Part shown: positions 1 to 39,187 of the stretch, piece by piece
Position numbering within the stretch: position 1 is the stretch's first letter
How the letters are laid out: each line of letters starts with the position of its first letter
UHGV virus genome: UHGV-0864147
Source of the DNA: a virus
Strand: one strand, 5' to 3'
Length of the DNA stretch: 39,187 bases
Notes under the pieces: model-generated
Seen by the model: only the letters and a program-made list of their open reading frames with translations
The model's database searches: none
What the model was told of the DNA's origin: nothing
Program-made: the position numbers and the translations under genes

Positions 1-435
1 TTGGCTAAAAAAGATGTTACATACGACAAAGTTAAGACTGGCGCGGAAAAAGACATCCAAGAGATGAAAGAAGAGATTATTCGATCAAAGAATAGTATGG
101 GGGAATTGACTGCTGAGTTGAAAGCTAAAGATGACGAATTGAGATCCGCCAGTGCTCAGTTAGCAGCTCTAAATCATTCATTAAAAGAGATATCGGAAAC
201 TCTTGGAAGAATGAATGAGGCATATAAGACCCTCCAAAATGATTTCGACGAATACAAACTCAAATACCCTGAAAAATCTCAAATAAAAAGCCTTGCACTT
301 GGCAACGGCCAAACAATTAGCAACTTTTTGGAGCAACACAACTTATCCGGATTAAAATCTGGTAAGCCAAACGTTTTTAATAACTTTGGTGTTCTATCTG
401 GATTATCAGGTTTCGAGGATAAAAATAAAGACTAA
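1..435 (+). CDS. C-terminal part of AT-rich moron ORF (predicted coiled-coil); likely continues from 38804..39187 if the genome is circular
   Basis: Open frame from window base 1 with stop at 433-435; heptad-like charged sequence; low GC relative to neighbours; frame is continuous with ORF at window end. Confidence 0.4.
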   Translation: MAKKDVTYDKVKTGAEKDIQEMKEEIIRSKNSMGELTAELKAKDDELRSASAQLAALNHSLKEISETLGRMNEAYKTLQNDFDEYKLKYPEKSQIKSLALGNGQTISNFLEQHNLSGLKSGKPNVFNNFGVLSGLSGFEDKNKD

Positions 436-1907
436 GCATATGGATCGTACTCGGTAAGCGCCTTGCCTTGCTGGTTCTGCTGCCCGGGAAGTCGCAGGCG
501 CTTTGACACCGGGAAAGCAAACGTCAGCAGTAGCGCATCGCCTTTACCAGGCGAACGCCCAAGCCGCTCCTTGATATCTTCCTTCGGTTCGATAACGATT
601 TTACCGTCCACTCGAACTTTGTACTCTGCCGCCGACAGATCGTCCGCTGTTTCCTGGTCATCCAGCATCCCGCCCAGCCTCAGCCATGTCTTGCATGAGT
701 TGAACATCTCCCCACGCTTGTTGAGCATCTGCGGGTCAGTAGACGCGCCACCGAACGGAACAAGTTGCCATGTACGACCCCAGCCGTCACCGATTGACTT
801 CAAACCGGTTCCGTAACCGAAGTCGATGAACACCGCGTCAGCCTGATACTGGTCTTCAAAGTCAGCGATACGCTTCGCCATAATCAGATCGTCGGTAGTC
901 TTGTTGCCAGTCCACAGCACCTTACTGTGTAGCCCCTGCCGCAGGTATATCACCGCGTCATCAACGCCTGAATATGCCGGGTCAACACCGATTATCACCG
1001 GAGCATGCGCCACCTGCGCAGCGGTTACCACCCGTTTCATTGCCTCATCAGTAAGACCGGTAGGGATAAACTGCAATTCAGATGCATCAGGGAATATGCC
1101 GCGCACACGGATTTTAACGAAGTCGCTGTCTTCCCCGTAGTCATCAACCCATTTCTGCAACTGCTGTTTGTTAGTACCTTCCACCGTCCGGCTGTCAATC
1201 TGCGCAGTTTTCCAGCGGTGTTTGTATTTGCGGAAACATTCGCGAAAACGCCCGGTATTACGTGTAGGGTTTCCGAACGCCACCCAGATAATCTCAGTGT
1301 CTTCGTCCGTAAGCGCACCCTCAGCAACTTCCCACACCAGATCCGCAATGTTCGACGCTTCATCGAATACCACGATGATGCGTTTACGCTCGTTGTGTAG
1401 TCCGGCGAATGCCTCAGTGTTGTGCTCAGACCAGGGGATTGCGTCAGCTCGCCACCGCTTGTCGTGCCCAGGATCATTGCTGTACATCGCAGTAGCGGTA
1501 CAGGTAAACCAGTCTTTCGTGATAGCAAGGTTCGACCACTTGATAATTTCCGGCCAGGTCTTCGTTCGTAGCTGGTTGTCGGTGTTGGCGGTCACCACGA
1601 CCTTACAATCCTCGCAAGTGGACATGCCCCAGTTGATCAGCATTGAGATGAATGCGGATTTACCAATACCGTGACCAGAAGCGCGTGCCAGCATAAGCGG
1701 CTGATAGCGCGTCTCTGGATTCTGCAGGTGATCACGTATCTCTCGGAACGCATCGGCCTGCCACTGACGTGGACCGGTAGCATGTGCCAGTTCAGTCCCC
1801 TCTTCCCCCCAAGGGAACGCATAGAGGGCATAGCCAAGCGGATCGTGAGTGAACCCTGCAATATCTTCGATTAACTGCTCTTCAGGAGATAACGCTGCAT
1901 CTGTCAC
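432..1907 (-). CDS. terL: terminase large subunit
   Basis: 491 aa; Walker A-like GHGIGKS, acidic VVFDEAS motif; immediately downstream of small subunit gene with 4-bp overlap. Confidence 0.85.
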   Translation of the reverse strand: MTDAALSPEEQLIEDIAGFTHDPLGYALYAFPWGEEGTELAHATGPRQWQADAFREIRDHLQNPETRYQPLMLARASGHGIGKSAFISMLINWGMSTCEDCKVVVTANTDNQLRTKTWPEIIKWSNLAITKDWFTCTATAMYSNDPGHDKRWRADAIPWSEHNTEAFAGLHNERKRIIVVFDEASNIADLVWEVAEGALTDEDTEIIWVAFGNPTRNTGRFRECFRKYKHRWKTAQIDSRTVEGTNKQQLQKWVDDYGEDSDFVKIRVRGIFPDASELQFIPTGLTDEAMKRVVTAAQVAHAPVIIGVDPAYSGVDDAVIYLRQGLHSKVLWTGNKTTDDLIMAKRIADFEDQYQADAVFIDFGYGTGLKSIGDGWGRTWQLVPFGGASTDPQMLNKRGEMFNSCKTWLRLGGMLDDQETADDLSAAEYKVRVDGKIVIEPKEDIKERLGRSPGKGDALLLTFAFPVSKRLRLPGQQNQQGKALTEYDPYA

Positions 1908-2536
1908 TGATTACCATCCTGACGTTCTTTGAGTCGCTTCCTGGCTGCCGCTATGCGATCAGCAATTGTCACATTCACATTAACATCCAGGCGCTCTTTG
2001 AACGCGTTAACGTCGACGTGCTTACCGATGAGCTCGAGGTTTTTCACCTTGTCGGGCCATTTCACCTTCTTCAGGATATGCTCGACATCCTCAACAGAGA
2101 GATCCGCCTCGCCATTCTCTTTTTGCAGAGAAGCCTGGGTCGTCTTGATGGTAGCGATATCCATAGCACTGAGAGAGGTACGCCAGACCTTCGGCCATTC
2201 AGCGATCGGCTTCATCCCGCCGTCATCGTTCAGGATATCCAGCACGTCCATCTGGTCGATTTCCACCAGGCGCAGCAGGACATAATCAGCACTGACGCGC
2301 AGGCGCTTGTTGCGCTCCTCCATCAGCTCGGCAATCCGTTTTTGAATGCGTTCATCGCGCATCATGACACTGGCTTTAACTGCCGCTGTATTTGGAGAGA
2401 ATCCTGCGTTAATCGCTGCCTGAGTCTGGTTTTCAGGCGTTTTGATGTATGACTGGCAATAAGCCTCCTGCATTGCTGTTAGTGGCTTAAATTGCGTTGA
2501 TTTGCGTTTATAGGTTTTAGGTTCAGCAGGCATCAT
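1904..2536 (-). CDS. terS: terminase small subunit
   Basis: Translation contains AINAGFSPNTAAVKAS typical of small terminase DNA-binding domain; track ORF starts at TTG 2614, ATG at 2534-2536 preferred (GGTGG upstream). Confidence 0.65.
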   Translation of the reverse strand: MMPAEPKTYKRKSTQFKPLTAMQEAYCQSYIKTPENQTQAAINAGFSPNTAAVKASVMMRDERIQKRIAELMEERNKRLRVSADYVLLRLVEIDQMDVLDILNDDGGMKPIAEWPKVWRTSLSAMDIATIKTTQASLQKENGEADLSVEDVEHILKKVKWPDKVKNLELIGKHVDVNAFKERLDVNVNVTIADRIAAARKRLKERQDGNQ

Positions 2537-2568
2537 AACCACCGTGGTAATAGTTACCGTTGTGGTAA
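2536..2568. promoter_or_regulatory. tandem TTACC-N5-GGTAA-type sites in terS leader
   Basis: Sites 2536-2550 (TAACC/GGTAA) and 2554-2568 (perfect). Confidence 0.4.
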
Positions 2569-2578
2569 TAGTACCATG

Positions 2579-2605
2579 CAAAATAAAGCCGCCATAGTTG
2601 GCGGC
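2579..2605 (-). terminator. intrinsic terminator-like hairpin upstream of terS
   Basis: GCCGCC AACTAT GGCGGC followed by TTTATTTTG on minus strand. Confidence 0.5.
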
Positions 2606-2646
2606 AGTATTCAAAACCCATCAAATTCATCATGCATAATCTACTC

Positions 2647-2658
2647 GTGACATGTCAC
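2647..2658. repeat. 12-bp perfect palindrome GTGACATGTCAC (copy 1)
   Basis: Identical to copy at 21599-21610; overlaps a minus-strand stop codon. Confidence 0.6.
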
Positions 2659-3002
2659 ACTATTAATTTCGTTTCATGCCAGCCTTTAGTCACCCAGCAT
2701 TGCGAGTCACCATTACACGGGCATGAATTAACTGGAACTCTCTCGCCGCACTTACCGCAACGTTTTCTGCTGATCGATTTTATACGCCCGCGCACACGTG
2801 CATCATCCTGGCGGATCAGCAGCGCGATGTACTCGGCCATTTCATAGGGATCGCGACCAGGGCGCCGGGCGGCGCAGTTCCGCGCCAGCATTTCCTGCTC
2901 CTGCTTATCCAGCACCAGTTCAATTTTGCGCTCACCGGCGGCGGACTGCCGAGCGCGCTGCGCGGCTTTGCGTTCTGCGGGGGATTTAGCCACGAATCGC
3001 AC
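2655..3002 (-). CDS. hypothetical Cys-rich protein (CGKCG...CPCNG zinc-ribbon-like C-terminus), candidate late-gene regulator
   Basis: 115 aa ORF directly upstream of terminator plus terS; GTG start overlapping stop of upstream small ORF. Confidence 0.4.
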   Translation of the reverse strand: MRFVAKSPAERKAAQRARQSAAGERKIELVLDKQEQEMLARNCAARRPGRDPYEMAEYIALLIRQDDARVRGRIKSISRKRCGKCGERVPVNSCPCNGDSQCWVTKGWHETKLIV

Positions 3003-3108
3003 TCCACGCCAGATTGATTAATGACTCCCAGGTAATATAAACCCGGATACCAGCAGCCAGGCCGAAACCAATCACCATGGCATAAAGCAGAGCGTTGCAC
3101 TTGTTCAT
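2986..3108 (-). CDS. small hydrophobic peptide (40 aa)
   Basis: Not in ORF track; ATG at 3106-3108 preceded by GGAGGTGAAG; translation MNKCNALLYAMVIGFGLAAGIRVYITWESLINLAWSAIRG. Confidence 0.3.
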   Translation of the reverse strand: MNKCNALLYAMVIGFGLAAGIRVYITWESLINLAWSAIRG

Positions 3109-3947
3109 CACTTCACCTCCTGCGGCGGTTCTGGTAGCGGCATCCAGTGAGTTACGTCATCCAAGATATTTCCTGATAAATACGTGAAAGCTCTATATTT
3201 TTTGTAATCAATTGGATTTACAACCCAGTTCCAATATGCGGCCACGATTTCACCTTGACTAAATGCCAGTAACATTTTGGTGTCTTCCGGCATTCGCTCA
3301 CTACAGCTTATCCAACCATCCGGAGTTACCGGATAGTTGCCATTCACAAGGTCAGCTCGAACATATAGTGTGTCATCATGGTGCTGATTGTGGCTGCACC
3401 ACGTTAATTCGCTTAACTCGCCATCTTCTGGCCATACTCCAGCTGTTTGCAGCCAGATATGGGCTGGCGCATCTTGGCAAGGTGTATTAACTGGCAACTT
3501 GTAAGTTTGGCTTACAGGTTCAGCACCATGAAGCATGGCGTCGCTCCGCTCTATGCCATCCAGCGCGATTCGCAGTGCCTGAATTGTGGTAGAGCTATCG
3601 TTTGGGGCTATTCCATATCGCTCGAATACAGCTAAATGGTTGCGCATAATCTCAGGCGTAAGCTCTTTGTAAGCATAAGCAAGAGGCTCTGATGCATTAT
3701 CCGGCACAACCGACGCAGGCGCGGCAGCATAAACAGGAATAACGTCCGCTTGCTCTTTATTGCTTTCATCCGTTAAAGCCCAGAATAATTTCCCGGCCGG
3801 ATGTTTGAAAATATAAGCAACTGGTTCTGCTTCCAGCGATGCCAGTGCAATTTCATAAGCACGGCGCTCAATATTGTCTCGAACGTCCAAGCTGCCTATG
3901 CGCTCTTTGATTTCTTTAATCAGTTCTTTGTCGGTAAAAGTGGTCAT
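3108..3947 (-). CDS. hypothetical protein with DUF551-like C-terminus (WMPLPEPP)
   Basis: ATG at 3945-3947 preceded by AAGGAG; track gives longer 3108..3989 version. Confidence 0.5.
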   Translation of the reverse strand: MTTFTDKELIKEIKERIGSLDVRDNIERRAYEIALASLEAEPVAYIFKHPAGKLFWALTDESNKEQADVIPVYAAAPASVVPDNASEPLAYAYKELTPEIMRNHLAVFERYGIAPNDSSTTIQALRIALDGIERSDAMLHGAEPVSQTYKLPVNTPCQDAPAHIWLQTAGVWPEDGELSELTWCSHNQHHDDTLYVRADLVNGNYPVTPDGWISCSERMPEDTKMLLAFSQGEIVAAYWNWVVNPIDYKKYRAFTYLSGNILDDVTHWMPLPEPPQEVK

Positions 3948-3948
3948 C

Positions 3949-4506
3949 TCACTCTCCTTTGATGCGAATGCCAGCGGCGCGGGAATCATTCCATCGCTTT
4001 ACTTCTTCACGAATTACGTCAATGCATTCTTTCGAATCCATTAGGTAATCTTCATCAAAAAGACGTTCCTGTTCGTTTTCTATCGCAACAATGATTGCTT
4101 CAACTAATTTTTGTGCCTGAGAATCACTTTCTAACTCTGCTATGCGCTTACTCCCATCCGAGATAACACCTTCGTAATACTCACGCTGCTCGTTAAGTTT
4201 TGATTTTGTCTCCTCAAGCTCTACACGCAGCTTCCCTACCGTTAGCGCAATATCCTCGTTCTCCTGGTCGCGGCGTTTGATGTATTGCTGGTTCCTTTCC
4301 CGTTCATCCAGTAGTGCCAGCACGGTTTCTGGTCCGGCCAGAAATTTGAAGGCGTTGAGCGCATCAATATCCACACCGTAATCTTTAAGTTCTTGTTCAC
4401 TTAACAAATCATCATCAACTGGCAACATTAACAGGCGTTCCATTGCCGGAATTGCACGCTCTGCCGCCTCACGCAGTGCCTGATAGTCAATTGTCATTCT
4501 CGCCAT
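3949..4506 (-). CDS. Ead/Ea22-like coiled-coil protein
   Basis: 185 aa, acidic coiled-coil, N-terminus MARMTIDYQALREAAE resembles Ead/Ea22 family of lambdoid phages (recalled, unverified). Confidence 0.45.
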   Translation of the reverse strand: MARMTIDYQALREAAERAIPAMERLLMLPVDDDLLSEQELKDYGVDIDALNAFKFLAGPETVLALLDERERNQQYIKRRDQENEDIALTVGKLRVELEETKSKLNEQREYYEGVISDGSKRIAELESDSQAQKLVEAIIVAIENEQERLFDEDYLMDSKECIDVIREEVKRWNDSRAAGIRIKGE

Positions 4507-5138
4507 CCTTCACAGTTGTAATCACTACAGCCTTCAAAATCATATGGGCTGTACTGCCAGGTTATTTTTCCGCAATGCGGACAATTCCAACGCACCTTCC
4601 CGCTTCGCGACTTCTTTCTTCTGTTCTGCTCTTTCAACCAGTCAGGCATGACCAAACCTGCGCCCTGAACCATTGTTCTGCGGTTAAAGTTATTGATATT
4701 GAACGTCAGACGCTTGGCTGCATCAGCAATGGAAAATGGCAACCAAACTATTCCTGGTTCGTTTTTGTTGGCGACGCTAAAGATGGTCGCTTTACTGAAG
4801 TCATCTGTTGGCAATCCACCGTTTTGAAGCCAGTAAACATCGTTGCCGTTCCAGCTACCTTTTTTGTAGGCCACATACGCAGTGCAATCTGACTCAATCA
4901 GGCTTTCTGTAGGGATGTACTGGCAATCAACGTGCCACACTGCCATTGCATCCACGCTATCAGCGCAAACAGGCTGATCGATATCTCGCCCACAATTCCA
5001 GGCTTTTTGGGCTTCTTCCAGCGTGTAAACATGAGCGCGATCGATATCAGAACTGTAACCATTACCGTTATGGCAATGGAATGAAGCGTTATTGCCCACA
5101 GTTTCACGCGAGCACATCATGTAAAAACGGTTAGTCAC
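4494..5138 (-). CDS. hypothetical Cys-rich protein
   Basis: 214 aa ORF in operon context; multiple Cys/His clusters (CPHCG, CEGW). Confidence 0.45.
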   Translation of the reverse strand: MTNRFYMMCSRETVGNNASFHCHNGNGYSSDIDRAHVYTLEEAQKAWNCGRDIDQPVCADSVDAMAVWHVDCQYIPTESLIESDCTAYVAYKKGSWNGNDVYWLQNGGLPTDDFSKATIFSVANKNEPGIVWLPFSIADAAKRLTFNINNFNRRTMVQGAGLVMPDWLKEQNRRKKSRSGKVRWNCPHCGKITWQYSPYDFEGCSDYNCEGWRE

Positions 5139-5602
5139 TGGTTGCCTCCTTTACGAAGCTGGGCGACGAACTCGTTAAGTGATATGTAGCAATCTCCAAA
5201 TGTTAACGAACCGCTCGACCGCATATGCTCCATAGCCATATCCACGCCCTGCGCCCGTACTTCAGCCAGGAAAGCGTCGGTGGCTGGGGTGTCAACACGG
5301 ATGCTGTCGCGCAAGATGAAAAATGCATTGAGCATTCCAGTCTCTGGCACTTCATCCTGATGCTTCTCATACGCATCAAGAGCCTTCATCATCTCATGTC
5401 CGAATGGTTGAGGGTGCGCAGACTTCAGCCCCGCACTCTCCGCTGCCAGCGCATTAGCACGCACCAGTTGCACTTCCAGTTGCGTTGCCAAATCGCTGAG
5501 CAGCTTTGCCACACTACGCATATCAACGGCACCACATTCAGCTTTCAGTTCCGAAGCCATCTCATGCCCGGCGGAAACTAACCCTTTGATATTACTTTCC
5601 AT
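5135..5602 (-). CDS. hypothetical protein
   Basis: 155 aa ORF, 4-bp overlap with downstream gene. Confidence 0.45.
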   Translation of the reverse strand: MESNIKGLVSAGHEMASELKAECGAVDMRSVAKLLSDLATQLEVQLVRANALAAESAGLKSAHPQPFGHEMMKALDAYEKHQDEVPETGMLNAFFILRDSIRVDTPATDAFLAEVRAQGVDMAMEHMRSSGSLTFGDCYISLNEFVAQLRKGGNQ

Positions 5603-5663
5603 CTTTACCCTCGCTTATCCACATAACTTATTGATTACATTGATAACTAAAAAGATCGTCGAT

Positions 5664-6011
5664 TCAGAACTCTTCGATGTTCCAGCCGCCACCTGCTTTC
5701 TTTGGTTTAACCGTTACCCCGATGATTCGGAACGGATACTGATCTGCGGCTACTTTGGTTTTCACCCTGGCGTCGTCGGTCCAGAATCCCCCTTTCACTT
5801 CGTGCAGTTCCATCTCTCCGGTGGCGAGCATCACAGCGAAATCGGGCGTATAGAACGTGTTGTCAGCTAACCGCAGCTTAATACCCTCGAATCGATACCA
5901 GGCGATTTCCCCTGCACGTTTACGCTGCTCAAGGTGCTGGCAATACGCAGATTCTGTTTTGTTCATCTGGCCTGTTTTGAGTCGACCAAGAGCCTGTATC
6001 TGTTTTCTCAT
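5664..6011 (-). CDS. hypothetical protein (DUF1064-like, recalled)
   Basis: 115 aa; start codon 4 bp from TTACC-N5-GGTAA site whose half-site supplies the SD. Confidence 0.45.
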   Translation of the reverse strand: MRKQIQALGRLKTGQMNKTESAYCQHLEQRKRAGEIAWYRFEGIKLRLADNTFYTPDFAVMLATGEMELHEVKGGFWTDDARVKTKVAADQYPFRIIGVTVKPKKAGGGWNIEEF

Positions 6012-6014
6012 GAT

Positions 6015-6091
6015 TTACCTCTAAGGTAATTAAAAACCACATAAGACACGAAATCAATAGATTTTAGAATATTTTATTACCCAACAGGTAA
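6015..6091. promoter_or_regulatory. two TTACC-N5-GGTAA sites (6015-6029, 6077-6091)
   Basis: Perfect inverted repeats in intergenic gap inside replication operon. Confidence 0.45.
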
Positions 6092-6128
6092 TTATCAAGA
6101 CGTAAAAAAATGCGCTATCGCGCTGGTA

Positions 6129-6929
6129 TTACTTGATAAATCCTGCCGCCTTTCCCCGCCTGTATTCCTCCATCAGCCACTGCGCCGGTGTTATTCCCCC
6201 AAGGGTGGCGGCGTTAGGCATGCACCCGAAACTTCGCCCTGGTGGATGGTAAACGTCTCTCCCTGTGTCCGGAGGTGTACTCATGGGCTCTCGCTTTGCC
6301 TGTATGCTGATCACCGGATCGGGTATCTGCTGTCCGGAAGCTACCTTTTTCGCCCAATCATCGAGCAGCCTGCGCGCGTGTTTCTCAACCTCAATCTCGC
6401 TAAGCTGGCGCTGATACATTGCACGGCGGGTATCACATACGACCCAGTACATAACCGGATGTCGCCACGGGAATCTTTCGGGACCACCAGGATATAAACT
6501 TTTTTCCTTGCTGTACCGGTGAAACTCCGCCATCACATCGTCAATGGTGACGCCAAGAACCATCTTGCTGTCTTTACACCACTTGATGAATTGCCCTGGC
6601 GACGGCCAGAACGGAGACTCACTGGCGCGGGCGTGGCGCATACCAGCAGAAACCTGTTCACGGGTTCGGATCCCCCCTTCGGCAAACGCAGCAATCCACT
6701 GCTGTTTTGCAGCAACTTCCTGCTCTGGCGTCTTCAGGTTGGTTACCACTGCCGCCGGAAACAGTTGTTTCAGCTGTTTGAAAAGGGCATCAACAAGCCT
6801 CTCTGCTGACATGTTCACCACGTTGTCATTGTTGGTGTACTGATGCTCATAACCTGACATGCGAGAAAGGGCTTCTCCGTCACGGTTTTGTATCGCGGTA
6901 AAAACGTTGTTCACAAGAAATCCTCCCAT
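6129..6929 (-). CDS. replication protein P-like (DnaB helicase loader)
   Basis: Segment QQWIAAFAEGGIRTREQVSAGMRHARASESPFWPSPGQFIKWCK closely parallels lambda P. Confidence 0.75.
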   Translation of the reverse strand: MGGFLVNNVFTAIQNRDGEALSRMSGYEHQYTNNDNVVNMSAERLVDALFKQLKQLFPAAVVTNLKTPEQEVAAKQQWIAAFAEGGIRTREQVSAGMRHARASESPFWPSPGQFIKWCKDSKMVLGVTIDDVMAEFHRYSKEKSLYPGGPERFPWRHPVMYWVVCDTRRAMYQRQLSEIEVEKHARRLLDDWAKKVASGQQIPDPVISIQAKREPMSTPPDTGRDVYHPPGRSFGCMPNAATLGGITPAQWLMEEYRRGKAAGFIK

Positions 6930-7726
6930 GCTTCAGGGCTGTTCCAGTGCGGAACGTTGTTATCAGGTAATGTTGATTGCTTCTGTCTGCTAATCTGCAG
7001 CCGCCTTGCCAGCTTCTGCTCCCACTGTGCCTGATGGTATGCCTTACCCTCAGCCATCCAGTAAATTCTGAACTCTGCAAGTTCCTGTGCCGTTGGCAGA
7101 CTGTCCAGGTAGATCCCCTGCAATGAGCTTTTCCGAAGAAAGTCATCTGATGGCTGCCATTGTTCATGCATGACAAATTTGCCTAATTGCCCTGGCCCAC
7201 CAGGAGGAACAAAGTTATTCATCACGGCGTTGTTTGCGCCGGGGTCATGATGCACAGAATCCCCGTTTTTTGTCCTGCTCTCCCTCTCTTGGTTAAATGA
7301 CTGGTTATATGACTGGTTCTGGATCCCGTTTTTGGGATCATTCAACATCCCGTTTTTGGGATCATTCAACATCCCGTTTTTGGGTATATTCCCGTTTTCG
7401 GTAACATTACCGTTTTCGGGTTCATTGCCCCCCTCTCGGTTGCCTTTAATGTTCCCGTTTTTGGTTATATTAAGAGAGAAAACCCGCACTCTTTTTGTCG
7501 CTCCCTTTCTCTCTCCGGTATCTGAAATAAGCCCCATTTTCATGAGCGATATAAGCCCGGCCTGCACGGTTTTTTTATTCAGGCAAGTGTCTTTAACGAG
7601 GCGTTCTATGCTGGGGTAGCAGAGGTTATATTCATCGGCTCTGTCAGCCATCGAGAGCAGTATGAGCTTTAATGATGAGCTACCTGGATCTGTCTCCCAG
7701 GCCCAATCTGTTGCATGTCTGCTCAT
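6911..7726 (-). CDS. replication initiator (O-like, N-terminal winged HTH) with internal Asn/Gly-rich repeat
   Basis: N-terminal HTH-like region, repeated NGN/KNGMLNDP peptide encoded by tandem DNA repeats, gene overlaps P-like gene. Confidence 0.65.
   Translation of the reverse strand: MSRHATDWAWETDPGSSSLKLILLSMADRADEYNLCYPSIERLVKDTCLNKKTVQAGLISLMKMGLISDTGERKGATKRVRVFSLNITKNGNIKGNREGGNEPENGNVTENGNIPKNGMLNDPKNGMLNDPKNGIQNQSYNQSFNQERESRTKNGDSVHHDPGANNAVMNNFVPPGGPGQLGKFVMHEQWQPSDDFLRKSSLQGIYLDSLPTAQELAEFRIYWMAEGKAYHQAQWEQKLARRLQISRQKQSTLPDNNVPHWNSPEAWEDFL
7325..7474. repeat. iteron-like tandem repeats (putative ori) inside O-like gene
   Basis: Exact 24-bp tandem duplication at 7325-7348 and 7349-7372 plus four further CCCGTTTTYGG copies. 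Confidence 0.5.
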
Positions 7727-7741
7727 GATTAATCTCCGCTA

Positions 7742-8005
7742 TCAGCTTGAATGTTGTGGGGAGGAATTAATCATGATCTGCTTAATCTCAGCCCTGATGC
7801 GACGGTTTGATTCCATGGTGCACTCAACACAGTGTCCGTTGTAAACCCAACGTTCACTGTCATGTCCGTGCTTACATGGTTTTCCGGTGTAGTAGCGTTT
7901 AAGTCCGCGCTTTGCGGCATCAATACGTGTAATGATTTCCATGGTAAGCCCTGTTATTAGTATTGGGATTACGGTCATTTTGTGCTGACACAAAAAAAAG
8001 ATCAA
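7742..8005 (-). CDS. hypothetical small Cys/His-rich protein at cII-equivalent position
   Basis: 87 aa ORF downstream of Cro-like gene and terminator; CKHGH...CVEC motif. Confidence 0.35.
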   Translation of the reverse strand: MIFFLCQHKMTVIPILITGLTMEIITRIDAAKRGLKRYYTGKPCKHGHDSERWVYNGHCVECTMESNRRIRAEIKQIMINSSPQHSS

Positions 8006-8022
8006 CCAGATTTGGTTTTTTA

Positions 8023-8037
8023 TTACCTTTGAGGTGC
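8023..8037. promoter_or_regulatory. degenerate TTACC-N5-GGTGC site
   Basis: Between terminator and cII-position gene. Confidence 0.3.
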
Positions 8038-8044
8038 GAATAGA

Positions 8045-8071
8045 TATGAAAAGACCGCCGGGTGGCGGTCT
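8045..8071 (-). terminator. tR1-like terminator after Cro-like gene
   Basis: AGACCGCC ACCC GGCGGTCT followed by TTTTCATA on minus strand. Confidence 0.55.
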
Positions 8072-8092
8072 ACAGAGGGTTGTGGCTGGATA

Positions 8093-8323
8093 TCATGAGT
8101 AGAAGAAGTATGCCAGTTCTGCTTTTGAGCGCAGCCATTGTCTTGTTTTACAGGCTTTAAAAAGCCCATTCATCAATACTTTACCTGGCATTTTGCGCTT
8201 ACCTGTTAAGTGAGTCTGGATATAGTGACTCGTCGTTCCGGCTTCCTGTGCGAAGGCTTCACGCTCATCCGGAGTAAGTGCAAGCCAGTGCTTTTTGAAA
8301 TCGAAATGTCCGTTATCGCTCAT
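8093..8323 (-). CDS. Cro-like HTH regulator
   Basis: 76 aa, divergent from repressor gene across operator cluster, followed by terminator. Confidence 0.5.
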   Translation of the reverse strand: MSDNGHFDFKKHWLALTPDEREAFAQEAGTTSHYIQTHLTGKRKMPGKVLMNGLFKACKTRQWLRSKAELAYFFYS

Positions 8324-8348
8324 AGCTATTGCCTGATATTTATTTCAG

Positions 8349-8377
8349 ATAATAAATATTCACCCATAAGGTAACAA
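8349..8377 (-). promoter_or_regulatory. PR-like promoter for Cro-like gene
   Basis: Minus-strand -35 TTGTTA and -10 TATTAT with 17-bp spacer, overlapped by operator site. Confidence 0.4.
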
Positions 8378-8422
8378 AAATCAAGGATAGTTACCTATGG
8401 GGTGCATTTACCTGTTGGGTAA
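8360..8422. promoter_or_regulatory. OR-like operator cluster (three TTACC-N5-GGTAA-type sites at 8360-8374, 8391-8405, 8408-8422)
   Basis: Between divergent repressor and Cro-like genes; one perfect and two degenerate inverted repeats. Confidence 0.55.
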
Positions 8423-8477
8423 TATTGCTTTAAATTGAATCATCTACTGATTCATATACGAGGCGATTTTCCAGAAA

Positions 8478-9062
8478 ATGAAAAGTATCCAGGACGTCCG
8501 CAGGCAAAATCTCAACGACTTGATCGACCGTGAATTCAATGGTGTTCAGACGCGGATGGCAGAAAAACTTGGAACTCAGGCAAATCTGGTAAACCGCTGG
8601 GCTCTTGGCAAGAAGGTTATCGGCGACCAGGTTGCGCGAAAAATTGAAGCTGCCGCCAATAAACCCCGTAACTGGCTTGATATCGATCGCTCGCTTTCTC
8701 AGGAAGGTTTTCAGCCTGTCGGCCCAAGCGACATTGGTCAGCTGGCGGCTCACAACCTGGAACGCTGGATGAGCGAAAGCCGCGACCTTTCAACACAGGG
8801 AAAACTTCACCGCGCATCCGGCGTCGCCCAGGTGACAATCAGCCGCCTGTTAAACAATGAGGTCAGCGTTTCCATTTCCACCCTGGAGAATGTTGCATCC
8901 GCATTCGGGCGTCACGGCTATGAATTACTGATTCACCCGCACGACCCTGCGACCATCAACTATGACCGCTCGCGCTACGCATTGTTACCCGAAACCGAGA
9001 AAGCAAAGATCGAAAGTTACATTGAATTTGTCATCAACCAGAACGAAAAAAACAAACAATAA
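8478..9062 (+). CDS. prophage repressor, two HTH domains, no S24 peptidase domain
   Basis: 194 aa; two XRE-like HTH segments; located at cI position; followed by strong terminator. Confidence 0.55.
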   Translation: MKSIQDVRRQNLNDLIDREFNGVQTRMAEKLGTQANLVNRWALGKKVIGDQVARKIEAAANKPRNWLDIDRSLSQEGFQPVGPSDIGQLAAHNLERWMSESRDLSTQGKLHRASGVAQVTISRLLNNEVSVSISTLENVASAFGRHGYELLIHPHDPATINYDRSRYALLPETEKAKIESYIEFVINQNEKNKQ

Positions 9063-9083
9063 AATCATATTTTTCAGTAAGTA

Positions 9084-9108
9084 AGCCGCCTTCTGGCGGC
9101 TTTTTTAT
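9084..9108 (+). terminator. intrinsic terminator after repressor gene
   Basis: AGCCGCC TTCT GGCGGCT followed by TTTTTTATT. Confidence 0.75.
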
Positions 9109-9119
9109 TGTCTACACAA

Positions 9120-9196
9120 TTACCTTAAGGGTAATTTTTTTAACTCATATCTATTGACACCAAACCAAATACGCATAATCATTACCTCAACGGTAA
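9120..9196. promoter_or_regulatory. OL-like operator pair (9120-9134 and 9182-9196) flanking a TTGACA -35 element (9154-9159)
   Basis: Two perfect TTACC-N5-GGTAA sites; -35 consensus hexamer; -10 assignment uncertain. Confidence 0.5.
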
Positions 9197-9215
9197 CAGA
9201 CCGAGGTAACAAGTT

Positions 9216-9368
9216 ATGCAGTGGAAAATCATCAACGGTTGGTACTGCGTTACTGCATGCGGATTCATGAGCTGGAAGTTCCGCACCTTACAGGAAGGCA
9301 TTAAGTGGGCTTTCGTCAGCAAAGAAGCTCGCGATGTGGCCAACGATAACGAGATATGGGAGGGCTGA
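9216..9368 (+). CDS. small hypothetical protein (50 aa)
   Basis: Not in track; ATG 9216 with GAGGT 8 nt upstream; first gene after PL-like promoter. Confidence 0.3.
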   Translation: MQWKIINGWYCVTACGFMSWKFRTLQEGIKWAFVSKEARDVANDNEIWEG

Positions 9369-9370
9369 TA

Positions 9371-9670
9371 ATGAACGTTAATCAGCAGAAAAATCTTCAA
9401 AAAATCATGCTGGCATTCGACAAGGACTACCGCCTGTCAGAACAGCTATATGACCGACAAGTCGAACTGATTGAGAGTATCCGGCTTCATCAACTGGCCT
9501 CAACTTTTGACGTTGTAACAGGCAAAGGCGTTCGTCAGGAAGTGCTGGAGGCCGCTAAAGACAGCCCTGAGTTCGAAGAACTAATGGATGCCTACCGGCG
9601 AGAGGCAATGGCAATTATCGCCCGCTGGGATCTGGCGGATCAGCTTGATGGACAGAAGGACGCGGCATGA
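9371..9670 (+). CDS. hypothetical protein
   Basis: ATG at 9371 (MNVNQQ...); ATGA overlap with exonuclease start. Confidence 0.45.
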   Translation: MNVNQQKNLQKIMLAFDKDYRLSEQLYDRQVELIESIRLHQLASTFDVVTGKGVRQEVLEAAKDSPEFEELMDAYRREAMAIIARWDLADQLDGQKDAA

Positions 9671-10488
9671 AACCGGGAATTTATTTCGGCATCAGCAACG
9701 AAGACTACCACGCCGGTGACGGCGTGAGTAAGTCGCAACTTGACATGGTTGCCAAGAATCCGGCGCTTCTTAAATGGGTTCAGGCAGCACCAGAAGACGA
9801 AGAGAAAAAGTCTGAACTGGATATGGGAACCGCATTGCACTGTCTGCTTCTGGAACCTGGAGAATTCGACAAACGCTTCATCGTTTCACCGAAATTCGAT
9901 CGTCGGACAAAACAAGGTAAAGCTGACGAAGAAGCATTTCTTCGTGATGTGGCGGATATGGGTATTACGGTACTTGATGTCGAGCAGTGGCGAAAACTGG
10001 AGCTGATGCGTGATAGCACAATGGCTCACCCGGCTGCACGCTGGATGTTGGAAGCACCTGGTTACTGCGAAGCGTCAATGTACTGGAACGATGAAGAGAC
10101 GGGTGAGTTGTGCCGAATTCGTCCAGACAAATGGCTGAACGAGCACAACGTGATCGTCGACGTGAAAAAGGTTGCAGATATGGACCGTTTTGCACGCCAC
10201 ATCGAGGAATTCCGCTACCACGTGCAGGACGCAATGTACCGCGAAGGCGCAATGAGGGTTACTGGTCAGCCGCATGGTTTTTTCTTTCTTGCCGTGAGCG
10301 AAAGCATTGATTGTGGTCGGTATCCGGTACGCGTGTTCGAGCTGGATGCGCAGGATGTCGATGCCGGGCACGCTCTGTTCCGCCGGGATCTGAATACCTA
10401 TCACGAATGCCGCATCAATGATGAATGGGGCGGTGTGGAAATCATTAAACGCCCTGAGTGGGCACGCAAACAGGATATGTACATATGA
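9667..10488 (+). CDS. exonuclease (PD-(D/E)XK family, RecE/YqaJ-like)
   Basis: 273 aa with acidic/lysine catalytic-like motifs (DVKK), translationally coupled to RecT. Confidence 0.7.
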   Translation: MKPGIYFGISNEDYHAGDGVSKSQLDMVAKNPALLKWVQAAPEDEEKKSELDMGTALHCLLLEPGEFDKRFIVSPKFDRRTKQGKADEEAFLRDVADMGITVLDVEQWRKLELMRDSTMAHPAARWMLEAPGYCEASMYWNDEETGELCRIRPDKWLNEHNVIVDVKKVADMDRFARHIEEFRYHVQDAMYREGAMRVTGQPHGFFFLAVSESIDCGRYPVRVFELDAQDVDAGHALFRRDLNTYHECRINDEWGGVEIIKRPEWARKQDMYI

Positions 10489-11426
10489 GCAACGACATCG
10501 CAAACATCAACGCACCAGTAGACACAGCAATCGCTGGAACTGCTGCAACTATTTTCAGCCCAGACGGCTTGAACCAACTGATGAAATTCGCCGAGGTAAT
10601 GGCGCAAAGCCGCGTAACGGTACCGGCGCACCTCGCCGGGAAACCAGCTGATTGCATGGCCGTGGCAATGCAGGCTGCGCAGTGGGGAATGAACCCGTTT
10701 GCCGTGGCTCAGAAAACCCATGTTGTGAACGGCACGCTAGGTTATGAAGCCCAATTAGTAAACGCAGTTATCTCAACGATGTCGCCAACAAAAGATCGCA
10801 TCAACTACGAGTGGTTCGGGCCGTGGGAACGCGTGATCGGTAAGTTTGTTGAGAAAACATCCAAAAACGGCAATCCATATATTGCACCAGGCTGGACTCT
10901 AAAAGACGAAGAAGGCTGCGGTGTTCGCGTATGGGCAACCATGAAGGGCGAGGATCAACCTCGAGTGCTTGAGTTAATGCTATCTCAAGCACAGGTAAGA
11001 AACTCCACACTTTGGGCCAGTGATCCGAAACAACAACTCGCATACCTTGCGACAAAACGCTGGTCTCGCTTGCACTGTCCTGACGTAATCATGGGCGTCT
11101 ACACACCAGACGAATTACAGGAAACGGCACCGCGCGTTGAGCGAGACATTACTCCGCAAACGACCACTGCTGCGGGAATGAACAGTCTGATCAACGCTAA
11201 ACAAGTGAAAAAGCCTGATGAGCAAACGCGTAAAGCGGATAGCCGTGATCCAGAAGAAATGCTGATGGCCTTTACCAGCGCAGCGATGAATTACAGCACT
11301 GTCTCCGAACTGGATAAAGCTTACAAATACATTGCACAAAAACTTTCAGATGATGACGAACTGCTGGCAAAAGCCACCGACGTTTACAGCGTTCGTCGGG
11401 AAGAATTAAACGAAACATCTATGTAA
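10485..11426 (+). CDS. recT: RecT-family single-strand annealing protein
   Basis: Start at ATG overlapping exonuclease stop; sequence resembles RecT family. Confidence 0.8.
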   Translation: MSNDIANINAPVDTAIAGTAATIFSPDGLNQLMKFAEVMAQSRVTVPAHLAGKPADCMAVAMQAAQWGMNPFAVAQKTHVVNGTLGYEAQLVNAVISTMSPTKDRINYEWFGPWERVIGKFVEKTSKNGNPYIAPGWTLKDEEGCGVRVWATMKGEDQPRVLELMLSQAQVRNSTLWASDPKQQLAYLATKRWSRLHCPDVIMGVYTPDELQETAPRVERDITPQTTTAAGMNSLINAKQVKKPDEQTRKADSRDPEEMLMAFTSAAMNYSTVSELDKAYKYIAQKLSDDDELLAKATDVYSVRREELNETSM

Positions 11427-11475
11427 CCACCACCGCGGCGCCACGCGCGCCGCACTGCAACCAAGAGAGGTATTT

Positions 11476-11724
11476 ATGAAAGGTGCATTAGGTAAGAAGG
11501 AACTCCTGGCGGTGGTGCCACTGTCATGGAGCACTATCGACCGCATGGAGCGCGCAGGGGAATTTCCTAAACGCTGGTATATCACTGACAAACGCTGCGC
11601 ATGGAACCGTGATGAAGTTGAGCGTTGGCTTGATGAACGTCAGGCAGCAAGCCCGGCAGAGTTCCAGGGTAAAAAGCCTCCTGTTCAGCAACGTGTATAT
11701 CGTCCTGTGAGCAACGCTGCATGA
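11476..11724 (+). CDS. AlpA-family regulator / excisionase-like
   Basis: 82 aa, LSWSTIDRMERAGEFP motif typical of AlpA/Xis HTH. Confidence 0.6.
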   Translation: MKGALGKKELLAVVPLSWSTIDRMERAGEFPKRWYITDKRCAWNRDEVERWLDERQAASPAEFQGKKPPVQQRVYRPVSNAA

Positions 11725-11833
11725 GTGTGCTGCTAAGGCACTGGAGCAAATGGTCAGGATGGTACTTATTCCTGGCCTCTGTTTCAGCATGGCTTTATCT
11801 GCTGGCATTAATTTTCAGAGAGGGTTGGATTAA

Positions 11834-12133
11834 GTGAGAAAGTTAAGCCGACTTGAAAAATATCACATGAACAAGGTTTCAATGCGCAGTCCGTCAAAGA
11901 TTGTCGCCGTTACTCCTGCGGCGATAGAGTTCGAAAAACGCGCAATTGAAAGAGAGAAAAAAGGACAGTTCCGCATTGCCGCTCACCTTTGGCTTAAGTG
12001 TATGGATGTTGCTTCTGGTGATGTTGAGCGTGCAAGGATCGCGGTTCGCAGGGACCAATGTATCACAAAAGGTAACGGCCTTCGCCGTGGCGACTATAGC
12101 GGCATAGGATGTTGCGGGGTGGTTTATGACTAA
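11834..12133 (+). CDS. hypothetical small regulator (PerC/ANR-like motif, tentative)
   Basis: 99 aa; motif RAIEREKKGQFRIAAHLWLKCM; start codon uncertain (GTG at 11834 or later ATG). Confidence 0.3.
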   Translation: MRKLSRLEKYHMNKVSMRSPSKIVAVTPAAIEFEKRAIEREKKGQFRIAAHLWLKCMDVASGDVERARIAVRRDQCITKGNGLRRGDYSGIGCCGVVYD

Positions 12134-12776
12134 GAAATACACGCTAATCTATGCAGATCCACCCTGGGTATACCGGGACAAAGCCGCAGATGGTAATCGC
12201 GGTGCCGGTTTTAAATATCCGGTTATGAGTGTGCTGGATATCTGCCGCCTTCCTGTGTGGGATTTGGCCGATGAAAACTGTCTGTTGGCCATGTGGTGGG
12301 TGCCAACACAACCACTCGAAGCACTAAAAGTTGTTGAAGCCTGGGGATTCCGTCTGATGACCATGAAGGGTTTCACGTGGATAAAATGTGGTAGTCGACA
12401 ACCAGATAAACTGGTTATGGGTATGGGACACATGACTCGCGCCAATAGTGAAGATTGCCTGTTTGCGGTAAAGGGAAAATTACCTACGCGCATTAATGCA
12501 GGGATCGTTCAGTCATTTACCGCACCGCGGCTTGAACATTCAAGAAAACCAGATGTCGTTCGTGAAAAACTTGTGCAATTGTTAGGCGATGTTTCTCGCA
12601 TTGAACTGTTCGCCCGCCAGTCGTCTCATGGCTTCGATGTTTGGGGTAATCAGTGCGAAGACCCGGCAGTGCAACTACATCCTGGATACGCGTTGGATAT
12701 TGGCGGATTAACAAATGCATTCAGCAATGCTCCGCTGTCACCAACAGACAACCAGGGGCGGGAGCGTGCAGCATGA
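12126..12776 (+). CDS. MT-A70 family N6-adenine DNA methyltransferase
   Basis: DPPW catalytic motif near N-terminus (LIYADPPWVY). Confidence 0.8.
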   Translation: MTKKYTLIYADPPWVYRDKAADGNRGAGFKYPVMSVLDICRLPVWDLADENCLLAMWWVPTQPLEALKVVEAWGFRLMTMKGFTWIKCGSRQPDKLVMGMGHMTRANSEDCLFAVKGKLPTRINAGIVQSFTAPRLEHSRKPDVVREKLVQLLGDVSRIELFARQSSHGFDVWGNQCEDPAVQLHPGYALDIGGLTNAFSNAPLSPTDNQGRERAA

Positions 12777-12967
12777 ACAGGGCATCACCAGCAGATTTAA
12801 GGAAATGCCTTGAAACTGCAAACATGCTTGCACACAGCGGGATCAGGTTTGTTCCAGTTCCAGCTGTCACTGATGCTGAATTTGCAACACTGTCAGCAAT
12901 ATTCGCAGATAAAATTGAATCACTGGCAGCAGAAGCCGAGATGGAAGAAAATCAGCAGAATAATTAA
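12773..12967 (+). CDS. hypothetical small protein (64 aa)
   Basis: ATGA overlap with methyltransferase stop; converges on integrase with 3-bp gap. Confidence 0.35.
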   Translation: MNRASPADLRKCLETANMLAHSGIRFVPVPAVTDAEFATLSAIFADKIESLAAEAEMEENQQNN

Positions 12968-12970
12968 ACG

Positions 12971-14221
12971 TTATTCCCCCGCCATCCACTTCTCAAACTT
13001 CGACGGGGAGAACGGAATCAGATCCGTATGCTCCCCGTTAATCCAGGAATCAATCATATCGGCCCACTGCTGCAACATGTAGGCGCGCTGTCTGGCGTAT
13101 TCCGCTTTGTTATATACGGCGCGCACACCTTTCTGCTCATGTGCCAGAGCCTTTTCAATCCAGTCTGAAGGATAACCAGCCTCATGCAACAACGTACTGG
13201 CTGTACGGCGCATATCGTGTACGGTGAAGCCCTGAATATGCTCACCATCTTCATTTATTATTTTCACCGTTCTGTCGATCAGAGAGTTCAGCGCGGCATT
13301 AGATAATGGCTTCCGGAAATTGTAACGACCAGGAACCAGATATTCACTTCCACCAGCGCACATCTGCAACCCAACCAATATATCCTGTGCCTGTTTAGGC
13401 AGGTAAATAACGTGCGCCCGGCTTCCCTTCATGCGGTCTGAAGGAATTGTCCATGTCCATTTTTTAAAATCTATTTCATCCCACGTTGCATTGGTGAATT
13501 CGCCTTTACGAACCATAGTGATAAGCACCAGCTTTAAAGCCATTTTCATAGTGCCCATAGCACCAATGGCATCCAGCGTGCGGAAGAACAGGCCAATTTC
13601 TTCTGGTGTCAGTGTTCGCTCTCGTGGTTTAAATATGGCGATAGACGAAGGTTTAATGTCAGCCGCAGGATTAAACAAACCATGACCACGGTCATTGGCG
13701 TGACGGTATACGCTGCTGATGATCTCCCTGGCCTGTACTGCTGTTGCCCGACCACCGCGTTCGACAATCCGGTCACACAAATCACGAACCATCGATGTGG
13801 TAATTTCAGCCATCATTTTGTTGCCAAGAACCGGAAGTATGTCACGGTCGATCACCGCCTGCTTCATTGCGCGGGTACTGTCAGCCAGGATGACGTGTTT
13901 CATATAACTGTCGGTATGTACCGCAAACGTCTCGGCACCACGAATCTTTTTGATACCGTCACGTTTAGCCGCAGCCGGTGACTGGCCTGCTTTAAGCAGC
14001 TTCTTTGCAGCAATCAGTTCTTCTCGCGCTTCTGCCAGGCTGATACCGTCACGCCCATACTGCCCGATTACCAGTGTTTCGCGGCGACCGTTGATACGGT
14101 AGTCATAGCGAAACGAGACCGTGCCTGACGTAAGCACAGCTACATACAGCCCGTCACGGTCGGAGACCTTGTACAGTTTGTCCTGCGGCTTGAGGTTTTT
14201 TAATTTTGTATCGGTAAGCAC
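12971..14221 (-). CDS. int: tyrosine integrase
   Basis: 416 aa; conserved C-terminal tyrosine-recombinase residues (R...HDMRRT...Y) recognisable; GTG start. Confidence 0.85.
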   Translation of the reverse strand: MLTDTKLKNLKPQDKLYKVSDRDGLYVAVLTSGTVSFRYDYRINGRRETLVIGQYGRDGISLAEAREELIAAKKLLKAGQSPAAAKRDGIKKIRGAETFAVHTDSYMKHVILADSTRAMKQAVIDRDILPVLGNKMMAEITTSMVRDLCDRIVERGGRATAVQAREIISSVYRHANDRGHGLFNPAADIKPSSIAIFKPRERTLTPEEIGLFFRTLDAIGAMGTMKMALKLVLITMVRKGEFTNATWDEIDFKKWTWTIPSDRMKGSRAHVIYLPKQAQDILVGLQMCAGGSEYLVPGRYNFRKPLSNAALNSLIDRTVKIINEDGEHIQGFTVHDMRRTASTLLHEAGYPSDWIEKALAHEQKGVRAVYNKAEYARQRAYMLQQWADMIDSWINGEHTDLIPFSPSKFEKWMAGE

Positions 14222-14263
14222 AATTCACCCATATAGAAACCATTTTCATGACGGTATGAGAGT

Positions 14264-14278
14264 ATACCTTTAAGGTAA
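14264..14278. promoter_or_regulatory. ATACC-N5-GGTAA site upstream of integrase
   Basis: Near-perfect copy about 45 bp upstream of int start. Confidence 0.4.
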
Positions 14279-14327
14279 TACCGTCACCTGTACCGCCGAA
14301 AAATATGGTGTAGAGTGAATAGAAATG

Positions 14328-14365
14328 AATACATAAAAACAAAAACCCTCTGCAAAAACAGAGGG
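14328..14365 (-). terminator. terminator after lysis cassette
   Basis: CCCTCTG CAAAAA CAGAGGG with U-tract on minus strand. Confidence 0.7.
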
Positions 14366-14515
14366 TTGAGTTAGCATCTGAATAGGAATGATTTGCTATG
14401 AGTTAGCTGTTAATCATTCCCACTCAATTATTTACGGATACCATAACCAATTGATTGATAACAACTTTCTGCAACATGATTTTTACCGTACCGTTTTATA
14501 TACCGTCACCGGAAA

Positions 14516-15013
14516 TCAGTGCCACGATTTTTGCTTCTTCAGTGAATCGTATTGCTGTTCGCAGGATTCTCCTGCAATCCGATACTTTTCAGCCTCAGCT
14601 GCTGTTGCGTTGTAAACTCGATTGCTTTCTTCAAGCATGTCGGCGAGCACACCGATGACCTTGCTGGCTGGCGTGCCAGTGGGGAAAGATCCGGTATAGT
14701 GTTCGGCGAGTCGCTTGGTTTTGTCAAGCTCGGCGCGCAGGCTGTCAGCAGCGGCATTAGCATGCTCAGCATCAACACGCGCCACATCGATACGGGATTG
14801 TGCTTCACGTTCAATTTGTGTTTTCTCCTGATCACGTTGTGACCTGGCCTTATCATCAGCCTGTTTCTGATCTTCCTGTGCCTGCGCATACCCGGCATCG
14901 TACTGGCGGCTGCCGTGCATATTCCAGGCAACCACTCCGACGATGAACAGAGCAGCAAGCATCAACACGATAAGCAACTGTTTCCAGTATGCTTTTACGA
15001 ATGCCCAGATCAT
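14516..15013 (-). CDS. i-spanin (Rz-like)
   Basis: N-terminal TM helix then coiled-coil periplasmic domain; follows endolysin with 4-bp overlap. Confidence 0.6.
14539..14772 (-). CDS. o-spanin (Rz1-like lipoprotein) embedded in Rz
   Basis: Alternate frame inside Rz; [12 protein letters not shown] lipobox followed by Pro-rich sequence. Confidence 0.5.
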   Translation of the reverse strand: MLSMLMPLLTACAPSLTKPSDSPNTIPDLSPLARQPARSSVCSPTCLKKAIEFTTQQQLRLKSIGLQENPANSNTIH

Positions 15014-15639
15014 ACCGCCAGCACATTACTGGCAGTGATGTACCGCGCTCTCCGGTCGTCGATGCCGTTCCTGCCACCATTGATAATCAAAGTTACACGA
15101 GCAATATCGCCGGTATACTTCATGCAACCTTTGCTGGAGAAGAACCACGCCGCGCTACGAGCCGCATATTCGTCCTGCGCTAACAGTTCAGGATTCTCCA
15201 GCAGGTCCACTTTCAGGCCGTTTCCGCAGTCACGATAGTTATTCAAACCGGTAATCTGGATAAGTCCACGGCCTCGGTAATTCCAGCCGTCACCAGGGGA
15301 ATTGTTCCCCATGCGTTTGCTGTACACCAGATTGGCGATCGCTCGCTGGCGCTCGAGTGGCAATGGTGGTTCACCAGCACGGCGACCCAGTGCATTAGCC
15401 TGCCCCTGAGTGAGACGCCCAGCCCGAACGAAGTTAGCCAGACCGCTGACACTGTAGTTGAAATTCTCCTGCAATCTGGTGAAGCCCACAGATTCATGCC
15501 CGACCTGAGCAATAAACATTGCCTGATCCTCTGCTTTGCTGATACCAAACTCTTTCATCGCAGAAGTTATATGCGAGAACCAGCGAGCGGCCAGCGCCTC
15601 TCTAATACCAGCAGCTCGCTGGAATTGTTTAATCTCCAT
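15010..15639 (-). CDS. endolysin, glycoside hydrolase family 19-like
   Basis: Motifs FIAQVGHES and GRGLIQITG typical of GH19 chitinase-like lysozymes. Confidence 0.8.
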
Positions 15640-15937
15640 GTTTAGACCTCGTTATTTTGAAAATCTGAACGACGTTACCGCGCGTTTTAATAACCGCAGC
15701 AAGCATGACAGCGTTGATAATGACCTCAGATAAATCCACAGCCATTGGCGTGCGTAACCAGATTGCATAAACGACACGAACAGGAATACTGGCCGCAGCA
15801 ACAATCAGGAAATAAGCAATCCACCCACCCCATCTTCGGTGTTGAGATCCGTTACGCTGGAAAGTGACAACGCGAATTGCTATGCCAGTACAAATAACTG
15901 CATTGGTGATAAGTAAAAACAGGTCATGCGTTACCAT
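15629..15937 (-). CDS. holin-like membrane protein
   Basis: 102 aa with 3 predicted TM segments, immediately upstream of endolysin. Confidence 0.45.
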
Positions 15938-16328
15938 CGTCTTTTCTCCCCGGAATTAACTCGCGTGGATTATCGGAACGGTGATAGAGCCAGATACCAA
16001 TTCGCACTGCGACAATTGCTGATACGAATGCGCCAGCAGAGAAAACAATCCCTTTCTCGAACGAGTCCTGCGTGATGGTAGGGATCAGGCTGGCTATGCC
16101 GATAAGAATTGATGCTGCTGGTTTGTAAAAAAGAAGGCCGCAGAGAAAGCTGAGCATCGACAAGAATACGCGACGACGAATTGGATACTCTACCGCAGAG
16201 GTAACAAAAATTACCGCACCAGCAAGAGCACCGAGCGCCACCTCTGGCGGAACACCTACGATAACCGCAGCAAGAGAGCTCACACTAAGCCATTGATTTA
16301 AAGACTCAGTTGTTATGTTAACCGACAT
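15924..16328 (-). CDS. holin-like membrane protein
   Basis: About 134 aa, multiple TM segments; overlaps downstream membrane protein gene. Confidence 0.45.
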   Translation of the reverse strand: MSVNITTESLNQWLSVSSLAAVIVGVPPEVALGALAGAVIFVTSAVEYPIRRRVFLSMLSFLCGLLFYKPAASILIGIASLIPTITQDSFEKGIVFSAGAFVSAIVAVRIGIWLYHRSDNPRELIPGRKDDGNA

Positions 16329-16503
16329 AGCACACACCATTTTTTTTGTACATATCGAACCTCTTCACTTACAGGTCACCAAACACAATAAACCATATAT
16401 GTTTAACCATCAGATATTCTGAAATAACTATCAATTCATTGGTTTTTGATGACAATATTCATAAACAACCATAAATGTAAGGATGTTTATTAGTTGCCAA
16501 AAT

Positions 16504-19110
16504 TTATTTCCTGCAAACTCCAGATGATGTTAATCCATCAAAAATAACCTGCACTCTGGCAATAACAACATCAACTCCAGAAGTCGTTTCACTTGCATAA
16601 CCAAGTTTTATTTTAGATACAATATCCTGAGTAAGTTCAGATATTTCAGTTTCTGCAATGTTACCAGAGGCCATGTGATTATCGTATGCCATAGAATGAA
16701 TTCCATTATTGACATCGATTGAACTAGTATGTTTGTGAAAAATAGATGGGTTTACCTGAAACGAATTTGAACCGATAAGATCAGAAGATACTCCATTCAT
16801 CACTGCAGTACAGCGTGGAATATTATTATCGGTTATTGTCATATGCAGACGGTTACCAGTTAACCCCTCACCAAGTGTGACATAATACGCCAATTCTCCA
16901 CCTGCATATTGTTTCCCCTCAACAATAACAGTAATCCCTCTTAATTTCTGATTAGCTAGCAAAAACTTATTACTGTCTATATAGCATTTATTTGCGGAAC
17001 CAAAAACAGCCCCTTCTAAAATATCTGATGAATAGGAATAAATAAGGTCACCTGAAACAAAGGAAAGAATATCAGATACGTTTCCTTTTTTAGATAAGTT
17101 GGGAGAATAGCTATTAACTATTTCATATTGTCCTGTGATAAAATCAAGGTAAACGCCATCAGTTTTCATCTCTTTAAAGAAAATGCTATTAAAGCATCCA
17201 TCAAGAACCGGTGGATATATTCTAGAGCTTGCATAAGCTGTTGGGTGATTCTTATTATTACCACTACCAGGCGAATAAACATCTTCGTTAGTCATTGACT
17301 TTTTAAGCTTAACAGGAATCATCGGCTGCATATCAATTTTGCAGTTCCCTGAACCACCGATGCGAGGATAAAATAAACCACCAAACCTTACAATATTACT
17401 ACTGAATAGTATTTCGTTATCGTTAAGTGTTATCTCAACGAAGTTTCCAATAAGTTTAAATTCAACTGAAAACAAACCAAGTGGAGCAGATAATTTAACA
17501 ATATTGCGCATAAAAACACCTACAGTCCCTGTTGATGCAGTATAGTGTGTGGTTTCAAAGGCAGAGCCTGTATATTTCAAGTTAATGAAATTATTATGGT
17601 ATGAAGACAATTGGAATTGAATCCCAGAACTAAGGATTTCAATATCTACAAATTGAATCCTTACGGAGTAAGAATATGATAAATCTTCATATTCATAAGG
17701 CAATGTAACATCTTTTGAAATAGTTGCCCTCACATAATTACCAGAAACCACATCAACCCCATCACGTACTGCATTAAAGTAACGATTAAAATCAATAAGC
17801 CCAGCGCCAACATACTGCGCATATGAACGAGTCCATCCTGCCATTGCGTTTCGTCCATTCTGAGCTTCTAAACTGCTAAATTCAGAGTCACTTGTGGTAC
17901 TTGATGGGAGGATATTTGTACAAAAAACAATTTCAGGCATTGAAGTAATATCATTCAGTTCAGCCATCAATTTAAAAAAAGTTTTCTGCGGGAAGTTACC
18001 AACATCCCAACCATCTCCGTCATTCATGCCAAAAGCAATAATAACAACATCAGGGTTAATATCACGAATGTAATCAATCCAGCGTCTGTTCGTGTCTGAA
18101 TACCATGGGTACTGTGAGTTATAAGAAGTAATTGCTGGTGTATCTTTTCCAAGGTCATAGTACCTCATTCCACCAATTGCTCTGTTAAATAAAGTAGAAC
18201 TTGGGAATTTCTCTTGCAAAACTCTCTTAAGATGAGCGGCAAAAATGCTTGATCGATCCACTGTGCTTATATTATATGGGGCACTTAAGCTGTCACCAAC
18301 TAACACTATTTTTGAGTTAGGCCTTGATAATCTCTCAAGTGTTTTAGATGTGACTAAACTGCAGGAATTAATGAACTGAGTACTATTTAGCGTCTGTTCA
18401 AGTGTATCACCAAATCTGGTACCAACGTATGATGATCCGTTGACACTTGCTAGCTTAAGGCATAAATCAGCAGTATCTGTAATTGAAAAAATAGGAACAG
18501 GACGTCCTAAACTGTCATACCCCTGAATTGAGTTTGCCCTAGAAGATGCTGATGCCATTTCGCTTACTATCTCAGGGAAGCGGAGTGTTTTAGATATGTT
18601 GCTGTTAATAACTCCTTTGATAGATGAGTCTGTATATTTCTTCGTGGAAGCGTCCTGAGGAAATAATGGATCATCAAGGTTACGAATACGATTGCCGAGT
18701 GCATCGTAGTAAGTGGCACTAAATGATGGTTTACGAAGAGCCAGCCGAGCCATGCTTTTGACTAACTGGATCAGCATCGTTAGCTTATCAAAAGCATCCT
18801 CATGCACTTCCGCAAAGAACTTACCCTGATTGCGCAGATCAGTTTCCTGTGTAACCGGTAGCTCTCGTGATATAGAAATCTTATAGCCATTGGCCAACGC
18901 CTTCGACAATATTACATTTCCACCATTGTATCCTCCGGCCCCGGTAACTATATAATCAGTATCAAGAGTCAGTACGGTGATATTTTCATGAATATCAACA
19001 ACCTGCACAATCAAATCAGATTTATTGAAAACCCTAAAGGCATACGGAAACGATGTCGTAACGCCGTTACCGGTGTATTCGTTGTGGTCAACTTCGGTTG
19101 AGACCGTCAT
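16504..19110 (-). CDS. tailspike: T7 gp17-like N-terminal adaptor domain plus SGNH/GDSL hydrolase domain
   Basis: 868 aa; N-terminus YTGNGVTTSFPY pattern; internal VLVGDSLSA (block I) and FGMNDG (block III) SGNH motifs; AT-rich. Confidence 0.75.
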   Translation of the reverse strand: MTVSTEVDHNEYTGNGVTTSFPYAFRVFNKSDLIVQVVDIHENITVLTLDTDYIVTGAGGYNGGNVILSKALANGYKISISRELPVTQETDLRNQGKFFAEVHEDAFDKLTMLIQLVKSMARLALRKPSFSATYYDALGNRIRNLDDPLFPQDASTKKYTDSSIKGVINSNISKTLRFPEIVSEMASASSRANSIQGYDSLGRPVPIFSITDTADLCLKLASVNGSSYVGTRFGDTLEQTLNSTQFINSCSLVTSKTLERLSRPNSKIVLVGDSLSAPYNISTVDRSSIFAAHLKRVLQEKFPSSTLFNRAIGGMRYYDLGKDTPAITSYNSQYPWYSDTNRRWIDYIRDINPDVVIIAFGMNDGDGWDVGNFPQKTFFKLMAELNDITSMPEIVFCTNILPSSTTSDSEFSSLEAQNGRNAMAGWTRSYAQYVGAGLIDFNRYFNAVRDGVDVVSGNYVRATISKDVTLPYEYEDLSYSYSVRIQFVDIEILSSGIQFQLSSYHNNFINLKYTGSAFETTHYTASTGTVGVFMRNIVKLSAPLGLFSVEFKLIGNFVEITLNDNEILFSSNIVRFGGLFYPRIGGSGNCKIDMQPMIPVKLKKSMTNEDVYSPGSGNNKNHPTAYASSRIYPPVLDGCFNSIFFKEMKTDGVYLDFITGQYEIVNSYSPNLSKKGNVSDILSFVSGDLIYSYSSDILEGAVFGSANKCYIDSNKFLLANQKLRGITVIVEGKQYAGGELAYYVTLGEGLTGNRLHMTITDNNIPRCTAVMNGVSSDLIGSNSFQVNPSIFHKHTSSIDVNNGIHSMAYDNHMASGNIAETEISELTQDIVSKIKLGYASETTSGVDVVIARVQVIFDGLTSSGVCRK

Positions 19111-19214
19111 GTTAAATCTCCAGATAGTCGCAGCACCCGTTGCGCCGCATATCTGGTTATTCTATTACCTGAAAAACCATATATGTATAGAAAGACTATA
19201 AATACCAATAGATA

Positions 19215-19229
19215 TTACCTTTATGGTAA
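19215..19229. promoter_or_regulatory. TTACC-N5-GGTAA site upstream of LexA box
   Basis: Perfect arms; 38 bp upstream of LexA box. Confidence 0.45.
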
Positions 19230-19266
19230 TTTGCAAAACGTGCTGGATAGCAAACAAATTATTTGA

Positions 19267-19286
19267 TACTGTATAAATATACAGTT
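19267..19286 (+). promoter_or_regulatory. LexA (SOS) box
   Basis: TACTGTATAAATATACAGTT, i.e. CTGT-N8-ACAG with AT-rich spacer, 2 mismatches to the 20-mer consensus; 20 bp upstream of ATG 19306. Confidence 0.7.
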
Positions 19287-19305
19287 ATTGCATGGAGAAG
19301 ATAAG

Positions 19306-19563
19306 ATGCAGCGGTATCACTATCCACTGGAAGACGGATTTACCGAAAGGATTCACACGCCGGGAGGCGTCAGGTCACTGGTGGAGGGATCGCACTTGAT
19401 GAAATTACTCCGGGATCTCGATAAGGATGGATTTAATGTCGATGGCCCACTTGCCGAACTGACTGCACTGATTAACTACGTCACCAGCTCACAGATGTCT
19501 ATGCGGGATCTGCAAACACATCTCGACTATTGTGCCGAACAATTACGAAAACAAACCAGATAA
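19306..19563 (+). CDS. small protein paralogous to antirepressor C-terminal domain; LexA-regulated
   Basis: ATG 19306 with GGAG upstream; about 45 percent identity to Ant C-terminus by eye; LexA box upstream. Confidence 0.5.
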   Translation: MQRYHYPLEDGFTERIHTPGGVRSLVEGSHLMKLLRDLDKDGFNVDGPLAELTALINYVTSSQMSMRDLQTHLDYCAEQLRKQTR

Positions 19564-19566
19564 GGT

Positions 19567-19609
19567 TTGCAATTACCAAGTGGAGTGCTTATATTTACCT
19601 TTGAGGTAA
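19567..19609 (+). promoter_or_regulatory. promoter-like element (-35 TTGCAA, -10 TATATT) with TTACC-N5-GGTAA site 19595-19609
   Basis: 17-bp spacer; perfect operator-like repeat overlapping -10/+1. Confidence 0.4.
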
Positions 19610-19877
19610 ATTTACATCGCACTCCTCTTGTGCCATAGTAATCGGGCACTGGCAAAATCCAGTGCCGGGATTGGTCTCCCGGATTACTACAGAGGCACAT
19701 ATGCCGCATAAGCGGTTTTTTTTATGTGTAAAGCGCACCTATTCTATGGTGGGCTGTGTGGGGGCACCGAAAGGTGCGCCGGGTTCCTTTGTAGCCGGTA
19801 AGACCAACTCTGCACAGTTCACCACCATCTGATTGGTCTCAGCGGTGGTGATTAACCTAACTACAAAGGTGATCGCC
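19610..19877 (+). ncRNA. structured leader / candidate regulatory RNA upstream of ant
   Basis: Hairpins at 19646-19665, 19665-19682, 19704-19715 plus U8, 19764-19777 (GAAA loop), 19819-19851; CCTTTGTAG (19786-19794) complementary to ant SD region (19861-19869). Confidence 0.3.
19704..19723 (+). terminator. weak terminator/attenuator in ant leader
   Basis: CCGC ATAA GCGG followed by eight T. Confidence 0.35.
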
Positions 19878-20570
19878 ATGAATACCAAACCTTCCATCTT
19901 TTCCTTTGAGTCATCCTGCCAGATCCGTATGTTCATGATTGACGGAGAACCTTGGTTTGTCACCAAAGATGTGTGCAATGCTTTGAATATTGATGTTACA
20001 CAAGCGAGAAAACTTGATAAAAAAGGCTGGAACAAAAAGGGGCTGTATTCAATACAGACCCCTGGTGGAATACAAGAACTATCCATCGTTTCAGAATCAG
20101 GTCTCTACATCCTTATTCTGCGTTGCAAAGAGGCAATGACTGAGGGAACGAGAGCATTCAGATTTCTTGAATGGGTTACAGGCGAGGTTCTTCCTCAGAT
20201 CCGCCGCACCGGAAGTTACATTAAAAACTCGCTACCGCAGGAAGAACGCATAAAGATGGTTGCCGACCAGGTAGCCAACGCCACGGCGTCAGCAGTAATG
20301 CAGGCGATGAAGATAGAGAACAAAACCTACAACGCCCCGCTGAAGCCCGGCTACCGCAGCCTGATTCATTCCCCGTCTGGTGTTCTCGGCCTGACGGAGA
20401 ACTCACTGCTGATGAATCTGCTGAACCAGTTACAGGAAGACGGGCACGACGTATCGGGCGCGGCGGCGGAGCTGACCACCATGTTCTGCTACATCGTCGG
20501 TGTGAGCAAATGCCTGCGTGATATCCAGACGCACGCGGAGTACATCAACGACAAGGCTGGGTTCTTCTGA
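19878..20570 (+). CDS. ant: antirepressor (Bro-N N-terminal domain)
   Basis: FSFESSCQIRMFMIDGEPWFVTKDVCNALNI and GLYILILRC / VLPQIRRTGSY Bro-N signatures. Confidence 0.8.
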   Translation: MNTKPSIFSFESSCQIRMFMIDGEPWFVTKDVCNALNIDVTQARKLDKKGWNKKGLYSIQTPGGIQELSIVSESGLYILILRCKEAMTEGTRAFRFLEWVTGEVLPQIRRTGSYIKNSLPQEERIKMVADQVANATASAVMQAMKIENKTYNAPLKPGYRSLIHSPSGVLGLTENSLLMNLLNQLQEDGHDVSGAAAELTTMFCYIVGVSKCLRDIQTHAEYINDKAGFF

Positions 20571-20635
20571 CGGGCGGCGGCACAGGGATGTGCCTTTAAA
20601 TAATTCTGTACAGATTGCAGGTGAATAGCTTACTA

Positions 20636-20650
20636 TTACCTCACGGGTGA
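20636..20650. promoter_or_regulatory. TTACC-N5-GGTGA site upstream of moron
   Basis: 9/10 arm match. Confidence 0.35.
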
Positions 20651-20739
20651 TCCATAGCGATTAGGCACCGATACAGGAGGAGCCCACATGAGAAAATTTG
20701 ACGAGTACGAAGGCGTTTAACATTCGGATAGTTTAATGA

Positions 20740-20761
20740 CGGGGCCATTAGGCCCCGTTTT
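20740..20761 (+). terminator. terminator/attenuator after 10-codon mini-ORF
   Basis: CGGGGCC ATTA GGCCCCG followed by TTTT. Confidence 0.5.
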
Positions 20762-20779
20762 CATGTCTGGAGACAGTTT

Positions 20780-21319
20780 GTGTTAAGTGAAGAAATGCAA
20801 TTTGCCATGGCTGTGGCTCAAATCGTAAGTGCAGTCGCGGTTTCGCTTGGCTTGTTCATAGCTATCGCTACTATTATTTATAATGTAAATACAGCGAGAA
20901 AAGTACACACTTCAGTATTCCTTGGTGAAAGCAGGTTTGATGTAGATTATAAGAAAGGCCTATCTACTATGCGCCGCATTCACGAATCGAACAAATCATT
21001 CCGCTCTTATATGTATCCAAGCAATGGGCAGGCTGATCTTACGGATGAAGAAAAGACAGAGAAGAGAGAAATAATTTACTGTCTAGGTTTCTACGAACGC
21101 ATGGCTGTGAGCGTGAAGCGGAAAACTTATGATGAGACCATGATTAAGGAAGTATTTTACAGCTCCGTTGTAAATAACTATCAGATTGCGCTACCTCTTA
21201 TACAAGCCATTAGAGAAAAAGAAAACATAAACACATATTTTAAAGAATATGAATGGTTGGCCACACGATGGAAGGATTGCCCATTGAAGGATAAATCCCC
21301 GTGGTACAAGTTTTGGTAA
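20780..21319 (+). CDS. AT-rich moron: single-pass membrane protein of unknown function
   Basis: 179 aa; N-terminal TM helix; own promoter-like region and terminators on both sides. Confidence 0.5.
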   Translation: MLSEEMQFAMAVAQIVSAVAVSLGLFIAIATIIYNVNTARKVHTSVFLGESRFDVDYKKGLSTMRRIHESNKSFRSYMYPSNGQADLTDEEKTEKREIIYCLGFYERMAVSVKRKTYDETMIKEVFYSSVVNNYQIALPLIQAIREKENINTYFKEYEWLATRWKDCPLKDKSPWYKFW

Positions 21320-21413
21320 GCCAGCGCTGCGGGCTTTTTTTGTGGACGAAACAAAAGTCAGTGATACACTCATTGACGCCACATTGAGGTGGCTTATAGA
21401 TGGAAATTTCACA

Positions 21414-21575
21414 ATGAAAAAAGCATTTGCTGCACTGTTCGTTTTGTTGTCTCTGGTAGCTTCAACTCAGGCTTTTGCCGGTCGTTGTCAGCACGACAGC
21501 GATACTGCCGCTGACGGCTCCCGCTGCGGTGGGCGTTCTGCGGATTCCCGCCCGGGTGGCGGTGGCATTCGTTAA
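21414..21575 (+). CDS. small secreted peptide (signal peptide MKKAFAALFVLLSLVASTQAFA)
   Basis: 53 aa from ATG 21414; classic signal peptide; Gly/Asp-rich mature region. Confidence 0.35.
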   Translation: MKKAFAALFVLLSLVASTQAFAGRCQHDSDTAADGSRCGGRSADSRPGGGGIR

Positions 21576-21580
21576 AAACA

Positions 21581-21598
21581 AGGCCGCGAAAGCGGCCT
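21581..21598 (-). terminator. terminator after small membrane protein gene
   Basis: AGGCCGC GAAA GCGGCCT; U-tract on minus strand. Confidence 0.5.
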
Positions 21599-21610
21599 GT
21601 GACATGTCAC
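21599..21610. repeat. 12-bp perfect palindrome GTGACATGTCAC (copy 2)
   Basis: Identical to copy at 2647-2658; overlaps a minus-strand stop codon and abuts terminator hairpin. Confidence 0.6.
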
Positions 21611-21903
21611 GTCCCTTTTCTGAATGATAGCCATTCGAAAAATGATGACATTCCACCGCAGACAACAGCAAAGATGATCCCACCAAAGAAGAGAATGCCA
21701 GCCTGCCACCACTCCCACCGCCATACATCCACAGCGCCAACCATACCAACAATCGCTCCAACAAATGGAATATAGCTCACGATGAAAGCAATGGGGGCTG
21801 CAATTATCCAGTGCAATCCCCACCATGATTCAAGCCCAGCCATAATTGCTGCCAACTGAAAAAGACCAACGACGATATAAACAATGAATCCTATAGCTTG
21901 CAT
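21607..21903 (-). CDS. small integral membrane protein
   Basis: 98 aa, 3 hydrophobic segments, AGGTGG upstream of ATG. Confidence 0.45.
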   Translation of the reverse strand: MQAIGFIVYIVVGLFQLAAIMAGLESWWGLHWIIAAPIAFIVSYIPFVGAIVGMVGAVDVWRWEWWQAGILFFGGIIFAVVCGGMSSFFEWLSFRKGT

Positions 21904-21915
21904 GTAGCCACCTAT

Positions 21916-22089
21916 TTACCCAGTAAAAATCAGAGGCCTCCCCTCAATAAGGCTTGCAACAAGAACTATTCCCTGCACAACAAAGATGAACCAGCAAATA
22001 GCTTGAGTCTGAGGGTTAAGAAAATATTTGTAGCGGTCAATAAATAACAACCCACCAAAAATTATCACACTCAAAATAATTAAAAACAC
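21916..22089 (-). CDS. small membrane peptide (57 aa, GTG start)
   Basis: Not in track; AAGGAAG before GTG; hydrophobic translation FLIILSVIIFGGLLF... Confidence 0.3.
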   Translation of the reverse strand: MFLIILSVIIFGGLLFIDRYKYFLNPQTQAICWFIFVVQGIVLVASLIEGRPLIFTG

Positions 22090-22098
22090 AACACTTCC

Positions 22099-24573
22099 TT
22101 ATTGCGGAGTGACATCCTGAGGTCGCCACCAGTATGTCTGGTTAAACTCTTTCTTCGAACGTTGCTCCATTTTACGCAAATAACCTGGTGAAAAATACTC
22201 CTGCATCTGGTTAAAGATCATGTGATCGAGAGCCGCCTTTAAGTACCAGAGATTCGCACCTGGCATCAGACCTTTCCCCAGCTTGACCAGATCACCACCA
22301 GTCTGCTCATTCTTCCCTTCCACAGCATTTAACGGTATGCCCTGAGCAATCTTCACTACGTCATCAACCAGACCAGCTACCGGGCCAAGCATCGACGCCA
22401 GCGCGCCGCTTCCGTACCTAGTGTGATCTGACAATAAAAAGTCACCGTAAAGGCCAAGACCACCACCTTTCAGTAGAGCACCAAGCCAAAATTTAGCAGC
22501 ATCTTCTCCTGTCATCTCACGAGGATTACGACCAGACGCAAGGTCGTTAAGTTGCTGCGACAAAGCGCCAAGAATGGTCGTACTGGCAATAAACGTCGCA
22601 ATATATGCCGCACGCCCACCAGCAGACGGCATACCCATAGCGCGTGACCAGTGACGCATAACCACCGAGATAGGGAACGATTTAAACAGGAAAACACTTC
22701 TCGTTAATTCACCTTTCCATGTTCCACGCTGAATACCAGAACCGGTTATCAGTTGCTCACGTGCTCCCGGTGTAATAACAGCCATATCAACTTCTTCAGT
22801 TACGGCACCGAGCAGTTTACGCATTGCCTCAAATTTCACGCGTTCAGGCTCACCAAGATGTTTAACTGCTGAATCAGGGATACGCATAATGCTTTCCGGT
22901 GTCAGCATCGTATTATTACCGTTCCCCCAGTCCTCCTGTTGCGCCAGCTTCCATACGCTCCAGTCTGTGTCAGTAATTCCTTTGCTTTTCAGGATACGAA
23001 AATCAGAGTCATCGAGGCTACGAAGGTCTGGTGTCCGTGACACTACTTCTCCCAGGCTTCCCATCATGGTTACGCCATAGGCGCGCTTGTGCGCATCTGA
23101 CCATGCTGTAAGCCCACTGGCACGCATTACCGCCGTTGCCGCCCAGCGAGACACTGACGGCCCCATATTATCCATCGCCCAGCGGTTAACGCTGCCAAGT
23201 AGAGATTCCATCGCCAGACCAGCGCGGCGCGCCCGCGCAAGTTCTGTACGGTTCGTTGGGTCCATAGCTTCAAGCTGGTTGCGGAATAACTGGTTCATTG
23301 GAAGGTTGGTAACCTTCGCAGACAGATACATGGTTCCAAGATCAGAGAACGATGACAGCAACGCGGATCCGAGTCTGCTGGCAACCAGCCAGTTGCGGAT
23401 ATTGTCAGACCATCGCGCGATGTGCGGATTTGCTACAGGCTGTGTCTTTCCGGAAATAAAGTTGTACAGATTCTCTGTGTTGTTCGCCAGCCGCTCGACT
23501 TTACCGGTTTTACTCGGGTTAGCTGTTGCCGTTTCTGCCTTCACCTGATCAAGAAGAGAGCGGAAAACATGATCTGGGTTTGGGCCATATGTTTCCACCA
23601 GTGCAATATCTTTACTGATACCTTCCAGGTGACCGACCATGATTTCCCATAGAGAGCGATCGCCATAAAGTTGCTGATATTGCAGATAGGAATCTGCATC
23701 TTTGAAATGTATCTGTCGTGATGCATTACCACGGTTAGCACGTGCGCCGGAAATTCGCATTCCGGTATCAGTAAGCTTATTCAGCCCACCAGTAGCGATC
23801 GTGTTATAAGCCTCTCCAAGAAATGCAGACAACTCGGCATCGTTCATCAGTTGTCCATCGGCTCGGATATAATATTTGCGATCCAGCTTACCTATAACAT
23901 CGCTAACCCACTTATCCTTTGATACCGCCCCAACCTTTTCCATAGAATGATGTTGAGGGATCCCCCAGTTTTCGAGATAGCCAATGTCCCCGCCAGCATC
24001 ATTAAACCGGCGGCGCAGTAGATCTGTCACTTCTCTCCACGCCTTAGCACCTTTTCTTGCTTTAGCATTGCCAGTATTTTGTCCTCGCATTTCATATACC
24101 AGGTCACGCACGCCAGCTTCATCTTCAAACAGGCCAAAAAAGCGAGGATCAACTGCTTCAAATGCCTCCTGCAATTGACTCAATGCATAATCACGAGTGG
24201 CTTTTGTTCTGGACTCAACAGAGAGGAAATTCGATTTACCGTCTGCATTAAAAGCAATAGTACGGTTAAGAGCGCCAAGTTTCCCATCAGCCCCTTGATA
24301 GCTATTGATAAATTTATCCAATCTCTGACGTGCGGCTATAGTGAGGGCCACACGACGTTTCTTTAATGCCGCTTCTCGCTGTAATTCTTCAGATGCCAAT
24401 TGTGCTGCTCGATATAGCCGCTCTGATTCGGAAAGTTGTCTCCACGACATCGGGTCATCACGAGCAATGGAGCGCATATTTCGATAAATGCGGTCTTCAA
24501 TGTTCTGTATTTCTCGCGCCGTTAACGTGCGCTGCGCCGCCTGCTGAACCGCTTGTATACATTCCTGTCTCAT
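22099..24573 (-). CDS. large virion protein (internal/ejection protein candidate)
   Basis: 824 aa in structural operon. Confidence 0.5.
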   Translation of the reverse strand: MRQECIQAVQQAAQRTLTAREIQNIEDRIYRNMRSIARDDPMSWRQLSESERLYRAAQLASEELQREAALKKRRVALTIAARQRLDKFINSYQGADGKLGALNRTIAFNADGKSNFLSVESRTKATRDYALSQLQEAFEAVDPRFFGLFEDEAGVRDLVYEMRGQNTGNAKARKGAKAWREVTDLLRRRFNDAGGDIGYLENWGIPQHHSMEKVGAVSKDKWVSDVIGKLDRKYYIRADGQLMNDAELSAFLGEAYNTIATGGLNKLTDTGMRISGARANRGNASRQIHFKDADSYLQYQQLYGDRSLWEIMVGHLEGISKDIALVETYGPNPDHVFRSLLDQVKAETATANPSKTGKVERLANNTENLYNFISGKTQPVANPHIARWSDNIRNWLVASRLGSALLSSFSDLGTMYLSAKVTNLPMNQLFRNQLEAMDPTNRTELARARRAGLAMESLLGSVNRWAMDNMGPSVSRWAATAVMRASGLTAWSDAHKRAYGVTMMGSLGEVVSRTPDLRSLDDSDFRILKSKGITDTDWSVWKLAQQEDWGNGNNTMLTPESIMRIPDSAVKHLGEPERVKFEAMRKLLGAVTEEVDMAVITPGAREQLITGSGIQRGTWKGELTRSVFLFKSFPISVVMRHWSRAMGMPSAGGRAAYIATFIASTTILGALSQQLNDLASGRNPREMTGEDAAKFWLGALLKGGGLGLYGDFLLSDHTRYGSGALASMLGPVAGLVDDVVKIAQGIPLNAVEGKNEQTGGDLVKLGKGLMPGANLWYLKAALDHMIFNQMQEYFSPGYLRKMEQRSKKEFNQTYWWRPQDVTPQ

Positions 24574-24578
24574 TTAAT

Positions 24579-26381
24579 TTAACCTCTCAAGAAACACGCC
24601 ACAGCGACATCAAACAGGCTGGAATCCTGTATTGCCTGCTCACTTTCCATGTTCGCTTCATCCAGTACTTCACGCGCACTGCGCGATTGTGGATTACCAT
24701 CATCATCCAGCACGGTGATTATCATGTCAGGTGATTCAAGCAGCGAGTCTTCAGCTATGCGCAGATCAATATCTCCTGCCGGATCTGCCATCATCTTTTG
24801 TTCTGCCTGTTGCAATATCTTACCGGGCTCAAAAGGAGCTACTTCGTCTGGCGTCCTGACCTCTGCTGTTTTATAGAATGAAACAGCCTGAGCATTAAGT
24901 TCACTTTCAGCCTGCTGTCTCCGTGCCAGTTCTGCTCGAGCTTCAAAAAACTGACCGCCAGGCTCATGCGGTGCCAACACGTTACGGGAAAATTCCAGGC
25001 GTTCTTGTGCCTGCCGGATTCGTTGGTCAATATCGCGAAGTCTGGCCTGTTTATCTGATCGAGCACGAGATAAAGCCTTACCGCTACCGGTTGGCTCTTC
25101 TGCAAGAATTTGTGCGCGCTGTTCAGTGAGATTTTCAATAATTCGTTGGCTATTAGCGATTTCAGACTGGTAAACCTGTCTATCGCCACGCGACAAAAGC
25201 TGCGCGGCCTGTTCTTCAAGCAACCGATTTTCTATAGCGCGCGCCGTTACTCCATCATCTACAGATGACAGAGCCTCATTAACTGCCTGAGACAGCAGAC
25301 TCTTGCGCCCAGGAATTTCACTGAAAGATGCAGACTCAACAATGCTGGCAACGTCTACAGGTCTCCCCTGGCTAACATCAGACATGGCTTTTCGCAGAGC
25401 CTGAATGTGCGAATTACGCGAAAGCACGTTGATCGGAACGCCGGGAGCAATATCAATTTCAGCATGATGAGCGGCATTCGCCGCCAGTGCAGCATCAATA
25501 TCAACTGGTGAAAAATTTGGTGCGCTTGTAGACTCGCCGCGAGAGTTAATAAATCTGCCGACACCACCAAACGCCACCCCAAGAACAGCATCAATAGCAA
25601 TTGCCTGTCGATCCAACACATCATACTGGTTAGCCATTTCGCTATAGCCACCATCACGAAGCGTTTTTGCAGTAAGCCCACGCTGTGCCATACCGAACGC
25701 AATATTTGTACCTGCGGCATAGGCAATATCTGGCGTTGCACGTACTGCTGTTGCTGCGGCGCGTCGCACTGAACTTTCACCCGTCCGCGCAAGCTGAGCC
25801 GCCACACCTTCCGCCAGCGCACCACCAGCACGTAACCCGAGGCTCATAGGGATCAGTGTTCCGGCACCAGCAGTAATACCCTGCACTAATCCCGCTTCCT
25901 GCGCCGTCCTGAAATCAACACCCTGTGCTGTCAGCCGTTCAAACTCAGAAAAACCCTGTAGAGAAGTTACCGCCGCAGCACCTCCGACCGGACCACCGAG
26001 CGTTGTACCGACAACAGCCTGCCCGCCCATATCGAACAACCCATAAAGGACCTGCCCGGCTGTTCCGGTTGTCGCGGCATCAGGCGTCAGCCGCTTAACC
26101 TGCTGCTCTGCTAGTTTTCTCTGCTCAGCAATGTATGAAACTGAAGTGTCATTGAGCGAGGTGTTTTCGTTAACAAGCTGAGCAATCGGGGATACGATTT
26201 TATCCATCCCTGCCCATAGCAACTGATCTGGCTTTGCCACCAGCCCGGAGTACAAACCAGACAATGCCGCTCCTACAGCATTGTCGAAAAAACCAACATC
26301 GCTGTTAAAGCCAGCTGGATTTGATGCTGCTTCGTCAAGCTGCTGATTCTGGTTTACTGGATTAAGGCCAAAGTAACTCAT
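24579..26381 (-). CDS. virion protein (Ala/Gly-rich, internal protein candidate)
   Basis: 600 aa in structural operon, coupled to neighbours. Confidence 0.5.
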   Translation of the reverse strand: MSYFGLNPVNQNQQLDEAASNPAGFNSDVGFFDNAVGAALSGLYSGLVAKPDQLLWAGMDKIVSPIAQLVNENTSLNDTSVSYIAEQRKLAEQQVKRLTPDAATTGTAGQVLYGLFDMGGQAVVGTTLGGPVGGAAAVTSLQGFSEFERLTAQGVDFRTAQEAGLVQGITAGAGTLIPMSLGLRAGGALAEGVAAQLARTGESSVRRAAATAVRATPDIAYAAGTNIAFGMAQRGLTAKTLRDGGYSEMANQYDVLDRQAIAIDAVLGVAFGGVGRFINSRGESTSAPNFSPVDIDAALAANAAHHAEIDIAPGVPINVLSRNSHIQALRKAMSDVSQGRPVDVASIVESASFSEIPGRKSLLSQAVNEALSSVDDGVTARAIENRLLEEQAAQLLSRGDRQVYQSEIANSQRIIENLTEQRAQILAEEPTGSGKALSRARSDKQARLRDIDQRIRQAQERLEFSRNVLAPHEPGGQFFEARAELARRQQAESELNAQAVSFYKTAEVRTPDEVAPFEPGKILQQAEQKMMADPAGDIDLRIAEDSLLESPDMIITVLDDDGNPQSRSAREVLDEANMESEQAIQDSSLFDVAVACFLRG

Positions 26382-28891
26382 TGCGGAATATCTCCGGAGA
26401 ATCTCTGACGCTTCTGTGTCAGATCAAGAACAACAGGAGAACCATCATCTTTCAGCAGATAACCAGTACCAAGTTTCACCAGGTACTGACTATCGCCGTA
26501 ACTTTGCAAACCATACTGACCAGGCGGTGTTTTTATCCCGGTGCCGACAACTTGTTCATTCCAAGCCTGATTAACCTGCTTATCGAATTGCTCTGCAGAC
26601 ATTCCCCACGGCAAAAGAACATTCCCCATTCCGTTATAGTCATGCACGCCACCTGTAGCTACGTTAACAGCCTGTTTCCAGATATCATTGTCAATTTCGC
26701 CTGATACCACGCCTTTTTTCGCCATCACACCAGCGTAATAGTCCTTTGCGATCTCGTATGCCATTGATGCCCCCTGAGCATCACCAGCAAATGCATCCTT
26801 CACCATGTCAGAAAACTCAAGGCGAAGATCAGCATCTTTAGGCATCGGAATACCTTTCGCGTCATCAGTACCTTTACGAGCCGCCGCGCCAGCAAGAATT
26901 GTCTGCGCAGCGGTTTCAGGAGACACGGAAACATCCGGATTAAACCAGTTTTTTTCTGCCAAAATACCACCAGGCTTGTCCATCAGTATCCCGGCAACGG
27001 CAGCAGATGGAGCGTTGGCACTGATCTGCTGTAGTGCTGACATATACACCTGCCCACCACCAGTGCTCTGCCTGATGGTATCGAGATATGCTGCCTGTTG
27101 GGAAACGGGCGCATCACGAAAGAAAACACCGATCTGATTGGCCTCGTCTTTGGAAAAGAACGTCAGTGGAGTGCCATATGACTTAGCAAGGTCACTGACC
27201 TGAGCAGCACGCAAGGCAACGCTCTGTCCAAAGTTATCCTTATTGCTCATGTCGATAGGCTTTGCCTGTCCGGCGGCAAGAGAGAACTGTACAGGATCAG
27301 CCTGTCTCTGCTTTATCACCTGACTTGCAGCCGACACAACGTTGTCATAAAGAGCGGCTCGTGCCGCATAACCCTCCCCTGTCTCACCAGTATCCGGGCG
27401 TAATTGCTCAACATATGCTGTAATGCTGCTTGTCGGCATGTTGCGGAAAGAGCCTATATACTGTCCGGCGATTTGCGTATTTCTGAACTCGGTATATCGC
27501 AGGTTTCCTTCTCTGACTCCATAAGCTGCAATAAAATCAGCCTCACCAGGTGGGTTAGGAAATTCAACGCCACGCATATACGCAGCTGTCGCATCGCGAA
27601 CCTGGCTGTCAATCATCGTTTTATATTCAGCCTGCTGCTGCCGACGCAGTTGATCCGCCTGTCGCATAAAACTTGCCTGCGCCTCAGGAGATGCCGCATC
27701 GAATGCTGCATTACCGGTATAGCGTTTGGTGTTGGTTGGAATTGTTGATAAACCAAGTGCTGCACTGACACCAGCAGTTAACTGCTGATCACTGTATGGC
27801 TGGCTACCGTTCTCATGATGGATAATGGCTGCACAAAGCGCCTTCAGGGTATCAGGATTAGATGCATCGAGAGGCTCATCAGCAGAAACGCCAAGTTGTT
27901 CGCACACTGCTTTGATATACGACATAGTGTCATTTTTATCAGTAGGCGGTGCCCAGCGATTAATTATCTCGCTGACGGTATCAATACCCTGCCTCTGATA
28001 CGACATCAGGTTCCGCCCTAATGCACGAATCCCGTGTTCAGGTGTTTCGAATTTAGCAAATCGACCATCATCACCGGTCTGGCCTACCCACGGATTGGTT
28101 TTGCTGTATTCGAGATTTCCTGGGTTATTGTTGCGTATGCCACGGGCACGCTCGGAAGAATCACTATCTGCTACAGCACGGCGAGCTCCAGCAGCAGTAT
28201 CACTTAACTCGCCATTACTTTGGATGAATGCGGTCGCATTGTTTGCCGACCACTGGGACAATGCTGCATCAGCAACCTTCTCTTTAAACTCGATTTTCTT
28301 GGCCTGGATTTGCTCGTCGCTCCAGCCATGCGCAATGCCGTAATCCTCAATTTGCTGGAAAGTTTGCTTATTAGCCAATACGTATGCGGCGTTGTCGCCA
28401 TACAATGCTGCGGCATTTTTACCATTGTTCAGCAGCGTCGCCTGAAACTGGCCTTCTTCGTAGGCATTTATTTGCCATATCTCGTGCCGCCCGGCCTGCG
28501 TAGTGAACTGAATGCGCTGCTGCTGCGCCTGCTGCATGAAAGCATTACGAGCCTGTTCATCCGGCAGCGACATAGCCAGTTGCTCGACCTGGGCATCAAA
28601 CTGCTGCGTATACTCCTGACCTTTTCCAATAGCATTTTTCCCTTTCAGGTTAAGCAAACCTGTTTCAGGGTTATTCAGCAGATCGCTGCTTATCTGACTG
28701 AGGTTAAGGGATGCCTCCTGTGCCAGAGCGATATTGGCACGCTGTTTTGCCTGACCAAAAACATCAATTGCCTCTGTCCCTGCCCGAACAAAAGCATCAC
28801 CAATACCTTGCTGAGAAAACGTCTGCAAGCCTGCTGACTGAACTCCACGACTCTCAACCTGACGTCCGGATACTGTTGGTACGACTGGCAT
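26378..28891 (-). CDS. large virion protein (internal/ejection protein candidate)
   Basis: Start ATG 28889-28891 overlapping upstream stop; about 837 aa. Confidence 0.5.
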   Translation of the reverse strand: MPVVPTVSGRQVESRGVQSAGLQTFSQQGIGDAFVRAGTEAIDVFGQAKQRANIALAQEASLNLSQISSDLLNNPETGLLNLKGKNAIGKGQEYTQQFDAQVEQLAMSLPDEQARNAFMQQAQQQRIQFTTQAGRHEIWQINAYEEGQFQATLLNNGKNAAALYGDNAAYVLANKQTFQQIEDYGIAHGWSDEQIQAKKIEFKEKVADAALSQWSANNATAFIQSNGELSDTAAGARRAVADSDSSERARGIRNNNPGNLEYSKTNPWVGQTGDDGRFAKFETPEHGIRALGRNLMSYQRQGIDTVSEIINRWAPPTDKNDTMSYIKAVCEQLGVSADEPLDASNPDTLKALCAAIIHHENGSQPYSDQQLTAGVSAALGLSTIPTNTKRYTGNAAFDAASPEAQASFMRQADQLRRQQQAEYKTMIDSQVRDATAAYMRGVEFPNPPGEADFIAAYGVREGNLRYTEFRNTQIAGQYIGSFRNMPTSSITAYVEQLRPDTGETGEGYAARAALYDNVVSAASQVIKQRQADPVQFSLAAGQAKPIDMSNKDNFGQSVALRAAQVSDLAKSYGTPLTFFSKDEANQIGVFFRDAPVSQQAAYLDTIRQSTGGGQVYMSALQQISANAPSAAVAGILMDKPGGILAEKNWFNPDVSVSPETAAQTILAGAAARKGTDDAKGIPMPKDADLRLEFSDMVKDAFAGDAQGASMAYEIAKDYYAGVMAKKGVVSGEIDNDIWKQAVNVATGGVHDYNGMGNVLLPWGMSAEQFDKQVNQAWNEQVVGTGIKTPPGQYGLQSYGDSQYLVKLGTGYLLKDDGSPVVLDLTQKRQRFSGDIPQ

Positions 28892-29436
28892 TATAATCCT
28901 CCGGGTAATCTGGTTCCTGCTGCTGCCCCGATTGGCGCAGGAGTGCTTTGAGTAAACGGACTCCACGTCCCACCAAACATCTGGTACGCACCGTATGCCT
29001 TCAGAGGCGCAGTGAGCAATGTTGTTGCTGCTCCCACATTCCCCTGTTTACGGGCTGAACTGGCTTCTGCTTTATAGTTGGCAGCCTGAACCTGATAACC
29101 GTAAGCCTCGCGTTGCGCGTTATTCACCGTCGTCAGCGAATCAAGAGTACCAAACTGGGCAGTGTCGCCAAATATATCCAGCGCGTTACCTGTAGATAAA
29201 TCAGCGCCGGTAGCCCCCATTGTCGCCGCCTGTGTACCAAGCCGCTGTCGGGTCTCTCTGCGCCGTTGCTCAGCTTCAGCGTTACCTCTGTTTATTGCAT
29301 CATTTGCCTGAGCTGTGGCTATATCTGCGTTCGCTTCTGCAACCTTCGAGGCATACTTTCCCTGTTGGTACTGGGTGTATGCCTGAATGCCACTCATGGC
29401 GAGCATTGCGCCACCAGCAATAACCGGATCGCACAT
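28891..29436 (-). CDS. virion protein
   Basis: 181 aa, Ala/Gln-rich, in structural operon. Confidence 0.45.
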   Translation of the reverse strand: MCDPVIAGGAMLAMSGIQAYTQYQQGKYASKVAEANADIATAQANDAINRGNAEAEQRRRETRQRLGTQAATMGATGADLSTGNALDIFGDTAQFGTLDSLTTVNNAQREAYGYQVQAANYKAEASSARKQGNVGAATTLLTAPLKAYGAYQMFGGTWSPFTQSTPAPIGAAAGTRLPGGL

Positions 29437-29900
29437 TATTTTCTCTCCATGTGAAATCTGTGGAAATTAAGACCAAGAGCACCATAAGGCGCGGCTTCTT
29501 CAAGCCTGAATCCAAGCCAGTGCAGCCATGCTTTGGCAACATGGTTTCGCTCGTCGACATAGTTTTCCAGGCGCGGATAAACTGCCAGCATCTGCTGCAA
29601 TACAGGGCGGCAGTGGCGAAGAAATGTCTTCTGATATTTTTCGATACGGCTGGTTCCGACCAGCCATGGCGTACCATTGCCACCGATCATTGACGCCGGA
29701 GATACGCCAAACATGGTTACCAGTTCTCCGTTCGCGAACCCTGACCAGGCCATAGTCGCAGTGCGAAGACCAACACGCAGCGCATCTTCGGTAGTCATCA
29801 GCGATACCGCATACAGTTCGTCAATATCAGCCTGACGAACATCCGGCAAAATCATCTGAAGATGCTCTTTGGTGGCGGGAATAATTCGAACATCGATCAT
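29436..29900 (-). CDS. virion-module protein
   Basis: 154 aa, ATGA coupling both sides. Confidence 0.45.
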   Translation of the reverse strand: MIDVRIIPATKEHLQMILPDVRQADIDELYAVSLMTTEDALRVGLRTATMAWSGFANGELVTMFGVSPASMIGGNGTPWLVGTSRIEKYQKTFLRHCRPVLQQMLAVYPRLENYVDERNHVAKAWLHWLGFRLEEAAPYGALGLNFHRFHMERK

Positions 29901-32371
29901 CAGAATCCCCCAACAGTAAGACGAGGAATAACGGCAAGAACAGACAGCGGCAACGGATCGAGCTGACGAATTTTTACACGTCCGTTTTTGCCCCAGTTAC
30001 TGTCCAGTTTCACTTCTACTTTTCCGGTAGCGTCATCAACAGGATCATCGTAGAACTCGAATTCACGCTGTGGATATTCGTACCATTTACCGCCGGGCGT
30101 AGTCGCCCAGATGCCGCGACTGGCATTCACAACAAGAGTAACGGACGGGATCACCTGTTTTTTGTCCAGCAGCGTTTCCTGTCCGTTAATGTTGATATCC
30201 AGTGTTTCGAATTCAGCAGTTATTGGCAGGCCGATGTGCACAACAGCCCCAGGTGATTCCAGCGTGACGGCACCTCCGGAAACCACTTTCTGTGGTTCCA
30301 CGTTCGCATCAGAGAGAATGTTTACGGTCTGGCCTTCAAGATGAGACAGGCCTCCAAATGTCCGGCGCGCCATCTGCCAGTTCGTGGTAGCCACATTCCT
30401 GAGGGATGGCGGGACGTTCCTGTTAGCACGAACCACTACAGCGGTATTGCTGGTTACAGAAATGATGTCGCAACGTAATTCTTTTGACACTTCATCGCCA
30501 GTATCAGGATCAGTTCCGGTATAAGGGAACTGTAGTTGAGCACCGACATCACTACTGGTGAAGTACGCACCACCAGAAACACTGATTGTATATTCCGCGC
30601 GGTAATCCCATTCGCCAGAACCACCAGTGATGATCATCGTTCTGTCAGACGTATTTCTTCCATCATAGCTAAGGCCAGAATCAACAAAGAAAGCATCTTC
30701 ATCGCTGGTAAATAAACGGCTGGACAGTCGCTCGATGTATCTCACTGTTTGCCCGTTAACGGTTCGGTTAACGACGAAATACACCGCATCTTCATTGCCT
30801 TCGCTGATACTGCATGTGCTTTCATATTTTCCGGTACTGGATTGTGGTGCCCATGCAAAAACCTGCTGATCACGCAAATAGGTCATCACCAGTAATTTAC
30901 CGTCATCACGAATGCAGAATGCGCTGGAGTAAGGAACAATCGAGAAGCACCAGTCAACAATGCTGTGCTTCTGAAAAAGATGATTGGCAAGGATGGTCAG
31001 GTCGTTCCCCTGATAGCCGTCAACATCGAATGAGTAGGCCAGATCACGGACAACACTGCCTTTCTCTTGGACGAACAGAGCAATATTCGCTACGGCAATT
31101 GGTGGGACATTACTCGAGCCATTTGATCCCTGAGAGCTGAATGCAAATGATGATGGGGTTAACACTTTGTTCTGGTCGCCGGTGATGACGTACTCACCTC
31201 CGGAAGTCAGCGCCACCAGAGAACCAACATCAATCAGGTGACGGATCTCATTAACCTGATGCCCGGCATAGGTGTAGATAATTCTGTCGTCATCCTGCGT
31301 AGGATTGCTTTTGCCAAAATCCTTATAATCCCCGGTACGGCTGGCCCAGATAGTCTGAGGGAACGCAGTCGATGCGGCGAAGTAAAGACGTTGTTGATAA
31401 TAAACAACAGTGCCAGGATAACCATTAACACTGTTCCAGGCATATTTAGCCCATTTATAGCTGGCATTATCCTCGCCCACGACCTGCGAAGGGATATAGG
31501 AAATCACCTCGGCAGTTGCAGTAGTTCCATTTGCAGCAGTGATACGGGCAATGCCAAAACCACTGTGCAGATATTCCCACTCAATGCCAGTATCATCATC
31601 ACCGGATCCGCCCCAGCCATCCCATGATGTGCCTTCTGTATGCGAAGGGCGCAAAGTACCTGTTTTGCCTGCTGTAACGGCGCGATAGTAGTTACTGTCT
31701 GCACGGCGAATATCGCCAATCGACGTACTCTTACTGGTTTCCCATACCGGCACAGAATCCACTGCAGGCTGTTCCAGATAGAACAATTTGCCTGCCTGCT
31801 CCGCGCCAAAAATAGAGGCGCTTGCCGTTAACGTAATTGTCCCGGTGCTGGCGCTGGCATAAACCGTCACTGACTCATCAATATTGATATCTTCAAATGG
31901 CCCGTTCTTCGTTACCACATCAACCAGTTGCCAGTTGTCATGCGCATAGCGGCGCAGCTCTTTCGGCGGGTATGCCGGGTGAACCAGCGTAAGCACGTCG
32001 GCGCTTTGCGTGAATTTAATTCGGAACAGATCGGCTTCAGTATATGGCGTGGCAATTTCATAAATAACATTGCTGCTGTTCAGCACCAACGCACCATCTT
32101 TGATAACGCGCATGTACTGGTGTCCGAACTCCAGAGCATAGGTCTGAACCGTCGAGAACTGGAACGGGATCAGGCGGCATTTCCGATTTGGGTATTTGGC
32201 GGCACCGACAAAACGCGTACCAGGTCGATTCTCAACGCCGCCATACTGCCGCACGATAAAGTTATCGCACTTGCGCAATGCCACCTGGTACTTCGCCATG
32301 TCGATACGACCGTACAACGACGGTCCAATCTCACCACCGGCAAAGCTGGGCTGGATCCAACTGATAGCCAT
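29900..32371 (-). CDS. large tail/virion structural protein
   Basis: 823 aa; position and size comparable to podovirus tail tube protein. Confidence 0.5.
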   Translation of the reverse strand: MAISWIQPSFAGGEIGPSLYGRIDMAKYQVALRKCDNFIVRQYGGVENRPGTRFVGAAKYPNRKCRLIPFQFSTVQTYALEFGHQYMRVIKDGALVLNSSNVIYEIATPYTEADLFRIKFTQSADVLTLVHPAYPPKELRRYAHDNWQLVDVVTKNGPFEDINIDESVTVYASASTGTITLTASASIFGAEQAGKLFYLEQPAVDSVPVWETSKSTSIGDIRRADSNYYRAVTAGKTGTLRPSHTEGTSWDGWGGSGDDDTGIEWEYLHSGFGIARITAANGTTATAEVISYIPSQVVGEDNASYKWAKYAWNSVNGYPGTVVYYQQRLYFAASTAFPQTIWASRTGDYKDFGKSNPTQDDDRIIYTYAGHQVNEIRHLIDVGSLVALTSGGEYVITGDQNKVLTPSSFAFSSQGSNGSSNVPPIAVANIALFVQEKGSVVRDLAYSFDVDGYQGNDLTILANHLFQKHSIVDWCFSIVPYSSAFCIRDDGKLLVMTYLRDQQVFAWAPQSSTGKYESTCSISEGNEDAVYFVVNRTVNGQTVRYIERLSSRLFTSDEDAFFVDSGLSYDGRNTSDRTMIITGGSGEWDYRAEYTISVSGGAYFTSSDVGAQLQFPYTGTDPDTGDEVSKELRCDIISVTSNTAVVVRANRNVPPSLRNVATTNWQMARRTFGGLSHLEGQTVNILSDANVEPQKVVSGGAVTLESPGAVVHIGLPITAEFETLDININGQETLLDKKQVIPSVTLVVNASRGIWATTPGGKWYEYPQREFEFYDDPVDDATGKVEVKLDSNWGKNGRVKIRQLDPLPLSVLAVIPRLTVGGF

Positions 32372-32979
32372 CAGGACAACCTCGCAATGGTAAACTCGTC
32401 AACCGGTGGCTGTGGTTCCTGTGATTCATTCTGGCTATGCGAGCCAGCACTAAGAATCACGCGATTGTACATATTGAGGGCAAACGTACCGAGGTCTGCA
32501 TTCCCAGTCAGCGCCATGTTAATAGCTGCCGCAAGACGCCAGGCCAACGCCTCCATAAAAATGGCATCAAACATGTTCACATCTGAAACGCGAGAGACAT
32601 ACTTGAGCCATGCCTGAGGCTGGTCTGTGTAGATCAACTTTCCTGTTCCGTTGGTGTCTGCACCAACTTCGTACTGAACGCGCATTGATGCTGTTGGATT
32701 GCGTACACCAGGAAGCATAATTTCAGTAATGCGCAGACAATCTGACGGGTACTGGTACGCATATTCCCAGTCAGGCGGTGGATTGCTCGTATCTGCAAGC
32801 GCCACGCGTTTGGTAGCAAAGTTCCAGTCAAAATCAGAAAGCACAGCATCACGGCAGGCCTCAAAGTGCAGCGAACATTCCCCCGCTTCCTTGCTGGCTT
32901 CCGTCAGGCTGTTAATGCTGCGGCTGTTGCCAATATTGGACAGCGCACGATTGCAGATCTCTACTACAGAGGCCATCAC
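32371..32979 (-). CDS. structural protein
   Basis: 202 aa in structural operon. Confidence 0.45.
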   Translation of the reverse strand: MMASVVEICNRALSNIGNSRSINSLTEASKEAGECSLHFEACRDAVLSDFDWNFATKRVALADTSNPPPDWEYAYQYPSDCLRITEIMLPGVRNPTASMRVQYEVGADTNGTGKLIYTDQPQAWLKYVSRVSDVNMFDAIFMEALAWRLAAAINMALTGNADLGTFALNMYNRVILSAGSHSQNESQEPQPPVDEFTIARLS

Positions 32980-33305
32980 TCACCTCCGTTACCGTACAGA
33001 GTTTCAGCCGCTGATTTTTCTACATCCCCGGAAACAGGAGCGATCGCCATATCAGTGATCTGCAGATCGGCGCTGCGATTAACGCCATCGTCAGTTTCTC
33101 TGGCAGACAGGCCTCGAATAACAGCCTTTGCAGTTATCATCACTTCTGTTCCGACGCCCTGAGGTTGCGCCTTCAGCTTATTCAATGTGTCGTTATTCAG
33201 CGTGATGCACAGCCCCCACGGGTATTCATCGCGAGTTCTGGTTTCTCCGCTCTCATCCTGGTAGCTGTCAGTGCCGGTTTTGAGGTTTACGAGTTCCATA
33301 TACAC
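32976..33305 (-). CDS. structural-module protein
   Basis: 109 aa. Confidence 0.4.
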   Translation of the reverse strand: MYMELVNLKTGTDSYQDESGETRTRDEYPWGLCITLNNDTLNKLKAQPQGVGTEVMITAKAVIRGLSARETDDGVNRSADLQITDMAIAPVSGDVEKSAAETLYGNGGE

Positions 33306-33349
33306 TCCTGCAATAAAGGGGCCGAAGCCCCTTGTCTCATCCGCGAGGC

Positions 33350-33694
33350 TTACACGCCCAGTTCTTTACGCTTATCTGCGATCTTCTCGCGGAGCGTTTC
33401 TGCTTTGGCGTTATGGTGTGGCTTCTCGTTAAAGAGCAATTCGTACTCTTCACGGAGCTTATCCAGTTCACCATCATCTGACACATCGTTGATGATTTTG
33501 GTGCTGGTTGCTGCCATAGACACCTTTCCTGCTACCTTTGCTTTTGCCTGTCTGGCTGCATCGTTAACAGGTTCCAGTGCGCTACCAGGCTCACCTTCGT
33601 ATTCGATTTCTGCCCCCTCCTGCCACAGTGTGTTATGGATATGAGAGAGGCGCAGAACGCGGTATCTTGGTTTCTCACCTGACATCGATATCAC
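33350..33694 (-). CDS. structural-module protein
   Basis: 114 aa. Confidence 0.4.
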   Translation of the reverse strand: MISMSGEKPRYRVLRLSHIHNTLWQEGAEIEYEGEPGSALEPVNDAARQAKAKVAGKVSMAATSTKIINDVSDDGELDKLREEYELLFNEKPHHNAKAETLREKIADKRKELGV

Positions 33695-33695
33695 C

Positions 33696-34133
33696 TTAAC
33701 CAGTTACTTTTGAGCGGATCGGGTACGGTGTATTGGCATCAACATCCAGACTGATACCCGCAGTGAATTTGCCGGCCGTTAGTGGGCCAGTTGCGACGGA
33801 GTAGTTAACACGCAGATATCGCTGAACACCGGCAGGCACCTTTGCAGAAACAACTCGTTTACCTGCTTTCAGGGTAGCCTTTGCCAGTTCGCCACTATCA
33901 TAAATAGTGGACCATGAGCTGTTATTCTCACTCGTCTGCAACTGGATGTTTACAGTTGCCTCACCACTTGCCGTGGCGGCTTCGTTAACCAGCGCCCAAA
34001 ACTCAAGCGGGTAACCCACGCCGATATCGCGACGATTTCCATCAATTGGACCGAGATCGATTACGTCAGTAGAAGCCGCGGTATTCGTAACCGCCTGAGC
34101 TTCGGAGAACATCAACAGTTTGTCGGTGATCAT
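33696..34133 (-). CDS. capsid-associated protein (decoration candidate)
   Basis: 145 aa immediately after major capsid gene. Confidence 0.4.
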   Translation of the reverse strand: MITDKLLMFSEAQAVTNTAASTDVIDLGPIDGNRRDIGVGYPLEFWALVNEAATASGEATVNIQLQTSENNSSWSTIYDSGELAKATLKAGKRVVSAKVPAGVQRYLRVNYSVATGPLTAGKFTAGISLDVDANTPYPIRSKVTG

Positions 34134-34184
34134 CTTCTTTCTCCATTAGTGGGTCTGTTACGACCAACAGGTTAATAACAGGCG

Positions 34185-35177
34185 TTACACCACGCGGGCT
34201 TCTGTTTCCAGAAGCGCATCAGTTTCACGGATTGGTACACCACGGAATGAAGTCCACCACTCGCCTTCAGTCTCTTTTACGCTGATAGCCAGAGATGTTT
34301 TCTCCAGAGACTGCAGATCAAGAGCCTGGCCTACAGTGCGGTTCATGTAGAACACCGGGCGTCCCATGCCACGGTTTGGAATGCGATGCAGTGCTTTAAC
34401 CATCAACTTCGCAATATTTGCGGCAGAGGAAGGTTCTGAAAGATTGCTGACATCGATGTTTGCAATGCGAACAACATAACGCCAGTCACGCAGAGCAAGT
34501 CCGTTGTCCCATTTGTAATGGGTACGGTAGCCTTCGTACTTGCCGCCATTAACATCTTCCAGTGTCACCTGGCCTTTATCTTCCATCTGGATGCCAGCCT
34601 TCTGCCCTTTCGGGAAGATGCCATGCACGGTGTTTTCGCCCCACACCACTAACCAGATTGAGGTGTTATCTGTACCCGTGCCACCAGCATCAATGATGTT
34701 CTGAGCATTACCCGCAGACAGGCTGGAATAGCGGGAGGACAGTCCCATAAACTGCTGAGGGTTAACGCTGGAATCACCATAAAACAACGTCTGCGCCATC
34801 TGCTGATTCATCGCTTCAATAAATGCGCGGTCTTCAGACAGGCGGAATTCGGCGGTATTACCGTTCAGATCAGCCAGTGACTTATCGACTTCAGCATAGG
34901 TTTCCAGCATTCCAACGGAATCGGTGACCTGCACTGTGGTTGATTTGCTTGGCTGTACGCCATAGTTCAGCAAACGCCAGGTGGCCGAAGGTAAACCAGA
35001 ACGAATGGTGGTTCGGTGTCCGGTAGGAAGGTTCCCTTCGACAAAAGGCATATCCTGAAGGATCGGGTTAGTTTGACCGAGAAGCTCGATAATCTTATCG
35101 ACTTTCCCGTTTGGATCGACGCGCTTACCCCAGTCAGCCAGCGTTAGCGCAGTTAAGCCTTTAACAGACATTGTCAT
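34185..35177 (-). CDS. major capsid protein
   Basis: 330 aa directly after scaffold gene; size and position typical. Confidence 0.7.
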   Translation of the reverse strand: MTMSVKGLTALTLADWGKRVDPNGKVDKIIELLGQTNPILQDMPFVEGNLPTGHRTTIRSGLPSATWRLLNYGVQPSKSTTVQVTDSVGMLETYAEVDKSLADLNGNTAEFRLSEDRAFIEAMNQQMAQTLFYGDSSVNPQQFMGLSSRYSSLSAGNAQNIIDAGGTGTDNTSIWLVVWGENTVHGIFPKGQKAGIQMEDKGQVTLEDVNGGKYEGYRTHYKWDNGLALRDWRYVVRIANIDVSNLSEPSSAANIAKLMVKALHRIPNRGMGRPVFYMNRTVGQALDLQSLEKTSLAISVKETEGEWWTSFRGVPIRETDALLETEARVV

Positions 35178-35185
35178 TTCCTCTC

Positions 35186-35887
35186 TTATTTGCCATAGAG
35201 CACTTCGGCCGCACTACGCTGGCCTTCATTACCACCGGTGACCATGCCATCTTCAGACATCGCCTTTCCGATTTTCACGAACGTTTTGACCAGATCAGGG
35301 TGATTACCCAGCCCGGTGGTGTTCAGATATTCTTTGAGCTCAGGTGTCCCGAACTGGTCAAGCGCACGCTGTGCGGCGCTAAGGTTAGAAATCAACTTGT
35401 CGCCACCGATTTCTTTGTCAGCTTTTACATCCGCAGCCCACTGCTCGGTTGTTTTCTGCCAGGCTTCTGCCTGGCGCTGCTGAACACCTGCCAGAATCTT
35501 CGGATAAGCATCAACCAGCTTTTGCGCTTGCTCGTTGGTCAGGTTAAGTTCTCGCGCCACAGGCTCGAATTCCTTCAACGCTTCTGTATCCAGCTCTACG
35601 CCTTCGGCAGCCTGAAACTCGTACTTCTCAGGCGCACCCTCTGGTTTATTACCGTCCTTTTTTTCATCCTGCTTATCGTTTTCAGGCTTTTTGTCATCAG
35701 CAGGTTTATCGCCATCAGCAACAGGTTGTGGCTTATCACCTTCCTGTTGTGATGGATCACCAACTGGAGCAGGGTTATCACCTGCAGGCGCTGACGGTTC
35801 TGACGCAGCCGGAGCTGCTCCACCATCGACTGGTTGCTCATTGCAAAGACGGCGATACAGCAAACGCTCAAATAAATTCATGATCAC
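35186..35887 (-). CDS. scaffolding protein
   Basis: 233 aa, highly acidic Pro/Asp/Lys-rich low-complexity N-half with helical C-half, between portal and capsid. Confidence 0.6.
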   Translation of the reverse strand: MIMNLFERLLYRRLCNEQPVDGGAAPAASEPSAPAGDNPAPVGDPSQQEGDKPQPVADGDKPADDKKPENDKQDEKKDGNKPEGAPEKYEFQAAEGVELDTEALKEFEPVARELNLTNEQAQKLVDAYPKILAGVQQRQAEAWQKTTEQWAADVKADKEIGGDKLISNLSAAQRALDQFGTPELKEYLNTTGLGNHPDLVKTFVKIGKAMSEDGMVTGGNEGQRSAAEVLYGK

Positions 35888-36180
35888 TCCTGTTCACTGG
35901 CCTCTTTGGCCATCTTCAAATACTGTTCAGGGCAATGCGCCATAACGCGCTGAAACAGTTCCAGCGCCAGATTGCGTTGCCCCTCATTAAACGCCATTGC
36001 CATAGCGTCCATCGGTGAGATAGCGGAAAACACACGGCCTTTCTCCAGCACCGACCAGACAACGCGACGCCCCTGTTCACTGCTCATGACAAAGCGAATG
36101 TCATCAATTTCACGCTGCGCCATGTCACGTTGCTTACGGGCGTTTTCTTCTTTCAGTTGATCGTCTTCGTAATCTGTCAT
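35884..36180 (-). CDS. hypothetical protein
   Basis: 98 aa, coupled to portal and scaffold genes. Confidence 0.4.
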   Translation of the reverse strand: MTDYEDDQLKEENARKQRDMAQREIDDIRFVMSSEQGRRVVWSVLEKGRVFSAISPMDAMAMAFNEGQRNLALELFQRVMAHCPEQYLKMAKEASEQE

Positions 36181-37856
36181 TGTGATTGCCCACCCTGACC
36201 ACTAACTGCATTCGCCATAGCTGACAACACACTCGGATCCGAAGTTTTAGCTTCGCTTAGCGTCTTGGCACCCTGTGCCGCAGCCATCCCCATCGCCATC
36301 ATTTGTTGCTGCTGTTGCTGCTGTGCCCGTTGCTGGCGAGCCTGCTCAACCTGTTCCTGCGGAACAATGACGGTTGGAGACACTCCAGACATATCAGCGA
36401 ATGCATCGATTGCCTGATCAACGTTGAGTTTGTCGAGAGCTTCTGGTTTCGCTTGCGCAAGTTGACCAATGAAGTTGACCGTAGACGCCAGACTGGACAG
36501 GCCGATAGACTTCTGCGCCTGAGCCATGACGGAAATGTATTCGACCTTCAGGGGCATACCTTCCATCGCGTCAGGCGGGGGCGGCAGCATGTTTTTACGC
36601 ACCATCATCGAGAAAGAGCGGTCAATGAGAGGATTAAGACATTCGTCGTTCAGACGCTCCAGAACCGGCCCCAACATCAGAAGTTTTTCTTCTTTCATTT
36701 CGATCACCGCTTCAACAGGCATCGAGCGGGTATTGATGTTCTGCAACATCATGAACAGATCGACAAAGTAGGCGCTGTTAATGATTTGACGAGTGTCCTG
36801 AATGTCTGCCACCAAATCTGCTGTACTGGGGTTAACCAGATAAGCAGGCCTGAAGCCATCCTGACCAGTAATCTGATCGATATACGTGATGTCGCCAGGA
36901 AGAAGGGAGGCGCGCTGATTCTTGAGGGAAATCGGAGCAACCATCGGCGGATTGGTGGCTTTATCAATCAACTGCGACTTGCGCTTCTGGAGAAGCTGCA
37001 ATGCCTTAACAGGTCCAAGCGCCAGCATACCCGGGCATGATGATCCATAAACATCTTCGCCGTTAACTTCCCAGCGCGGAGCCATAATTGGAAACTCATC
37101 GAATCCGGACTCACGCAACAACCTGTCGTTATCGCCACCAACCTCGTAATAAACCGATTTGAATGGCTTGTTCTTGCTATCCAGCTTCGATGTATCGCGG
37201 TCAATGTTCGGGTAAACCGAATGCATCACTTCAATCCGCTTCTCGTAGGTGCCGCTTTCCCACATGCTTTTTACGGATTCGCTGACGTTATTTAGTCCGA
37301 ACTCCTGAACAAGCTGACGAACAGTCATAGAGAACTTGCGAAAACAGGTGTCCACACTGCCACGAGGTGAGTTAGCCAGGTAGTAACTTCCTATCGGGAA
37401 TGGCATTGTACGAATGATGTCCTCGTCATCCTCCAGCACCGCCATTGCGCCAGTGCTGTATGTGCCGAGGCTTCCGTATAACTGCGGCAGCGACTGATAG
37501 AGATTCGACTTATTGAACATATCGTTCATGCGGTTCTGCACCGCCTCAAGCCACAACTTAACAGGGCCATAATCCATCATTTCAGGATCTGGCGTAGCCA
37601 GGCGAAACCACGGACGCGCGGGGCTTGTGATGCCTGACATCATGCCGCTGGCGAGAGTGCGCGCCGCCATAGTCCCGGTCGAATCAATAATGCGTGTATT
37701 GCGTCGATCGTTACGGTTGACCTCAGAAGTCAGAAAGCGGGAACCACGCGGGTTGATGTAATCACTCAACTCGCGCCAGTGCGGCTCGAACGACTGACGC
37801 TCGCTTTCAAGTTGTGCGAACTGTTTGTTCAATCGCTCTTTAGTTGTTTCCGCCAT
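36177..37856 (-). CDS. portal (head-to-tail connector) protein
   Basis: 559 aa, first large gene of structural operon, Gln-rich C-terminal tail. Confidence 0.75.
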   Translation of the reverse strand: MAETTKERLNKQFAQLESERQSFEPHWRELSDYINPRGSRFLTSEVNRNDRRNTRIIDSTGTMAARTLASGMMSGITSPARPWFRLATPDPEMMDYGPVKLWLEAVQNRMNDMFNKSNLYQSLPQLYGSLGTYSTGAMAVLEDDEDIIRTMPFPIGSYYLANSPRGSVDTCFRKFSMTVRQLVQEFGLNNVSESVKSMWESGTYEKRIEVMHSVYPNIDRDTSKLDSKNKPFKSVYYEVGGDNDRLLRESGFDEFPIMAPRWEVNGEDVYGSSCPGMLALGPVKALQLLQKRKSQLIDKATNPPMVAPISLKNQRASLLPGDITYIDQITGQDGFRPAYLVNPSTADLVADIQDTRQIINSAYFVDLFMMLQNINTRSMPVEAVIEMKEEKLLMLGPVLERLNDECLNPLIDRSFSMMVRKNMLPPPPDAMEGMPLKVEYISVMAQAQKSIGLSSLASTVNFIGQLAQAKPEALDKLNVDQAIDAFADMSGVSPTVIVPQEQVEQARQQRAQQQQQQQMMAMGMAAAQGAKTLSEAKTSDPSVLSAMANAVSGQGGQSQ

Positions 37857-37870
37857 TTCAATGACTCCGG

Positions 37871-38077
37871 TTACTGACCAAGCAGCGTTTTACCGCTGGT
37901 ATTAGCGGTTGATGTGTCGCCCTGAGAACCGGTAAGCAGCGTAGAACTACGACCAGCAGCAGCGCGACGGCGACGTGTTTCTTCGTCGCGGGCATCAACA
38001 ACGGCGGCATCCTGCTCCTGTGGTGCTGCCTGAACTTCTGGTGTTGCAGGCACTGATGGTGAGCTACCCATGCACAT
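37871..38077 (-). CDS. hypothetical small protein
   Basis: 68 aa, GGAG 10 nt upstream of ATG; alternative overlapping frame 37858..38097 less likely. Confidence 0.3.
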   Translation of the reverse strand: MCMGSSPSVPATPEVQAAPQEQDAAVVDARDEETRRRRAAAGRSSTLLTGSQGDTSTANTSGKTLLGQ

Positions 38078-38145
38078 ATCAATGACTCCGTACGCAATTA
38101 AATTATTACCAATTTAACCACATATGATTTATTTATCGTAGAAGG

Positions 38146-38182
38146 TTGACATTTAACGCGTGAATTATTACCTTTCAGGTAA
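38146..38182 (+). promoter_or_regulatory. TTGACA -35-like hexamer with TTACC-N5-GGTAA site 38168-38182
   Basis: Perfect operator-like repeat 17 bp downstream of consensus -35 hexamer; on same strand as tRNA. Confidence 0.4.
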
Positions 38183-38504
38183 CCAAAGAGCTCATTCTGG
38201 TTACTAACCTGACTGGCTTGTCGTTAAATTAAACAGGTGGAGTGAGCTTTTATTTTGAGCAGTACGGCGTATGGCACATGCGCCGATAGCGGTCTGGATA
38301 CGTTTAAGGGGCACCCTCCCTTGCTCGGGCAAACGAACCAGGTAGCCGGAATGTGCAAGTCGAGCGGTTTTATTCCGCGCACGGGGATTCACCATCCCGG
38401 CGATTCGGTGTGACGCCTCGGAAGAGACGAGGGTACAACGATGAGAGCATTTATGGAGCCGCGACAAAGTGTGGCGCCTTAACAGGCTAAGTGCTCTCAG
38501 CGTT

Positions 38505-38581
38505 GTGGCATTAGCTCAGTTGGACAGAGCAACCGCCTTCTAAGCGGTTGGTCGCAGGTTCGAATCCTGCATGCCACGCCA
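38505..38581 (+). tRNA. tRNA-Arg (anticodon UCU)
   Basis: 77 nt cloverleaf: acceptor GTGGCAT/ATGCCAC, D-arm GCTC..GAGC, anticodon stem ACCGC/GCGGT with loop CTTCTAA, T-arm GCAGG TTCGAAT CCTGC, encoded CCA. Confidence 0.85.
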
Positions 38582-38623
38582 GAATCACGCCTAAGGACCG
38601 TGATGCCAGAAGTTCCAGGTGCT

Positions 38624-38665
38624 TGGCGGTGATGGTTTCCCTTGAAGGACTATCACCGCCCTTTT
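38624..38665 (+). terminator. terminator downstream of tRNA
   Basis: GGCGGTGAT 18-nt loop ATCACCGCC followed by CTTTTT. Confidence 0.55.
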
Positions 38666-38744
38666 TACAGCAGGACGCCATTGCGATGACTTCATGCTGT
38701 AAACCCGTACAGCCACGGAAGGCATAACTCATTGCTTCCAGTTC

Positions 38745-38768
38745 GCCCGGTTCGCCGGGCATTTTTTT
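38745..38768 (+). terminator. intrinsic terminator
   Basis: GCCCGG TTCG CCGGGC followed by ATTTTTTT. Confidence 0.7.
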
Positions 38769-38784
38769 GCTTGATGACCGCAAA

Positions 38785-38802
38785 TTACCTTAAAGGTATA
38801 AT
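38785..38802. promoter_or_regulatory. TTACC-N5-GGTAT site overlapping TATAAT hexamer and SD of moron ORF
   Basis: 9/10 arm match; AAGGT within site sits 6 nt before ATG 38804. Confidence 0.4.
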
Positions 38803-38803
38803 C

Positions 38804-39187
38804 ATGAAAAACTTCAAGGTAATTAGCATGTTTGAATCGTTTAAAGAGCTGTTTTTATCTACTGCCAATACTGCCGTGAATCGAGCCAAAAACCCTGTGC
38901 TTGGTGCTTTTGTTATGTCCTGGTGCGCCTTCAACTGGAAATCAATTCTTTATCTATTTTTTAGCAAATCAAACATAATAGATAAAATTTCATATATCTC
39001 AGATAACAGCACATGGAAAACTGTTATGTTTTATCCATGCTTATCTGTAATTGCTATCTGCTGCCTATTACCATGGGTAAACAATATCATTAACGTATGG
39101 CAAGCAAAGCCTCTTGATAATAATCACTCAATCGAAAATCACCTGAAGGCAAGAAAAATCCAGCGTGAAACCAGACTGCAGAGGTTA
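38804..39187 (+). CDS. N-terminal part of AT-rich moron ORF (two predicted TM helices), open to window end
   Basis: ATG 38804 with AAGGT SD; 128 codons without stop to base 39187; in frame with ORF at 1..435. Confidence 0.4.
   Translation, partial: MKNFKVISMFESFKELFLSTANTAVNRAKNPVLGAFVMSWCAFNWKSILYLFFSKSNIIDKISYISDNSTWKTVMFYPCLSVIAICCLLPWVNNIINVWQAKPLDNNHSIENHLKARKIQRETRLQRL

Follow-up and report, generated by a model that had tools for sequence, protein, structure and literature searches.

The closest described systems are those of phages epsilon15 and SPC32H (PDB 5D50 and 5D4Z), which have the genus Uetakevirus, the repressor family and the sequence TTACC-N5-GGTAA in common with the window, i.e., the whole stretch of 39,187 nucleotides of the virus genome UHGV-0864147 that was analysed here. 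In the SPC32H switch, the repressor, Rep, is described in the SPC32H literature as being inactivated by an antirepressor and not by cleavage, and the mechanism of Ant-mediated induction referred to below follows the summary of that literature in PMC9638917. The epsilon15 RefSeq record (NC_004775.2) contains seven sites annotated as "protein_bind: repressor", all seven of which are copies of TTACC-N5-GGTAA; this annotation may be either experimental or predicted. This record marks only these seven sites and omits the phage's own three OR copies; about 15 copies are present at ≤1 mismatch, compared with 16 in the window. Copies are found in the window at slots orthologous to the annotated sites, with the terS leader, the gp3 leader, the ant/tail-fibre region, OL and nin being common to both, as is a small LexA-controlled Ant. 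In contrast to epsilon15, the window has further sites at two accessory genes and at an isrK/C4/Bro module, and its lysis-cassette slot has none. With a Rep homologue, palindromes flanking rep, slots matching those of epsilon15 and a LexA-controlled small antirepressor, it belongs to the SPC32H/epsilon15 type. As the epsilon15 record already marks the same sites as repressor sites, the finding is real but not new.

More distant parallels exist. The C1 repressor of bacteriophage P1 has 22 dispersed operators, including one over the immI c4-icd-ant operon, and these are asymmetric 17-mers, ATTGCTCTAATAAATTT (PMC8546580). In the window, as in P1, one immunity repressor would directly gate many units, including a C4-headed antirepressor operon; however, the symmetric 15-mers of the window contrast with the asymmetric 17-mers of P1, and the likeness is functional only. 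Both sequence and symmetry set the sites apart from the C1 type, and the repressor of the window matches HTH_3 and 5D50, while P1 C1 is presumably unrelated to Rep. Mycobacteriophage L5 and other cluster A phages have >20 repressor sites in short intergenic spaces, which are asymmetric 13-mers that are bound by a monomer, are orientation dependent and block elongation (PMC9283540). The window also has dispersed intergenic sites, but these are palindromic and mostly overlap promoters, and the asymmetry and the orientation following transcription that mark stoperators are not found in perfect palindromes. Lambda CI is known to act at OR and OL only, late genes being controlled via Q antitermination, and is inactivated by RecA-dependent cleavage. 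Like lambda, the window has three operators in the interval separating its divergent rep and cro genes, and an OL set beyond rep; unlike in lambda, the operators of the window would reach late, integration and accessory units, and Rep would be inactivated by an antirepressor.

Abundance and conservation of the palindrome

The original prediction listed nine perfect and seven near-perfect copies of TTACC-N5-GGTAA, and these counts and their coordinates were reproduced exactly. Shuffling gave an expectation of 0.03 for the nine perfect copies, close to the earlier figure of about 0.04, and of 0.85 for the 16 copies at ≤1 mismatch. Although approximately 92% of the genome is coding, all nine perfect copies fall in intergenic DNA (binomial P = 1.7e-10). 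The earlier statement that all 16 copies occupy intergenic or leader positions holds for the perfect copies and fails for two one-mismatch copies, at 5062 and 16190, which lie inside genes. These two are probably chance matches outside the system; at one mismatch, chance alone should yield about one copy. Two intergenic copies with two mismatches, at 8391 and 8023, were absent from the first list, and with these in and the two intragenic copies out, the functional set is likely still 16 sites but with slightly different membership. The deviating half-sites seen included TCACC, GGTAT, GGTTA and GCACC.

In an unbiased scan of all 5-Nk-5 palindromes in the window, phiV10, epsilon15, SPN1S and one Klebsiella phage, TTACC-N5-GGTAA was the most over-represented in all five genomes, and in the window it ranked first with nine copies against five for the runner-up. 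The motif is not equally frequent in host DNA: the control, a small sample of 100 kb of the E. coli K-12 chromosome, contained one perfect copy, within the yacL coding sequence, and four copies at ≤1 mismatch, and hence the motif is not a host-wide feature.

The window represents a complete Uetakevirus genome of the phiV10 type, and its relatives are similarly rich in the motif, with 14 copies in phiV10 (0.65 expected), 15 in epsilon15 (0.68 expected), 18 in SPN1S (0.54 expected), 15 in Tyrion (0.53 expected) and 13, including nine perfect ones, in the Klebsiella Uetakevirus. The copies occupy the same syntenic slots, with spacings of 62, 18 and 17/30-31 bp, in phages whose hosts span four genera (Salmonella, Escherichia, Enterobacter and Klebsiella). 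The 62-bp operator pairs at OL and nin are present in all six complete phage genomes, with one Klebsiella-phage pair being 63 bp apart. Searching with the Rep N-terminal domain led to six enterobacterial prophage loci, each with four to seven perfect copies in 5 to 6.2 kb, at OR and OL; most of their pairs have the 62-bp spacing, and in five of the six, the nin pair also has the motif. The unrelated siphovirus PseuP_224, a Pseudomonas phage, shares only the N-terminal domain of the repressor (40% identity), its C-terminal domain being different, and contains four copies of TTACC-N4-GGTAA (0.27 expected), all flanking cI. No such motif was found with more distant homologues of the Rep N-terminal domain (35 to 41% identity).

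Over 12 slots compared across the relatives, 8 of 120 half-site columns (7%) were variable, as opposed to 39 of 60 spacer columns (65%) and 160 of 288 flanking columns (56%), and none of the half-site deviations was compensated. Strong purifying selection acts on the half-sites, with spacers and flanks drifting. Invariant half-sites, drift elsewhere and the lack of compensation point to a protein binding site and not an RNA stem.

Rep, the Cro-like protein and the arrangement of sites

Residues 1 to 190 of the Rep of the window align to SPC32H Rep (PDB 5D50 chain A; E=4e-42), making it a full-length homologue, and the protein also matches Pfam HTH_3 and, weakly, a YdaS-like HTH. It is 100% identical to phiV10 p40 and shares about 42% identity with epsilon15/SPC32H Rep (54% in the N-terminal and 40% in the C-terminal domain). 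A putative recognition-helix motif, NLVNRW, is invariant across five Uetakevirus Reps. The product of the divergent cro-like gene is weakly similar to the N-terminal HTH region of Rep (pairwise E=0.004) and probably recognises the same sites as Rep; the comparative data would be compatible with either protein as the binder. Ant, which has a weak match to the antirepressor family phrog_1760, is presumed to be the inducer that takes Rep off its operators.

Palindromes lie on both sides of rep, with three sites (8360, 8391 and 8408) separating rep from the divergent cro-like gene and a pair (9120 and 9182) on either side of the leftward early promoter, a short way downstream of rep (Table 1). The middle OR site is perfect in epsilon15, SPN1S and the Klebsiella phage, and the predicted transcription start of the recombination operon lies within the downstream OL site. 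The weak site at 8023 has one mismatch in phiV10 and Tyrion, and on the plus strand it follows ATTTGGTTTTT, which may be an establishment-type promoter directed toward rep.

Table 1. Operator-like sites and regulatory features of the window
Feature	Coordinates	Strand	Description
terS-leader site 2	2536..2550		18 bp from site 1; ends 2 nt ahead of terS ATG
terS-leader site 1	2554..2568		Perfect; between early-right operon terminator and terS
Probable chance copy	5062..5076		1 mismatch; inside 214-aa ORF matching phrog_2457 end to end
nin pair, downstream site	6015..6029		Adjoins conserved -10 TTTAAT
nin pair, upstream site	6077..6091		Between replication gene P and DUF1064 (nin-like) genes; 62-bp pair
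Weak site	8023..8037		2 mismatches; between cro terminator and next gene, just past terminator
cro-like gene, 76 aa	8093..8323	-	Divergent from rep; phrog_35 "transcriptional repressor" (E=5.6e-13); synteny with phiV10 p41
OR site nearest cro	8360..8374		TCACCCATAAGGTAA; overlaps -35 and spacer of predicted cro promoter TTGTTA-17-TATTAT
OR middle site	8391..8405		TTACCTATGGGGTGC; 2 mismatches; next site 17 bp away
OR site nearest rep	8408..8422		Perfect; rep start codon 55 bp downstream
rep, prophage repressor, 194 aa	8478..9062	+	N-terminal HTH and C-terminal tetramerisation/antirepressor-binding domain
OL upstream site	9120..9134		Perfect; partner 62 bp off; about -69 to -55 of leftward early promoter
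OL downstream site	9182..9196		Perfect; adjoins -10 of TTGACA-17-AATCAT (9154-9182)
int site	14264..14278		42 bp upstream of int; GGTAT variant
Probable chance copy	16190..16204		1 mismatch; inside holin-like p27 gene; no counterpart in phiV10
ant/tail-fibre site	19215..19229		Perfect; divergent region between tail-fibre gene and small LexA-controlled antirepressor gene
LexA box	19269-19284		CTGTATAAATATACAG; perfect; ahead of small ant gene
Small antirepressor Ant, 85 aa	19306..19563	+	Homologue of epsilon15 gp19/phiV10 p24; phrog_450
isrK/C4 site	19595..19609		Perfect; adjoins -10 of TTGCAA-17-TATATT (19567-19595)
C4 RNA	19742-19829		Rfam match; just downstream of operator 19595
Accessory site	20636..20650		1 mismatch; upstream of DUF4760 gene; at phiV10 homology breakpoint
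tRNA-region site	38168..38182		Perfect; between head-gene operon (p06/portal, minus strand) and plus-strand promoter
Accessory site	38785..38799		1 mismatch; directly before 272-aa accessory ORF wrapping window end to start

Three of the five best sigma-70-like matches in the genome (10/12 matches) adjoin or contain an operator. At int, the GGTAT variant, which together with its flanks is identical in all five genomes compared, makes a TATACT -10-like hexamer. The site at 19595 adjoins the predicted promoter of the isrK-like RNA/C4 antisense RNA/Bro-N antirepressor module, and the site at 38168 covers the -10 of a conserved plus-strand promoter, TTGACA-17-TACCTT, directed at tRNA-Arg. The head-gene and tail-fibre intergenic sites are located about 65 to 80 bp upstream of late-type promoter elements, and no convincing sigma-70 promoter was seen at the terS pair. 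At the head-gene, tail-fibre and terS sites, Rep may act on a divergent promoter, as a roadblock or as a looping anchor.

What binds the sites

Taking these data together, we consider it highly probable, from the comparative evidence, that the TTACC-N5-GGTAA palindromes are operators of Rep, with about 16 sites gating nearly every transcription unit. The proposal that one DNA-binding protein, probably the repressor, serves many promoters is supported, indirectly, by the epsilon15 annotation, the sites flanking rep and the conservation of the half-sites, and it is further backed by the motif travelling with the Rep N-terminal domain into six prophages and a Pseudomonas siphovirus.

An unlikely alternative is that the sites are stoperator-like roadblocks that halt elongating RNA polymerase, and not promoter operators. 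This would suit the terS pair and the site at 8023, which are located within operons just past terminators and have no clear promoter; however, stoperators are asymmetric and orientation dependent (PMC9283540), the sites described here are perfect palindromes and so can have no orientation, and most of them coincide with promoter-like hexamers. Slightly less likely again is that Rep acts at OR and OL only and that the dispersed copies are read mainly by another regulator, Cro-like or gp55-like. The Cro-like protein resembles the Rep HTH region and would be expected to recognise the operators of Rep; late or accessory units follow several of the dispersed sites, and a conserved gp55-like regulator (phrog_536) is encoded a short distance upstream of terS. 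Yet the dispersed copies are indistinguishable in sequence from those at OR and OL, and a binder of one set should therefore bind the other; in addition, the PseuP_224 half-sites flank cI only, and in the epsilon15 record the dispersed copies are attributed to the repressor.

The original prediction also suggested a possible RNA-level role. In such a scheme, transcripts would form a 5-bp stem with a 5-nt loop that hides the Shine-Dalgarno sequence or serves as a processing signal. The overlap on which this idea was based is real at three sites (2536, 6015 and 38785), where the GGTAA half is part of a ribosome-binding site 2 to 3 nt before the start codon (at 6015, the minus-strand GAGGTAA, 3 nt ahead of the DUF1064 ATG), and isolated 15-mers fold somewhat better than shuffles. 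However, the RNA-level role itself found no support and is very improbable. The hairpins are marginal (-2.6 to -3.7 kcal/mol), and neither the compensatory pairs nor the stable fold of a structured RNA was found; the half-site bases are invariant (7% variable columns) and do not covary, and TCACC, GGTAT, GGTTA and GCACC are never compensated. Most sites are away from any start codon, Rfam returned nothing at the sites themselves, and the DNA palindrome is strict, with copies in divergent regions that have no single transcript orientation. Moreover, the predicted start point falls inside the motif at the OL, nin and isrK/C4 promoters, so the transcripts would lack the 5' arm. The simplest explanation of the Shine-Dalgarno overlap is that signals are packed closely together. 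Finally, a compositional or chance artefact, or a host transcription factor site, is effectively refuted: although two one-mismatch copies are probably due to chance, nine perfect copies stand against 0.03 expected, the host sample has about one perfect copy per 100 kb, in coding sequence, the syntenic slots are conserved across phages of four host genera, and no E. coli regulator is known to recognise this consensus.

A proposed model for Rep control

The motif is thus most likely the operator network of Rep, and probably of Cro, as judged from sequence comparison. In a lysogen, Rep would be present on about 16 sites as an SPC32H-type tetrameric helix-turn-helix repressor, and the spacing of the half-site centres, one helical turn apart, would let two N-terminal HTH domains sit in neighbouring major grooves. 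The units gated would comprise cro and replication at OR, the recombination operon through the OL pair, the nin-like operon through its own pair, int, the C4/isrK/Bro antirepressor module, the unit of tRNA and accessory genes and two further accessory genes, together with the leader regions of terS, of the head genes and of the tail-fibre gene. At approximately half of the sites, the operator overlaps part of a sigma-70-like promoter, be it the -35, the spacer, the -10 or the start point, and repression there would occur by simple occlusion. At the predicted OL and nin promoters, two operators bracket the promoter at a near-invariant 62 bp, about six turns and hence on the same face, and this spacing suggests that one Rep tetramer may hold both. 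Following the SPC32H scheme in the literature, DNA damage would remove LexA from the box before the small ant gene, and Ant would then break the Rep tetramer, freeing every site at once. During lytic growth, the Cro-like protein would probably occupy the same sites.

More tentatively, it is conceivable that the Rep tetramer, with two DNA-binding dimers formed in trans, clamps the 62-bp pair into a six-turn promoter micro-loop and that immunity specificity is set by the antirepressor interface. Neither the operator nor the recognition helix has changed among phages of Salmonella, Escherichia, Enterobacter and Klebsiella, whereas the Ant-binding C-terminal domain diverges, and specificity might therefore reside at the latter. 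If this is true, immunity specificity in the genus would not come from coevolution of operator and repressor, and the 62-bp spacing would be a structural signature.

Distribution of the palindrome in a phiV10-like genome

The TTACC-N5-GGTAA palindrome occurs in nine perfect copies in the 39,187-bp window, where dinucleotide shuffles predict 0.03, and in 16 copies when up to one mismatch is allowed, against 0.85 expected. The coordinates in the original prediction (nine perfect and seven one-mismatch copies) were reproduced exactly, and the enrichment over chance that it described was borne out by the shuffles. When all 5-Nk-5 palindromes with k from 0 to 8 were counted without bias, the motif ranked first with its nine copies, the runner-up having five. 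With a spacer of four nucleotides, the window contains a single one-mismatch copy (0.58 expected, a background level), and with a spacer of six, no perfect copy was found across the fetched loci, a set separate from the window. As a check on host DNA, 100 kb of the E. coli K-12 chromosome had a single perfect copy, which lies in yacL, and four with up to one mismatch, a density far lower than in the window as judged from this small sample. A chance or host-wide motif is ruled out by the shuffle expectation, the palindrome ranking and this control.

On a gene map built from the ORF list and colinearity with phiV10, all nine perfect copies fall in noncoding DNA, which makes up about 8% of the genome (P = 1.7e-10). 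The claim that every copy is intergenic or in a leader thus held for the perfect copies and for five of the seven one-mismatch copies, and it failed for those at 5062 and 16190, which lie inside genes. At one mismatch, chance alone should produce roughly one match, which makes noise the best reading of these two. The first list also lacked two intergenic copies of degenerate sequence, at 8391 and 8023.

A 272-amino-acid ORF wraps across the window ends, so the window holds the whole genome, circularly permuted, of a phiV10-like member of Uetakevirus, the genus of epsilon15-like temperate podoviruses. Relative to the phiV10 record its sequence is reverse-complemented, and the two are 98% identical across the structural and early regions. 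The wrapped ORF, to which no family is assigned, stands in place of phiV10 p03 with an operator in front, and searches with it in PADLOC and Pfam returned coiled-coil noise only. The recE-like and recT-like genes are two overlapping ORFs (273 and 322 amino acids), annotated in phiV10 as a single fused RecE-RecT protein. Tandem arrays built on the small palindrome ATCCCG-TTTT-CGGGAT, with periods of 24 bp (2.6 copies, 100% identity), 18 bp (3.1 copies) and 12 bp (2.4 copies), lie inside the DnaT-like replication-initiator gene, where they probably constitute the origin of replication and its iterons.

Features of the window and conserved operator slots (operators are named by start coordinate)
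Feature	Coordinates	Strand	Remarks
One-mismatch copy	5062		near codon 20 of a 214-aa ORF with an end-to-end phrog_2457 match
One-mismatch copy	16190		within holin-like p27 gene; phiV10 without counterpart
Degenerate copy	8391		middle OR site
Degenerate copy	8023		directly past cro terminator; one-mismatch in phiV10 and Tyrion
terS leader slot			pair, 18 bp apart
gp3/head leader slot			one copy
ant to tail-fibre gene slot			one copy
Slot upstream of int			one copy, always the GGTAT variant
OL slot			pair, 62 bp apart
OR slot			three copies
Slot after cro terminator			one copy
Slot between replication and nin-like genes			pair, 62 bp apart
OL promoter TTGACA-17-AATCAT			last base is first base of operator 9182, which therefore covers the start point; partner 9120 about six turns upstream
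nin promoter			TTGATT + TTTAAT (window/phiV10), TTGAAA + TTAAAT (epsilon15/SPN1S); between two operators
Promoter TTGCAA-17-TATATT	19567-19595		adjoins operator 19595; ahead of isrK-like RNA, C4 antisense RNA and Bro-N antirepressor gene
Conserved promoter TTGACA-17-TACCTT			-10 within operator 38168; directed at tRNA-Arg
cro promoter			operator 8360 over -35 and spacer
Weak operator region	8010-8037	+	ATTTGGTTTTT, two bases, TTACCTTTGAGGTGC
rep	8478-9062	+	identical to phiV10 p40
272-aa ORF	38804-39187, 1-435	+	spans window ends; membrane N-terminus and coiled coil
DUF4760 accessory gene	20780-21319		operator in front; at homology breakpoint with phiV10
LexA box CTGTATAAATATACAG	19269-19284		perfect; 22 bp upstream of small ant gene
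Small ant gene	19306-19563		counterpart of SPC32H ant
isrK Hfq-binding RNA	19646-19722	+	Rfam, 74.7 bits
C4 antisense RNA	19742-19829	+	Rfam, 78.6 bits
Bro-N antirepressor-like gene	19833-20570
ATRTGGTTWWW, perfect	6032-6042, 16388-16398, 19172-19182, 38113-38123	-
ATRTGGTTWWW, weaker copy	8010-8020	+
tRNA-Arg(TCT)	38505-38581	+	opposite strand to late genes
Hairpin, 14-bp stem	38625-38660		after tRNA-Arg(TCT)
recE-like and recT-like genes	9667-11426	+
Tandem arrays	7290-7426
Missing lysis-cassette operator and oac	16341-16503

Conservation of the sites and the protein that reads them

With up to one mismatch allowed, 14 copies were found in phiV10 (0.65 expected), 15 in epsilon15 (0.68), 18 in SPN1S (0.54), 15 in Tyrion (0.53) and 13, nine of them perfect, in the Klebsiella Uetakevirus BUCT711. 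The motif heads the palindrome count in all five genomes scanned (the window, phiV10, epsilon15, SPN1S and the Klebsiella phage), and the relatives' copies sit in the same syntenic slots as those of the window. In the epsilon15 RefSeq record, seven features are annotated as protein_bind with the repressor as bound moiety, and all seven are copies of this motif. Across 12 slots compared in four or five genomes, variable columns numbered 8 of 120 in the half-sites, 39 of 60 in the spacer and 160 of 288 in the flanks, and in none of the slots was a rare half-site deviation compensated in the opposite arm. Such a pattern is typical of sites recognised by a protein and speaks against an RNA stem. 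An action in RNA, as a hairpin or by masking a Shine-Dalgarno sequence, was also considered. At three sites (2536, 6015 and 38785), the GGTAA half does serve the following gene as ribosome-binding site; however, the hairpins have weak folding energies, covariation is absent, and several predicted transcripts would start inside the motif, making an RNA-level role unlikely.

The prediction that one DNA-binding protein, probably the repressor, reads the sites gains support from the epsilon15 annotation, from the half-site conservation and from the way the motif tracks the N-terminal domain of the prophage repressor, Rep. The window Rep is homologous along its whole length to the Rep that was crystallised from Salmonella phage SPC32H (PDB 5D50, E=4e-42), a protein described, in part in PMC9638917, as a tetramer whose DNA-binding dimers sit on palindromic sites and which is removed by an antirepressor, not cleaved. 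Five Uetakevirus Reps diverge to about 42% identity overall (N-terminal domain 54%, C-terminal domain 40%), and the putative recognition helix, ending in NLVNRW, is invariant in all five. Scanning a genome collection with an N-terminal-domain profile built from four sequences matched six enterobacterial prophage loci (Superficieibacter, Erwinia, Klebsiella, two Citrobacter species and Scandinavium), each with four to seven perfect copies within 5 to 6.2 kb, at OR (between rep and the divergent cro-like gene) and OL (downstream of rep). The nin pair, located at 6015 and 6077 in the window, is present in five of these loci and missing in Scandinavium, and paired sites are mostly 62 bp apart. The most telling case is PseuP_224, a lambdoid Pseudomonas siphovirus whose repressor resembles Rep in the N-terminal domain alone (40% identity), the C-terminal domain being different. 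Four TTACC-N4-GGTAA copies (0.27 expected) occur in its genome, all close to cI, with two on the upstream and two on the downstream side. More distant homologues of the domain (35 to 41% identity; Paraburkholderia, Hydrogenovibrio, Thiomicrospira and Moraxella) showed no clear matching palindrome and are therefore uninformative. The Cro-like protein (phrog_35) weakly resembles the helix-turn-helix region of Rep and probably binds the same sites; as binder, the comparative data would fit either protein.

Operators, promoters and antirepressors

Operators overlap recognisable sigma-70-like promoters, and among the five top promoter-like matches genome-wide, three touch an operator. The nin promoter has the geometry of the OL promoter, base for base. 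In light of this overlap, Rep would most simply repress by occluding promoters, and the invariant spacing suggests that a single Rep tetramer could bridge the two sites of a 62-bp pair. For rep, terS, DUF4760 and int, hexamer matches were too weak to assign precise promoters. A roadblock is one possible role for the terS pair, which has a terminator on one side and the start codon on the other. The weak operator region just past the cro terminator is directed toward rep, has the nin promoter geometry and recurs in epsilon15 and SPN1S; a P_RE-like establishment promoter, antisense through cro, may lie here. The tRNA-Arg(TCT) gene, unannotated in phiV10, lies downstream of the conserved promoter with a perfect -35 at operator 38168, and the epsilon15 region orthologous to the hairpin that follows it is annotated as an RNase III site.

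The head and tail-fibre sites are located in divergent intergenic regions, 32 to 44 bp upstream of a second motif, ATRTGGTTWWW, where they may control the promoter on the other strand or serve as anchors. This second motif has four perfect copies in the window (0.33 expected), each lying between genes in the sense orientation of the nin-like, lysis, tail-fibre or head operon. All four slots are kept in phiV10, the head and lysis slots in epsilon15 and SPN1S, and the head slot in the Klebsiella phage. In the head, tail-fibre and lysis copies, about 15 nt separate the start of the element from a -10-like hexamer downstream, with no conserved -35. The element has the look of a middle/late promoter element that depends on an activator, with gp55-like, PerC-like and AlpA-like regulators as candidate binders. 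The lysis-cassette operator of phiV10, epsilon15, SPN1S and Tyrion is missing from the window together with the divergent O-antigen modification gene, oac, which suggests that it serves the conversion-gene promoter; here, the lysis genes come immediately after the tail-fibre gene, and their promoter has a decayed -10, TTTGGT.

As in SPC32H, a LexA box precedes the small ant gene; further CTGT-N8-ACAG matches lie at 34155 and 38697. Tandem isrK and C4 RNAs are placed between a putative Rep-controlled promoter and the Bro-N gene, forming a P1 immI-like second antirepressor module besides the small LexA-controlled Ant, in a layout resembling the C1-controlled immI operon.

Relation to known systems

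Each testable defining feature of the SPC32H/epsilon15 Rep system was found, and on sequence grounds the window motif system is a member of it. The 22 dispersed C1 operators of P1 work in a similar fashion, but they are asymmetric 17-mers (PMC8546580), whereas those of the window are palindromic. A looser likeness is to mycobacteriophage L5, with its asymmetric, orientation-dependent operators and stoperators (PMC9283540). As symmetry and sequence differ, the window sites belong to neither family. Full-text literature searches on the motif or Uetakevirus operators returned nothing relevant, and the ZX5 paper discusses repressor and antirepressor with the operators unmapped. The epsilon15 record holds both the motif-repressor assignment and the dispersed distribution, and the finding is therefore already known. 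Since public annotation makes this assignment, the gain is a refinement, not a discovery: a full site list for a phiV10-type genome, with two false sites dropped and two weak sites added, the rule of 62 bp between paired sites, an operator that is invariant across the genus, and the link to the isrK/C4/Bro module. Some of these refinements may already be in print elsewhere.

Taken together, the operator map, which is ready for use with phiV10-type phages employed as reporter and typing phages, offers a testable geometry of 62-bp operator pairs for a tetrameric repressor of known structure. It would account for how a single protein silences the whole genome in this serotype-converting prophage family, which takes in the O157:H7 phage phiV10 and the Salmonella phages epsilon15 and SPC32H, and for how one antirepressor can turn all units on together.

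Follow-up and report, generated by a model that had tools for sequence, protein, structure and literature searches.

The window, which is the whole 39,187-nt stretch of viral DNA analysed here (UHGV-0864147), belongs to a phiV10/epsilon15-like temperate phage (Uetakevirus), and the region of interest is the border between its early and late genes. All of the features named in the original prediction, which described a late-operon control region ahead of the small terminase gene terS, are present, every one of them on the minus strand, where the order is a gene for a 40-aa peptide, a regulator-like gene (reg), a palindrome, an intrinsic terminator and terS (Table 1). The terS product matches Pfam Terminase_2 (E 1.6e-27) and PHROG 51 and is 84% identical to phiV10 p01, while reg, the last conserved early gene, lies immediately ahead of terS in 80 of 82 related loci. 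The junction itself is ordinary, its parts being already annotated in the GenBank records of phiV10 and epsilon15, where a terminator, a "transcriptional regulator" and a repressor site precede terS; the ZX5 paper does not treat the region (PMC9782041), and an Rfam scan of positions 2300-3400 found no known RNA family, the only hit being rseX at 27.8 bits against a cut-off of 50. What is new here is the operator identity of the repeats before terS, the fold of reg, the enrichment of the palindrome, the recognition of a spacer as a deletion scar, and the co-occurrence of reg and Q in phage N15.

Table 1. Features of the early/late junction and of the second palindrome site, in window coordinates.
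Feature	Position	Strand	Remarks
terL	432-1907	minus	downstream of terS
terS (small terminase)	1904-2536, ATG 2536	minus	first late/packaging gene
Two tandem 17-bp predicted operators, TATTACC-N5-GGTAA	2534-2570	none	centres 18 bp apart
Extended -10-like element TGG-TACTAT	2568-2576	minus	without a -35; candidate late/packaging promoter
Intrinsic terminator	2605-2580	minus	closes the early-right operon; stem-loop 2605..2588, T tract 2587..2580
8-codon mini-ORF ATG CAT GAT GAA TTT GAT GGG TTT TGA (MHDEFDGF, stop)	2611-2637	minus	deletion remnant
Palindrome GTGACATGTCAC, 12 bp	2647-2658	none	includes the reg TGA stop
reg	2655-2993	minus	112 aa; listed ORF 2655-3002, 115 aa
40-aa hydrophobic peptide gene (MNKCNALLYAMVIGFGLAAGIRVYITWESLINLAWSAIRG)	ATG 3108 to TAA 2986	minus	PHROG 5525, E 8e-30
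Palindrome copy 2	21599-21610	minus	overlaps the TGA that ends the last late ORF (21607-21903)
Terminator GGCCGCTTTCGCGGCC + TTGTTTTT	21597..21582	minus	one base beyond palindrome copy 2

The 115-aa reading frame proposed as a late regulator is a real gene, since a homology search assigns it to PHROG 536, "transcriptional regulator" (E 5e-54), and its translation probably begins at the GTG at 2993, because GGAG lies 8 nt upstream of this codon and nearly all homologues are 112 aa long. Analysis of its fold and family shows reg to be a dimeric ribbon-helix-helix (RHH) protein in which an N-terminal basic helix is followed by the RHH core (a β-strand and two helices, with dimerization through the strand) and a C-terminal four-cysteine zinc module (C79, C82, C91 and C99). 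The cysteine motif to which attention had been drawn is conserved across the family, with C79 and C82 invariant, C99 nearly so and C91 aligned with a family GC. Weak RHH Pfam matches occur among family members, a structural search placed MatP among the top matches, and the family profile gave marginal matches in the PDB to the RNA polymerase-binding TraR/YbiI zinc fingers (E 0.03-0.05). The reg protein itself had no Pfam match at E<0.1 and no phmmer match among PDB sequences, a structure search against BFVD yielded nothing beyond a fragment from the same family, and the Q families matched none of 55 reg family members at E<1. The proposed role is borne out insofar as reg is a conserved protein of DNA-binding type that databases label a "transcriptional regulator"; it falls into none of the three Q families. 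The family is large, with 738 homologues at E <= 0.001 among 90%-identity clusters that derive from enterobacterial podoviruses, N15, P2-like phages and marine metagenomes; named members include epsilon15 gp49, phiV10 p55 and N15 gp46, on the function of which a literature search found nothing.

The palindrome that had been noted at the reg stop codon is also real, and a second exact copy, sharing 14 nt with it (TGTGACATGTCACG), lies at the end of the last late ORF, so that the window holds two copies of GTGAC-NN-GTCAC where ~0.04 would be expected in 39 kb. Both phiV10 and epsilon15 have the same arrangement of palindrome and terminator at this second site, plus a third copy after terL. All of 80 related reg-terS intergenic regions keep the palindrome, regardless of differences in the codons around it or in the DNA downstream, and it is enriched 150-300-fold in all sets of reg-encoding loci (132, 58 and 27 copies in three such sets, with <0.5 expected in each). 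There are three copies in epsilon15 and three in the right arm of N15, one of which overlaps the stop of gene 46, and zero in lambda or at the P2 right end. Thus reg travels with its presumed 12-base site across many unrelated phages. The arms are invariant and the centre varies (AT, AG, CG, GC, TT or TG), as would be the case for the half-sites of a dimer, and a scan near reg that allowed spacers of 0-4 bp found 24 exact copies, 22 with a 2-bp spacer, two with none and zero with the 3 bp of matS; later counts took copies with a 2-bp spacer only. The palindrome is a DNA site and not an RNA hairpin, since its fold is weak (-2.9 kcal/mol) and its arms are invariant, with no covariation. Sites for CRP (TGTGA-N6-TCACA) and operators of the LacI/GalR type were ruled out on spacing, and a literature search found no paper with the palindrome sequences in a phage context. 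From these comparisons reg quite probably binds the matS-like palindrome at its own stop codon and at two other 3' ends of transcription units. The 18-bp palindromes GTGCGACC-NN-GGTCGCAC near the N15 late promoter, which we take to be SopB centromere sites, were not counted as reg sites.

The surroundings of the palindrome differ among lineages. A gene stop before it and a terminator after it were seen in 33 of 48 contexts in Uetakeviruses, compared with 5 of 144 random positions, but a terminator lay beside it in 0/48, 0/17 and 0/3 contexts in other phages, which rules out a general coupling of palindrome and terminator. The palindrome is directly followed by variable accessory genes, both at each of the three Uetakevirus sites and in P2-like phages, the latter having a three-site array between the reg operon and convergent cargo genes. 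In addition, several copies are found shortly before the ribosome-binding site of an essential late gene, terS of the divergent locus L088 being one such case.

The GC-rich hairpin with a U tract, which had been placed behind the last early gene and ahead of terS, is a conserved intrinsic terminator. Its stem-loop, GCCGCCAACTATGGCGGC, has 7 bp, six of them G-C, a loop of 4 and a folding energy of -12.6 kcal/mol for the stem, and is directly adjoined on the transcribed strand by TTTATTTT; the opposite strand of the hairpin has no T tract. This hairpin was the best-scoring site of a terminator scan which, taken as a whole, was within chance (8 sites against 6.7 expected), so the evidence for it is its conservation: 76 of the 80 related loci retain both hairpin and T tract. 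In the records of phiV10 and epsilon15, too, the hairpin before terS is labelled a rho-independent terminator. The 45-nt spacer between palindrome and terminator is a deletion scar of an accessory gene rather than a pR'-type promoter: 29 related loci carry, between the same palindrome and the same terminator, a 61-aa ORF whose end (YDEFDGL, stop) resembles that of the mini-ORF in the window. Of the Q-type position ascribed to this hairpin, the placement holds exactly, but the promoter that would accompany it is absent from the spacer.

The 40-aa membrane peptide gene upstream of reg is preceded by the Shine-Dalgarno sequence GGAGGTG and is translationally coupled on both sides, sharing TGATG with the stop of an upstream DUF551 gene and 8 nt with the start of reg (GTGGCTAA). 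The claims that this gene exists and is coupled to reg are upheld, but it does not belong to the control region: no more than 33 of 82 related loci have it, its place being taken in other phages by DUF2591/NinX or ASCH genes, and it is an accessory gene that represents unrelated cargo.

The repeats between the terminator and terS are two copies of the predicted operator of the prophage repressor, one covering the -10/+1 region of the promoter-like element and the other the Shine-Dalgarno sequence and ATG of terS. Genome-wide, the operator occurs at about 14 sites; a count of the motif gave about 16, compared with ~1 in shuffles, and TTACC-N5-GGTAA at 8360-8424 and 9118-9198 flanks an HTH_3 (cI-like) repressor gene (8478-9059). 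Besides the OR and OL positions, sites occur in front of p42, DUF1064, terS, int, tailspike/p24, Bro-N, p04 and p06; as repeated ~17-bp symmetric sequences that flank a repressor gene and lie within or beside promoter-like elements, they have the character of CI/Cro-type operators. The OR operators have the same 18-bp spacing as the pair before terS (this spacing and the middle OR operator were read by eye), the operator before terS is conserved in 80 of 80 related loci, and the epsilon15 record annotates homologous sites, including one before terS, as "protein_bind: repressor".

The promoter-like element has been assigned as a candidate late promoter from its match to the consensus. Its predicted start is near 2561, and the position of a -35 falls within the terminator stem. 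All of 80 related loci contain the sequence TGnTAnTATTACC, the four without the terminator among them, although part of this conservation could simply reflect an A/T-rich extended operator. The order of a -10 followed by an operator is the same at the putative PL, and the two module borders upstream, cro-p42 and repP-DUF1064, also consist of a terminator followed by a promoter and an operator.

In several unrelated phages, homologues of reg form the end of the early operon, with the late genes next in line, and those with 30-35% identity sit in the Q position of unrelated phages. At least 10 of 73 divergent loci, compared with 1 of 362 control windows, have directly after reg a cassette resembling lambda pR'-tR', made up of a strong promoter, a -10-like element in repeated form (TATCGT...TATCGT or CAACGT-GG, likened to the CAACGAT-GGG of lambda), a conserved leader and a strong terminator, the palindrome lying 50-480 nt from the promoter. 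By sequence inspection this arrangement matches the definition of the Q cassette, in which late genes are preceded by a promoter with an embedded Q-binding element, a σ-dependent pause element and a terminator (PMC9388147). Adjacency to such a cassette does not identify reg as an antiterminator, because N15 has both a reg homologue (gene 46) and the Q-like gene 40, with a separate late cassette 1.9 kb from gene 46. A Phage_integrase-family gene precedes reg in four separately sampled divergent lineages (L145, 1566-2837; L083, 2688-3968; L085, 1973-3247; L088, 2193-3431). In P2-like phages reg follows gene A, presumably as gene B does in phage 186.

We tentatively read the junction, at somewhat less than even odds, as a terminator-insulated, repressor-controlled site of re-initiation and not as a Q-type cassette. 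The early-right operon, with reg as its last gene (plus an accessory gene in relatives), is closed by the intrinsic terminator, and the extended -10-like element and two operators, the second over the terS ribosome-binding site, follow at once. Direct control by the repressor is proposed because the two operators overlap the promoter-like element, and we give close to an even chance to the proposal that the packaging/late operon is expressed from this weak, -35-less promoter of its own, with the prophage repressor shutting off both promoter and read-through directly. A more speculative possibility is that palindrome-bound reg is a bidirectional border element (a roadblock or insulator), which would reinforce terminators and separate early, late and oppositely oriented accessory transcription during lytic growth. 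To our knowledge, characterised RHH proteins are almost all repressors, which we count in favour of this reading. Several observations sit awkwardly with it. If all modules are derepressed at once, late timing is unexplained by re-initiation; a roadblock at the reg stop would also silence accessory genes located between palindrome and terminator in relatives; palindromes outside the Uetakeviruses lack a terminator neighbour; and an insulator is a poor fit to palindromes placed just upstream of late-gene ribosome-binding sites, as at L088 terS. The position of reg at the end of the early operon and the Q-type cassettes after its distant homologues fit a positive late regulator equally well.

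Such a positive role could be that of an antiterminator loaded from a DNA site and functionally analogous to Q, AlpA or RfaH, which we consider somewhat unlikely. Here palindrome-bound reg would engage RNA polymerase arriving from the early operon and cause read-through of the hairpin into terS and, at 21599, towards the tailspike and lysis genes, with the operators merely keeping the prophage silent. The position of reg directly before terS, the Q-position homologues and cassettes, and the marginal TraR/YbiI matches favour this, as do the Uetakevirus palindrome, which is always upstream of the terminator at a variable distance (22-330 nt) that suits a loading site, and the annotation of a Q or N homologue in neither phiV10 nor epsilon15. 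Against it stand N15, with its second, Q-like protein and distant cassette, the separation of palindrome and promoter at the distant cassettes, the palindromes without terminators outside the Uetakeviruses, and the copy after terL, where read-through would send accessory-gene transcription antisense into terL; moreover, we know of no antiterminator with an RHH fold. That the family is a fourth class of late-gene antiterminator, outside the three Q families and loading onto RNA polymerase from the palindrome, so that read-through of the terminator would turn the packaging operon on, is unlikely. As for Q-like antitermination at this hairpin, the original prediction is unsupported here, with reg in no Q family and N15 encoding both proteins, but it keeps some probability because distant reg homologues precede Q-type cassettes. 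In its literal, lambda-type form, with a constitutive promoter between reg and hairpin yielding a short terminated RNA until reg, as Q, modifies polymerase at that promoter, it is extremely improbable. A promoter-like match (GTGACA-18-CATGAT, 9/12) does lie over the palindrome, with GTGACA-17-TAAATT as its epsilon15 counterpart and a TTTGAT-GGG similar to the lambda pause element further downstream; yet the "pause element" is C-terminal coding sequence (DEFDG) of the deleted accessory gene, the promoter-like match is destroyed in variants with that gene, and the RNA would be only ~40 nt long.

We also doubt strongly that reg is a classical activator which, bound at the palindrome ~92 bp (window) or ~73 bp (epsilon15) upstream of the predicted start, recruits RNA polymerase to the -35-less late promoter. 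Class I activators such as CRP act from positions -92.5 and -72.5, and the palindrome centres of the two short forms come within ~1 bp of these; a promoter with an extended -10 only could plausibly need help, and synthesis of reg at the end of the early operon would provide a delay. But at least 29 related loci have a 186-330 nt accessory gene between palindrome and promoter, the remaining palindrome copies are at operon 3' ends and not upstream of promoters, the DNA between site and promoter is taken up by the terminator stem, and RHH activators are, as far as we know, rare. It is quite unlikely, too, that reg and the palindrome form a MatP/matS-like system for DNA organisation, packaging or recombination, one that marks module borders where accessory genes are swapped and does not control transcription. 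Half-sites identical to those of matS, the structural match to MatP, palindromes that flank the terS-terL module and the late-operon end, differing accessory genes that start right after them, and the integrase-family genes before reg in four lineages all point that way; the 2-bp spacer, in place of the 3 bp of matS, and the lack in reg of a four-helix bundle, a coiled coil and a Pfam MatP match do not. For recombination in particular, 5-bp arms around a 2-bp centre are too small for the core site of a tyrosine recombinase, and Uetakeviruses have no second recombinase nearby.

A fold and a specific DNA site can thus be predicted for a widespread, uncharacterised family of phage proteins, the site being conserved over lineages of only ~30% protein identity and marking borders at which accessory and defence genes are exchanged. 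Should reg be an insulator, this would explain how temperate phages avoid collisions between accessory-gene transcription and lytic operons; if it is an antiterminator, reg would be a new analogue of Q.

Among known systems, the C4 zinc fingers of DksA/TraR, the best (if marginal) PDB profile matches, share with reg a long helix, a CxxCGxxxP motif, a further cysteine and a short C-terminal helix, but their cysteine spacing is CxxC-N17-CxxC and that of reg is CxxC-N8-C-N7-C. Comparison with DksA/TraR (PF01258) gave neither a Pfam nor a structural match, which places reg outside that family, and its helix could not enter the secondary channel as that of TraR does because it is continuous with the RHH. 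The Ogr/Delta late activators (PF04606), with CxxC-N22-CxxxxC, also lack a Pfam match to reg, which falls outside them, and gene B of phage 186 resembles the reg of P2-like phages in position only. With the lambdoid Q proteins (Q-lambda PF03589, Q21 PF06530, Q82 PF06323) reg has in common a small size, a DNA-binding character and a zinc module, as well as a gene that comes last among the early genes and is followed by a terminator and the late genes; its distant homologues also precede a promoter, -10-like repeat and terminator. There is, however, no kinship in sequence or fold, reg being an RHH and not a helix-turn-helix protein; in the window the stretch from reg to the terminator lacks a promoter and a pause element beyond the 9/12 match, and the presumed reg site is a palindrome outside any promoter.

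MatP, the organiser of the Escherichia coli Ter macrodomain, has the RHH core in common with reg, and its matS sites (13-bp consensus GTGACRNYGTCAC; PMC6907758) have identical GTGAC/GTCAC arms and likewise occur several times per replicon outside promoters. The reg palindromes differ from this 13-bp site in their spacer, and reg, which is phage-encoded and without detectable sequence homology to MatP, carries a basic helix at its N terminus and a Cys4 module where MatP has the four-helix bundle and C-terminal coiled coil that, with the RHH, define the Pfam MatP family, to which it does not belong. Relative to RHH repressors (Arc, Mnt, CopG, MetJ, the ParD/MazE/TacA antitoxins and omega), reg has an additional conserved zinc module, and its presumed sites are at gene 3' ends and operon borders instead of over promoters. 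Finally, the window operators resemble those of P1 C1, the stoperators of mycobacteriophage L5 and the repressor sites of epsilon15 in that one immunity repressor is served by dispersed sites; they are symmetric 17-mers of lambda type, mostly over promoter-like elements, unlike the asymmetric, orientation-dependent L5 stoperators, and because one of them lies ahead of the packaging/late genes, these genes would be silenced directly in the lysogen.

At 90-96% identity, this region matches Uetakevirus members (the phiV10/epsilon15 group of Escherichia phages). Placing phiV10 proteins on the window recovers the whole genome in reverse orientation, so the junction is read on the minus strand and separates the early-right operon from the packaging genes. 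The hairpin, 115-aa ORF, 40-aa ORF and palindrome of the original prediction are all found, and the anatomy of a terminator, repressor operators, a ribbon-helix-helix (RHH) zinc protein encoded by the last early gene (here reg) and an accessory peptide can be stated with high confidence. The DNA beyond terL (1-435, plus strand) is unlike that of phiV10 (2238-2649) and epsilon15; it carries a coiled-coil-like 144-aa ORF that exits the window start and is convergent with terL, their stops overlapping, and it is without the terminator and palindrome that most relatives have after terL.

Features of the window and of related loci (L-numbers are fetched viral loci encoding reg homologues)
Feature	Position	Strand	Source or locus
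terL	1907-435	-	phiV10 protein mapping
terS	2536-1904	-	phiV10 protein mapping
reg (phiV10 p55)	2993-2655	-	phiV10 protein mapping
nin-like accessory genes	series reaching 5602		phiV10 protein mapping
DUF1064 and replication genes	beyond nin-like genes		phiV10 protein mapping
cro-like gene	8323-8096		phiV10 protein mapping
cI-like HTH_3 repressor	8478-9059	+	phiV10 protein mapping
structural genes	wrap round window end, down to 21607		phiV10 protein mapping
operator sites	2534-2570, 6013-6093, 8021-8039, 8360-8424, 9118-9198, 14262-14280, 19213-19231, 19593-19611, 20634-20652, 38166-38184, 38783-38801		window
further exact GTGACATGTCAC copies	21582-21610		window
further exact GTGACATGTCAC copies	2262, 19493		phiV10 (L084)
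further exact GTGACATGTCAC copies	2142, 19517, 39612		epsilon15 (L198)
lambda pR'-tR'-like cassette	0-250 nt after reg		L083, L085, L090, L093, L121, L131, L143, L145, L146, L151-L158

The 115-aa ORF, proposed as a late regulator, matched PHROG 536 ('transcriptional regulator', E 5e-54) and no Pfam or NCBIfam family. Translation probably begins at GTG 2993, for a product of 112 aa, since GGAG lies 8 nt upstream, homologues have this length and the GTG then overlaps the TAA of the peptide gene by 8 nt. Nearly all 738 homologues are 112 aa long, and searching 1.8 billion representatives yielded only 149 clusters. When 55 full-length members are aligned, R8, C79 and C82 are invariant and R13, E54, L59, P87, G95 and C99 nearly so. 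In the AlphaFold model (pLDDT 90) a basic helix at the N-terminus precedes a helix-loop-long-helix core, and a cysteine knuckle comes with a short helix at the C-terminus; family members gave weak matches to RHH_5, RHH_1, TacA1 and RepB-RCR_reg, and none to Q, Ogr, MatP or DksA/TraR. In several divergent lineages, a gene for a Phage_integrase-family protein of 412-426 aa lies in the early operon on the same strand, 1-3 genes 5' of reg (L083 2688-3968, L085 1973-3247, L088 2193-3431, L145 1566-2837).

The 40-aa ORF matches PHROG 5525 (E 8e-30) and no Pfam or NCBIfam family. Its predicted coupling to reg is borne out by the gene overlap, but a place in the control region is not, as the peptide occurs in only 33 of 82 loci; DUF2591/NinX or ASCH genes take its position in other phages, still overlapping the reg start. 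The peptide gene is cargo.

The predicted hairpin and U-tract between the last early gene and terS (GCCGCCAACTATGGCGGC then TTTATTTT, 2605..2580; stem -12.6 kcal/mol) form the top-scoring terminator-like site within the 6.5 kb scanned. The scan overall was no better than chance (8 sites versus 6.7 expected), so weight falls on conservation and existing annotation. Among 80 viral loci with close reg homologues plus two annotated phages, terS is next after reg in 80 of 82; the terminator is kept in 76/80 loci, and both TGnTAnTATTACC and at least one TTACC-N5-GGTAA site in 80/80. The reg-terS gap measures ~119 nt (window type), ~100 nt (epsilon15 type), ~305 nt with a 61-aa ORF, or 410-450 nt with a umuD-like gene having its own promoter and LexA box. 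The window's 45-nt spacer (ATG CAT GAT GAA TTT GAT GGG TTT TGA) joins the beginning of the 61-aa gene of relatives to its end (...YDEFDGL*) and is thus a deletion scar, which removes the sole pR'-like promoter/pause candidate between reg and the terminator. The umuD-like gene, found in L050, L054, L071, L077 and L080, has a TTGACT promoter and the LexA box TACTGT-N8-ACAGTA; the first four of these loci have no terminator ahead of terS, so that only repressor operators lie between the umuD-like and packaging genes.

The direct repeat ACTATTACCAC, present twice ahead of terS, is part of two 17-bp symmetric TATTACC-N5-GGTAA operators 18 bp apart. This motif has ~14-16 sites in the window, mostly intergenic, versus ~1 in shuffles. 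Sites occupy the OR and OL positions that flank the repressor gene, and also precede p42, DUF1064 (within a TTGATA-16-TAAAAT promoter), terS, int, tailspike/p24, Bro-N, a moron, p04 and p06. Because operators flank the cI-like gene and precede most transcription units, a single repressor seems to have direct control over every module. Seven homologous sites carry the label 'protein_bind: repressor' in the GenBank record of epsilon15, among them bases 12-27 just ahead of terS. Upstream of the first terS operator, TGG-TACTAT forms an extended -10 without a -35, in the same -10-then-operator order as at the putative PL, and there is close to an even chance that this candidate gives the late operon its own repressor-controlled promoter. 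Since terminator, promoter with operator, and gene also follow one another at cro|p42 and repP|DUF1064, the terS junction would, by analogy, be a re-initiation point under direct repressor control.

CAACGGT follows a -10-like hexamer at the terS junction (2561-2555) and the putative PL (9189-9195), with the spacing of the lambda pR' sigma-dependent pause element CAACGAT, but within repressor operators. A perfect LexA box (CTGTATAAATATACAG, 19269-19284) lies just 5' of the 85-aa p24 gene (19306-19560); as an HTH_3 domain but no peptidase domain was found in the repressor, induction may work through an SOS-controlled small antirepressor. The region 19566-19716, 5' of a Bro-N antirepressor-like gene (~19878-20567), has a promoter-like site and a repressor operator, followed 60-110 nt beyond by the strong terminator GCCGCATAAGCGGT then T8, and looks like a leader or attenuator.

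The palindrome GTGACATGTCAC (2647-2658) includes the reg TGA stop. TGTGACATGTCACG(A) is unchanged in all forms of the reg-terS gap, even where the last reg codons differ, and accessory genes of relatives start directly after it. A second exact copy (21599-21610) spans the TGA of the last late ORF, 1 base from that operon's terminator; epsilon15 has three copies (reg stop, after the terL terminator, gp18 stop), and phiV10 has the same three, one with a mismatch. Each further copy is directly 3' of a stop codon, 1-45 nt 5' of an intrinsic terminator, and marks a border with accessory genes that differ between phages; in 53/84 loci a second copy follows terL, with different, oppositely oriented accessory genes right behind. 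Across three reg-encoding locus sets GTGAC-NN-GTCAC occurs 132, 58 and 27 times versus <0.5 expected in each, and it was not found in lambda or the P2 right end. The palindrome stays at or near the reg 3' end in lineages with just 30-35% identity, and in N15 the stop of gene 46, the reg homologue that the epsilon15 record names, falls within GTGACTGGTCAC. Constant arms, a variable centre and a weak RNA fold (-2.9 kcal/mol) together indicate a putative dimer-binding DNA site, and it is likely that reg pairs with the palindrome as its predicted site. In L160 (3847-3925), three GTGAC-type sites at 33-bp spacing lie between the reg operon and convergent genes. The P2-like reg encoders L163-L193 share this array, and the convergent genes whose 3' end adjoins it are variable (defence-like); both reg and such sites are missing from P2 itself.

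Control of read-through by reg, as an analogue of the lambdoid antiterminator Q, is consistent with divergent homologues located at early-operon ends: ahead of holin, lysis genes, HNH and terS in L088, after a P2-type replication gene in L089, and 5' of a GpA-type terminase in L085, at a distance of 1.4 kb that includes three small ORFs and a DUF1441 gene. Moreover, a four-element cassette directly follows reg in at least 10 of 73 divergent loci versus 1 of 362 control windows, and fits the Q cassette as the literature defines it (PMC9388147). Its elements are a strong promoter, another -10-like hexamer placed 6-7 nt downstream (for example TATCGT...TATCGT or CAACGT-GG; TAAATT-TGACT-CAACGAT-GGG verified there in lambda) and, ahead of a strong terminator, a conserved leader. 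This leader, CATTGTGGTGTTGTTCCGCCACGG, is an inverted repeat, CGTGG-N10-CCACG, partly similar to lambda +17..+34 (TCGCTCGTTGTGGTAGTG). However, N15 has a Q-like gene 40 beside cro and its late cassette 1.9 kb away from gene 46, so a cassette can have a neighbour other than its antiterminator, and reg and Q occur together. In addition, palindrome-promoter distances in the distant cassettes range over 50-480 nt, these phages also have immunity-type operators of their own flanking the late promoters, and palindrome-terminator adjacency is limited to Uetakeviruses (33/48 contexts versus 5/144 random positions; 0/48, 0/17 and 0/3 in other groups). A Q-like role is considered unlikely and ranked after one in which reg would act as a border or insulator element. 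This latter role is tentatively favoured because RHH proteins are, to our knowledge, nearly always repressors, because the palindrome is symmetric, and because in the Uetakevirus and P2-like groups and in N15 it separates transcription units and adjoins variable, often convergent, cargo.

As an element, the junction is of a known kind. The phiV10 record marks the terminator and lists p55 as a transcriptional regulator, and that of epsilon15 annotates a terminator after gp49, so that, with the repressor sites, the parts were already known at the annotation level. What appears new is that reg is identified as an RHH-Cys4 protein and is tightly associated, across lineages, with a matS-like palindrome at module borders; a literature search found no paper that contains the palindrome sequences in connection with phages. 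Its arms are identical to those of matS, the MatP site (GTGACRNYGTCAC; PMC6907758), but the spacer is 2 bp in the palindrome and 3 in matS.

What the first reader, a model, noticed from the sequence alone, without database searches (positions are those of the whole stretch)
2647..2658. Identical 12-bp perfect palindrome GTGACATGTCAC at two distant loci
The same palindrome occurs at 2647-2658 and 21599-21610, each time overlapping the stop codon of a minus-strand gene and lying at an operon boundary (start of the late/terminase operon; end of the structural operon next to a terminator). Chance expectation for a repeated specific 12-mer here is far below 0.01, so it is a candidate regulator or recombinase recognition site.
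Basis: seen in the sequence. Interest (0 to 1): 0.45.

Follow-up and report, generated by a model that had tools for sequence, protein, structure and literature searches.

The report
Conserved matS-like protein-binding palindrome in phage
The repeated 12-base palindrome is real and is one copy-set of a motif (GTGAC-NN-GTCAC) that travels through at least five unrelated kinds of temperate phage together with one small uncharacterised DNA-binding protein gene, so it is most likely that protein's docking site, and it strikingly resembles the host chromosome's matS site.

Summary
Observation confirmed: GTGACATGTCAC occurs exactly at 2647-2658 and 21599-21610. Each copy overlaps a minus-strand TGA stop in the same register and lies beside an intrinsic terminator. 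Within the window alone this is only modestly improbable (p about 0.03 for any repeated 12-bp palindrome).

The comparative evidence is decisive. The window is an epsilon15/phiV10-like (Uetakevirus) genome. The 12-mer is invariant at up to three junctions in relatives, while the flanks are unrelated cargo.

The gene whose stop codon it overlaps (2655-3002, minus strand; PHROG 536, no Pfam) has 30-45%-identical homologues in N15-like, P2-like, Mu-like and Vibrio/Photobacterium phages. All carry GTGAC-N2-GTCAC 1-4 times: 29 sites against 0.35 expected in 13 sequences, and essentially no other spacing. One copy usually sits at that gene's own 3' end. Matched phages lacking the gene (P2, PY54, BcepC6B) have none.

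The protein models as a basic helix, a ribbon-helix-helix and a zinc ribbon. Its best long structural match is MatP bound to matS. matS (GTGAC-RNY-GTCAC) has the same half-sites with one more spacer base.

Best reading: operator of a phage "mini-MatP-like" RHH protein. Its function (operon-junction insulator or repressor versus DNA organiser) remains inferred.

The parts
2647..2658 (.). Palindrome copy A (GTGACATGTCAC). It overlaps the TGA stop (2657..2655) of the gp49-family gene and lies upstream of a terminator and of terS.
   Evidence: It is conserved at the same place in epsilon15, SPN1S, TL-2011b, ZX5, PAS61, phiv142-3, EC.W1-9 and 78 of 80 IMG/VR loci. This junction is present in 633 of 5426 complete E. 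coli genomes.
21599..21610 (.). Palindrome copy C. It overlaps the TGA stop (21609..21607) of the last late-operon ORF and abuts a bidirectional terminator hairpin between convergent genes.
   Evidence: It is conserved in relatives with five unrelated upstream flanks. Homology breakpoints between relatives fall here.
2655..3002 (-). gp49-family gene (epsilon15 gp49 / phiV10 p55 / N15 gp46 family; likely real start GTG at 2993). It is predicted to encode a basic helix, a ribbon-helix-helix and a Cys-rich zinc ribbon, and is the proposed binder of the palindrome.
2579..2605 (-). Intrinsic terminator (GCCGCCAACTATGGCGGC plus TTTATTTTG) between the gp49-family gene and terS.
21572..21598 (-). Intrinsic terminator (AGGCCGCTTTCGCGGCCT plus TGTTTTT) immediately after copy C. 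An A-run on the other side makes it bidirectional.
   Evidence: phiV10 and epsilon15 annotate the equivalent terminator.
21607..21903 (-). Last ORF of the structural operon (98 aa, PHROG 3075, weak holin-like hit). Its stop codon lies inside copy C.
1904..2533 (-). Terminase small subunit gene (start inferred from relatives), the first late gene downstream of copy A.
   Evidence: Pfam Terminase_2, E = 2.2e-27. Annotation of relatives.
2553..2568 (.). Prophage-repressor operator-like site (TTACCACAACGGTAAC on the minus strand) just upstream of terS. It is distinct from the palindrome.
   Evidence: It matches the ATTACC-N5-GGTAAT repressor sites annotated in the epsilon15 record, one of them at the same position.
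2611..2637 (-). Mini-ORF MHDEFDGF* between copy A and the terminator. Its status is uncertain and it is not conserved in epsilon15 or SPN1S.
   Evidence: A paralogous MKYEFDGF* lies beside site B in some relatives.

Best explanation
The palindrome is the cognate double-stranded DNA binding site of the small protein encoded at 2655-3002 (minus strand). That protein belongs to the epsilon15 gp49 / N15 gp46 family.

The functional motif is two inverted 5-bp half-sites, GTGAC and GTCAC, separated by exactly 2 unconstrained base pairs. This is what a symmetric dimer would read. The protein is predicted to be a conserved basic helix followed by a ribbon-helix-helix dimerisation and DNA-binding domain and a zinc ribbon. 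This is the same helix-then-strand arrangement (alpha4 + beta1) with which host MatP reads matS. matS has the same half-sites one base pair further apart.

Gene and site form a cassette, with one site embedded at the gene's own 3' end. That cassette has moved between at least five unrelated temperate-phage architectures.

Shown here: conservation, the exact spacing, co-occurrence with the gene and absence without it, and purifying selection on the DNA motif even inside coding regions.

Inferred here: that this particular protein is the binder, and what binding does. My preferred function is as follows. In this Uetakevirus the protein sits on sites at operon junctions: the early operon to terminase junction, the end of the structural operon beside convergent-gene terminators, and in relatives the end of terL. 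There it acts as an orientation-independent transcriptional roadblock or insulator, and probably as an autoregulator. It would limit read-through between early, late and moron transcription units. In other phages it would damp expression of genes that contain or follow a site (repA, transposase A, terS).
For: (1) The 12-mer is exact at homologous junctions in epsilon15, phiV10, SPN1S, TL-2011b, ZX5, PAS61, phiv142-3 and EC.W1-9, although the flanks differ completely. There are at least 7 different cargos after site B, 4 after site A and 5 before site C.

(2) Distant homologues of the adjacent gene (30-45% identity) occur in several other phage types. These are N15 and phiKO2, an N15-like contig, Yersinia and Serratia P2-like phages, Morganella and Providencia Uetakevirus-like prophages, Vibrio K233, a Photobacterium prophage and Mu-like phages. 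All of them carry GTGAC-N2-GTCAC.

(3) Spacing is specific. The count is 29 sites at N2 against 0.35 expected in 13 sequences. Spacings N0-N8 otherwise give zero, except one N3 site. One-mismatch variants occur at chance level.

(4) There are matched negatives. P2, BcepC6B and the N15-like PY54 lack the gene (local tblastn) and have 0 sites.

(5) In Mu-like phages the three sites show 0/12, 1/12 (a central base) and 0/12 variable positions. Their 36-nt flanks show 5-30 variable positions out of 36, including inside the transposase coding sequence.

(6) The central dinucleotide varies freely between lineages (AT, GC, TG, AC, AG, AA, CC, CG) and need not be symmetric. This fits half-site recognition by a dimer.

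(7) The site's position at the 3' end of the gene is conserved across the family. It overlaps the stop codon, or is coding (VTGH) where the protein is longer.

(9) The literature gives matS as GTGACRNYGTCAC and says MatP reads it with alpha4 and beta1 in the major groove.

(10) P2-like phages have two sites 32-33 bp apart, about three helical turns, as in cooperative operators.
Against: There is no binding experiment, so the assignment of the binder rests on co-occurrence and predicted fold.

Sequence tests for relationship to MatP are negative.

Half-sites do not vary across the family, so there is no protein-site covariation to exploit.

One homologue (L072) has no site within 6 kb, and one prophage (L051) has deleted site A. 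The window itself lacks site B. Individual sites are therefore dispensable.

Site contexts are heterogeneous: beside terminators, inside genes, or 10-19 nt before start codons. No single regulatory logic is demonstrated. N15, P2-like and Mu-like phages have their own late regulators (Q, Ogr, Mor), so the protein is not a universal late activator.
Confidence: 0.6

Rival explanations
1. The sites are bound by a host nucleoid protein rather than the phage protein. One candidate is MatP, whose matS has identical half-sites with a 3-bp spacer. The other is SlmA, whose site is the 12-bp palindrome GTGAGTACTCAC with identical outer 4 bp. Binding would give the phage or prophage DNA Ter-like or nucleoid-occlusion-like behaviour.
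For: The half-sites are identical to matS, and the length and outer bases are identical to the SlmA site. Every host of these phages (Enterobacterales, Vibrionaceae) belongs to the lineages I recall as carrying MatP (for the hosts; the MatP distribution is from my own knowledge). One Vibrio phage has a true matS-consensus 13-mer.
Against: The spacing is strictly 2 bp, never the 3 bp of matS (29 versus 1). True matS is avoided in 500 prophages. Positions 5-8 differ from the SlmA consensus and the centre is unconstrained. A host-factor site has no reason to be physically locked to the 3' end of one phage gene across five phage types, nor to be missing from PY54, P2 and BcepC6B, which lack that gene. 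Photorhabdus MatP prefers different half-sites, whereas the phage half-sites never change.
Confidence: 0.12
2. The element works in RNA. It would be a conserved 3'-UTR or leader motif next to terminators or Shine-Dalgarno sequences. It might act as a protein-bound translational operator, a processing site or a seed, possibly bound by the same protein.
For: In the window and its relatives the motif lies just 5' of terminator hairpins in a transcript. In Vibrio, Photobacterium, N15 and Morganella phages it lies 10-19 nt before start codons.
Against: The motif is orientation-free with respect to transcription. At site B it follows the terL terminator, and at site C it precedes the terminator. A 5+5 stem with a 2-nt loop cannot form. 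Predicted RNA structures are weak and differ between the two copies. Perfect dyad symmetry with a free centre is the signature of dimer-on-duplex recognition. There is no Rfam family at either site. The predicted fold is that of duplex-DNA binders.
Confidence: 0.1
3. The palindrome is primarily a recombination site or junction for exchange of modules and morons. It would act either as a target of a site-specific enzyme or as a microhomology island used by the phage RecET-type recombination genes.
For: Variable cargo begins 2-7 nt from the palindrome at all three Uetakevirus sites. BLAST homology between relatives breaks at the palindrome or its terminator. One relative shows a short segment in inverted orientation beside site B compared with site A.
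Against: No dedicated recombinase co-occurs with the site. Cassettes are not flanked by two copies. Sites inside repA and the transposase gene, and within the gp49-family coding sequence, are not module junctions. Junction coincidence is expected for any conserved functional island between variable regions.
Confidence: 0.07
4. The repeat is a chance duplication with no function.
For: Within the window alone the probability of some repeated 12-bp palindrome is about 3%.
Against: The motif is exactly conserved across genera and phage types, shows about 80-fold enrichment at one spacing only, and shows no variation at the 10 specified positions amid variable flanks.
Confidence: 0.01

Closest known systems
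MatP / matS (Ter macrodomain organiser of E. coli and relatives)
   Same: The half-sites are identical (GTGAC ... GTCAC). Both are palindromes with an unconstrained centre. Each replicon carries a few dispersed copies. The binder is predicted to use a basic helix immediately followed by an RHH strand, which is the alpha4 + beta1 mode described for MatP. The host range coincides with MatP-bearing lineages.
   Different: The spacer is 2 bp rather than 3 (12 versus 13 bp), strictly. The protein is about 112 aa, lacks the first three helices of MatP's four-helix bundle, and has a zinc ribbon instead of the C-terminal coiled coil. There is no detectable sequence homology. It is encoded by phages, and a site is locked to the gene's 3' end. 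True matS is avoided in prophages.
Ribbon-helix-helix repressors and their operators (Arc, Mnt, CopG, MetJ, TA antitoxins, ParG/omega)
   Same: It is a small dimeric protein with a predicted strand-helix-helix core. It has short symmetric sites, a site adjacent to its own gene, and paired sites about three helical turns apart in some phages.
   Different: It has an extra conserved N-terminal basic helix and a C-terminal Cys-rich zinc ribbon. The site lies at the 3' end of the gene rather than at its promoter. Further sites lie inside unrelated genes. There is no Pfam membership apart from faint RepB-RCR_reg hits in a few members.
SlmA-binding sequence (GTGAGTACTCAC)
   Same: It is a 12-bp perfect palindrome with the same outer GTGA...TCAC.
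   Different: The central four bases differ. In the phage motif positions 5 and 8 are fixed as C and G and positions 6-7 are free. SlmA is a TetR-family protein unrelated to the phage protein.
Lambdoid Q / qut / tR' late-gene antitermination module
   Same: In this window a small regulator gene ends the early operon. It is followed by a promoter-like sequence that uses GTGACA as a -35, then a terminator, then the late genes.
   Different: There is no similarity to Q proteins. The promoter-like match is weak and is absent at the other copies. N15-like phages carry both a genuine Q and this family. The sites are not confined to late promoters.

Membership tests
matS site (MatP target) | 13-bp motif GTGAC-RNY-GTCAC with a 3-bp spacer | tested here: not met
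   Both window copies and 29 of 30 family-associated sites have a 2-bp spacer. Only one Vibrio phage site has 3 bp.
matS site (MatP target) | Inverted half-sites GTGAC / GTCAC | tested here: met
   All 10 specified bases are identical in every site found.
matS site (MatP target) | Bound by host MatP, and confined to the chromosomal Ter macrodomain | not testable with these tools
   This needs EMSA or ChIP. The elements are on phage genomes. A relative integrates at guaA, which by my recollection lies outside Ter.
MatP protein family (Pfam MatP PF06303 + MatP_C PF17414) | Sequence membership in the Pfam models, or a significant profile match to MatP | tested here: not met
   None of 43 family members hits MatP models at E <= 1. 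The PDB profile search gives no MatP. hhalign probability is 0.1. Shuffle tests give p = 0.04-0.56. Genuine MatP proteins carry both domains.
MatP protein family (Pfam MatP PF06303 + MatP_C PF17414) | Four-helix bundle, RHH and C-terminal coiled coil architecture | tested here: not met
Ribbon-helix-helix (CopG/Arc/MetJ) superfamily | Strand-helix-helix fold forming an intertwined dimer | tested here: inconclusive
SlmA-binding sequence | 12-bp palindrome GTGAGTACTCAC | tested here: not met
   Only 8 of 12 bases match. The central GTAC is replaced by CATG, and the family motif has a free centre.
Lambdoid Q antiterminator module | Q-family protein (Pfam Phage_antiter_Q and relatives) acting at a late promoter followed by a terminator | tested here: not met
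   There is no Q-family hit. N15-like phages encode a separate Q beside this family.
Site-specific recombination site | A co-occurring dedicated recombinase, with recombinant junctions flanked by site copies | tested here: not met
   No recombinase is common to the five phage types. Cargo segments are bounded by one copy only.

The most novel reading that the evidence does not exclude
The gp49 family is a phage-borne 'mini-MatP'. It would be a DNA-organising protein rather than a gene regulator. By occupying matS-like sites it could manipulate host chromosome-handling machinery on phage or prophage DNA. Possible effects are unloading or blocking MukBEF-type SMC complexes where they pile up at convergent transcription units, bridging the two or three sites to fold the genome, or tethering it in the cell. 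The 1-bp shorter spacer would keep the system orthogonal to host MatP.
Probability: 0.12. Interest if true: 0.85.

Novelty: new variant of a known kind. Interest (0 to 1): 0.62.

Why it matters
If confirmed, this defines a previously undescribed and widespread protein-site pair. The junction is present in about 12% of complete E. coli genomes. Homologues occur in podo-, myo- and siphovirus-type, linear-plasmid and transposable phages of enterobacteria and vibrios.

The DNA site is a one-base-shorter version of the host's matS. That bears on two open issues. The first is how epsilon15-like phages insulate and time their early, late and moron transcription units, since no late regulator has been identified for them in the records and papers I saw. 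The second is whether phages interact with, mimic or deliberately avoid the MatP/MukBEF/SlmA chromosome-organisation systems. Earlier work reported that true matS is excluded from prophages.

It also gives annotators a concrete function and motif for PHROG 536 'transcriptional regulator' proteins.

Tried and rejected
Literature: a search for the exact 12-mer found nothing. The epsilon15 genome paper could not be retrieved. The ZX5 paper has nothing on the site.

The epsilon15 record's annotated repressor operators (ATTACC-N5-GGTAAT) are a different motif, so the palindrome is not the prophage repressor operator.

Promoter reading: GTGACA-18-CATGAT is a 9/12 match at copy A only, no better than shuffles, and is not conserved in variants where other genes follow the site.

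Rfam shows no family at either copy. RNA folds are weak and inconsistent.

Sequence homology to MatP was tested four ways and not found. My third protein-database search, with E. coli MatP as query, returned only near-identical E. coli sequences and did not help build a MatP profile.

The AFDB fold library was unavailable. Foldseek against the PDB was uninformative.

One single-protein scan found nothing.

One-mismatch variants of the motif are at chance frequency, so I did not pursue degenerate sites.

A leader-peptide or attenuation idea for the mini-ORF MHDEFDGF was dropped as a general explanation because epsilon15 and SPN1S lack it.

Full report
1. THE OBSERVATION

GTGACATGTCAC occurs exactly twice, at 2647-2658 and 21599-21610. 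The nearest other match has two mismatches.

The window is a complete, circularly permuted epsilon15/phiV10-like (Uetakevirus) genome with its late genes on the minus strand. terS and terL lie at about 2533-432. The structural operon wraps around the window end and runs down to 21607.

Both copies overlap a minus-strand TGA stop in the same register. At copy A it is the stop of ORF 2655..3002, and at copy C the stop of ORF 21607..21903.

Both copies lie close to intrinsic terminators on that strand. The hairpin at 2605-2588 is 41 nt beyond copy A, and the hairpin at 21598-21581 directly abuts copy C.

The statistic is not. The window has eight perfect 12-bp palindromes, and 11 of 400 first-order Markov simulations contained some repeated one, so p is about 0.03.

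2. CONSERVATION IN RELATIVES

In eight related genomes the 12-mer is exact at up to three homologous places:

- Site A lies at the stop of the epsilon15 gp49 / phiV10 p55 homologue, before a terminator, a repressor operator and terS.
- Site B lies just after the terL terminator, facing a convergently transcribed moron. It is absent from this window, where a different moron directly follows terL.
- Site C lies at the end of the structural operon, against a bidirectional terminator.

In 80 IMG/VR loci, 78 carry the site. One of the two exceptions is cut off at a contig end.

The flanks, by contrast, are replaced wholesale. At least seven unrelated sequences follow site B. Four follow site A, including a LexA box plus a umuD-like gene. 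Five precede site C. BLAST homology between relatives breaks at the palindrome or its terminator.

The junction around copy A is present in 633 of 5426 complete E. coli genomes.

3. WHAT IT TRAVELS WITH

The ORF ending in copy A has no match in Pfam, NCBIfam or PDB sequences. It belongs to PHROG 536, which is named 'transcriptional regulator' by annotation only.

tblastn and HMM searches found homologues at 30-45% identity in quite different temperate phages:

- the linear-plasmid phages N15 (gp46) and phiKO2, plus an N15-like contig
- P2-like Yersinia and Serratia phages
- Morganella and Providencia Uetakevirus-like prophages
- Vibrio K233 and a Photobacterium prophage
- Mu-like transposable phages, where the gene lies two genes before Mor

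Every one of them carries GTGAC-NN-GTCAC.

Across 13 such sequences there are 29 sites with a 2-bp spacer against 0.35 expected. There are none at spacers 0, 1 or 4-8, and there is a single 3-bp site. The everted arrangement and one-mismatch variants are at chance level.

The central two bases differ between lineages (AT, GC, TG, AC, AG, AA, CC, CG) and need not be symmetric.

Matched phages without the gene have no site: P2, the N15-like PY54 and the epsilon15-like BcepC6B. Absence of the gene in all three was checked by local tblastn.

In Mu-like phages the three sites have 0, 1 (a central base) and 0 variable positions out of 12. Their 36-nt flanks have 5-30 variable positions, even inside the transposase reading frame. 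The same holds for the site inside repA of N15, phiKO2 and the N15-like contig.

One site almost always sits at the 3' end of the family gene itself. It overlaps the stop codon in the same register in Uetakevirus, Yersinia P2-like and N15-like phages. It encodes VTGH where the protein is longer. In the Morganella prophage it lies 19 nt upstream of the gene.

Gene and site therefore behave as a cassette.

4. THE PROTEIN

The family alignment shows three conserved parts:

- a basic N-terminal segment (A9 E10 R11 K12 ... R16 . R18)
- a strand-helix-helix pattern
- a Cys-rich C-terminal segment (C82, C85, C102 and others)

An AlphaFold2 model (pLDDT 85) gives helix 8-21, an extended segment, helices 33-45 and 55-77, a small zinc-ribbon-like unit, and a last helix.

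5. THE MATS CONNECTION

The MatP target matS is GTGAC-RNY-GTCAC, with E. coli consensus GTGACATTGTCAC. The phage motif has the same ten specified bases with one spacer base fewer.

MatP reads matS by inserting helix alpha4 and RHH strand beta1 into the major groove. The phage protein has just such a basic helix directly before its RHH. By eye it shares a K-x3-R-A-R pattern with MatP alpha4. That last point is my inference, not a statistical result.

The SlmA site GTGAGTACTCAC is also a 12-bp palindrome with the same outer four bases.

However, all sequence tests for homology to MatP failed. The domain architecture also differs. I therefore do not file the protein in the MatP family. I say only that it plausibly works like the DNA-reading core of MatP.

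Earlier work found no true matS in 500 prophages and inferred counter-selection. The strict 2-bp spacing here may keep the phage system orthogonal to host MatP. That is speculation.

6. WHAT IT DOES

Shown: the motif is under strong selection as DNA, at one exact geometry, and is tied to one gene family.

Inferred: that the family protein binds it as a dimer.

More weakly inferred: the consequence of binding.

- In this window and its relatives the sites sit at junctions between transcription units, beside terminators. Two of the three lie between convergent genes. The site can be on either side of the hairpin.
- In Vibrio, Photobacterium, N15 and Morganella phages, sites lie 10-19 nt before start codons (terS, gene 47, the family gene itself).
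- In N15-like and Mu-like phages, sites lie inside repA and the transposase gene.
- P2-like phages have two sites about 33 bp apart.

The simplest common denominator is an orientation-independent roadblock or repressor that trims read-through and expression of neighbouring genes, including its own.

It is not a general late activator, because N15, P2-like and Mu-like phages have Q, Ogr and Mor respectively.

A MatP-like DNA-organising role cannot be excluded and would be the more novel outcome.

7. RIVALS

- Host MatP or SlmA binding is disfavoured by the strict spacing, the gene linkage and the matched negatives.
- An RNA element is disfavoured by orientation independence, an impossible 2-nt loop and weak folds.
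- A recombination site is disfavoured by the absence of a common recombinase and by sites inside genes. The palindrome does mark mosaic junctions, as any conserved island between variable cargo would.
- Chance is excluded.

8. VERDICT

The specific picture that emerges appears not to have been described. It is a matS-like 12-bp operator locked to a small RHH/zinc-ribbon protein gene that has spread through five or more temperate-phage architectures in MatP-bearing hosts. Neither the exact-motif search nor my searches of the literature on these phages found it.

I rate it a new variant of a known kind (RHH protein plus operator; MatP/matS-like). Interest is moderate to high. The binder assignment and the function are still to be tested.

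Noticed in passing
window 2611-2637 (minus strand): An eight-codon mini-ORF, MHDEFDGF*, starts 9 nt after palindrome copy A and ends 5 nt before the terminator hairpin. A similar MKYEFDGF* lies beside site B, in the opposite orientation, in some IMG/VR relatives. It is absent in epsilon15 and SPN1S. It could be a leader peptide or a remnant of a duplication or inversion.
   Followed up: partly
window 2553-2568: TTACCACAACGGTAAC (minus strand) lies just upstream of terS. It matches the ATTACC-N5-GGTAAT prophage-repressor sites annotated in the epsilon15 record at the same position. This suggests the terminase operon has its own repressor-controlled promoter.
   Followed up: partly
window 19646-19829 (+ strand): Rfam gathering-level hits to isrK (19646-19722) and C4 antisense RNA (19742-19829). 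This is a P1/P7-type immI antisense control module, presumably governing the downstream antirepressor/Bro-like gene.
   Followed up: no
window 38505-38578 (+ strand): A tRNA gene lies opposite to the late genes, between terL and the portal region. The relative phiv142-3 annotates tRNA-Arg(tct) there. A terminator and a variable moron slot follow it.
   Followed up: no
window 1-432 and 38600-39187: This genome lacks the third palindrome copy (site B) and the terL terminator that most relatives have. terL's stop is followed directly by a reverse-oriented moron encoding a roughly 260-aa protein with a membrane-like N-terminus.
   Followed up: partly
L070 and L085 (IMG/VR relatives), immediately after site A: A LexA box (TACTGT-N8-ACAGTA) and a umuD-like gene (MGFPSPAADY...) are inserted starting a few bases after the palindrome. 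In about 30 other loci a different gene (MPKIRYDLEDM...) starts 9 nt after it.
   Followed up: partly
L004 (phiV10 NC_007804.2), record ends: The phiV10 record is cut inside site A (...GTGA | CATGTTAC...). Read across the ends, the site has one mismatch (GTGACATGTTAC). This is either a real variant or an end-of-record error.
   Followed up: no
L051 and L072 (IMG/VR): L051 has a 60-nt deletion between TGAA microhomologies. It removes the last codons of the gp49-family gene, site A and the mini-ORF. L072 has a homologue ending ...KLSA* with no palindrome within 6 kb.
   Followed up: partly
L091 (Vibrio phage K233) 19491-19503: The 13-mer GTGACACCGTCAC fits the host matS consensus exactly and overlaps the stop codon of a small gene. 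It is the only 3-bp-spacer site seen among the family-bearing phages.
   Followed up: no
L108 and related Mu-like loci (L107-L126): Two GTGAC-N2-GTCAC sites lie about 440 bp apart inside the transposase A gene of Mu-like phages. They are invariant while synonymous positions around them vary.
   Followed up: partly

Follow-up and report, generated by a model that had tools for sequence, protein, structure and literature searches.

A probable replication origin inside the initiator gene of phages of the phiV10 group, marked by six dyad units and an adjoining GAAYC repeat

Tandem repeats inside a phage replication gene raise the question of whether they mark an origin of replication or matter only for the protein that they encode. 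We addressed this question for the window, i.e., the whole 39,187-nucleotide stretch of DNA of the virus genome UHGV-0864147, a phiV10-like E. coli phage, in which an earlier note had proposed a lambda-like initiator-binding array and putative origin. Our analysis makes it likely that the array at 7323-7467 (minus strand) is the initiator-binding part of the replication origin, situated inside the initiator gene, and that this origin also includes the GAAYC repeats at 7286-7321. The sequence anatomy, the conservation at the DNA level, the co-variation with the N-terminal domain of the initiator and the gene context were observed directly. The public records of phiV10 and phiv142-3 mark no origin, no study on the origin of phiV10 or epsilon15 was found, and literature searches returned no published binding or replication data for this initiator family.

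The repeats are located in a gene encoding a replication initiator of 271 aa (6911-7726, minus strand), which is composed of an HTH_36 N-domain, a repeat-encoded linker and a DnaT-like C-domain. The protein belongs to PHROG 1032 (replication initiation protein, 1.4e-108), and Pfam detected HTH_36 (1.8e-10, aa 18-67) and DnaT (PF17948, 1.1e-15, aa 184-252). The N-terminal DNA-binding domain (winged-helix-like, aa 1-86; 7469-7726, minus strand) forms a conserved alignment block, and its profile gave weak, non-significant matches to GntR, PadR and other HTH regulators among PDB sequences (E of at least 0.14). The C-terminal domain (aa 180-265; 6932-7189, minus strand) has a known ssDNA-binding fold and matched the DnaT structures 9zbt, 6aep, 4ou6, 4ou7, 2ru8 and 9zbu in phmmer searches (E 7e-21 to 8e-19). 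In the records that we inspected, the gene is named "primosomal protein", "replication initiation protein" or "DnaT-like", the first and last of these names because the C-domain matches DnaT. The best 120 protein matches, all near-identical E. coli alleles, range from 271 to 311 aa. Structure prediction from the single sequence was unusable (mean pLDDT 37.5). The array codes for aa ~87-135, between the two domains, and the repeats indeed encode an Asn/Gly-rich linker (17 Asn and 9 Gly in 65 residues), as had been noted earlier.

The gene had also been described as O-like, which is appropriate for its role and position and does not extend to its domains: the initiator has no match to Phage_rep_O (PF04492) at E <= 0.01, a family that lambda O itself matches at 5.7e-36. 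BLASTP between the window initiator and lambda O gave E = 0.07. An hhalign comparison of the family profile with the N-terminus of lambda O was not significant (probability 7.6%), and, with Phage_rep_O unmatched, homology of the two N-domains is thus not demonstrable here. A homology of lambda O to HTH_36 was reported using HHpred (PMC5509034) and was not reproduced in our analysis. The Pfam search of the initiator detected no Rep_3 or other plasmid Rep family. A weak RP-C match, below the cut-off, was seen for PPompW.

The initiator gene is followed by a lambda-P-like helicase loader gene (6129-6914, minus strand; Pfam Phage_lambda_P, 1.5e-56; PHROG 109). A 4-bp overlap (ATGA) joins the initiator stop to the start of this loader gene, the latter placed as in the phiV10 and phiv142-3 annotations. 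Upstream, a candidate pR-like promoter (8349-8377, minus strand; TTGTTA-17-TATTAT), identified by consensus match only (9 of 12 positions), would give rise to transcripts that cross the cro-like gene on their way to the probable origin.

Tandem Repeats Finder confirmed the exact 24-bp tandem duplication reported in the earlier note: the unit ATCCCGTTTTTGGGATCATTCAAC is present 2.6 times at 7323-7384 with 100% matches, although such an exact duplication reflects recent slippage and is by itself silent on function. The same program detected an 18-bp array of 3.1 copies at 7372-7426, and a repeat search found six in-register copies starting at 7323, 7347, 7371, 7389, 7407 and 7452. The motif CCCGTTTTYGG, proposed to occur in four degenerate copies, has eight matches with at most one mismatch in the window (1.17 expected; no shuffle reached eight), seven of which are within 7262-7464. 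These clustered matches are better described by the sharper core CCRAAAWYGG on the minus strand, with seven exact matches in the window (0.90 expected), six of them packed into 140 bp.

Each of the six units is a 16-bp dyad on the minus strand with the consensus RTCCC-AAAAAC-GGGAY and an A-tract centre. Iteron 1 (7452-7467) has the core CCAAAAACGG (7455-7464) and is nearly invariant in 44 collinear alleles. Iteron 2 (7407-7422) and iteron 3 (7389-7404) share the core CCGAAAACGG (7410-7419 and 7392-7401, respectively), while iteron 4 (7371-7386) again has CCAAAAACGG (7374-7383). Iteron 5 (7347-7362; GATCCCAAAAACGGGATG, core 7350-7359) is part of the exact 24-bp duplication, and iteron 6 (7323-7338; ATCCCAAAAACGGGAT, core 7326-7335) is the last and most palindromic unit. 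The array has three GATC sites (7322, 7336 and 7360; 147 in the window versus 152 expected); equally dense 60-bp GATC windows occur elsewhere, and we do not claim a Dam/SeqA role.

A second conserved element (7286-7321, minus strand) abuts the last unit and reads CAGAACC-AGTCATA-TAACC-AGTCATT-TAACC-AAGAG, with GAAYC-type repeats every 12 bp, detected as a 12-bp tandem repeat at 7290-7318 by Tandem Repeats Finder. The left edge initially given to the array, 7298, cuts through this conserved element. A purine-rich tract, AAGAGAGGGAGAGCAGGACAAAAAACGGGGA (7261-7291, minus strand), is variable among close relatives and includes a non-conserved distal pseudo-unit (7262-7272); over 7260-7322, 43 of the 63 positions are purines. 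A duplex stability scan of the window gave only mildly low values, with no strong AT-rich region for unwinding; within the gene, the 40-mers of lowest stability are those at 7440-7485, at the upstream end of the array (z = +1.7), and at 7280-7320 (z = +1.25). The GAAYC repeats may serve in unwinding or provide secondary binding sites.

This anatomy would also suit units that are true binding sites, whether of the initiator or of a different DNA-binding protein encoded by phage or host, and that serve control while replication starts elsewhere; possible roles include autoregulation of the replication operon, a transcription roadblock, titration and handcuffing. Plasmid iterons serve both initiation and copy control (PMC4980987), the array has no strong AT-rich region beside it, and transcription from the promoter-like site upstream has to cross it. 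We nevertheless consider a purely regulatory array unlikely. In-gene iterons are the origin in the experimentally tested lambdoid phages (PMC7466680), and the last unit is followed by the conserved second element, which in most relatives is itself followed by an A-rich run; both would be expected of an unwinding region. The window contains no second comparable repeat cluster (its other tandem repeats are all short, at most 44 bp, with scores of 31-42) and no DnaA box cluster (none in the initiator gene and two in the window versus 4.2 expected). Cumulative GC skew was tried as an origin marker and rejected: the turn of the curve near 7-9 kb is shallow, falls on the divergent cI/cro transcription switch and cannot place an origin in a 39-kb phage.

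Comparison with relatives, to which the earlier note had pointed, showed that the array is conserved together with the N-domain in about 80 diverse bacteria and phages. The comparison covered 80 genome loci from many genera, representing diverse relatives of the N-domain. Exact cores were found 142 times at +240 to +620 of the gene (29.8 kb in all), just after the part coding for the N-domain, and six times in the remaining 222 kb, with four of these six in a duplicated second initiator gene; the loci are related, so these counts and the shuffle z-scores overstate independence. In a set of 270 unique units, arm complementarity continues for 3 bp outside CC/GG (z = 3.4, 8.1 and 6.7) and ends at the fourth position. 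The GAAYC-N6-8-[GT]AAYC element is present after the last iteron in 70 of the 80 relatives with a spacing of 12-13 bp (121 matches in the zone, nine elsewhere on the gene strand and five on the opposite strand), and phiV10 has three copies of the GAAYC-type repeat. In the relatives too, palindromic symmetry is best in the last unit, directly beside the second element.

These loci allow us to weigh the possibility that the repeats matter only as protein, i.e., as a flexible Asn/Gly/Pro-rich linker of [PT][KE]NG modules in which DNA repetition is a by-product of slippage. The window on its own is compatible with this: its six cores share one frame inside ORF 6911-7726 (minus strand) and encode [PT][KE]NG, always with KNG or ENG, the composition of the linker is biased, and the number of units varies freely in close relatives, as it would in a slippage-prone, tolerant linker. 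Because the six window cores are in one frame, the frame argument comes from the relatives, in which the reading frame of the same core differs, with 104, 28 and 10 matches in the three frames and the translations PKNG, xQKR and PKTE. More than one frame is used in 24 of 39 loci, and 39 of 103 core spacings are not multiples of three; a peptide repeat thus fails to explain the cores. The GAAYC copies are likewise in more than one reading frame in 58 of 70 loci. Furthermore, the window units use CCC for Pro in four of four cases (5.6% usage elsewhere) and GGG for Gly in five of six (15.4% elsewhere), and these rare codons are exactly the ones that create the dyad, whose co-varying arms would be meaningless for a peptide. 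Conservation therefore appears to act on the DNA, beyond the encoded peptide, and we regard a role as protein only as very improbable.

The type of core also tracks the subtype of the N-domain, and neither the host nor the C-domain, which is again not expected if only the peptide matters. N-domains with a 7-aa insertion (27 identified by regex and five by eye from printed N-termini) are associated with CCAAYRDYGG units and those without it with CCRAAAWYGG, with no crossover. Both types of N-domain and unit are found in Acinetobacter, even in one genome. Salmonella SPN1S, with the same genus and the same C-domain and another N-domain, has no CCRAAAWYGG and carries GTCCGCW repeats (7 versus 0.8 expected). 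In Edwardsiella GF-2, the N-domain and array of the type seen in the window are joined to a lambda-O C-domain, and across the relatives the N-domain and the array are kept while the C-domains differ. The initiator family with HTH_36 N-domains is large and is represented in phages, both temperate and virulent, and in prophages, with Gamma-, Beta- and Alphaproteobacteria and Desulfovibrionaceae as hosts.

Within the array, the cores hardly vary between close relatives. In 44 collinear alleles, they have a nucleotide diversity (pi) of 0.003, with 2 of 60 sites segregating, versus 0.033 in the rest of the array (12 of 87 sites), and two of 32 sites segregate in the second element. Copy number shifts by whole 24-, 18- and 12-bp units, the 24-bp unit being present one, two, three or five times; since the sites lie within the coding linker, a whole unit gained or lost alters the length of the linker together with the count of binding sites. 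Two further candidate iterons were rejected, namely the copy at 7262-7272 and a degenerate pseudo-unit, AACCGAGAGGGGGGCAATG, at about 7430-7448 (minus strand). Both are substitution hot spots that are polymorphic among close relatives and are for this reason probably not functional units. The lambda-like array and putative origin proposed in the earlier note are supported, at the level of the sequence, by position, unit shape, conservation and microevolution.

The weakest alternative, that the palindromic units act as RNA hairpins in the early mRNA and modulate translation of the initiator, pausing or stability, seems hardly credible: each unit can fold into a stem of 5-6 bp with a 6-nt loop and a simple scan predicts hairpins of terminator type on the opposite strand (7333-7376), but an Rfam scan of 6800-8400 yielded no meaningful family match (one miRNA match, E = 0.79), G-T (wobble-type) arm combinations are rare (e.g., 8 of 270), some units in relatives are inverted (CCGTTAATGG and CCCGTTTTT) in a way that preserves the DNA dyad site, and co-variation with the subtype of a DNA-binding domain is unexpected for an RNA element.

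For the preferred reading, an origin inside the initiator gene, we infer binding, unwinding, loader recruitment and origin firing by analogy with oriλ. Dimers of the HTH_36 N-domain would bind the six 16-bp dyad units and form an O-some-like nucleoprotein complex. This complex would distort the DNA adjoining the last, most palindromic unit, i.e., the GAAYC 12-mers and the purine-rich tract. The DnaT-like C-domain could then hold the opened strand, dock the lambda-P-like loader, or both, and the loader would deliver the host DnaB. Transcription from the early rightward promoter would cross the site and may help to activate the origin.

A more tentative proposal, which we consider possible and somewhat less probable than its opposite, is that the six iterons and the abutting GAAYC 12-13-mers form a conserved bipartite origin signature in which the GAAYC repeats are an unwinding element that the initiator recognises by sequence. 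The initiator would bind them as monomers or as ssDNA, and they would be analogous to the RK2 13-mers or to DnaA-trios, replacing a merely AT-rich region. If this is true, the position of the origin and the specificity of the initiator could be read from the sequence in hundreds of phages, including the prophages that carry the gene, which is present in 424 of 5,426 complete E. coli genomes (~8%). CC-N6-GG dyad units followed by GAAYC 12-13-mers could be used as a signature to annotate origins and to predict groups of replication incompatibility or specificity. Our results assign a probable origin to the phiV10 group, podophages that infect E. coli O157 and form prophages, which may be of practical use for phage-derived replicons, for reading induction read-depth profiles and for engineering these phages.

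The concept of an in-gene origin is not new and has long been known from phage lambda; its occurrence with a different type of initiator appears well supported and is modestly novel. As in oriλ, the probable origin lies midway in the initiator gene, where the linker that separates a DNA-binding N-domain from the C-domain is encoded (PMC7466680), the units are dyads with TCCC...GGGA arms around an A-tract (ATCCCAAAAACGGGAT resembles lambda ATCCCTCAAAACGAGGGA), a P-type helicase loader follows (lambda O and P share the 4-bp ATGA overlap), and the genes have an early-right operon context. The number of units varies between relatives, as it does in oriλ and the six-iteron origins of Stx phages, and lambdoid origins lose their function when their iterons are mutated synonymously (PMC7466680). 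In contrast to lambda, the N-domain is HTH_36 and not Phage_rep_O, the C-domain is DnaT-like and not of the lambda-O type, and the window has six units, all in one frame, that measure 16 bp instead of 18-19 bp and whose half-sites lie nearer to each other by about 3 bp. A clear A-rich run is seen in lambda and in many relatives, whereas the window has no marked AT-rich region, its duplex stability being only mildly low, and GAAYC 12-13-bp repeats follow its last unit instead. The lambda rule, in which the origin is in the initiator linker, the N-domain sets specificity and the C-domain is exchangeable, seems to hold also for a different, widespread family of initiator N-domains.

Gene 18 of phages L and P22 has its own in-gene repeats, and in P22-like phages, whose in-gene origins are likewise predicted from sequence, the repeats also differ with the type of initiator (PMC8022706). 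Phage L has six TGTCCAACGGA repeats in gene 18, and its record has a rep_origin annotated at 31650-31726. Its gp18 has another N-domain without an HTH_36 match and another repeat, and, unlike in the window, a clear AT-rich run and then a DnaB-type helicase gene follow the repeats. Iteron plasmids (RepA/RepE/pi/TrfA) similarly combine a winged-helix initiator with repeated sites beside an unwinding element, and the RK2 13-mers, to which the GAAYC 12-13-mers could be analogous, are short repeats in the unwinding element that the initiator can bind as ssDNA (PMC4081077, PMC4980987). The window units differ from plasmid iterons in being palindromic rather than simple direct repeats and in lying inside a coding sequence, in a gene without DnaA boxes or a plasmid Rep match. 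With E. coli DnaT (primosomal protein I), the initiator shares the ssDNA-binding domain in its C-terminal ~85 residues (aa 180-265, E ~1e-20), whereas its N-terminal two thirds (HTH_36 and repeat linker) are unrelated and its context is a phage replication module and not replication restart. The two-gene architecture is shared with DopC/DopE of Cellvibrionales and Oceanospirillales (Brezellec et al. 2017, PMC5509034), a domesticated O-like/P-like pair in which a protein with HTH_36 and a DnaT C-domain is followed by a lambda-P family protein. The authors of that study saw no iteron-like repeats in dopC and concluded that the gene has ceased to be an origin (PMC5509034); the phage gene, unlike dopC, keeps a full array and therefore looks like the undomesticated, origin-bearing form.

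The window phage is a phiV10-like E. coli podophage (genus Uetakevirus, epsilon15 group). Its array-bearing gene (6911-7726, minus strand) is 99.5% identical to that of phiv142-3 and 98.1% to that of phiV10, and is present in 424 of 5,426 complete E. coli genomes under the sole annotation 'DnaT-like ssDNA-binding domain-containing protein'. No origin or repeat feature is marked at the array in the phiV10 and phiv142-3 records. The 271-aa product belongs to the PHROGs class 'replication initiation protein' (1.4e-108) and has, according to Pfam, an HTH_36 domain (aa 18-67, the N-domain) and a DnaT DNA-binding domain (aa 184-252, the C-domain); its last 85 residues resemble solved DnaT structures (E about 1e-20). 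It is followed by the gene for a helicase loader of the lambda-P family (1.5e-56), whose annotated start overlaps the initiator stop in an ATGA, the same overlap as in lambda O/P. Upstream on the same strand are a promoter-like site (8349-8377, minus), a cro-like gene, a GC-rich, terminator-like hairpin with a T-run (8052-8071, minus) and a small gene, and a divergent repressor-like gene completes the lambdoid early-right operon layout. The arrangement resembles pR-cro-tR1, so transcripts may reach the initiator gene only by read-through or antitermination. The earlier note had called the gene O-like: the array does lie at the place equivalent to that of the iterons in lambda gene O, but Pfam gave no match to Phage_rep_O, a model that lambda O matches at 5.7e-36.

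Tandem Repeats Finder confirmed the exact 24-bp tandem duplication described in that note (ATCCCGTTTTTGGGATCATTCAAC, 2.6 copies, 7323-7384) and detected an 18-bp array (3.1 copies, 7372-7426) and a 12-bp tandem (7290-7318). A repeat search placed six in-register copies, starting at 7323, 7347, 7371, 7389, 7407 and 7452, which read (G)ATCCCAAAAACGGGAT(G) on the gene strand. The motif proposed earlier, CCCGTTTTYGG, has eight matches with at most one mismatch (1.17 expected), seven of them within 7262-7464. The core CCRAAAWYGG, read on the minus strand, has six exact matches at 7326-7464 and one stray, against about 0.9 expected in the whole window; the repeat cluster is therefore real and far above chance. 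The stray core (CCAAAAACGG, 10861-10870, plus strand, inside ORF 10458-11426) is consistent with that chance expectation. The array codes for aa about 87-135, part of a linker that is Asn/Gly-rich as had been noted (65 residues, of which 17 are Asn and 9 are Gly).

At 7333-7376 (plus strand), two 'terminator-like' calls arise as by-products where neighbouring iteron arms pair across the 8-nt spacer ahead of the next unit's T-run; they lie antisense to the initiator gene and probably have no meaning. GATC sites at 7322, 7336 and 7360 overlap the left arms of the last iterons, and GATC also occurs in the units of Edwardsiella phage GF-2. Across the window GATC is as frequent as expected, and other stretches are just as dense in it; a role for Dam/SeqA cannot be claimed.

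We compared the repeats in a diverse set of 80 loci from bacterial genomes, fetched via N-domain alignment, whose hosts include Vibrio, Pseudoalteromonas, Acinetobacter, Providencia, Marinomonas, Edwardsiella, Enterobacter, Serratia, Sulfuricella, Burkholderiaceae, Sphingomonadales and Desulfovibrionaceae. On the gene strand, 142 exact CCRAAAWYGG cores lie at +240 to +620 from the gene start (29.8 kb in total) versus six in the remaining 222 kb, four of which belong to the second copy of an initiator gene duplicated in tandem in Arsenophonus. Translation of the core uses all three frames (P[KE]NG, 104; xQKR, 28; PKTE, 10), with more than one frame used in 24 of the 39 loci with exact cores, and 39 of 103 core spacings are not multiples of three (e.g., 17, 17, 23 and 24 bp in Vibrio salinus, L088). 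The window's six cores share one frame. Their codon choices are exactly those that build the CCC...GGG dyad: CCC encodes Pro in 4/4 units (against 5.6% of Pro codons across the other genes of the window), GGG encodes Gly in 5/6 (15.4% elsewhere) and AAC encodes Asn in 6/6 (52.8% elsewhere). Among 270 unique units, three positions outside CC/GG are complementary far above shuffles (z = 3.4, 8.1 and 6.7, scores that overstate independence, the sequences being related) and the fourth shows no excess, which makes the unit a 16-bp imperfect palindrome, as would be expected for a dimeric winged-helix protein.

In a near-identical set of 80 loci from viral contigs, also fetched via the N-domain, the array region comes in 47 different versions. 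The copy number of the 24-bp unit is 1, 2, 3 or 5, that of the 18-bp unit varies as well, phiV10 has three copies of the 12-mer, and initiator alleles in the database range from 271 to 311 aa. In 44 collinear alleles, the sixty core positions have two segregating sites (pi 0.003) and the remaining 87 array positions have 12 (pi 0.033). Substitutions cluster at a degenerate stretch (about 7430-7448) and a distal copy (7262-7272), neither of which was counted as a unit for this reason.

Within a few bases after the last iteron, usually the best palindrome, 70 of the 80 diverse loci have a second element of two to three GAAYC repeats spaced by 12 or 13 bp, the two spacings being about equally common. 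The pattern was found 121 times in this zone, nine times elsewhere on the gene strand and five times on the other strand. Its copies are read in more than one frame in 58 of the 70 loci, a signal at the DNA level, as with the cores. In Arsenophonus nasoniae (L109), a small upstream gene and the initiator gene are duplicated in tandem (196-891 and 1465-2244), and an iteron array with a GAAYC element is found in both initiator copies. The window's second element (CAGAACCAGTCATATAACCAGTCATTTAACCAAGAG, 7286-7321) varies at two of 32 sites among close relatives. An A-rich run often follows the GAAYC repeats (e.g., GGGACACAGAATCTCCCAAAGAATCTACCAATAGAATCTAAAAATAAAAA); after the window 12-mers there is a purine-rich tract, not an A/T run. 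By its position, the second element is a candidate unwinding element; alternatively, it may be a set of half-sites bound by monomers or as ssDNA, as reported of the RK2 13-mers (PMC4081077). It deserves experimental attention. Duplex stability of 40-mers revealed no strong AT-rich region in the window: measured against the window as a whole, the gene's least stable 40-mers reach only z = +1.7 (7440-7485) and +1.25 (7280-7320).

The window shows no enrichment of DnaA-box-like sites (2 versus 4.2 expected). One perfect DnaA box (TTATCCACA, 5615-5623, plus strand) lies about 1.7 kb downstream of the array, in the short gap between ORFs 5135-5602(-) and 5664-6011(-). An island at about 16000-19000 has a GC of 0.37, compared with about 0.49 outside it, which suggests horizontal acquisition of an accessory gene.

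Translated searches of phage genomes recovered relatives that match in the N-terminal half only and others that match in the C-terminal domain only. In the N-domain relatives examined (Edwardsiella GF-2, Vibrio H20, Acinetobacter AP22 and the E. coli PPompW prophage), CCC-(A/T tract)-GGG units lie directly 3' of the N-domain, mostly with a 24-bp period, and the C-domains differ (lambda-O type plus P in GF-2, DnaT type in PPompW, unrelated ones in H20 and AP22). The AP22 locus (genus Obolenskvirus; 1489-2235) has the same origin architecture, with a DnaB-like helicase gene after the initiator gene, as do many Acinetobacter genome loci (L106-L162); units of the Acinetobacter subtype are ACAGTNCCAACAAYGGAAC, some inverted. 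The GF-2 initiator (1501-2343) combines the family N-domain, an iteron array and a GAAYC element with a lambda-O-type C-domain. Its aa 1-128 are 52% identical to the window protein and its aa 137-280 are 62% identical to lambda O aa 156-299, and it is a natural chimera. The junction follows just after the array and second element, and a 29-bp segment shares 90% identity with the lambda DNA immediately right of the AT-rich region there, which would place the module junction inside the origin.

Salmonella phage SPN1S, of the same genus, has the same DnaT-like C-domain and a different N-domain, and its initiator gene contains no CCC-(A/T tract)-GGG units. Instead, it has seven GTCCGCW motifs (0.8 expected), direct and inverted, in two clusters (1084-1113 and 1363-1403), the second leading into a purine run, (GAAGA)n, and A-rich DNA; these clusters are probably an in-gene origin tied to the different N-domain. 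Thus, the repeats travel with the N-domain, which is how origin specificity classically works in lambdoid phages. A 7-residue insertion in the N-domain (K-G-G-S type; 27 by regex and five assigned by eye from N-termini) goes with CCAAYRDYGG cores, never CCRAAAWYGG, the core found in the 36 loci without the insertion. Both kinds occur in Acinetobacter, even within one genome (ANC 3789), so the unit type follows the protein, not the host.

We consider it quite likely that the window array is the initiator-binding array of the phage origin, for which we infer binding, unwinding and origin firing. Lambda-like units and place and the N-domain-linked repeats support the earlier reading of such an array as in lambda gene O. 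Our literature search returned no published work on the origin of phiV10, epsilon15 or this N-domain family. Origins inside the initiator gene are textbook knowledge for lambda and Stx phages. Lambda's four annotated iterons (ATCCCTCAAAACGAGGGA and variants) precede an AT-rich run and share the TCCC/GGGA half-sites and A-tract centre with the window units, in which the half-sites stand about 3 bp closer together. In lambda and Stx phages, replication is lost when the iterons carry synonymous mutations (PMC7466680). For gene 18 of P22 and of phage L, origins have been predicted from sequence in a similar way (PMC8022706), and a putative rep_origin is annotated in the record of phage L. Our comparison could not show that the N-domain is homologous to lambda O; Brezellec et al. 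reported, from HHpred, that lambda O contains HTH_36, and they described the HTH_36 + DnaT_C / P architecture seen here for DopC/DopE, a domesticated pair in which they found no iterons (PMC5509034). Judged from these comparisons, the window array is most likely a further case of the lambda-type class of in-gene origins, with a different initiator architecture and a second, conserved repeat element.

Follow-up and report, generated by a model that had tools for sequence, protein, structure and literature searches.

The closest described relative of the immunity locus analysed here is the Rep/Ant pair of Salmonella phage SPC32H (PDB 5D4Z, 5D50; Kim & Ryu 2013 J Virol; Kim et al. 2016 PNAS), an orthologous system for which the combination of an uncleavable repressor with a LexA-controlled antirepressor has been worked out genetically and structurally. 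Secondary accounts describe SPC32H Rep as a protein with a DBD-MDD-CAD layout, the three domains serving DNA binding, dimerisation, and tetramerisation together with Ant binding, respectively, and as a tetramer on DNA in which the DNA-binding pairs come from different dimers. According to such accounts, the antirepressor is made after self-cleavage of LexA and switches the repressor off through a protein-protein contact, tetrameric Ant binding two Rep dimers and breaking the Rep tetramer. Even closer in sequence are the repressors of phages phiV10 and vB_EcoP_ZX5, under whose names the protein described below is already present in GenBank. The phiV10 record states for gp40 'two helix-turn-helix motifs (PF01381); similar to putative repressor epsilon15p38'. 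When ORF21 of ZX5, the same protein, was overexpressed, free phage was gone and the endolysin and holin transcripts were down by more than 99.9%, while overexpression of ORF4 from the same phage lowered the prophage titre about 1000-fold and the rep transcripts by 75%. The ZX5 paper credits antirepression to ORF4, a Bro-N protein, with the small Ant homologue annotated as hypothetical, and its text mentions neither LexA nor SPC32H.

The window, i.e., the whole stretch of DNA that was analysed, is the 39,187-nt sequence UHGV-0864147, 89% of which is coding. The repressor gene, called from the list of open reading frames, and its immediate surroundings comprise the following features:

8478-9062, plus strand: the rep ORF, with an ATG start and a product of 194 aa
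8093-8323, minus strand: gene for a Cro-like small regulator of 76 aa, divergent from rep (phrog_35 'transcriptional repressor', E 5.6e-13)
9083-9102, plus strand: terminator-like hairpin 3' of rep (the phiV10 record has a terminator at the equivalent place)

Rep is 100% identical to phiV10 gp40 (PhiV10p40) and to the ORF21 repressor of ZX5, among others (tblastn). It aligns to SPC32H Rep over residues 1-190 (5D50_A, E 4e-42, phmmer), with 42% identity at 98% query coverage (tblastn), and to residues 92-198 of SPC32H Rep (5D4Z) with an E-value of 4.1e-20, the identity amounting to 54% in the N-terminal, 34% in the middle and 47% in the C-terminal domain. The architecture of the protein is common to 86 homologues, hence rep is not a chance ORF, and, of 5426 complete E. 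coli genomes, 539 (∼10%) carry the locus at an identity of at least 95%. The gene order around rep matches that of phiV10, SPC32H, epsilon15, Tyrion and BUCT711, corresponding to a cI-like synteny in Uetakevirus, and downstream of the hairpin lie a PL-like promoter and then recombination, xis and int-side genes. The initial annotation had placed the protein at the cI position, and the order of the divergent Cro-like gene, the hairpin and the PL-like promoter bears this out. Judged by its sequence, rep is the gene for the lysogeny maintenance repressor of a common phiV10-like Uetakevirus prophage of E. coli, orthologous to SPC32H Rep.

Neither Rep nor Ant nor the Cro-like protein reached the cut-off of any NCBIfam family. 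The weak NCBIfam score to HigA (TIGR02607, 18.7 bits, under the cut-off of 47.7), together with the presence of HigA structures among the distant Foldseek matches and the name 'plasmid maintenance system antidote protein VapI' given to the protein in the record of phage BP9, could be taken to mean that the ORF encodes an antitoxin or another accessory XRE regulator and not an immunity repressor. We consider the probability of this to be negligible, as no toxin gene is adjacent, the neighbours being the cro-like gene and early phage genes; the gene has a cI-like setting, amid operators, early promoters and a cro-like gene; the protein is homologous over its full length to a repressor that has been characterised by structure and genetics; and the overexpression phenotype reported for ZX5 speaks for a repressor.

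Three domains could be mapped on the repressor:

8478-8693, plus strand: N-terminal HTH DNA-binding domain, residues 1-72 (helix 2 at 24-31; recognition helix at 35-43, ANLVNRWAL)
8730-8933, plus strand: second, HTH_3-like domain of five helices, residues 85-152, counterpart of the middle dimerisation domain (MDD) of SPC32H Rep
8934-9059, plus strand: C-terminal domain, residues 153-194, counterpart of the CAD, to which tetramerisation and Ant binding are ascribed in SPC32H

The two HTH-like segments proposed initially were recovered by Pfam HTH_3, by PHROG families and as bundles in the AlphaFold2 model. HTH_3 matches Rep in two stretches with 38.5 bits (cut-off 23, E 1.2e-9), the best one covering residues 106-147, and residues 1-76 are covered by matches to PHROG repressor families (E-values of 2.8e-11 and 4.1e-10); the N-terminal part also resembles a YdaS-type HTH (Pfam YdaS_toxin, residues 21-61), with a sub-threshold score of 21 bits (cut-off 30). 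The AlphaFold2 model (mean pLDDT 78.9) consists of two helical bundles, with helices at residues 4-19, 24-31, 35-43 and 50-59 in the first and at 85-100, 107-114, 118-125, 133-142 and 147-151 in the second, separated by a disordered linker (75-81) and followed by a C-terminal helix (172-193); the C-terminal domain is modelled with moderate confidence (pLDDT 51-76), and its strand-helix detail with low confidence. The best PDB matches of the model found by Foldseek are 5D50 and 5D4Z (for the middle domain, TM-score 0.6-0.7, normalised to 5D4Z), and the others listed are XRE-type HTH proteins (such as SinR, C.AhdI, DdrO and HigA). Among 28 homologues, N36, R40 and W41 of the N-terminal domain are invariant, and in the C-terminal domain the homologue alignment shows Y162, L170 and F184 as invariant and P171, K175 and E179 as almost so. 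The two HTH domains likely share a fold, and hhalign pairs them in HTH register, albeit weakly (probability 21%, E 1e-3 in a single comparison). BLASTP gives no alignment between HTH domains 1 and 2, and a recent internal duplication is not supported. Rep shares the three-domain layout of SPC32H Rep; since the two proteins are only 42% identical (34% in the middle domain), its oligomeric state and Ant contacts are extrapolated.

As the three mapped domains take up all 194 residues, there is no space for an S24 domain. At thresholds of E<=1 for Pfam and E<=0.01 for NCBIfam, Peptidase_S24 gave no match to Rep, the 50 PDB matches listed by Foldseek include no S24 structure, and neither an AG nor a CG dipeptide, as expected for an Ala-Gly or Cys-Gly cleavage site, occurs anywhere in the protein. 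We can assign Rep, from its amino-acid sequence, to the repressors that carry no autocleavage module, and not to the Peptidase S24 repressors of the LexA/lambda CI type. The absence of an autoproteolysis module, already noted in the initial annotation, is in agreement with the domain search, the Foldseek matches and the missing dipeptides.

The operator is a palindrome of 15-17 bp, (A)TTACC-N5-GGTAA(T), in which 10 bp separate the centres of the half-sites. Allowing no more than one mismatch, it is found 16 times in the window versus 0.85 times expected (a ∼19-fold excess), a number reached in none of 100 shuffles, and 13 of the 16 sites are intergenic despite a coding density of 89% (P about 2e-10). 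The motif matches the repressor-binding sites annotated in the epsilon15 record, and the half-site is the same across five Uetakevirus genomes. Operator sites overlap or bracket the predicted early promoters on either side of rep, and are also found at other promoter regions, including that of ant:

8360-8374, no strand assigned: O1, in the rep/cro intergenic region, TCACC-N5-GGTAA, within the predicted minus-strand promoter of the cro-like gene (8377-8349)
8391-8405, no strand assigned: O2, TTACC-TATGG-GGTGC, with two mismatches; its position is conserved, and the site is perfect in SPC32H, epsilon15 and BUCT711
8408-8422, no strand assigned: O3, a perfect TTACC-N5-GGTAA, at the same distance from O2 (17 bp) as its SPC32H counterpart
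9120-9134, no strand assigned: operator upstream of the PL-like promoter, from the motif scan
9154-9182, plus strand: predicted PL-like sigma-70 promoter, TTGACA-17-AATCAT (10 of 12 consensus matches)
9182-9196, no strand assigned: operator that borders on the PL-like promoter at its -10 hexamer and start region; its distance from the site at 9120 is 62 bp
6015-6091, no strand assigned: pair of operators (6015-6029; 6077-6091) with a spacing of 62 bp, located between the DUF1064 gene and the replication genes
2536-2568, no strand assigned: two adjacent operator-like sites directly upstream of the small terminase gene
14264-14278, no strand assigned: operator-like site with one mismatch, located ∼43 bp upstream of where the integrase gene starts, kept in all compared genomes
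38168-38182, no strand assigned: perfect operator upstream of the block that holds the head and portal genes
19215-19229, no strand assigned: perfect operator between the tailspike gene and ant, whose counterpart is annotated in epsilon15 as a repressor-binding site
19595-19609, no strand assigned: perfect operator directly past a promoter-like site (19566-19595) and before the isrK/C4/Bro-N module

The spacing of the pair at 9120 and 9182 (62-63 bp) is kept in four other genomes, and the operator at 6077 fills the spacer of a predicted minus-strand promoter (6098-6071). Consensus scanning yielded no convincing promoter for rep or ant.

A two-fold palindrome whose half-sites lie one helical turn apart requires two identical readers, and the geometry of the operator thus fits two copies of one HTH, not two different HTHs per chain. 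Helix 3 of the N-terminal domain (NLVNRW) is kept across the genus, as is the operator half-site, whereas the equivalent helix of the middle domain varies (QVTISR in Rep versus PATVNR in SPC32H Rep). The initial annotation had instead suggested that a tandem HTH architecture suits recognition of a bipartite inverted repeat, meaning that both HTH domains of each chain would touch DNA and that the tandem arrangement would read the two arms of the repeat. The middle domain indeed scores above the HTH_3 threshold, carries the canonical XRE signature GV(A/S)QxTISR, with Q118 and R123 invariant in close homologues, and has a predicted fold like that of the DNA-binding XRE domains of SinR, C.AhdI and DdrO. 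Yet we find a dual reading of this kind very improbable: the operator is a simple and perfect palindrome, with no second conserved motif within 20 bp on either side; the middle helix differs between Rep and SPC32H Rep although their operators are alike; the middle domain is not basic, with a net charge of -1 versus +5 for the N-terminal domain; and a secondary account of SPC32H Rep describes its middle domain as a dimerisation domain. As the HTH-like domain serves dimerisation there, the second HTH of Rep would, by analogy, be an oligomerisation module and not a second operator reader. The invariance of Q118 and R123 makes some DNA contact by the middle domain possible, and a less likely role for this domain would be to touch DNA and help bridge the conserved 62-bp operator pairs.

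The putative counterpart of the repressor is encoded some 10 kb further along the window, in a short region with two features:

19306-19563, plus strand: ant, coding for an antirepressor of 85 aa, about 87% identical to SPC32H Ant (tblastn; phrog_450, E 1.2e-47)
19269-19284, no strand assigned: near-consensus LexA box CTGTATAAATATACAG, which precedes the ATG of ant by 21 nt

Ant matches the structure of SPC32H Ant (5D50_E) with an E-value of 3.5e-46, and no Pfam family scored above cut-off for it. The pattern CTGT-N8-ACAG occurs three times in the window, versus 0.41 times expected, and only the occurrence before ant has an AT-rich core. The other two, at 34155 and 38697, were rejected as LexA sites; they have GC-rich cores, and one of them neighbours the tRNA gene, the other being located between two capsid-region ORFs. 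The box before ant, including its distance of 21 nt from the ATG, is conserved in the window, phiV10, Tyrion, SPC32H and epsilon15; BUCT711 has an ant homologue, with no exact LexA box found before it. For SPC32N, mutation of the LexA box reportedly gave constitutive induction. The homology of Rep and Ant to their SPC32H counterparts and the conserved LexA box make the predicted mode of induction, antirepressor-dependent and linked to the SOS response, well supported. Antirepressor-dependent immunity with a LexA-controlled antirepressor had also been put forward from the start, and the Ant homology, the LexA box and the SPC32H accounts all support it.

Adjoining ant, we observed a second protein with an Ant domain, fused to Bro-N and preceded by isrK-like and C4-like RNAs:

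19878-20570, plus strand: gene for a Bro-N protein (Pfam Bro-N, E 1.9e-13) with a second Ant-type domain at residues 149-225
19646-19722 and 19742-19829, plus strand: isrK-like sRNA and C4-type antisense RNA, respectively (Rfam scores of 74.7 and 78.6 bits, each exceeding the gathering score)

The Ant-type domain of this protein is 43% identical to the small Ant (E 8e-17) and matches 5D50_E with an E-value of 4.9e-14; the protein is of the same type as ORF4 of ZX5, there called an 'anti-repressor'. The loop of the C4 RNA is complementary to 9 nt over the ribosome-binding site of the Bro-N gene, whose promoter region carries a Rep operator. Translation of the fusion looks to be gated by a C4 antisense RNA in the style of P1 and P7 and by the IsrK-like sRNA. 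It could be argued that the Bro-N protein is the physiological antirepressor, replacing or joining the small Ant, and that induction is gated mainly by isrK and C4, given the effects of ZX5 ORF4 overexpression on titre and rep transcripts, the Ant-type nature of the C-terminal 77 residues, and the RNAs preceding the gene with a C4 loop that pairs with the region of the ribosome-binding site. But the module is missing in SPC32H, epsilon15 and BUCT711 and frameshifted in phiV10, and is thus dispensable for the genus, whereas four of the five comparison genomes have the small ant together with its LexA box; moreover, the ZX5 data come from overexpression only. We therefore regard this alternative as unlikely. 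More tentatively, Rep may receive two separate inactivation inputs through two Ant-type domains, one from stand-alone Ant, released by LexA cleavage upon SOS induction, and one from the Bro-N::Ant fusion; if true, the switch would work as a feed-forward device with a dual input.

Taken as a whole, the explanation that we favour, and hold with considerable confidence, is an SPC32H-type Rep that is switched off by LexA-controlled Ant without self-cleavage. Extrapolating from SPC32H, Rep would dimerise via its middle HTH-like domain and tetramerise via its C-terminal domain, N-terminal domains would act in pairs, with one palindrome read per pair, and the lytic promoters would be silenced by the DNA-bound tetramer. 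Upon DNA damage, Rep would stay uncut while RecA-stimulated cleavage of LexA would derepress ant. Tetrameric Ant would then bind the C-terminal domains of two Rep dimers and capture the N-terminal domains, splitting the Rep tetramer and releasing the DNA, in an inactivation that would be reversible.

The value of these assignments lies in annotation, as a locus found in ∼10% of complete E. coli genomes is labelled only 'helix-turn-helix domain-containing protein' and the small ant gene mostly 'hypothetical', the antirepressor role having been given to another gene in ZX5. The Rep/Ant/LexA circuit predicts that these prophages, including the phiV10-type phages used for O157 typing and as reporters, would be SOS-inducible without repressor cleavage, and that a single operator code would hold genus-wide.

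Among known systems, SPC32H Rep/Ant shares with the locus the three-domain layout, the genomic position, the operator half-sites, and an ant gene lying beside the tailspike gene, with an 87% identical product and a LexA box likewise 21 nt from its ATG. SPC32H differs in that the two Rep proteins are only 42% identical, with the linker of Rep six residues shorter according to the alignment with SPC32H Rep, and in having no isrK/C4/Bro-N::Ant module of the kind that adjoins ant here. From phiV10 gp40 and ZX5 ORF21 there is no protein difference at all. Epsilon15 gp38 is a homologous repressor (42% identity) whose annotated sites, ATTACC-N5-GGTAAT, correspond to the motif found here, although three sites are annotated in its OL-like region versus two clear ones in the window, the epsilon15 sites being record annotations. 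Coliphage 186 (Tum) and the Gifsy prophages similarly combine an uncleavable repressor with a small LexA-repressed protein that inactivates it; the Tum and Gifsy antirepressor proteins gave no match to Rep or Ant in any search. Kim and Ryu reportedly found the SPC32H-type Ant to be structurally distinct from the antirepressors of Siphoviridae and Myoviridae. More distantly, SinR/SinI of Bacillus subtilis and Rco/Rap of pLS20 also consist of a tetrameric XRE-type HTH repressor with a C-terminal oligomerisation domain and a partner antagonist; the SinR-SinI structure (1B0N) is a distant Foldseek match of Rep (E 0.09), and Rco has been described as an analogue of Rep. SinR and Rco have no middle HTH-like dimerisation domain, however, and the likeness is one of fold and logic only. 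Finally, the S24 repressors lambda CI and LexA resemble Rep in genome position, in an N-terminal HTH acting on grouped palindromic operators and in the link to the SOS response, whereas Rep has no S24 domain, cleavage site or Ser-Lys dyad module, and the SOS signal would reach the switch by another route, through LexA control of ant here versus RecA-stimulated self-cleavage in lambda CI.

The gene that occupies the place of cI in lambda is rep (8478-9062, plus strand), which lies where the initial annotation placed it, starts with an ATG, has 194 codons and encodes the prophage repressor Rep. The genome is that of a phiV10-like Uetakevirus, reversed in orientation relative to the reference record. 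Over the 2 kb around rep (7700-9700), identity is 97-100% with phiV10, PAS61, the O157 typing phages, ZX5 and others, and both phiV10 gp40 and the ZX5 'repressor' have the same amino-acid sequence as Rep (100% identity). Of 5426 complete E. coli genomes, 539 carry the locus at 95% identity or more, and in these the gene is labelled only 'helix-turn-helix domain-containing protein'. Its neighbours are:

8093-8323, minus strand: Cro-like gene, 76 aa, divergent from rep (phrog_35, E 5.6e-13)
9083-9102: terminator-like hairpin after rep
9154-9182, plus strand: strong promoter-like site, PL-like (TTGACA-17-AATCAT), reading into the recE/recT, alpA/xis and methylase genes, towards int

Rep had been described as carrying two HTH segments and no peptidase module. 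Pfam HTH_3 matches it in two stretches (38.5 bits versus a threshold of 23, E 1.2e-9; best at 106-147), the N-terminal part gives a sub-threshold Pfam match to a YdaS-type HTH, and residues 1-76 match PHROG repressor families. An AlphaFold2 model built from 28 homologues (mean pLDDT 78.9) predicts two helical bundles (helices 4-19/24-31/35-43/50-59 and 85-100/107-114/118-125/133-142/147-151) with a disordered linker (75-81) between them, and a C-terminal segment closing with a long helix (172-193). In a Foldseek search of the PDB with this model, the Rep of phage SPC32H (5D50, 5D4Z) came out on top, followed by the XRE-type HTH proteins NHTF, SinR, DdrO, C.AhdI and HigA, and no S24 peptidase was among the 50 matches listed. 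Peptidase_S24 gave no match in Pfam at E≤1 or in NCBIfam at E≤0.01, and the whole Rep sequence is devoid of AG or CG dipeptides. Both parts of the description are therefore confirmed. The dual-HTH observation is already on record, as the phiV10 entry carries the note 'two helix-turn-helix motifs (PF01381); similar to putative repressor epsilon15p38'.

Rep can be aligned over its whole length with the repressor chain of 5D50, the SPC32H Rep-Ant complex (E 4e-42), and also aligns with 5D4Z, which covers residues 92-198 of SPC32H Rep (E 4.1e-20). Of its segments, the N-terminal domain shares 54% identity with SPC32H Rep, the C-terminal domain 47%, the middle domain 34% and the linker 22%. Every testable feature of the SPC32H-type family was found in Rep, and both features tested for S24 autocleaving repressors were absent from it. 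In secondary accounts of the system, SPC32H Rep binds DNA through its N-terminal domain, dimerises through a middle domain (MDD) and uses its C-terminal domain (CAD) for tetramer formation and antirepressor binding; it is a tetramer on DNA, its DNA-binding pairs being proposed to come from different dimers. Ant-type antirepressors are described there as being made after LexA self-cleavage and as inhibiting the repressor through protein-protein contact. In the ZX5 study, overexpression of a repressor identical to Rep abolished free phage and cut endolysin transcripts by 99.99% and holin transcripts by 99.97%.

The motif TTACC-N5-GGTAA, with at most one mismatch, occurs 16 times in the window (9 perfect sites; 0.85 expected), a count reached in 0 of 100 shuffles. 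About 89% of the window is coding, yet 13 of the 16 sites fall between genes (binomial P ~2e-10); of the three counted as coding, one (19595) is covered only by a spurious ORF overlapping an isrK-like RNA. The motif is also present in phiV10, SPC32H, epsilon15, Tyrion and Klebsiella phage BUCT711, and the epsilon15 record annotates 'repressor' binding sites that coincide with it. Candidate operators include:

8360, 8391 and 8408: three sites between rep and the Cro-like gene
9120 and 9182: pair 62 bp apart, downstream of rep, flanking the PL-like promoter on both sides
6015 and 6077 (6015-6091): second 62-bp pair, at a minus-strand promoter between the replication genes and a DUF1064 gene
2536-2568: operators upstream of terS
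14264-14278: operator upstream of int
19215-19229 and 19595-19609: operators on either side of the antirepressor gene ant, the latter before the post-ant module
38168-38182: operator upstream of the head-gene block
38785-38799: operator

The rep/cro sites are spaced by 31 and 17 bp, versus 30 and 17 bp in SPC32H, and the 62-63 bp spacing of the pairs is kept at both loci in the other four genomes compared. The operators overlap predicted promoters, the 6077 site occupying the spacer of its minus-strand promoter, and extend beyond the immunity region, which hints at direct silencing of many transcription units by Rep. In phiV10, the operator-like pair near terS (sites 87 and 105) falls within the annotated 5' end of the gene (CDS start 41; phiV10 41-715 compared with window 1904-2614), and in SPC32H and Tyrion their equivalents precede the terS start; the phiV10 annotation may have placed the start too far upstream. 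A tRNA-Arg (anticodon TCT; 38505-38581, plus strand) is shared with phiV10 and SPC32H. The gap between the tail-fibre gene and the lysis cassette (16340-16504) is only ~160 bp and contains no counterpart of phiV10 oac (23636-24652; O-antigen acetyltransferase, superinfection immunity).

The initial annotation had further proposed that the tandem HTHs fit a bipartite inverted repeat, a reading that the operators argue against. In 36 perfect sites from four genomes, the information profile is confined to the 17-bp palindrome, with no conserved motif in the 20 bp flanking it on each side. The half-site centres are 10 bp apart, and a perfect two-fold palindrome of that geometry is read by two identical HTH units in a symmetric arrangement, whereas a chain using two different HTH domains would call for an asymmetric composite site. 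The half-site is invariant although the Reps are only ~42% identical across phages, and helix 3 of the N-terminal domain is conserved as well (NLVNRW; N36, R40 and W41 invariant), whereas its middle-domain counterpart differs (QVTISR here versus PATVNR in SPC32H). Net charge is +5 in the N-terminal and -1 in the middle domain, and the latter is assigned to dimerisation in the SPC32H literature. Half-site and helix 3 conservation, charge and the published MDD role thus favour the N-terminal domain as the reader of the operator. That the middle domain also makes some DNA contact, as its canonical XRE signature and the invariance of Q118 and R123 in close homologues might indicate, we consider very improbable. 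The half-site and the N-terminal recognition helix shared by all five Uetakevirus genomes compared (E. coli, Salmonella, Enterobacter and Klebsiella phages) raise the possibility of cross-immunity among these phages, and cross-induction could occur via their Ant proteins, which are 65-87% identical.

CTGT-N8-ACAG occurs three times in the window (0.41 expected), and a single match has an AT-rich core:

19269-19284: LexA box CTGTATAAATATACAG
19306-19563, plus strand: ant, 85 aa, starting 21 nt downstream of the LexA box

With its flanks the box reads TACTGTATAAATATACAGTT; the E. coli LexA consensus is TACTGTATATATATACAGTA, and the two agree at 18 of 20 positions. Ant shares 87% identity with SPC32H Ant and aligns with the Ant chain of 5D50 at E 3.5e-46. 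The LexA box, the 21-nt gap to the ant ATG and the placement beside the tailspike gene are common to phiV10, Tyrion, SPC32H and epsilon15, and the ant upstream regions can be aligned over their full extent among these phages. Because box, spacing and gene place are conserved and Ant is homologous, the LexA-controlled antirepressor put forward initially probably holds, by strong homology. In work by Kim & Ryu (2013), SPC32H Rep reportedly remained uncleaved during SOS, and a single base change in the ant LexA box is said to have rendered SPC32N constitutively lytic. No exact CTGT-N8-ACAG was found before the BUCT711 ant homologue (17054-17314). Within 34-399 of BUCT711, a LexA box (384-399) precedes an ORF starting MGFPSPAADYVE, presumably a UmuD/HumD-type S24 protein.

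Two RNAs lie between ant and a Bro-N gene:

19646-19722, plus strand: isrK-type sRNA (Rfam 74.7 bits, above the gathering score)
19742-19829, plus strand: C4-type antisense RNA (Rfam 78.6 bits, above the gathering score)
19878-20570, plus strand: Bro-N protein gene, 230 aa

The small Ant has a homologue in residues 149-225 of the Bro-N protein (43% identity, E 8e-17; 5D50 chain E, E 4.9e-14), and the phage therefore has two Ant-type domains. The C4 loop CCUUUGUAG (19786-19794) has a complement in CUACAAAGG (19861-19869), a stretch covering the Bro-N ribosome-binding site; in P1/P7 immI, C4 RNA blocks icd/ant translation by such pairing. AGACCAA (19801-19807) is likewise complementary to TTGGTCT at 19833-19839 and 19671-19677, and the Rep operator at 19595-19609 abuts a promoter-like site ahead of the module. 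ZX5 and Tyrion carry the module, phiV10 has a frameshifted version, and SPC32H, epsilon15 and BUCT711 lack it. The ZX5 authors regard this type of Bro-N protein as an anti-repressor (ORF4), tested through overexpression, and left the small Ant homologue 'hypothetical'. The arrangement points to a possible second way of inactivating Rep, gated by RNA.

For a peptidase-free repressor of this domain layout and operator set, with a LexA box before ant, SPC32H offers a model in which Rep would dimerise via its middle domain and tetramerise via its C-terminal domain, each palindrome would be bound by N-terminal pairs, and a single tetramer may span a 62-bp operator pair with its two N-terminal pairs. 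After DNA damage, LexA would be cleaved and Ant made, and Ant tetramers would bind the Rep C-terminal domains, sequester the N-terminal domains and dismantle the Rep tetramer, so that early promoters would be derepressed reversibly and without proteolysis. Already on record are the Rep sequence with both HTH motifs, the repressor function and the mechanism of the family; new are the correction of the tandem-HTH idea, an operator map for the whole genus, the tie of an unannotated small ant to LexA in E. coli phages, and the Bro-N::Ant/C4/isrK module beside it. The logic of Rep/Ant resembles that of 186 CI/Tum and the Gifsy repressor/antirepressor pairs, with their LexA-controlled antirepressors, and that of SinR/SinI and Rco/Rap, in which a tetrameric XRE repressor meets a partner antagonist, while the layout of the post-ant module is similar to the P1/P7 immI control module and, in its order of isrK, small ORF and antirepressor, parallels isrK-orf45-anrP of Gifsy-1.

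Follow-up and report, generated by a model that had tools for sequence, protein, structure and literature searches.

A gene for an MT-A70 methyltransferase and the small DUF1382 gene that overlaps its 3′ end appear to close the early-left (recombination/excision) operon of a temperate podophage as its final two genes, and the explanation that on balance best fits the pair as a whole is that of an orphan DNA adenine methylase accompanied by an Orf63-like neighbor. The window (the whole stretch of DNA analyzed, 39,187 nucleotides in length) is a complete phiV10/epsilon15-like phage genome (Uetakevirus), collinear with phiV10 across most of its length and departing from it at the tail-spike/oac region and over part of the nin-like region. 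The pair was already known, as PhiV10p33 and PhiV10p32 (gp33/gp32), which have RefSeq annotation in NC_007804.2 as a DNA methyltransferase and a DUF1382 family protein, respectively. A 1.7-kb region here has 98.4% nucleotide identity to phiV10 and is present in approximately 10% of complete E. coli genomes, the methyltransferase gene being in ~535 of 5426. Within the methyltransferase/DUF1382 locus the genes, their order, the 4-nt overlap and the converging integrase all match phiV10, and the differences from it are point changes only. Methyltransferase and Orf63-like protein are ordinary phiV10-like accessory genes, of modest interest as such. A first scan of viral contigs yielded near-identical phiV10-like prophages only, and the diversity considered below derives from a second scan with a ~70%-identical relative.

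Gene organization and a swappable slot

The order of genes in the putative operon is exonuclease, RecT, an AlpA/Xis-like protein, a 38-aa membrane protein, a PerC-like protein, the methyltransferase and DUF1382, with an integrase gene then converging. Its candidate signals are a promoter-like site at 9154-9182 and a terminator at 9083-9102, and after the promoter no plus-strand terminator-like site is found before 13987. The PerC-family gene (99 aa; 11834-12133, plus strand; Pfam PF06069, E 4e-7; PHROG 868, E 3e-61) has its stop overlapping the start of the methyltransferase gene by 8 nt. The latter (216 aa; 12126-12776, plus strand; matched in Pfam, PHROG and PADLOC and the ortholog of PhiV10p33) runs into the DUF1382 gene (64 aa; 12773-12967, plus strand; Pfam, PHROG and PDB match, ortholog of PhiV10p32), and the gene for a P4-type tyrosine integrase (12971-14221, minus strand; Arm-DNA-bind_3, Phage_int_M and Phage_integrase in Pfam; ortholog of PhiV10p31) converges on the pair. 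On direct reading, the ATG of the 64-aa ORF is at 12773 and the methyltransferase TGA at 12774-12776, making ATGA at 12773-12776 on the plus strand. The TAA of the small ORF is at 12965-12967 and the integrase stop at 12971-12973, leaving a gap of 3 bp (12968-12970). All features described in the initial annotation are where it placed them, and both the stop/start overlap and the 3-bp spacing from the integrase gene that it reported are real and conserved.

A Shine-Dalgarno-like GGGAG is located 8 nt 5′ of the ATG of the 64-aa ORF (a position that could also permit independent initiation of that ORF), and is within the part of the methyltransferase coding sequence that specifies its C-terminal tail (approximately residues 188-216, ...PGYALDIGGLTNAFSNAPLSPTDNQGRERAA; 12687-12776, plus strand). 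The junction, ...GGGCGGGAGCGTGCAGCATGA..., is unchanged in 81 of 82 phiV10-like genomes, and the two substitutions in the sole exception, genome L070, leave both GGGAG and ATGA intact. ATGA is present in all 82, independent of the gene that is downstream. The gene arrangement is a conserved one and not due to chance. From the overlap, the 64-aa gene is probably translationally coupled to the methyltransferase, as was initially proposed, and because its ATG overlaps the methyltransferase stop, with GGGAG in the sequence encoding the tail, the 64-aa protein would be co-expressed with the enzyme.

What starts at the ATGA varies. Of the 82 phiV10-like genomes, 56 have DUF1382 there, 20 have a Ser/Thr phosphatase gene (Metallophos) and the other six have an 82-aa ORF after which AntA comes next, while Tyrion and epsilon15 have yet other small genes in the slot. 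Homology of the window to genomes with other cargo breaks at 12778-12780, immediately after the junction, and resumes at 12971-12982. The coupling junction is a property of the slot, not of the DUF1382 gene in particular. Accessory genes that can replace one another dock at it, and methyltransferase and DUF1382 are therefore not an obligate pair.

An orphan MT-A70 methyltransferase

The assignment of the larger gene to the MT-A70 family, with its DPPW motif, had been made at the outset and is upheld by Pfam, by PDB sequence matches and by Foldseek. The match to the Pfam MT-A70 family (PF05063) covers positions 1-172 of 172 (E 3e-22; 79.8 bits, the cut-off being 23.9), and there are matches to PHROG 359, ‘DNA methyltransferase’ (E 4e-120), and to PADLOC MTase_II PDLC03262 (E 2e-77). 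The codons for the catalytic motif IV, D-P-P-W (residues 11-14; 12156-12167, plus strand, by direct reading), are within those for YADPPW (residues 9-14), and a location of DPPW near the N-terminus is expected for the permuted beta-class order. Among 31 homologs P12 and W14 are invariant, with D11 and P13 nearly so. In sequence comparisons the solved relatives are Tetrahymena MTA1 (7f4r; E 3e-13) and METTL3 (E 5e-6). An AF2 model of the protein (pLDDT 71, pTM 0.69) has METTL3 and MTA1 as its best Foldseek matches (5k7w_A, E 4e-13; 9u9e_A, E 5e-13; TM ~0.6). NCBIfam has no model for either the methyltransferase or the 64-aa protein. Judged by its sequence, the methyltransferase is an orphan N6-adenine enzyme of the MT-A70 family, beta-class, with little beyond the catalytic domain, the architecture consisting of that domain and a C-terminal tail of ~29 aa. 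Tyrion and the epsilon15-type P0007 have this tail in conserved form, and most of the ~195-aa relatives are without one.

The likeness to METTL3-METTL14 (RNA m6A) and to the Tetrahymena MTA1 complex (DNA 6mA), which provide the best PDB matches, is in the catalytic fold and DPPW. However, these are obligate hetero-oligomers with an inactive paralog and accessory binding subunits, whereas the phage encodes no methyltransferase paralog, and the identity to eukaryotic MT-A70 enzymes is only 20-25%. Since all the solved MT-A70 relatives (METTL3-METTL14 and the MTA1 complex) act as hetero-oligomers with nucleic-acid-binding subunits, and the phage protein has no obvious target-recognition domain, a lone 216-aa protein may need a partner.

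The initial annotation also had the enzyme as being without a cognate restriction enzyme, and this is borne out to the extent that there is no restriction-enzyme-like gene in the phiV10 annotation or among the variable ORFs of the window. Pfam and PADLOC scans of the non-phiV10 ORFs of the window gave no nuclease and no restriction-modification component, and ORFs 4494-5138 and 5135-5602 match no family. With no restriction enzyme found, the label ‘orphan’ stands. It is highly improbable that the enzyme serves as the modification component of a restriction-modification system, or else that it is a decaying, non-functional remnant. Its top PADLOC match is to a type-II methyltransferase model and natural in-frame deletions lacking the methyltransferase do occur (P0128), but for type II membership only the MTase_II model was matched and the endonuclease component was not found, the phiV10 annotation and the variable ORFs of the window being without any nuclease-like partner. 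Further evidence against comes from an intact catalytic motif, a match over the full length of the Pfam domain, the frequency of the gene among complete E. coli genomes and, within the gene, more synonymous than non-synonymous polymorphism (64 to 35). The corresponding counts for the DUF1382 ORF are 16 and 7, and these patterns point to purifying selection on both genes.

Prophage-borne methyltransferases that lack a restriction enzyme, Hia5/Hin1523, M.EcoGII and phage Dam enzymes, resemble the present one in function only, as they belong to sequence families other than MT-A70. Such orphans are thought to be protective of phage DNA (PMC3299994, PMC7544214). Hia5/Hin1523 had been considered as MT-A70 members, from which non-specific adenine methylation would be predicted, and were rejected, as they are Dam-related DPPY enzymes according to the paper describing them. 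M.EcoGIX, which is plasmid-borne, single-strand-specific and of different context, was likewise dropped as a relative.

The DUF1382 protein

A homology search with the 64-aa protein, suggested in the initial annotation, identifies it as DUF1382, a homolog of lambda Orf63. The Pfam match (PF07131) extends over positions 1-60 of 60 (E 2e-30; 105.2 bits, cut-off 27), the protein is in PHROG 292, and it matches lambda Orf63 in the PDB (8DSB) with E 8.5e-13. Shared with lambda Orf63 are the full-length match to the Pfam family, a GIRFVP(I/V)P strand, the size (63 aa in lambda, 64 aa in the window) and a location in the early-left operon between recombination genes and int/xis (the exo-xis region), with identity of ~43% as estimated by eye from an alignment. 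The neighbors differ, being orf60a and orf61 (DUF1317) in lambda and the methyltransferase in the window. Orf63 of lambda and of Phi24B is an intertwined homodimer with a pro-lytic phenotype, and accommodates an amphipathic helix in a hydrophobic cleft (PMC10869804). By analogy, the product of the 64-aa gene would be a dimeric protein of this type, and in lambda and Stx phages the type is considered to drive development towards lysis via a protein partner. DUF1382 is in 372 phage records, mostly without this methyltransferase.

DNA or ribosomal RNA as substrate

The nearest studied relative of the methyltransferase, with ~83% aa identity across residues 1-187, is encoded in Stx2a-converting phages by gp05 (PA28) and gp5 (PA8). 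The PA8 protein, M.EcoPA8orf6770P, is the catalytic subunit of a phiPA8-type holoenzyme. These Stx2a phages resemble the window in that an MT-A70 DPPW enzyme is followed by a DUF1382 gene starting within the 3′ end of the methyltransferase gene, and in the proximity of the pair to a converging integrase at the prophage end. In contrast, the sequences diverge after residue ~187, the ~29-aa tail of the window enzyme being unrelated and the Stx-type ~27-aa C-terminal tail being absent from it. The upstream gene is PNB-2 (gp6) in the Stx2a phages and PerC-like in the window, the DUF1382 overlap is 41 nt in the former and 4 nt in the latter, and the DUF1627 and HTH genes that lie between DUF1382 and the integrase gene in the Stx2a phages have no equivalent in the window.

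The same or a near-identical enzyme is the basis for considering DNA. M.EcoGV, ~83% identical to the window enzyme over the core and highly similar to the phiPA8 MT-A70 enzyme according to Gong et al. (PMC10810198), is given GATC specificity in a PacBio-based REBASE table and listed as a DNA methylase when over-produced (PMC6602927), the GATC assignment being taken here from secondary sources. In the favored reading, the methyltransferase would be made upon transcription of the operon, in infection or on induction, and adenines in replicating phage (and host) DNA would most likely be methylated, the target by analogy with M.EcoGV probably being GATC or another short motif. Progeny DNA would thereby be fully modified, with a self-protective or epigenetic role. 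The match to the PADLOC type-II methyltransferase model fits with the enzyme belonging to a cluster of DNA methyltransferases. The anti-restriction or epigenetic function put forward in the initial annotation is one of two live readings and unproven, the other involving rRNA. GATC is neither notably depleted nor notably enriched in the window (147 sites, observed/expected 0.75), and 4-mer palindromes in the window were uninformative when analyzed. Since E. coli has a Dam of its own, GATC methylation by the phage enzyme would be partly redundant.

The rRNA alternative, which on present indications is unlikely, is that the enzyme mainly methylates RNA, namely 16S rRNA within the 30S subunit, and tunes translation with consequences for the frequency of prophage induction. 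The targeting partner would then be different here, e.g. the upstream PerC-like protein, or there would be none. M.EcoPA8orf6770P together with its upstream partner PNB-2 is reported to be a 16S rRNA methylase that raises prophage induction, a phenotype abolished by mutation of DPPW to APPA (PMC10810198). The phiPA8 holoenzyme prefers RNA over DNA by more than 13-fold, with 16S rRNA and 30S subunits being preferred, and the purified enzyme alone has weak, non-specific DNA activity, including on unmethylated GATC DNA (PMC10810198). Relevant here is the high identity over residues 1-187 to the phiPA8/PA28 enzyme, to whose gene a published mutagenesis primer is an exact match. Also in favor are the presence of the RNA enzyme METTL3 among the closest solved structures, the overlap of the upstream gene with the methyltransferase start, a PerC::methyltransferase fusion protein in the database (P0003) and the situation in Tyrion, where the methyltransferase shares its tail with the window enzyme and is directly preceded by a winged-HTH gene, like PNB-2.

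However, the rRNA claim derives from SAM-consumption assays, with the modified base never having been mapped (PMC10810198). No PNB-2 homolog was found in the window, and its PerC-family protein is unrelated to PNB-2-type proteins, the identity of 19-29% being at noise level. The C-terminal tail that Gong et al. proposed to be the docking region for PNB-2 (PMC10810198) has an unrelated tail in its place here. In Tyrion, PerC is not beside the methyltransferase, and the P0003 fusion, which is on one contig only, may be an artifact of assembly or of a frameshift. Tail type does co-vary with the upstream PerC gene (80 of 84), but the genomes compared are nearly clonal, which confounds this link, and there are short-tailed enzymes beside PerC as well.

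Is the DUF1382 protein a partner?

A further type of explanation, an improbable one, is that the pair is a functional partnership in which the DUF1382 dimer binds the methyltransferase, e.g. at its tail, and controls its activity or targeting, with coupling setting the stoichiometry. The order of methyltransferase then DUF1382, with overlapping frames, is found in two unrelated lineages, Uetakevirus and Stx2a Sepvirinae, and at three more loci (L135, L137 and L153) DUF1382 is directly 5′ of the methyltransferase with a 4-nt overlap. The cleft of Orf63 is hydrophobic and takes an amphipathic helix (PMC10869804), and the methyltransferase tail is modeled, at low confidence (pLDDT 45-58), as short helices. 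Moreover, primer mapping reveals that the published holoenzyme plasmid covers gp6, gp5 and gp4. With gp4 being DUF1382, the DUF1382 gene was therefore present in the ‘holoenzyme’ construct, and its contribution was never separated out.

Against such a partnership, 26 of the 82 phiV10-like genomes have a different gene in the slot though their methyltransferases are at least 98% identical, and DUF1382 is directly downstream in none of 80 loci with ~70%-identical methyltransferases. This methyltransferase is missing from lambda, 933W/Sakai-type and Stx1 phages, all of which have DUF1382. Between the two lineages with the same gene order the methyltransferase tails are unrelated, although the DUF1382 protein of the window and gp04 of the Stx2a phages are 46-48% identical. 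Cross-linking with phiPA8 pointed to a 1:1 methyltransferase:PNB-2 species (PMC10810198). The corresponding general proposition, that an MT-A70 enzyme, whether on 16S rRNA or on DNA, is regulated or targeted by an Orf63-type dimer, has to be judged very unlikely. If it were true, lambda Orf63 would gain a long-sought class of partner, and an unnoticed third protein may have been part of the phiPA8 ‘two-subunit’ holoenzyme or a requirement for it, a consideration that arises from the inclusion of the DUF1382 gene in the expression construct.

Implications

As a sequence feature the pair adds little, since it is annotated in phiV10 and is in about one in ten complete E. coli genomes. Of use to the field is the recognition that the slot 3′ of the methylase is a cassette site with a constant stop/start junction. 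With the Orf63-like gene in the published phiPA8 holoenzyme construct, a role for that gene was never excluded. Enterobacterial prophages very commonly carry MT-A70 methyltransferases, and these are regarded either as DNA methylases, the view in REBASE and in annotation, or as rRNA methylases that tune prophage induction, the view in one 2023 study. The phiV10-type enzyme, having the catalytic core of the Stx-phage enzyme with a different tail and without PNB-2, would be a clean test case, and comparison of the two would reveal what decides the substrate.

Organization of the locus and its genomic setting

On the plus strand, the methyltransferase ORF (12126-12776; 216 aa, N-terminal start MTKKYTLIYADPPW) is followed by a 64-aa ORF, which as read from the sequence has its ATG at 12773 and its TAA at 12965-12967, ending 3 bp from the stop of the 416-aa integrase gene on the minus strand (12971-14221). 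The ATGA stop/start overlap that begins at 12773 encloses the methyltransferase TGA (12774-12776), and a GGGAG element is located within the methyltransferase coding sequence 8 nt 5′ of the ATG. The ORFs, the ATGA overlap and the 3-bp gap to the integrase gene are all as described in the initial annotation. A small AT-rich palindrome (12958-12976) lies across both facing stop codons, those of the 64-aa ORF and the integrase gene, a GC-rich inverted repeat, ACGGGGAG...CTCCCCGT, is present within the 3′ end of the latter (13003-13038), and 12900-13060 folds better than shuffled controls (z -3.5). There being no intergenic space, repeat and palindrome could be relevant to pausing or processing of converging transcripts; in epsilon15, the annotators placed RNase III sites in the vicinity of the integrase gene.

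The window represents the complete genome of a phiV10/epsilon15-like podophage (genus Uetakevirus) and is reversed and permuted relative to NC_007804. In the RefSeq annotation of phiV10, the DNA methyltransferase gene PhiV10p33 and the DUF1382 gene PhiV10p32 have the same 4-nt overlap as in the window, with integrase gene PhiV10p31 likewise converging on the DUF1382 gene. Of 5426 complete E. coli genomes, about 535 have the 1.7-kb segment surrounding the locus at 95% identity or more; there the PGAP names are ‘MT-A70 family methyltransferase’ and ‘DUF1382 family protein’. Since both annotations carry the two genes, the pair is already a known feature and its novelty is low.

These are the last genes of a plus-strand string that runs PD-(D/E)XK exonuclease, RecT, AlpA/Xis-like, 38-aa membrane protein, PerC-family, methyltransferase and DUF1382, with an 8-nt overlap between the PerC-family gene's stop and the start of the methyltransferase. 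After the terminator of a repressor-like gene (9083-9102) comes a sigma-70-like promoter (9154-9182), and from that promoter on no plus-strand terminator-like site was found in the window until 13987; early-left transcripts probably continue antisense into the integrase gene.

In the window, exonuclease (PDDEXK, DUF3799) and RecT are two ORFs with a 31-nt overlap (9667-11426), whereas phiV10 RefSeq has one fused RecE/RecT CDS of 1761 bp. The stretch 16315-22100 is non-collinear with phiV10. Encoded in it are a tail-spike-like protein of 868 aa (16504-19110), which has a GDSL esterase domain, as well as Bro-N (19833-20570) and DUF4760 (20780-21319) proteins; the phiV10 tail fibre/O-acetyltransferase segment has no aligned counterpart there, which suggests that receptor specificity differs from that of phiV10. 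In the nin-like region, two minus-strand ORFs of 214 and 155 aa (4494-5602) have no match in Pfam or PADLOC. Taking the whole window, 9 CTAG sites are observed where about 31 would be expected, a strong under-representation; for GATC, with 147 against about 196, it is mild.

The two proteins

The 216-aa protein covers the whole of Pfam MT-A70 (E 3e-22; 79.8 bits, cut-off 23.9) and matches PHROG 359 ‘DNA methyltransferase’ and a PADLOC type-II methyltransferase model (E 2e-77). Its nearest solved relatives by sequence, Tetrahymena MTA1 and human METTL3, were again found by Foldseek (E about 4e-13) with an AlphaFold2 model (pLDDT 71, pTM 0.69) in which confidence is low for the C-terminal 29 residues and loops 18-29 and 95-105. 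Hia5 and Hin1523 were rejected as relatives, being Dam-like DPPY enzymes and functional analogues only. The claim that the enzyme is an orphan is supported, as no nuclease partner is present in the phiV10 annotation or was detected by Pfam and PADLOC scans of the ORFs where the window differs from phiV10.

For the 64-aa protein, the homology search proposed at the outset gave a clear answer: it is a homologue of lambda Orf63, covered end to end by Pfam DUF1382 (E 2e-30) and matching the Orf63 NMR structure, PDB 8DSB (E 8.5e-13). Orf63, an intertwined dimer encoded in the exo-xis region, tips development to lytic over lysogenic, has a cleft that accommodates an amphipathic helix and showed no binding to the single dsDNA oligonucleotide tested (PMC10869804). 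Across phiV10-like genomes synonymous variants exceed non-synonymous ones in both the methyltransferase (64 and 35) and DUF1382 (16 and 7) genes, which indicates purifying selection on both, with constraint weaker in the methyltransferase tail than in its core.

DNA or rRNA as substrate

A homologue in Stx2a-converting phages is about 83% identical to the window methyltransferase over residues 1-187, but the C-terminal tails are unrelated. A mutagenesis primer of Gong, Chakraborty and Koudelka (NAR 2023, PMC10810198) exactly matches the homologue's gene in PA28 and PA8, which identifies it as M.EcoPA8orf6770P. By itself that enzyme is reported to be weakly and non-specifically active. PNB-2, the product of the upstream gene, co-purifies with it, and the complex prefers RNA over DNA >13-fold, favouring 16S rRNA and 30S subunits, with the modified base not mapped; the gene increases spontaneous induction and virulence (PMC10810198). 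The highly similar M.EcoGV methylates GATC in DNA when over-produced (cited in PMC10810198), and M.EcoGV homologues on Stx2 prophages appear with GATC specificity in a PacBio-based table (PMC6602927).

The window enzyme and the rRNA holoenzyme have the catalytic core in common. However, two defining features of the holoenzyme are missing: the window has no PNB-2 homologue, its upstream gene being PerC-family and unrelated to PNB-2, and its methyltransferase ends without the Stx-type tail, the proposed docking site for PNB-2 according to Gong et al. RNA is, on this comparison, a rather unlikely target, and action on DNA is somewhat favoured. The anti-restriction or epigenetic function initially put forward is plausible, though challenged by the work on this close homologue. 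In Enterobacter phage Tyrion, whose methyltransferase is tail-bearing, DUF1317 and 75-aa winged-HTH genes (2230-2633 of its locus) lie between PerC and the methyltransferase; the winged-HTH protein is like PNB-2 in type and position, though only about 25% identical.

A cassette site behind a fixed junction

The window, phiV10 and 80 IMG/VR prophages, 82 phiV10-like genomes whose methyltransferases share 98% identity or more, were compared. The ATGA junction and GGGAG are kept in all 82, bearing out the proposed coupling junction, with identical sequence in 81 and two substitutions in L070. From the junction's ATG, 56 genomes encode DUF1382 (truncated in one), 20 a 219-aa calcineurin-like (Metallophos) Ser/Thr phosphatase, and six have an 82-aa ORF there, with an AntA antirepressor gene after it. 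In genomes with other cargo, homology to the window breaks at 12778-12780 and returns at 12971-12982, the integrase stop; the cassette occupies 12778-12982 in the window, and 3648-4307 and 3648-4908 in the database loci L008 and L005. Tyrion and epsilon15 have yet other small genes there. With a constant junction and differing cargo, the methyltransferase-integrase slot is a cassette site, and DUF1382 is one possible cargo.

The upstream neighbour is also highly variable within the methyltransferase clade (NinB, DUF1367, DndB-like, PerC and others), nearly always abutting with a 1- or 4-nt overlap. In a few prophages the gene of a 367-aa DndB-like protein (PF14072) replaces PerC directly upstream of the methyltransferase, with a 4-nt overlap; three (L055, L062, L079) have methyltransferases about 99% identical to the window's and another (L133) a more distant relative from a second scan, and the annotation of Salmonella phage SPC32N has the same pairing. 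An in-frame fusion of the PerC N-terminus to DUF1382 with the whole methyltransferase deleted (P0128), and PerC-methyltransferase fusions (P0003, P0001), are each on one to three contigs only, and some may be assembly artefacts.

That methyltransferase and DUF1382 are real partners is very improbable. Other cargo replaces DUF1382 in 26 of the 82 genomes, none of 80 loci with methyltransferases about 70% identical has it directly downstream (three have it directly upstream, with a 4-nt overlap), and most of 372 phage records with DUF1382, including lambda, 933W/Sakai-type and Stx1 phages, are without this methyltransferase. Swappable cargo, neighbour variability and DUF1382 on its own thus argue against obligate partnership. 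On the other side, Stx2a phages too have methyltransferase then DUF1382, with a 41-nt overlap, and DUF1382 is present on the published holoenzyme constructs. Mapped on phiPA8 (KP682374.1), the published primers place the p-M.EcoPA8F2 ‘holoenzyme’ plasmid at 2056-3282, with gp6 (PNB-2), gp5 (methyltransferase) and all of gp4 (DUF1382), and the F1 construct at 1634-4015, gp7 to gp3, whereas the paper describes gp6 and gp5 (and gp7) only (PMC10810198). The phiPA8 study therefore did not exclude that the DUF1382 protein, of roughly 8 kDa, contributed.

Of the original interpretation, orphan status and the coupling junction stand, while the anti-restriction or epigenetic part is plausible but challenged. 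The residual interest is in whether prophage MT-A70 enzymes act on DNA or rRNA, in the cassette site, and in the content of the phiPA8 constructs.

Follow-up and report, generated by a model that had tools for sequence, protein, structure and literature searches.

The probable attP of a phiV10/epsilon15-type phage at the 3' end of guaA, with candidate integrase arm sites reaching into int

Introduction

The attP site of phage lambda is built from P and P' arms that carry arm-type sites, a C-O-C' core between them, and sites for IHF and Xis. A group of integrases named the 'epsilon15 cluster' by Smyshlyaev et al. (PMC8138268) uses a protein-coding gene as its address, all members targeting the 3' flank of guaA. 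In phage vB_EcoP_ZX5, the 17-bp core shared by attP and attB has been verified by PCR and Sanger sequencing, and the same core is stated as proven for phiV10 and epsilon15 (PMC9782041). GIsul2 islands use the sequence GAGTGGGA at the guaA 3' end (PMC9376610). For KplE1, PMC2951348 describes an int promoter that overlaps an att arm and is repressed by both Int and the excision factor; KplE1 and P4 are not known to have intragenic arm sites.

Here we analysed a viral genome of 39,187 nucleotides (UHGV-0864147), referred to below as the window. A preliminary description, made from the letters of the sequence, had proposed an attP at positions 14222-14515 on the strength of repeats beside the integrase gene. 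For the phage group to which the window belongs, the attP site and the guaA target are already known, and the repeats of epsilon15 are already annotated. We report the position of the core in this phage, the arrangement of its putative arm sites, and how that arrangement compares among relatives.

Results

We assign the window to the phiV10/epsilon15-like Uetakeviruses, a temperate podophage type. The window region is 95-97% identical to the phiV10-group Uetakeviruses and ~80% identical to epsilon15. The placement of the proposed attP region directly upstream of int was borne out by the gene order (Table 1). Int has an N-terminal Arm-DNA-bind_3 domain (PF13356, E=4e-20, residues 2-87), a central PF22022 domain and a catalytic PF00589 domain; it shares 99% identity with the Int of phiV10 and 87.6% with that of epsilon15. 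We place it in the epsilon15 cluster, among the guaA-targeting integrases of the IntSXT subgroup. The Rz-like DUF2514 gene on the other side of the spacer differs from its phiV10 counterpart at its 3' end (window 14516-14530), where the alignment breaks and the gene measures 498 nt compared to 483 nt in phiV10.

A short ORF of the AlpA family lies ~1.2 kb beyond int and is not adjacent to it; its counterpart in the phiV10 record carries an AlpA family annotation. In most of the distant guaA-integrating loci, alpA homologues directly follow int in convergent orientation, suggesting that the two genes belong to one conserved recombination module, which in this phage has been split. The AlpA-family ORF is a likely candidate for the recombination directionality factor (excisionase) of this attP.

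Table 1. Features of the attP region and associated genes, in int reading direction. Offsets are counted from the first base of GAGTGGGA, int sense. Arm-type designations are putative.
Feature	Coordinates	Strand	Offset	Remarks
DUF2514/Rz-like lysis gene	14516-15013	minus		followed by a 294-bp spacer, then int
P' arm-type site, perfect TGACGGTAT	14500-14508	minus	-83	invariant in seven phage attPs
Degenerate P' partner AAACGGTAC	14488-14496	minus	-71	in tandem with the perfect P' site
Two overlapping perfect matches to IHF consensus WATCAANNNNTTR	14444-14460	minus		between core and P'; candidate H' site
attP core AATCATTCCCACTCAAT	14412-14428			from lysogen junctions, rebuilt attB and published core
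Probable overlap region GAGTGGGA	14418-14425			within core; same site as reported for GIsul2
Inverted near-copy of core, TGAATAGGAATGATT	14379-14393			87% complementary, 18 nt from core
Intrinsic terminator	14344-14367	minus		10-bp stem, T-run; predicted to act on the lysis operon (phage) and guaA (lysogen)
Second direct TGAATAG(R)AATGA copy (CTATTCA, int sense)	14314-14328			separated from the first copy by the terminator, at a distance of 63 bp
Degenerate P-arm site CGGCGGTAC	14290-14298	minus	+127	perfect P site 12 bp downstream
P arm-type site, perfect TGACGGTAT	14278-14286	minus	+139	invariant in seven-phage attP alignment
Degenerate site TAAAGGTAT	14262-14272	minus		overlaps the best int -10 candidate, TATACT
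Inverted arm-type site TGACGGTAT	14249-14257	plus	+168	27 bp before the int start
int	12971-14221	minus		PF13356, PF22022, PF00589; 99% identical to phiV10 Int
Intragenic arm-type copy, int +170	14043-14051	minus		codons 57-60, RDGI; annotated in epsilon15
Intragenic arm-type copy, int +260	13953-13961	minus		codons 87-90, RDGI; annotated in epsilon15
Intragenic inverted copy TGTCGGTAT, int +304	13909-13917	plus		codons 102-104, one mismatch
AlpA-family ORF	11476-11724	plus		PF05930, 24.2 bits (cut-off 21)

The core was located from lysogen junctions. E. coli 50579417 carries a related prophage, inserted between yfgI and guaA; its int-side junction reads ...gctgttaATCATTCCCACTCAATggtagctgg... 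and continues into guaA, and its Rz-side junction reads ...gggatcaaaATCATTCCCACTCAATtatttacgg.... The only sequence common to attP, attL and attR is the 17-bp AATCATTCCCACTCAAT at 14412-14428, which is the reverse complement of ATT GAG TGG GAA TGA TT, the last four codons of guaA (I-E-W-E) and its stop. Sequence related to the window, in the sense of some match to it, is present in 565 of 5426 complete E. coli genomes. The match ends exactly at 14428, beside guaA, in at least the 21 best-matching lysogens, and the attB rebuilt from both junctions is intact in 4571 of the 5426 genomes. The core is identical to the verified core of vB_EcoP_ZX5 (PMC9782041) and sits between the two 11-bp direct repeats on which the earlier proposal was based. 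The position of the core and the guaA target are demonstrated by this analysis: the junctions map inside 14222-14515 and not elsewhere, as the preliminary description had predicted. Its expectation that the target is not a tRNA gene also held, the core being the guaA 3' end and ARAGORN finding no tRNA or tmRNA in 13500-15200. A permissive Rfam search gave no match at the gathering score and three sub-threshold matches, none of them credible. A P4-like attP with a tRNA-gene core was rejected on these observations. Taken as a whole, 14222-14515 is very probably the attP of a phiV10/epsilon15-type phage that works in a lambda-like manner and inserts at the end of guaA.

Reading of the sequence confirmed the 11-bp direct repeat of the preliminary description, ATACCGTCACC, at 14278-14288 and 14500-14510, and its inverted partial copy, which is TGACGGTAT at 14249-14257. 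The conserved unit is the 9-bp TGACGGTAT (int sense), bases 10 and 11 varying among relatives. Beyond these, we found three exact copies within the int gene, two direct (14043-14052, 13953-13962) and one inverted (13700-13709), an inverted copy with one mismatch at 13909-13917, and degenerate partners at 14290-14298 and 14488-14496, 12 bp from each perfect site. With at most one mismatch allowed, ATACCGTCAC occurs 10 times in the 39-kb window compared to 1.4 expected (~7-fold), and six of these matches cluster around the core within 13700-14510. Chance resemblance between words of an AT-rich spacer, with attP elsewhere, would draw only on the shortness of the motif as an explanation of the repeats, and its probability is negligible: none of 100 shuffles reached the observed count, the lysogen junctions fall between the repeats, and the motif is conserved across three bacterial classes. 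The shuffle statistics and the junctions refute it. The motif differs from the core and flanks it on both sides, as the arm sites of a lambda-type attP do, and the repeated ATACCGTCA words are probably the integrase arm sites of this attP.

Close relatives were compared in an alignment of seven phage attPs. Besides the perfect sites, the sequences GTGACGGTATATAAAACGGTA in the P' arm and TGACGGTATTACC in the P arm are invariant in it, as are the core with its left flank, the terminator stem, CTATTCACTCTA of the CTATTCA repeat at 14314-14328, and ACGGTA of the degenerate site at 14488-14496, for which there are relatives with two good copies at -83/-71. The counterpart of 14290-14298 is a perfect TGACGGTAT in Klebsiella relatives, that of 14262-14272 reads TTACGGTAT in Klebsiella, and the inverted site at 14249-14257 carries one to two mismatches in some close relatives. 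The epsilon15 record (AY150271.2) marks four 10-bp 'integrase' sites, an annotation that is itself a prediction; they equal ATACCGTCAC and are spaced by 90, 235 and 222 bp, as in the window. The P' site at 14500-14508 and the P site at 14278-14286 both match protein_bind features of this set.

To cover more distant integrases, we collected int homologues from GTDB genomes, giving 32 loci whose Int is at least ~47% identical. In 27 of them, int is preceded by the guaA 3' end at a distance of 190-360 bp; of the remaining five, three have an upstream stretch too short to judge. The 27 guaA-linked loci span Gamma-, Beta- and Alphaproteobacteria, and nearly all have several copies of TGACGGTA(T/A) between guaA and int. 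A search of IMG/VR with the window Int returned only loci 99-100% identical to it, mostly cut at int; distant intact attPs were obtained from IMG/VR with a profile of the distant Ints. These have a tandem at -83/-71, a pair at +127/+139, inverted copies at +168 to +179, and further direct copies at +202 to +213 and +261 to +274. The window fits this layout, with perfect sites at -83 and +139, degenerate ones at -71 and +127 and the inverted site at +168. The +139 site is found in L137 and, with one mismatch, in L199, and L148 has a +127/+139 pair of one-mismatch copies.

A sister lineage of integrases, 53% identical to the window Int, has CATGGTAT in place of GACGGTAT (type 2, as against type 1 in the window). 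Its sites lie at -83/-71, +139/+152, inverted +170/+189, +216 and +285. A layout that stays fixed as the motif changes with the integrase is the pattern expected of arm-type sites, and binding of these sites by Int is suggested by their positional conservation together with the concerted switch of motif in the sister lineage. The arm-type reading given in the preliminary description gains support from the Arm-DNA-bind_3 domain of Int, the epsilon15 GenBank annotation and the conserved positions in distant relatives.

We next describe the elements between the arm sites. The IHF consensus matches the window seven times compared to 2.0 expected. In the attP region the matches are on the P' side only; the P arm (at most one mismatch) has none except one that overlaps the core. 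The block TCAATTGGTTATG at the IHF matches is conserved in the seven-phage alignment, and the epsilon15 record annotates an IHF site at the place of one of the two matches at 14444-14460. The hairpin described earlier as a bidirectional terminator is real, and its T-run follows on the minus strand only (tails: minus, TTTGTTTTTA; plus, TGAGTTAGC), so that it is a terminator in one direction. It is also annotated in phiV10 and epsilon15. Its stem (AAAAACCCTCTG / ACAGAGGGTT) is shared with the native guaA terminator of E. coli (14341-14370 compared to 1650-1680 of L004, the guaA-yfgI spacer), suggesting that integration restores both the end of guaA and its terminator and protects int against transcription running through from guaA. 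What the phage carries appears to be a diverged version of the host's own guaA-downstream sequence, and on integration it takes the place of the latter.

The inverted near-copy of the core, TGAATAGGAATGATT, contains one CTATTCA (int sense) and is conserved in the seven-phage alignment. In minus-strand RNA, whether a guaA or a lysis transcript, the near-copy is predicted to pair with the core (14379-14426), giving a hairpin of 15 bp just ahead of the terminator (-38.1 kcal/mol, z = -6.2); RNase III sites are marked around here in the epsilon15 record. Analogous repeats on both sides of the hairpin are CTATCG in beta/alpha type-1 relatives and TCTGGCA in the sister lineage (relatives compared: L029, L031, L033, L034, L160 and L152). 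Since the sequence of this second repeat differs between lineages that keep the arm motif and the core, it probably binds a different protein, and the CTATTCA repeats may be sites for the AlpA-type excision factor. We also considered that they are extra core-type sites of Int, since one CTATTCA belongs to the inverted near-copy of the core. However, the similar repeat in beta-proteobacterial relatives is direct, not inverted, relative to the core, and the repeat varies by lineage whereas the core does not; an excision factor fits these observations better.

A promoter scan found no consensus sigma-70 promoter upstream of int. Two arm sites enclose the best -10 candidate, TATACT (TATAAT in epsilon15); given the outcome of the scan, it is a putative promoter element, and autoregulation of int is proposed by analogy with KplE1 and P4, where the int promoter is under repression by Int (PMC2951348).

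The flanking of this candidate by two copies of the motif would also suit a different reading of the TGACGGTAT repeats, in which the AlpA-family excision factor, or some other regulator of the phage, binds them and controls int expression or the directionality of excision. Most distant guaA loci have an alpA homologue together with int, and conservation of the motif tracks both genes, so phylogenetic association alone cannot assign the motif to Int over AlpA. The arrangement of the sites argues for Int: they keep a fixed layout and flank the core on both of its arms, which is the pattern of Int arm sites. Excision-factor sites normally lie on one arm only, as in lambda and KplE1. A separate family of repeats (CTATTCA/CTATCG/TCTGGCA) already occupies the place expected for an excision factor, between core and arm sites, and Enterobacterial and beta/alpha type-1 relatives share TGACGGTAT but differ in this second repeat. 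We therefore consider it improbable that the TGACGGTAT repeats belong to AlpA or another regulator, and treat them below as putative Int sites.

Three copies of the motif lie in the DNA that encodes the arm-binding domain of Int itself. We examined the first 360 nt of int, which are free of indels, in 22 homologues 63-87% identical to the window at the DNA level. The third base is invariant in only 11 of 118 degenerate codons, and eight of these 11 (codons 57-59, 88-89 and 102-104) fall in the nine codons of the three copies (hypergeometric P=2e-9). The TGACGGTAT at int +170 is the only invariant 9-nt run in the 22 homologues, ACGGTA of the +260 copy is likewise invariant, and the +304 copy is an exact ATACCGTCA in Morganella (L017). 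Invariance of third bases at the motif codons shows that the three intragenic copies are kept by selection on DNA.

The intragenic copies might instead be a by-product of a repeated R-D-G-I peptide and codon usage, with only the copies outside int being functional. RDG does occur three times in Int (residues 22-24, 57-59 and 87-89), CGT-GAC-GG yields most of the motif, and the first RDG gives a copy with two mismatches at 14148-14156; a Caulobacter relative has RDGI at 57-60 written in other codons, and the intragenic sites are far from the core. This explanation is nevertheless unlikely. It does not account for third positions that are invariant exactly at the motif codons. All 22 homologues have T as the third base of codon 57 although the residue itself changes (R, C, I, P, A or S), and the protein-invariant RDG at 22-24, an internal control, drifts synonymously, its third bases being variable (15, 17 and 15 of 22). 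Furthermore, where type-1 lineages are devoid of copies within int, two additional ones occur upstream in their place, at +204 and +274. In the sister lineage, whose Ints read VGG or PGG at residues 57-59, int has no copy inside it. Conservation among the int homologues does not extend to the exact copy at 13700-13709, which may be due to chance and is accordingly not counted as a functional site. At 370-510 bp, the three conserved copies are more distant from the core than classical arm sites are, and could serve regulation rather than assembly of the intasome.

Some relatives have a composite P' arm. In phiV10 (L002), epsilon15 (L001) and six IMG/VR contigs (L151-L156), a type-1 pair at -83/-71 is accompanied by a type-2 pair at -113/-101. 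The six contigs have a Uetakevirus backbone with an int and a P arm of the sister lineage. Between the phiV10/epsilon15-type sequences and these contigs, similarity breaks right after the core.

Discussion

The following scheme could account for the arrangement of the site; the protein-DNA contacts, the autoregulation and the roles of IHF and AlpA in it are all conjectural. The C-terminal domains of Int would bind the 17-bp core at 14412-14428, with strand exchange within GAGTGGGA against the identical sequence at the host guaA 3' end. The N-terminal domain would bind TGACGGTAT sites on both arms: the tandem pair at 14488-14508 on the P' arm, the tandem at 14278-14298 and the inverted site at 14249-14257 on the P arm, and probably three more sites on the P-arm side in the 5' coding region of int. 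A bend made by IHF at 14444-14460 would help to fold the arms onto the core. Integration would rebuild the last four codons and the stop of guaA and place the phage-borne copy of the guaA terminator (14344-14367) behind them; in the phage, the same terminator would stop lysis-operon transcripts before they reach int. The promoter of int has to be located amid the P-arm sites, so Int is probably a repressor of its own gene, like IntS of KplE1. The AlpA-family protein (11476-11724) would likely be the excision factor, perhaps acting through the CTATTCA repeats.

The break in similarity after the core suggests that whole modules of core, P arm and int have been exchanged by recombination at the guaA core. 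We tentatively combine this with the intragenic copies: the Enterobacterial branch would have moved part of its arm set into int, and composite P' arms would allow modules to be swapped. We regard this joint proposal as nearly evenly balanced. In it, the intragenic copies replace the two promoter-proximal sites of other lineages and may have a role in the intasome or act as a brake on int transcription. If it is true, a composite P' arm, holding pairs for two Int specificities, would permit module swapping at the guaA core.

For the annotation of this phage, the attP core, the putative arm sites and the guaA host target are now fixed. Reasoning from repeats beside int proved to work here. Biologically, the outcome brings little that is new. 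What is new, and of modest value, is a deeply conserved layout of putative arm sites for the guaA-targeting integrase cluster, together with a second Int lineage that has the same layout and a different motif; the evidence for coding-sequence-embedded sites under DNA-level selection is a modest extra. The layout could guide the engineering of guaA-targeting integrases or the prediction of attP in related islands such as GIsul2.

The closest counterparts are epsilon15, phiV10 and vB_EcoP_ZX5, which have the same 17-bp core ATTGAGTGGGAATGATT, the same target at the guaA 3' end and a core ~190 bp upstream of int (PMC9782041). Epsilon15 has four ATACCGTCAC copies at spacings identical to those of the window, and the terminator is the same in phiV10 and epsilon15. 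These two phages carry an extra CATGGCAT-N4-CATGGTAC pair at -113/-101 in the P' arm, which the window lacks because the 3' end of its Rz gene differs; otherwise the site is the same. GIsul2 and other guaA islands also integrate at the guaA 3' end at GAGTGGGA and carry int and alpA (PMC9376610), but are islands, not phages.

KplE1 (CPS-53) with IntS/TorI and P4 with Int/Vis show the same order of target gene, core, excision-factor sites, arm sites and int in the same orientation. They also share with the window a P4-like integrase and an excision-factor gene that is not co-transcribed with int. Their targets are tRNA genes, whereas that of the window is guaA, and the autoregulation proposed for the window is an analogy with them.

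The likeness to the lambda attP lies in an Int of two domains, the N-terminal one being for arm binding, in putative arm sites that are repeated on either side of a short core, in a tandem pair on P', in a candidate IHF site placed between P' and the core, and in an excision factor (putative in the window) distinct from Int. In contrast to lambda, the target of the window is the 3' end of a protein gene that the phage restores, and the arm motif is unrelated to that of lambda. Unlike in lambda, attP precedes int in the window and transcription of int leads away from the core, so that the int promoter would sit in the arm. The window also has a terminator inside the P arm and an excision factor of the putative AlpA type whose gene is not next to int but ~1.2 kb away.
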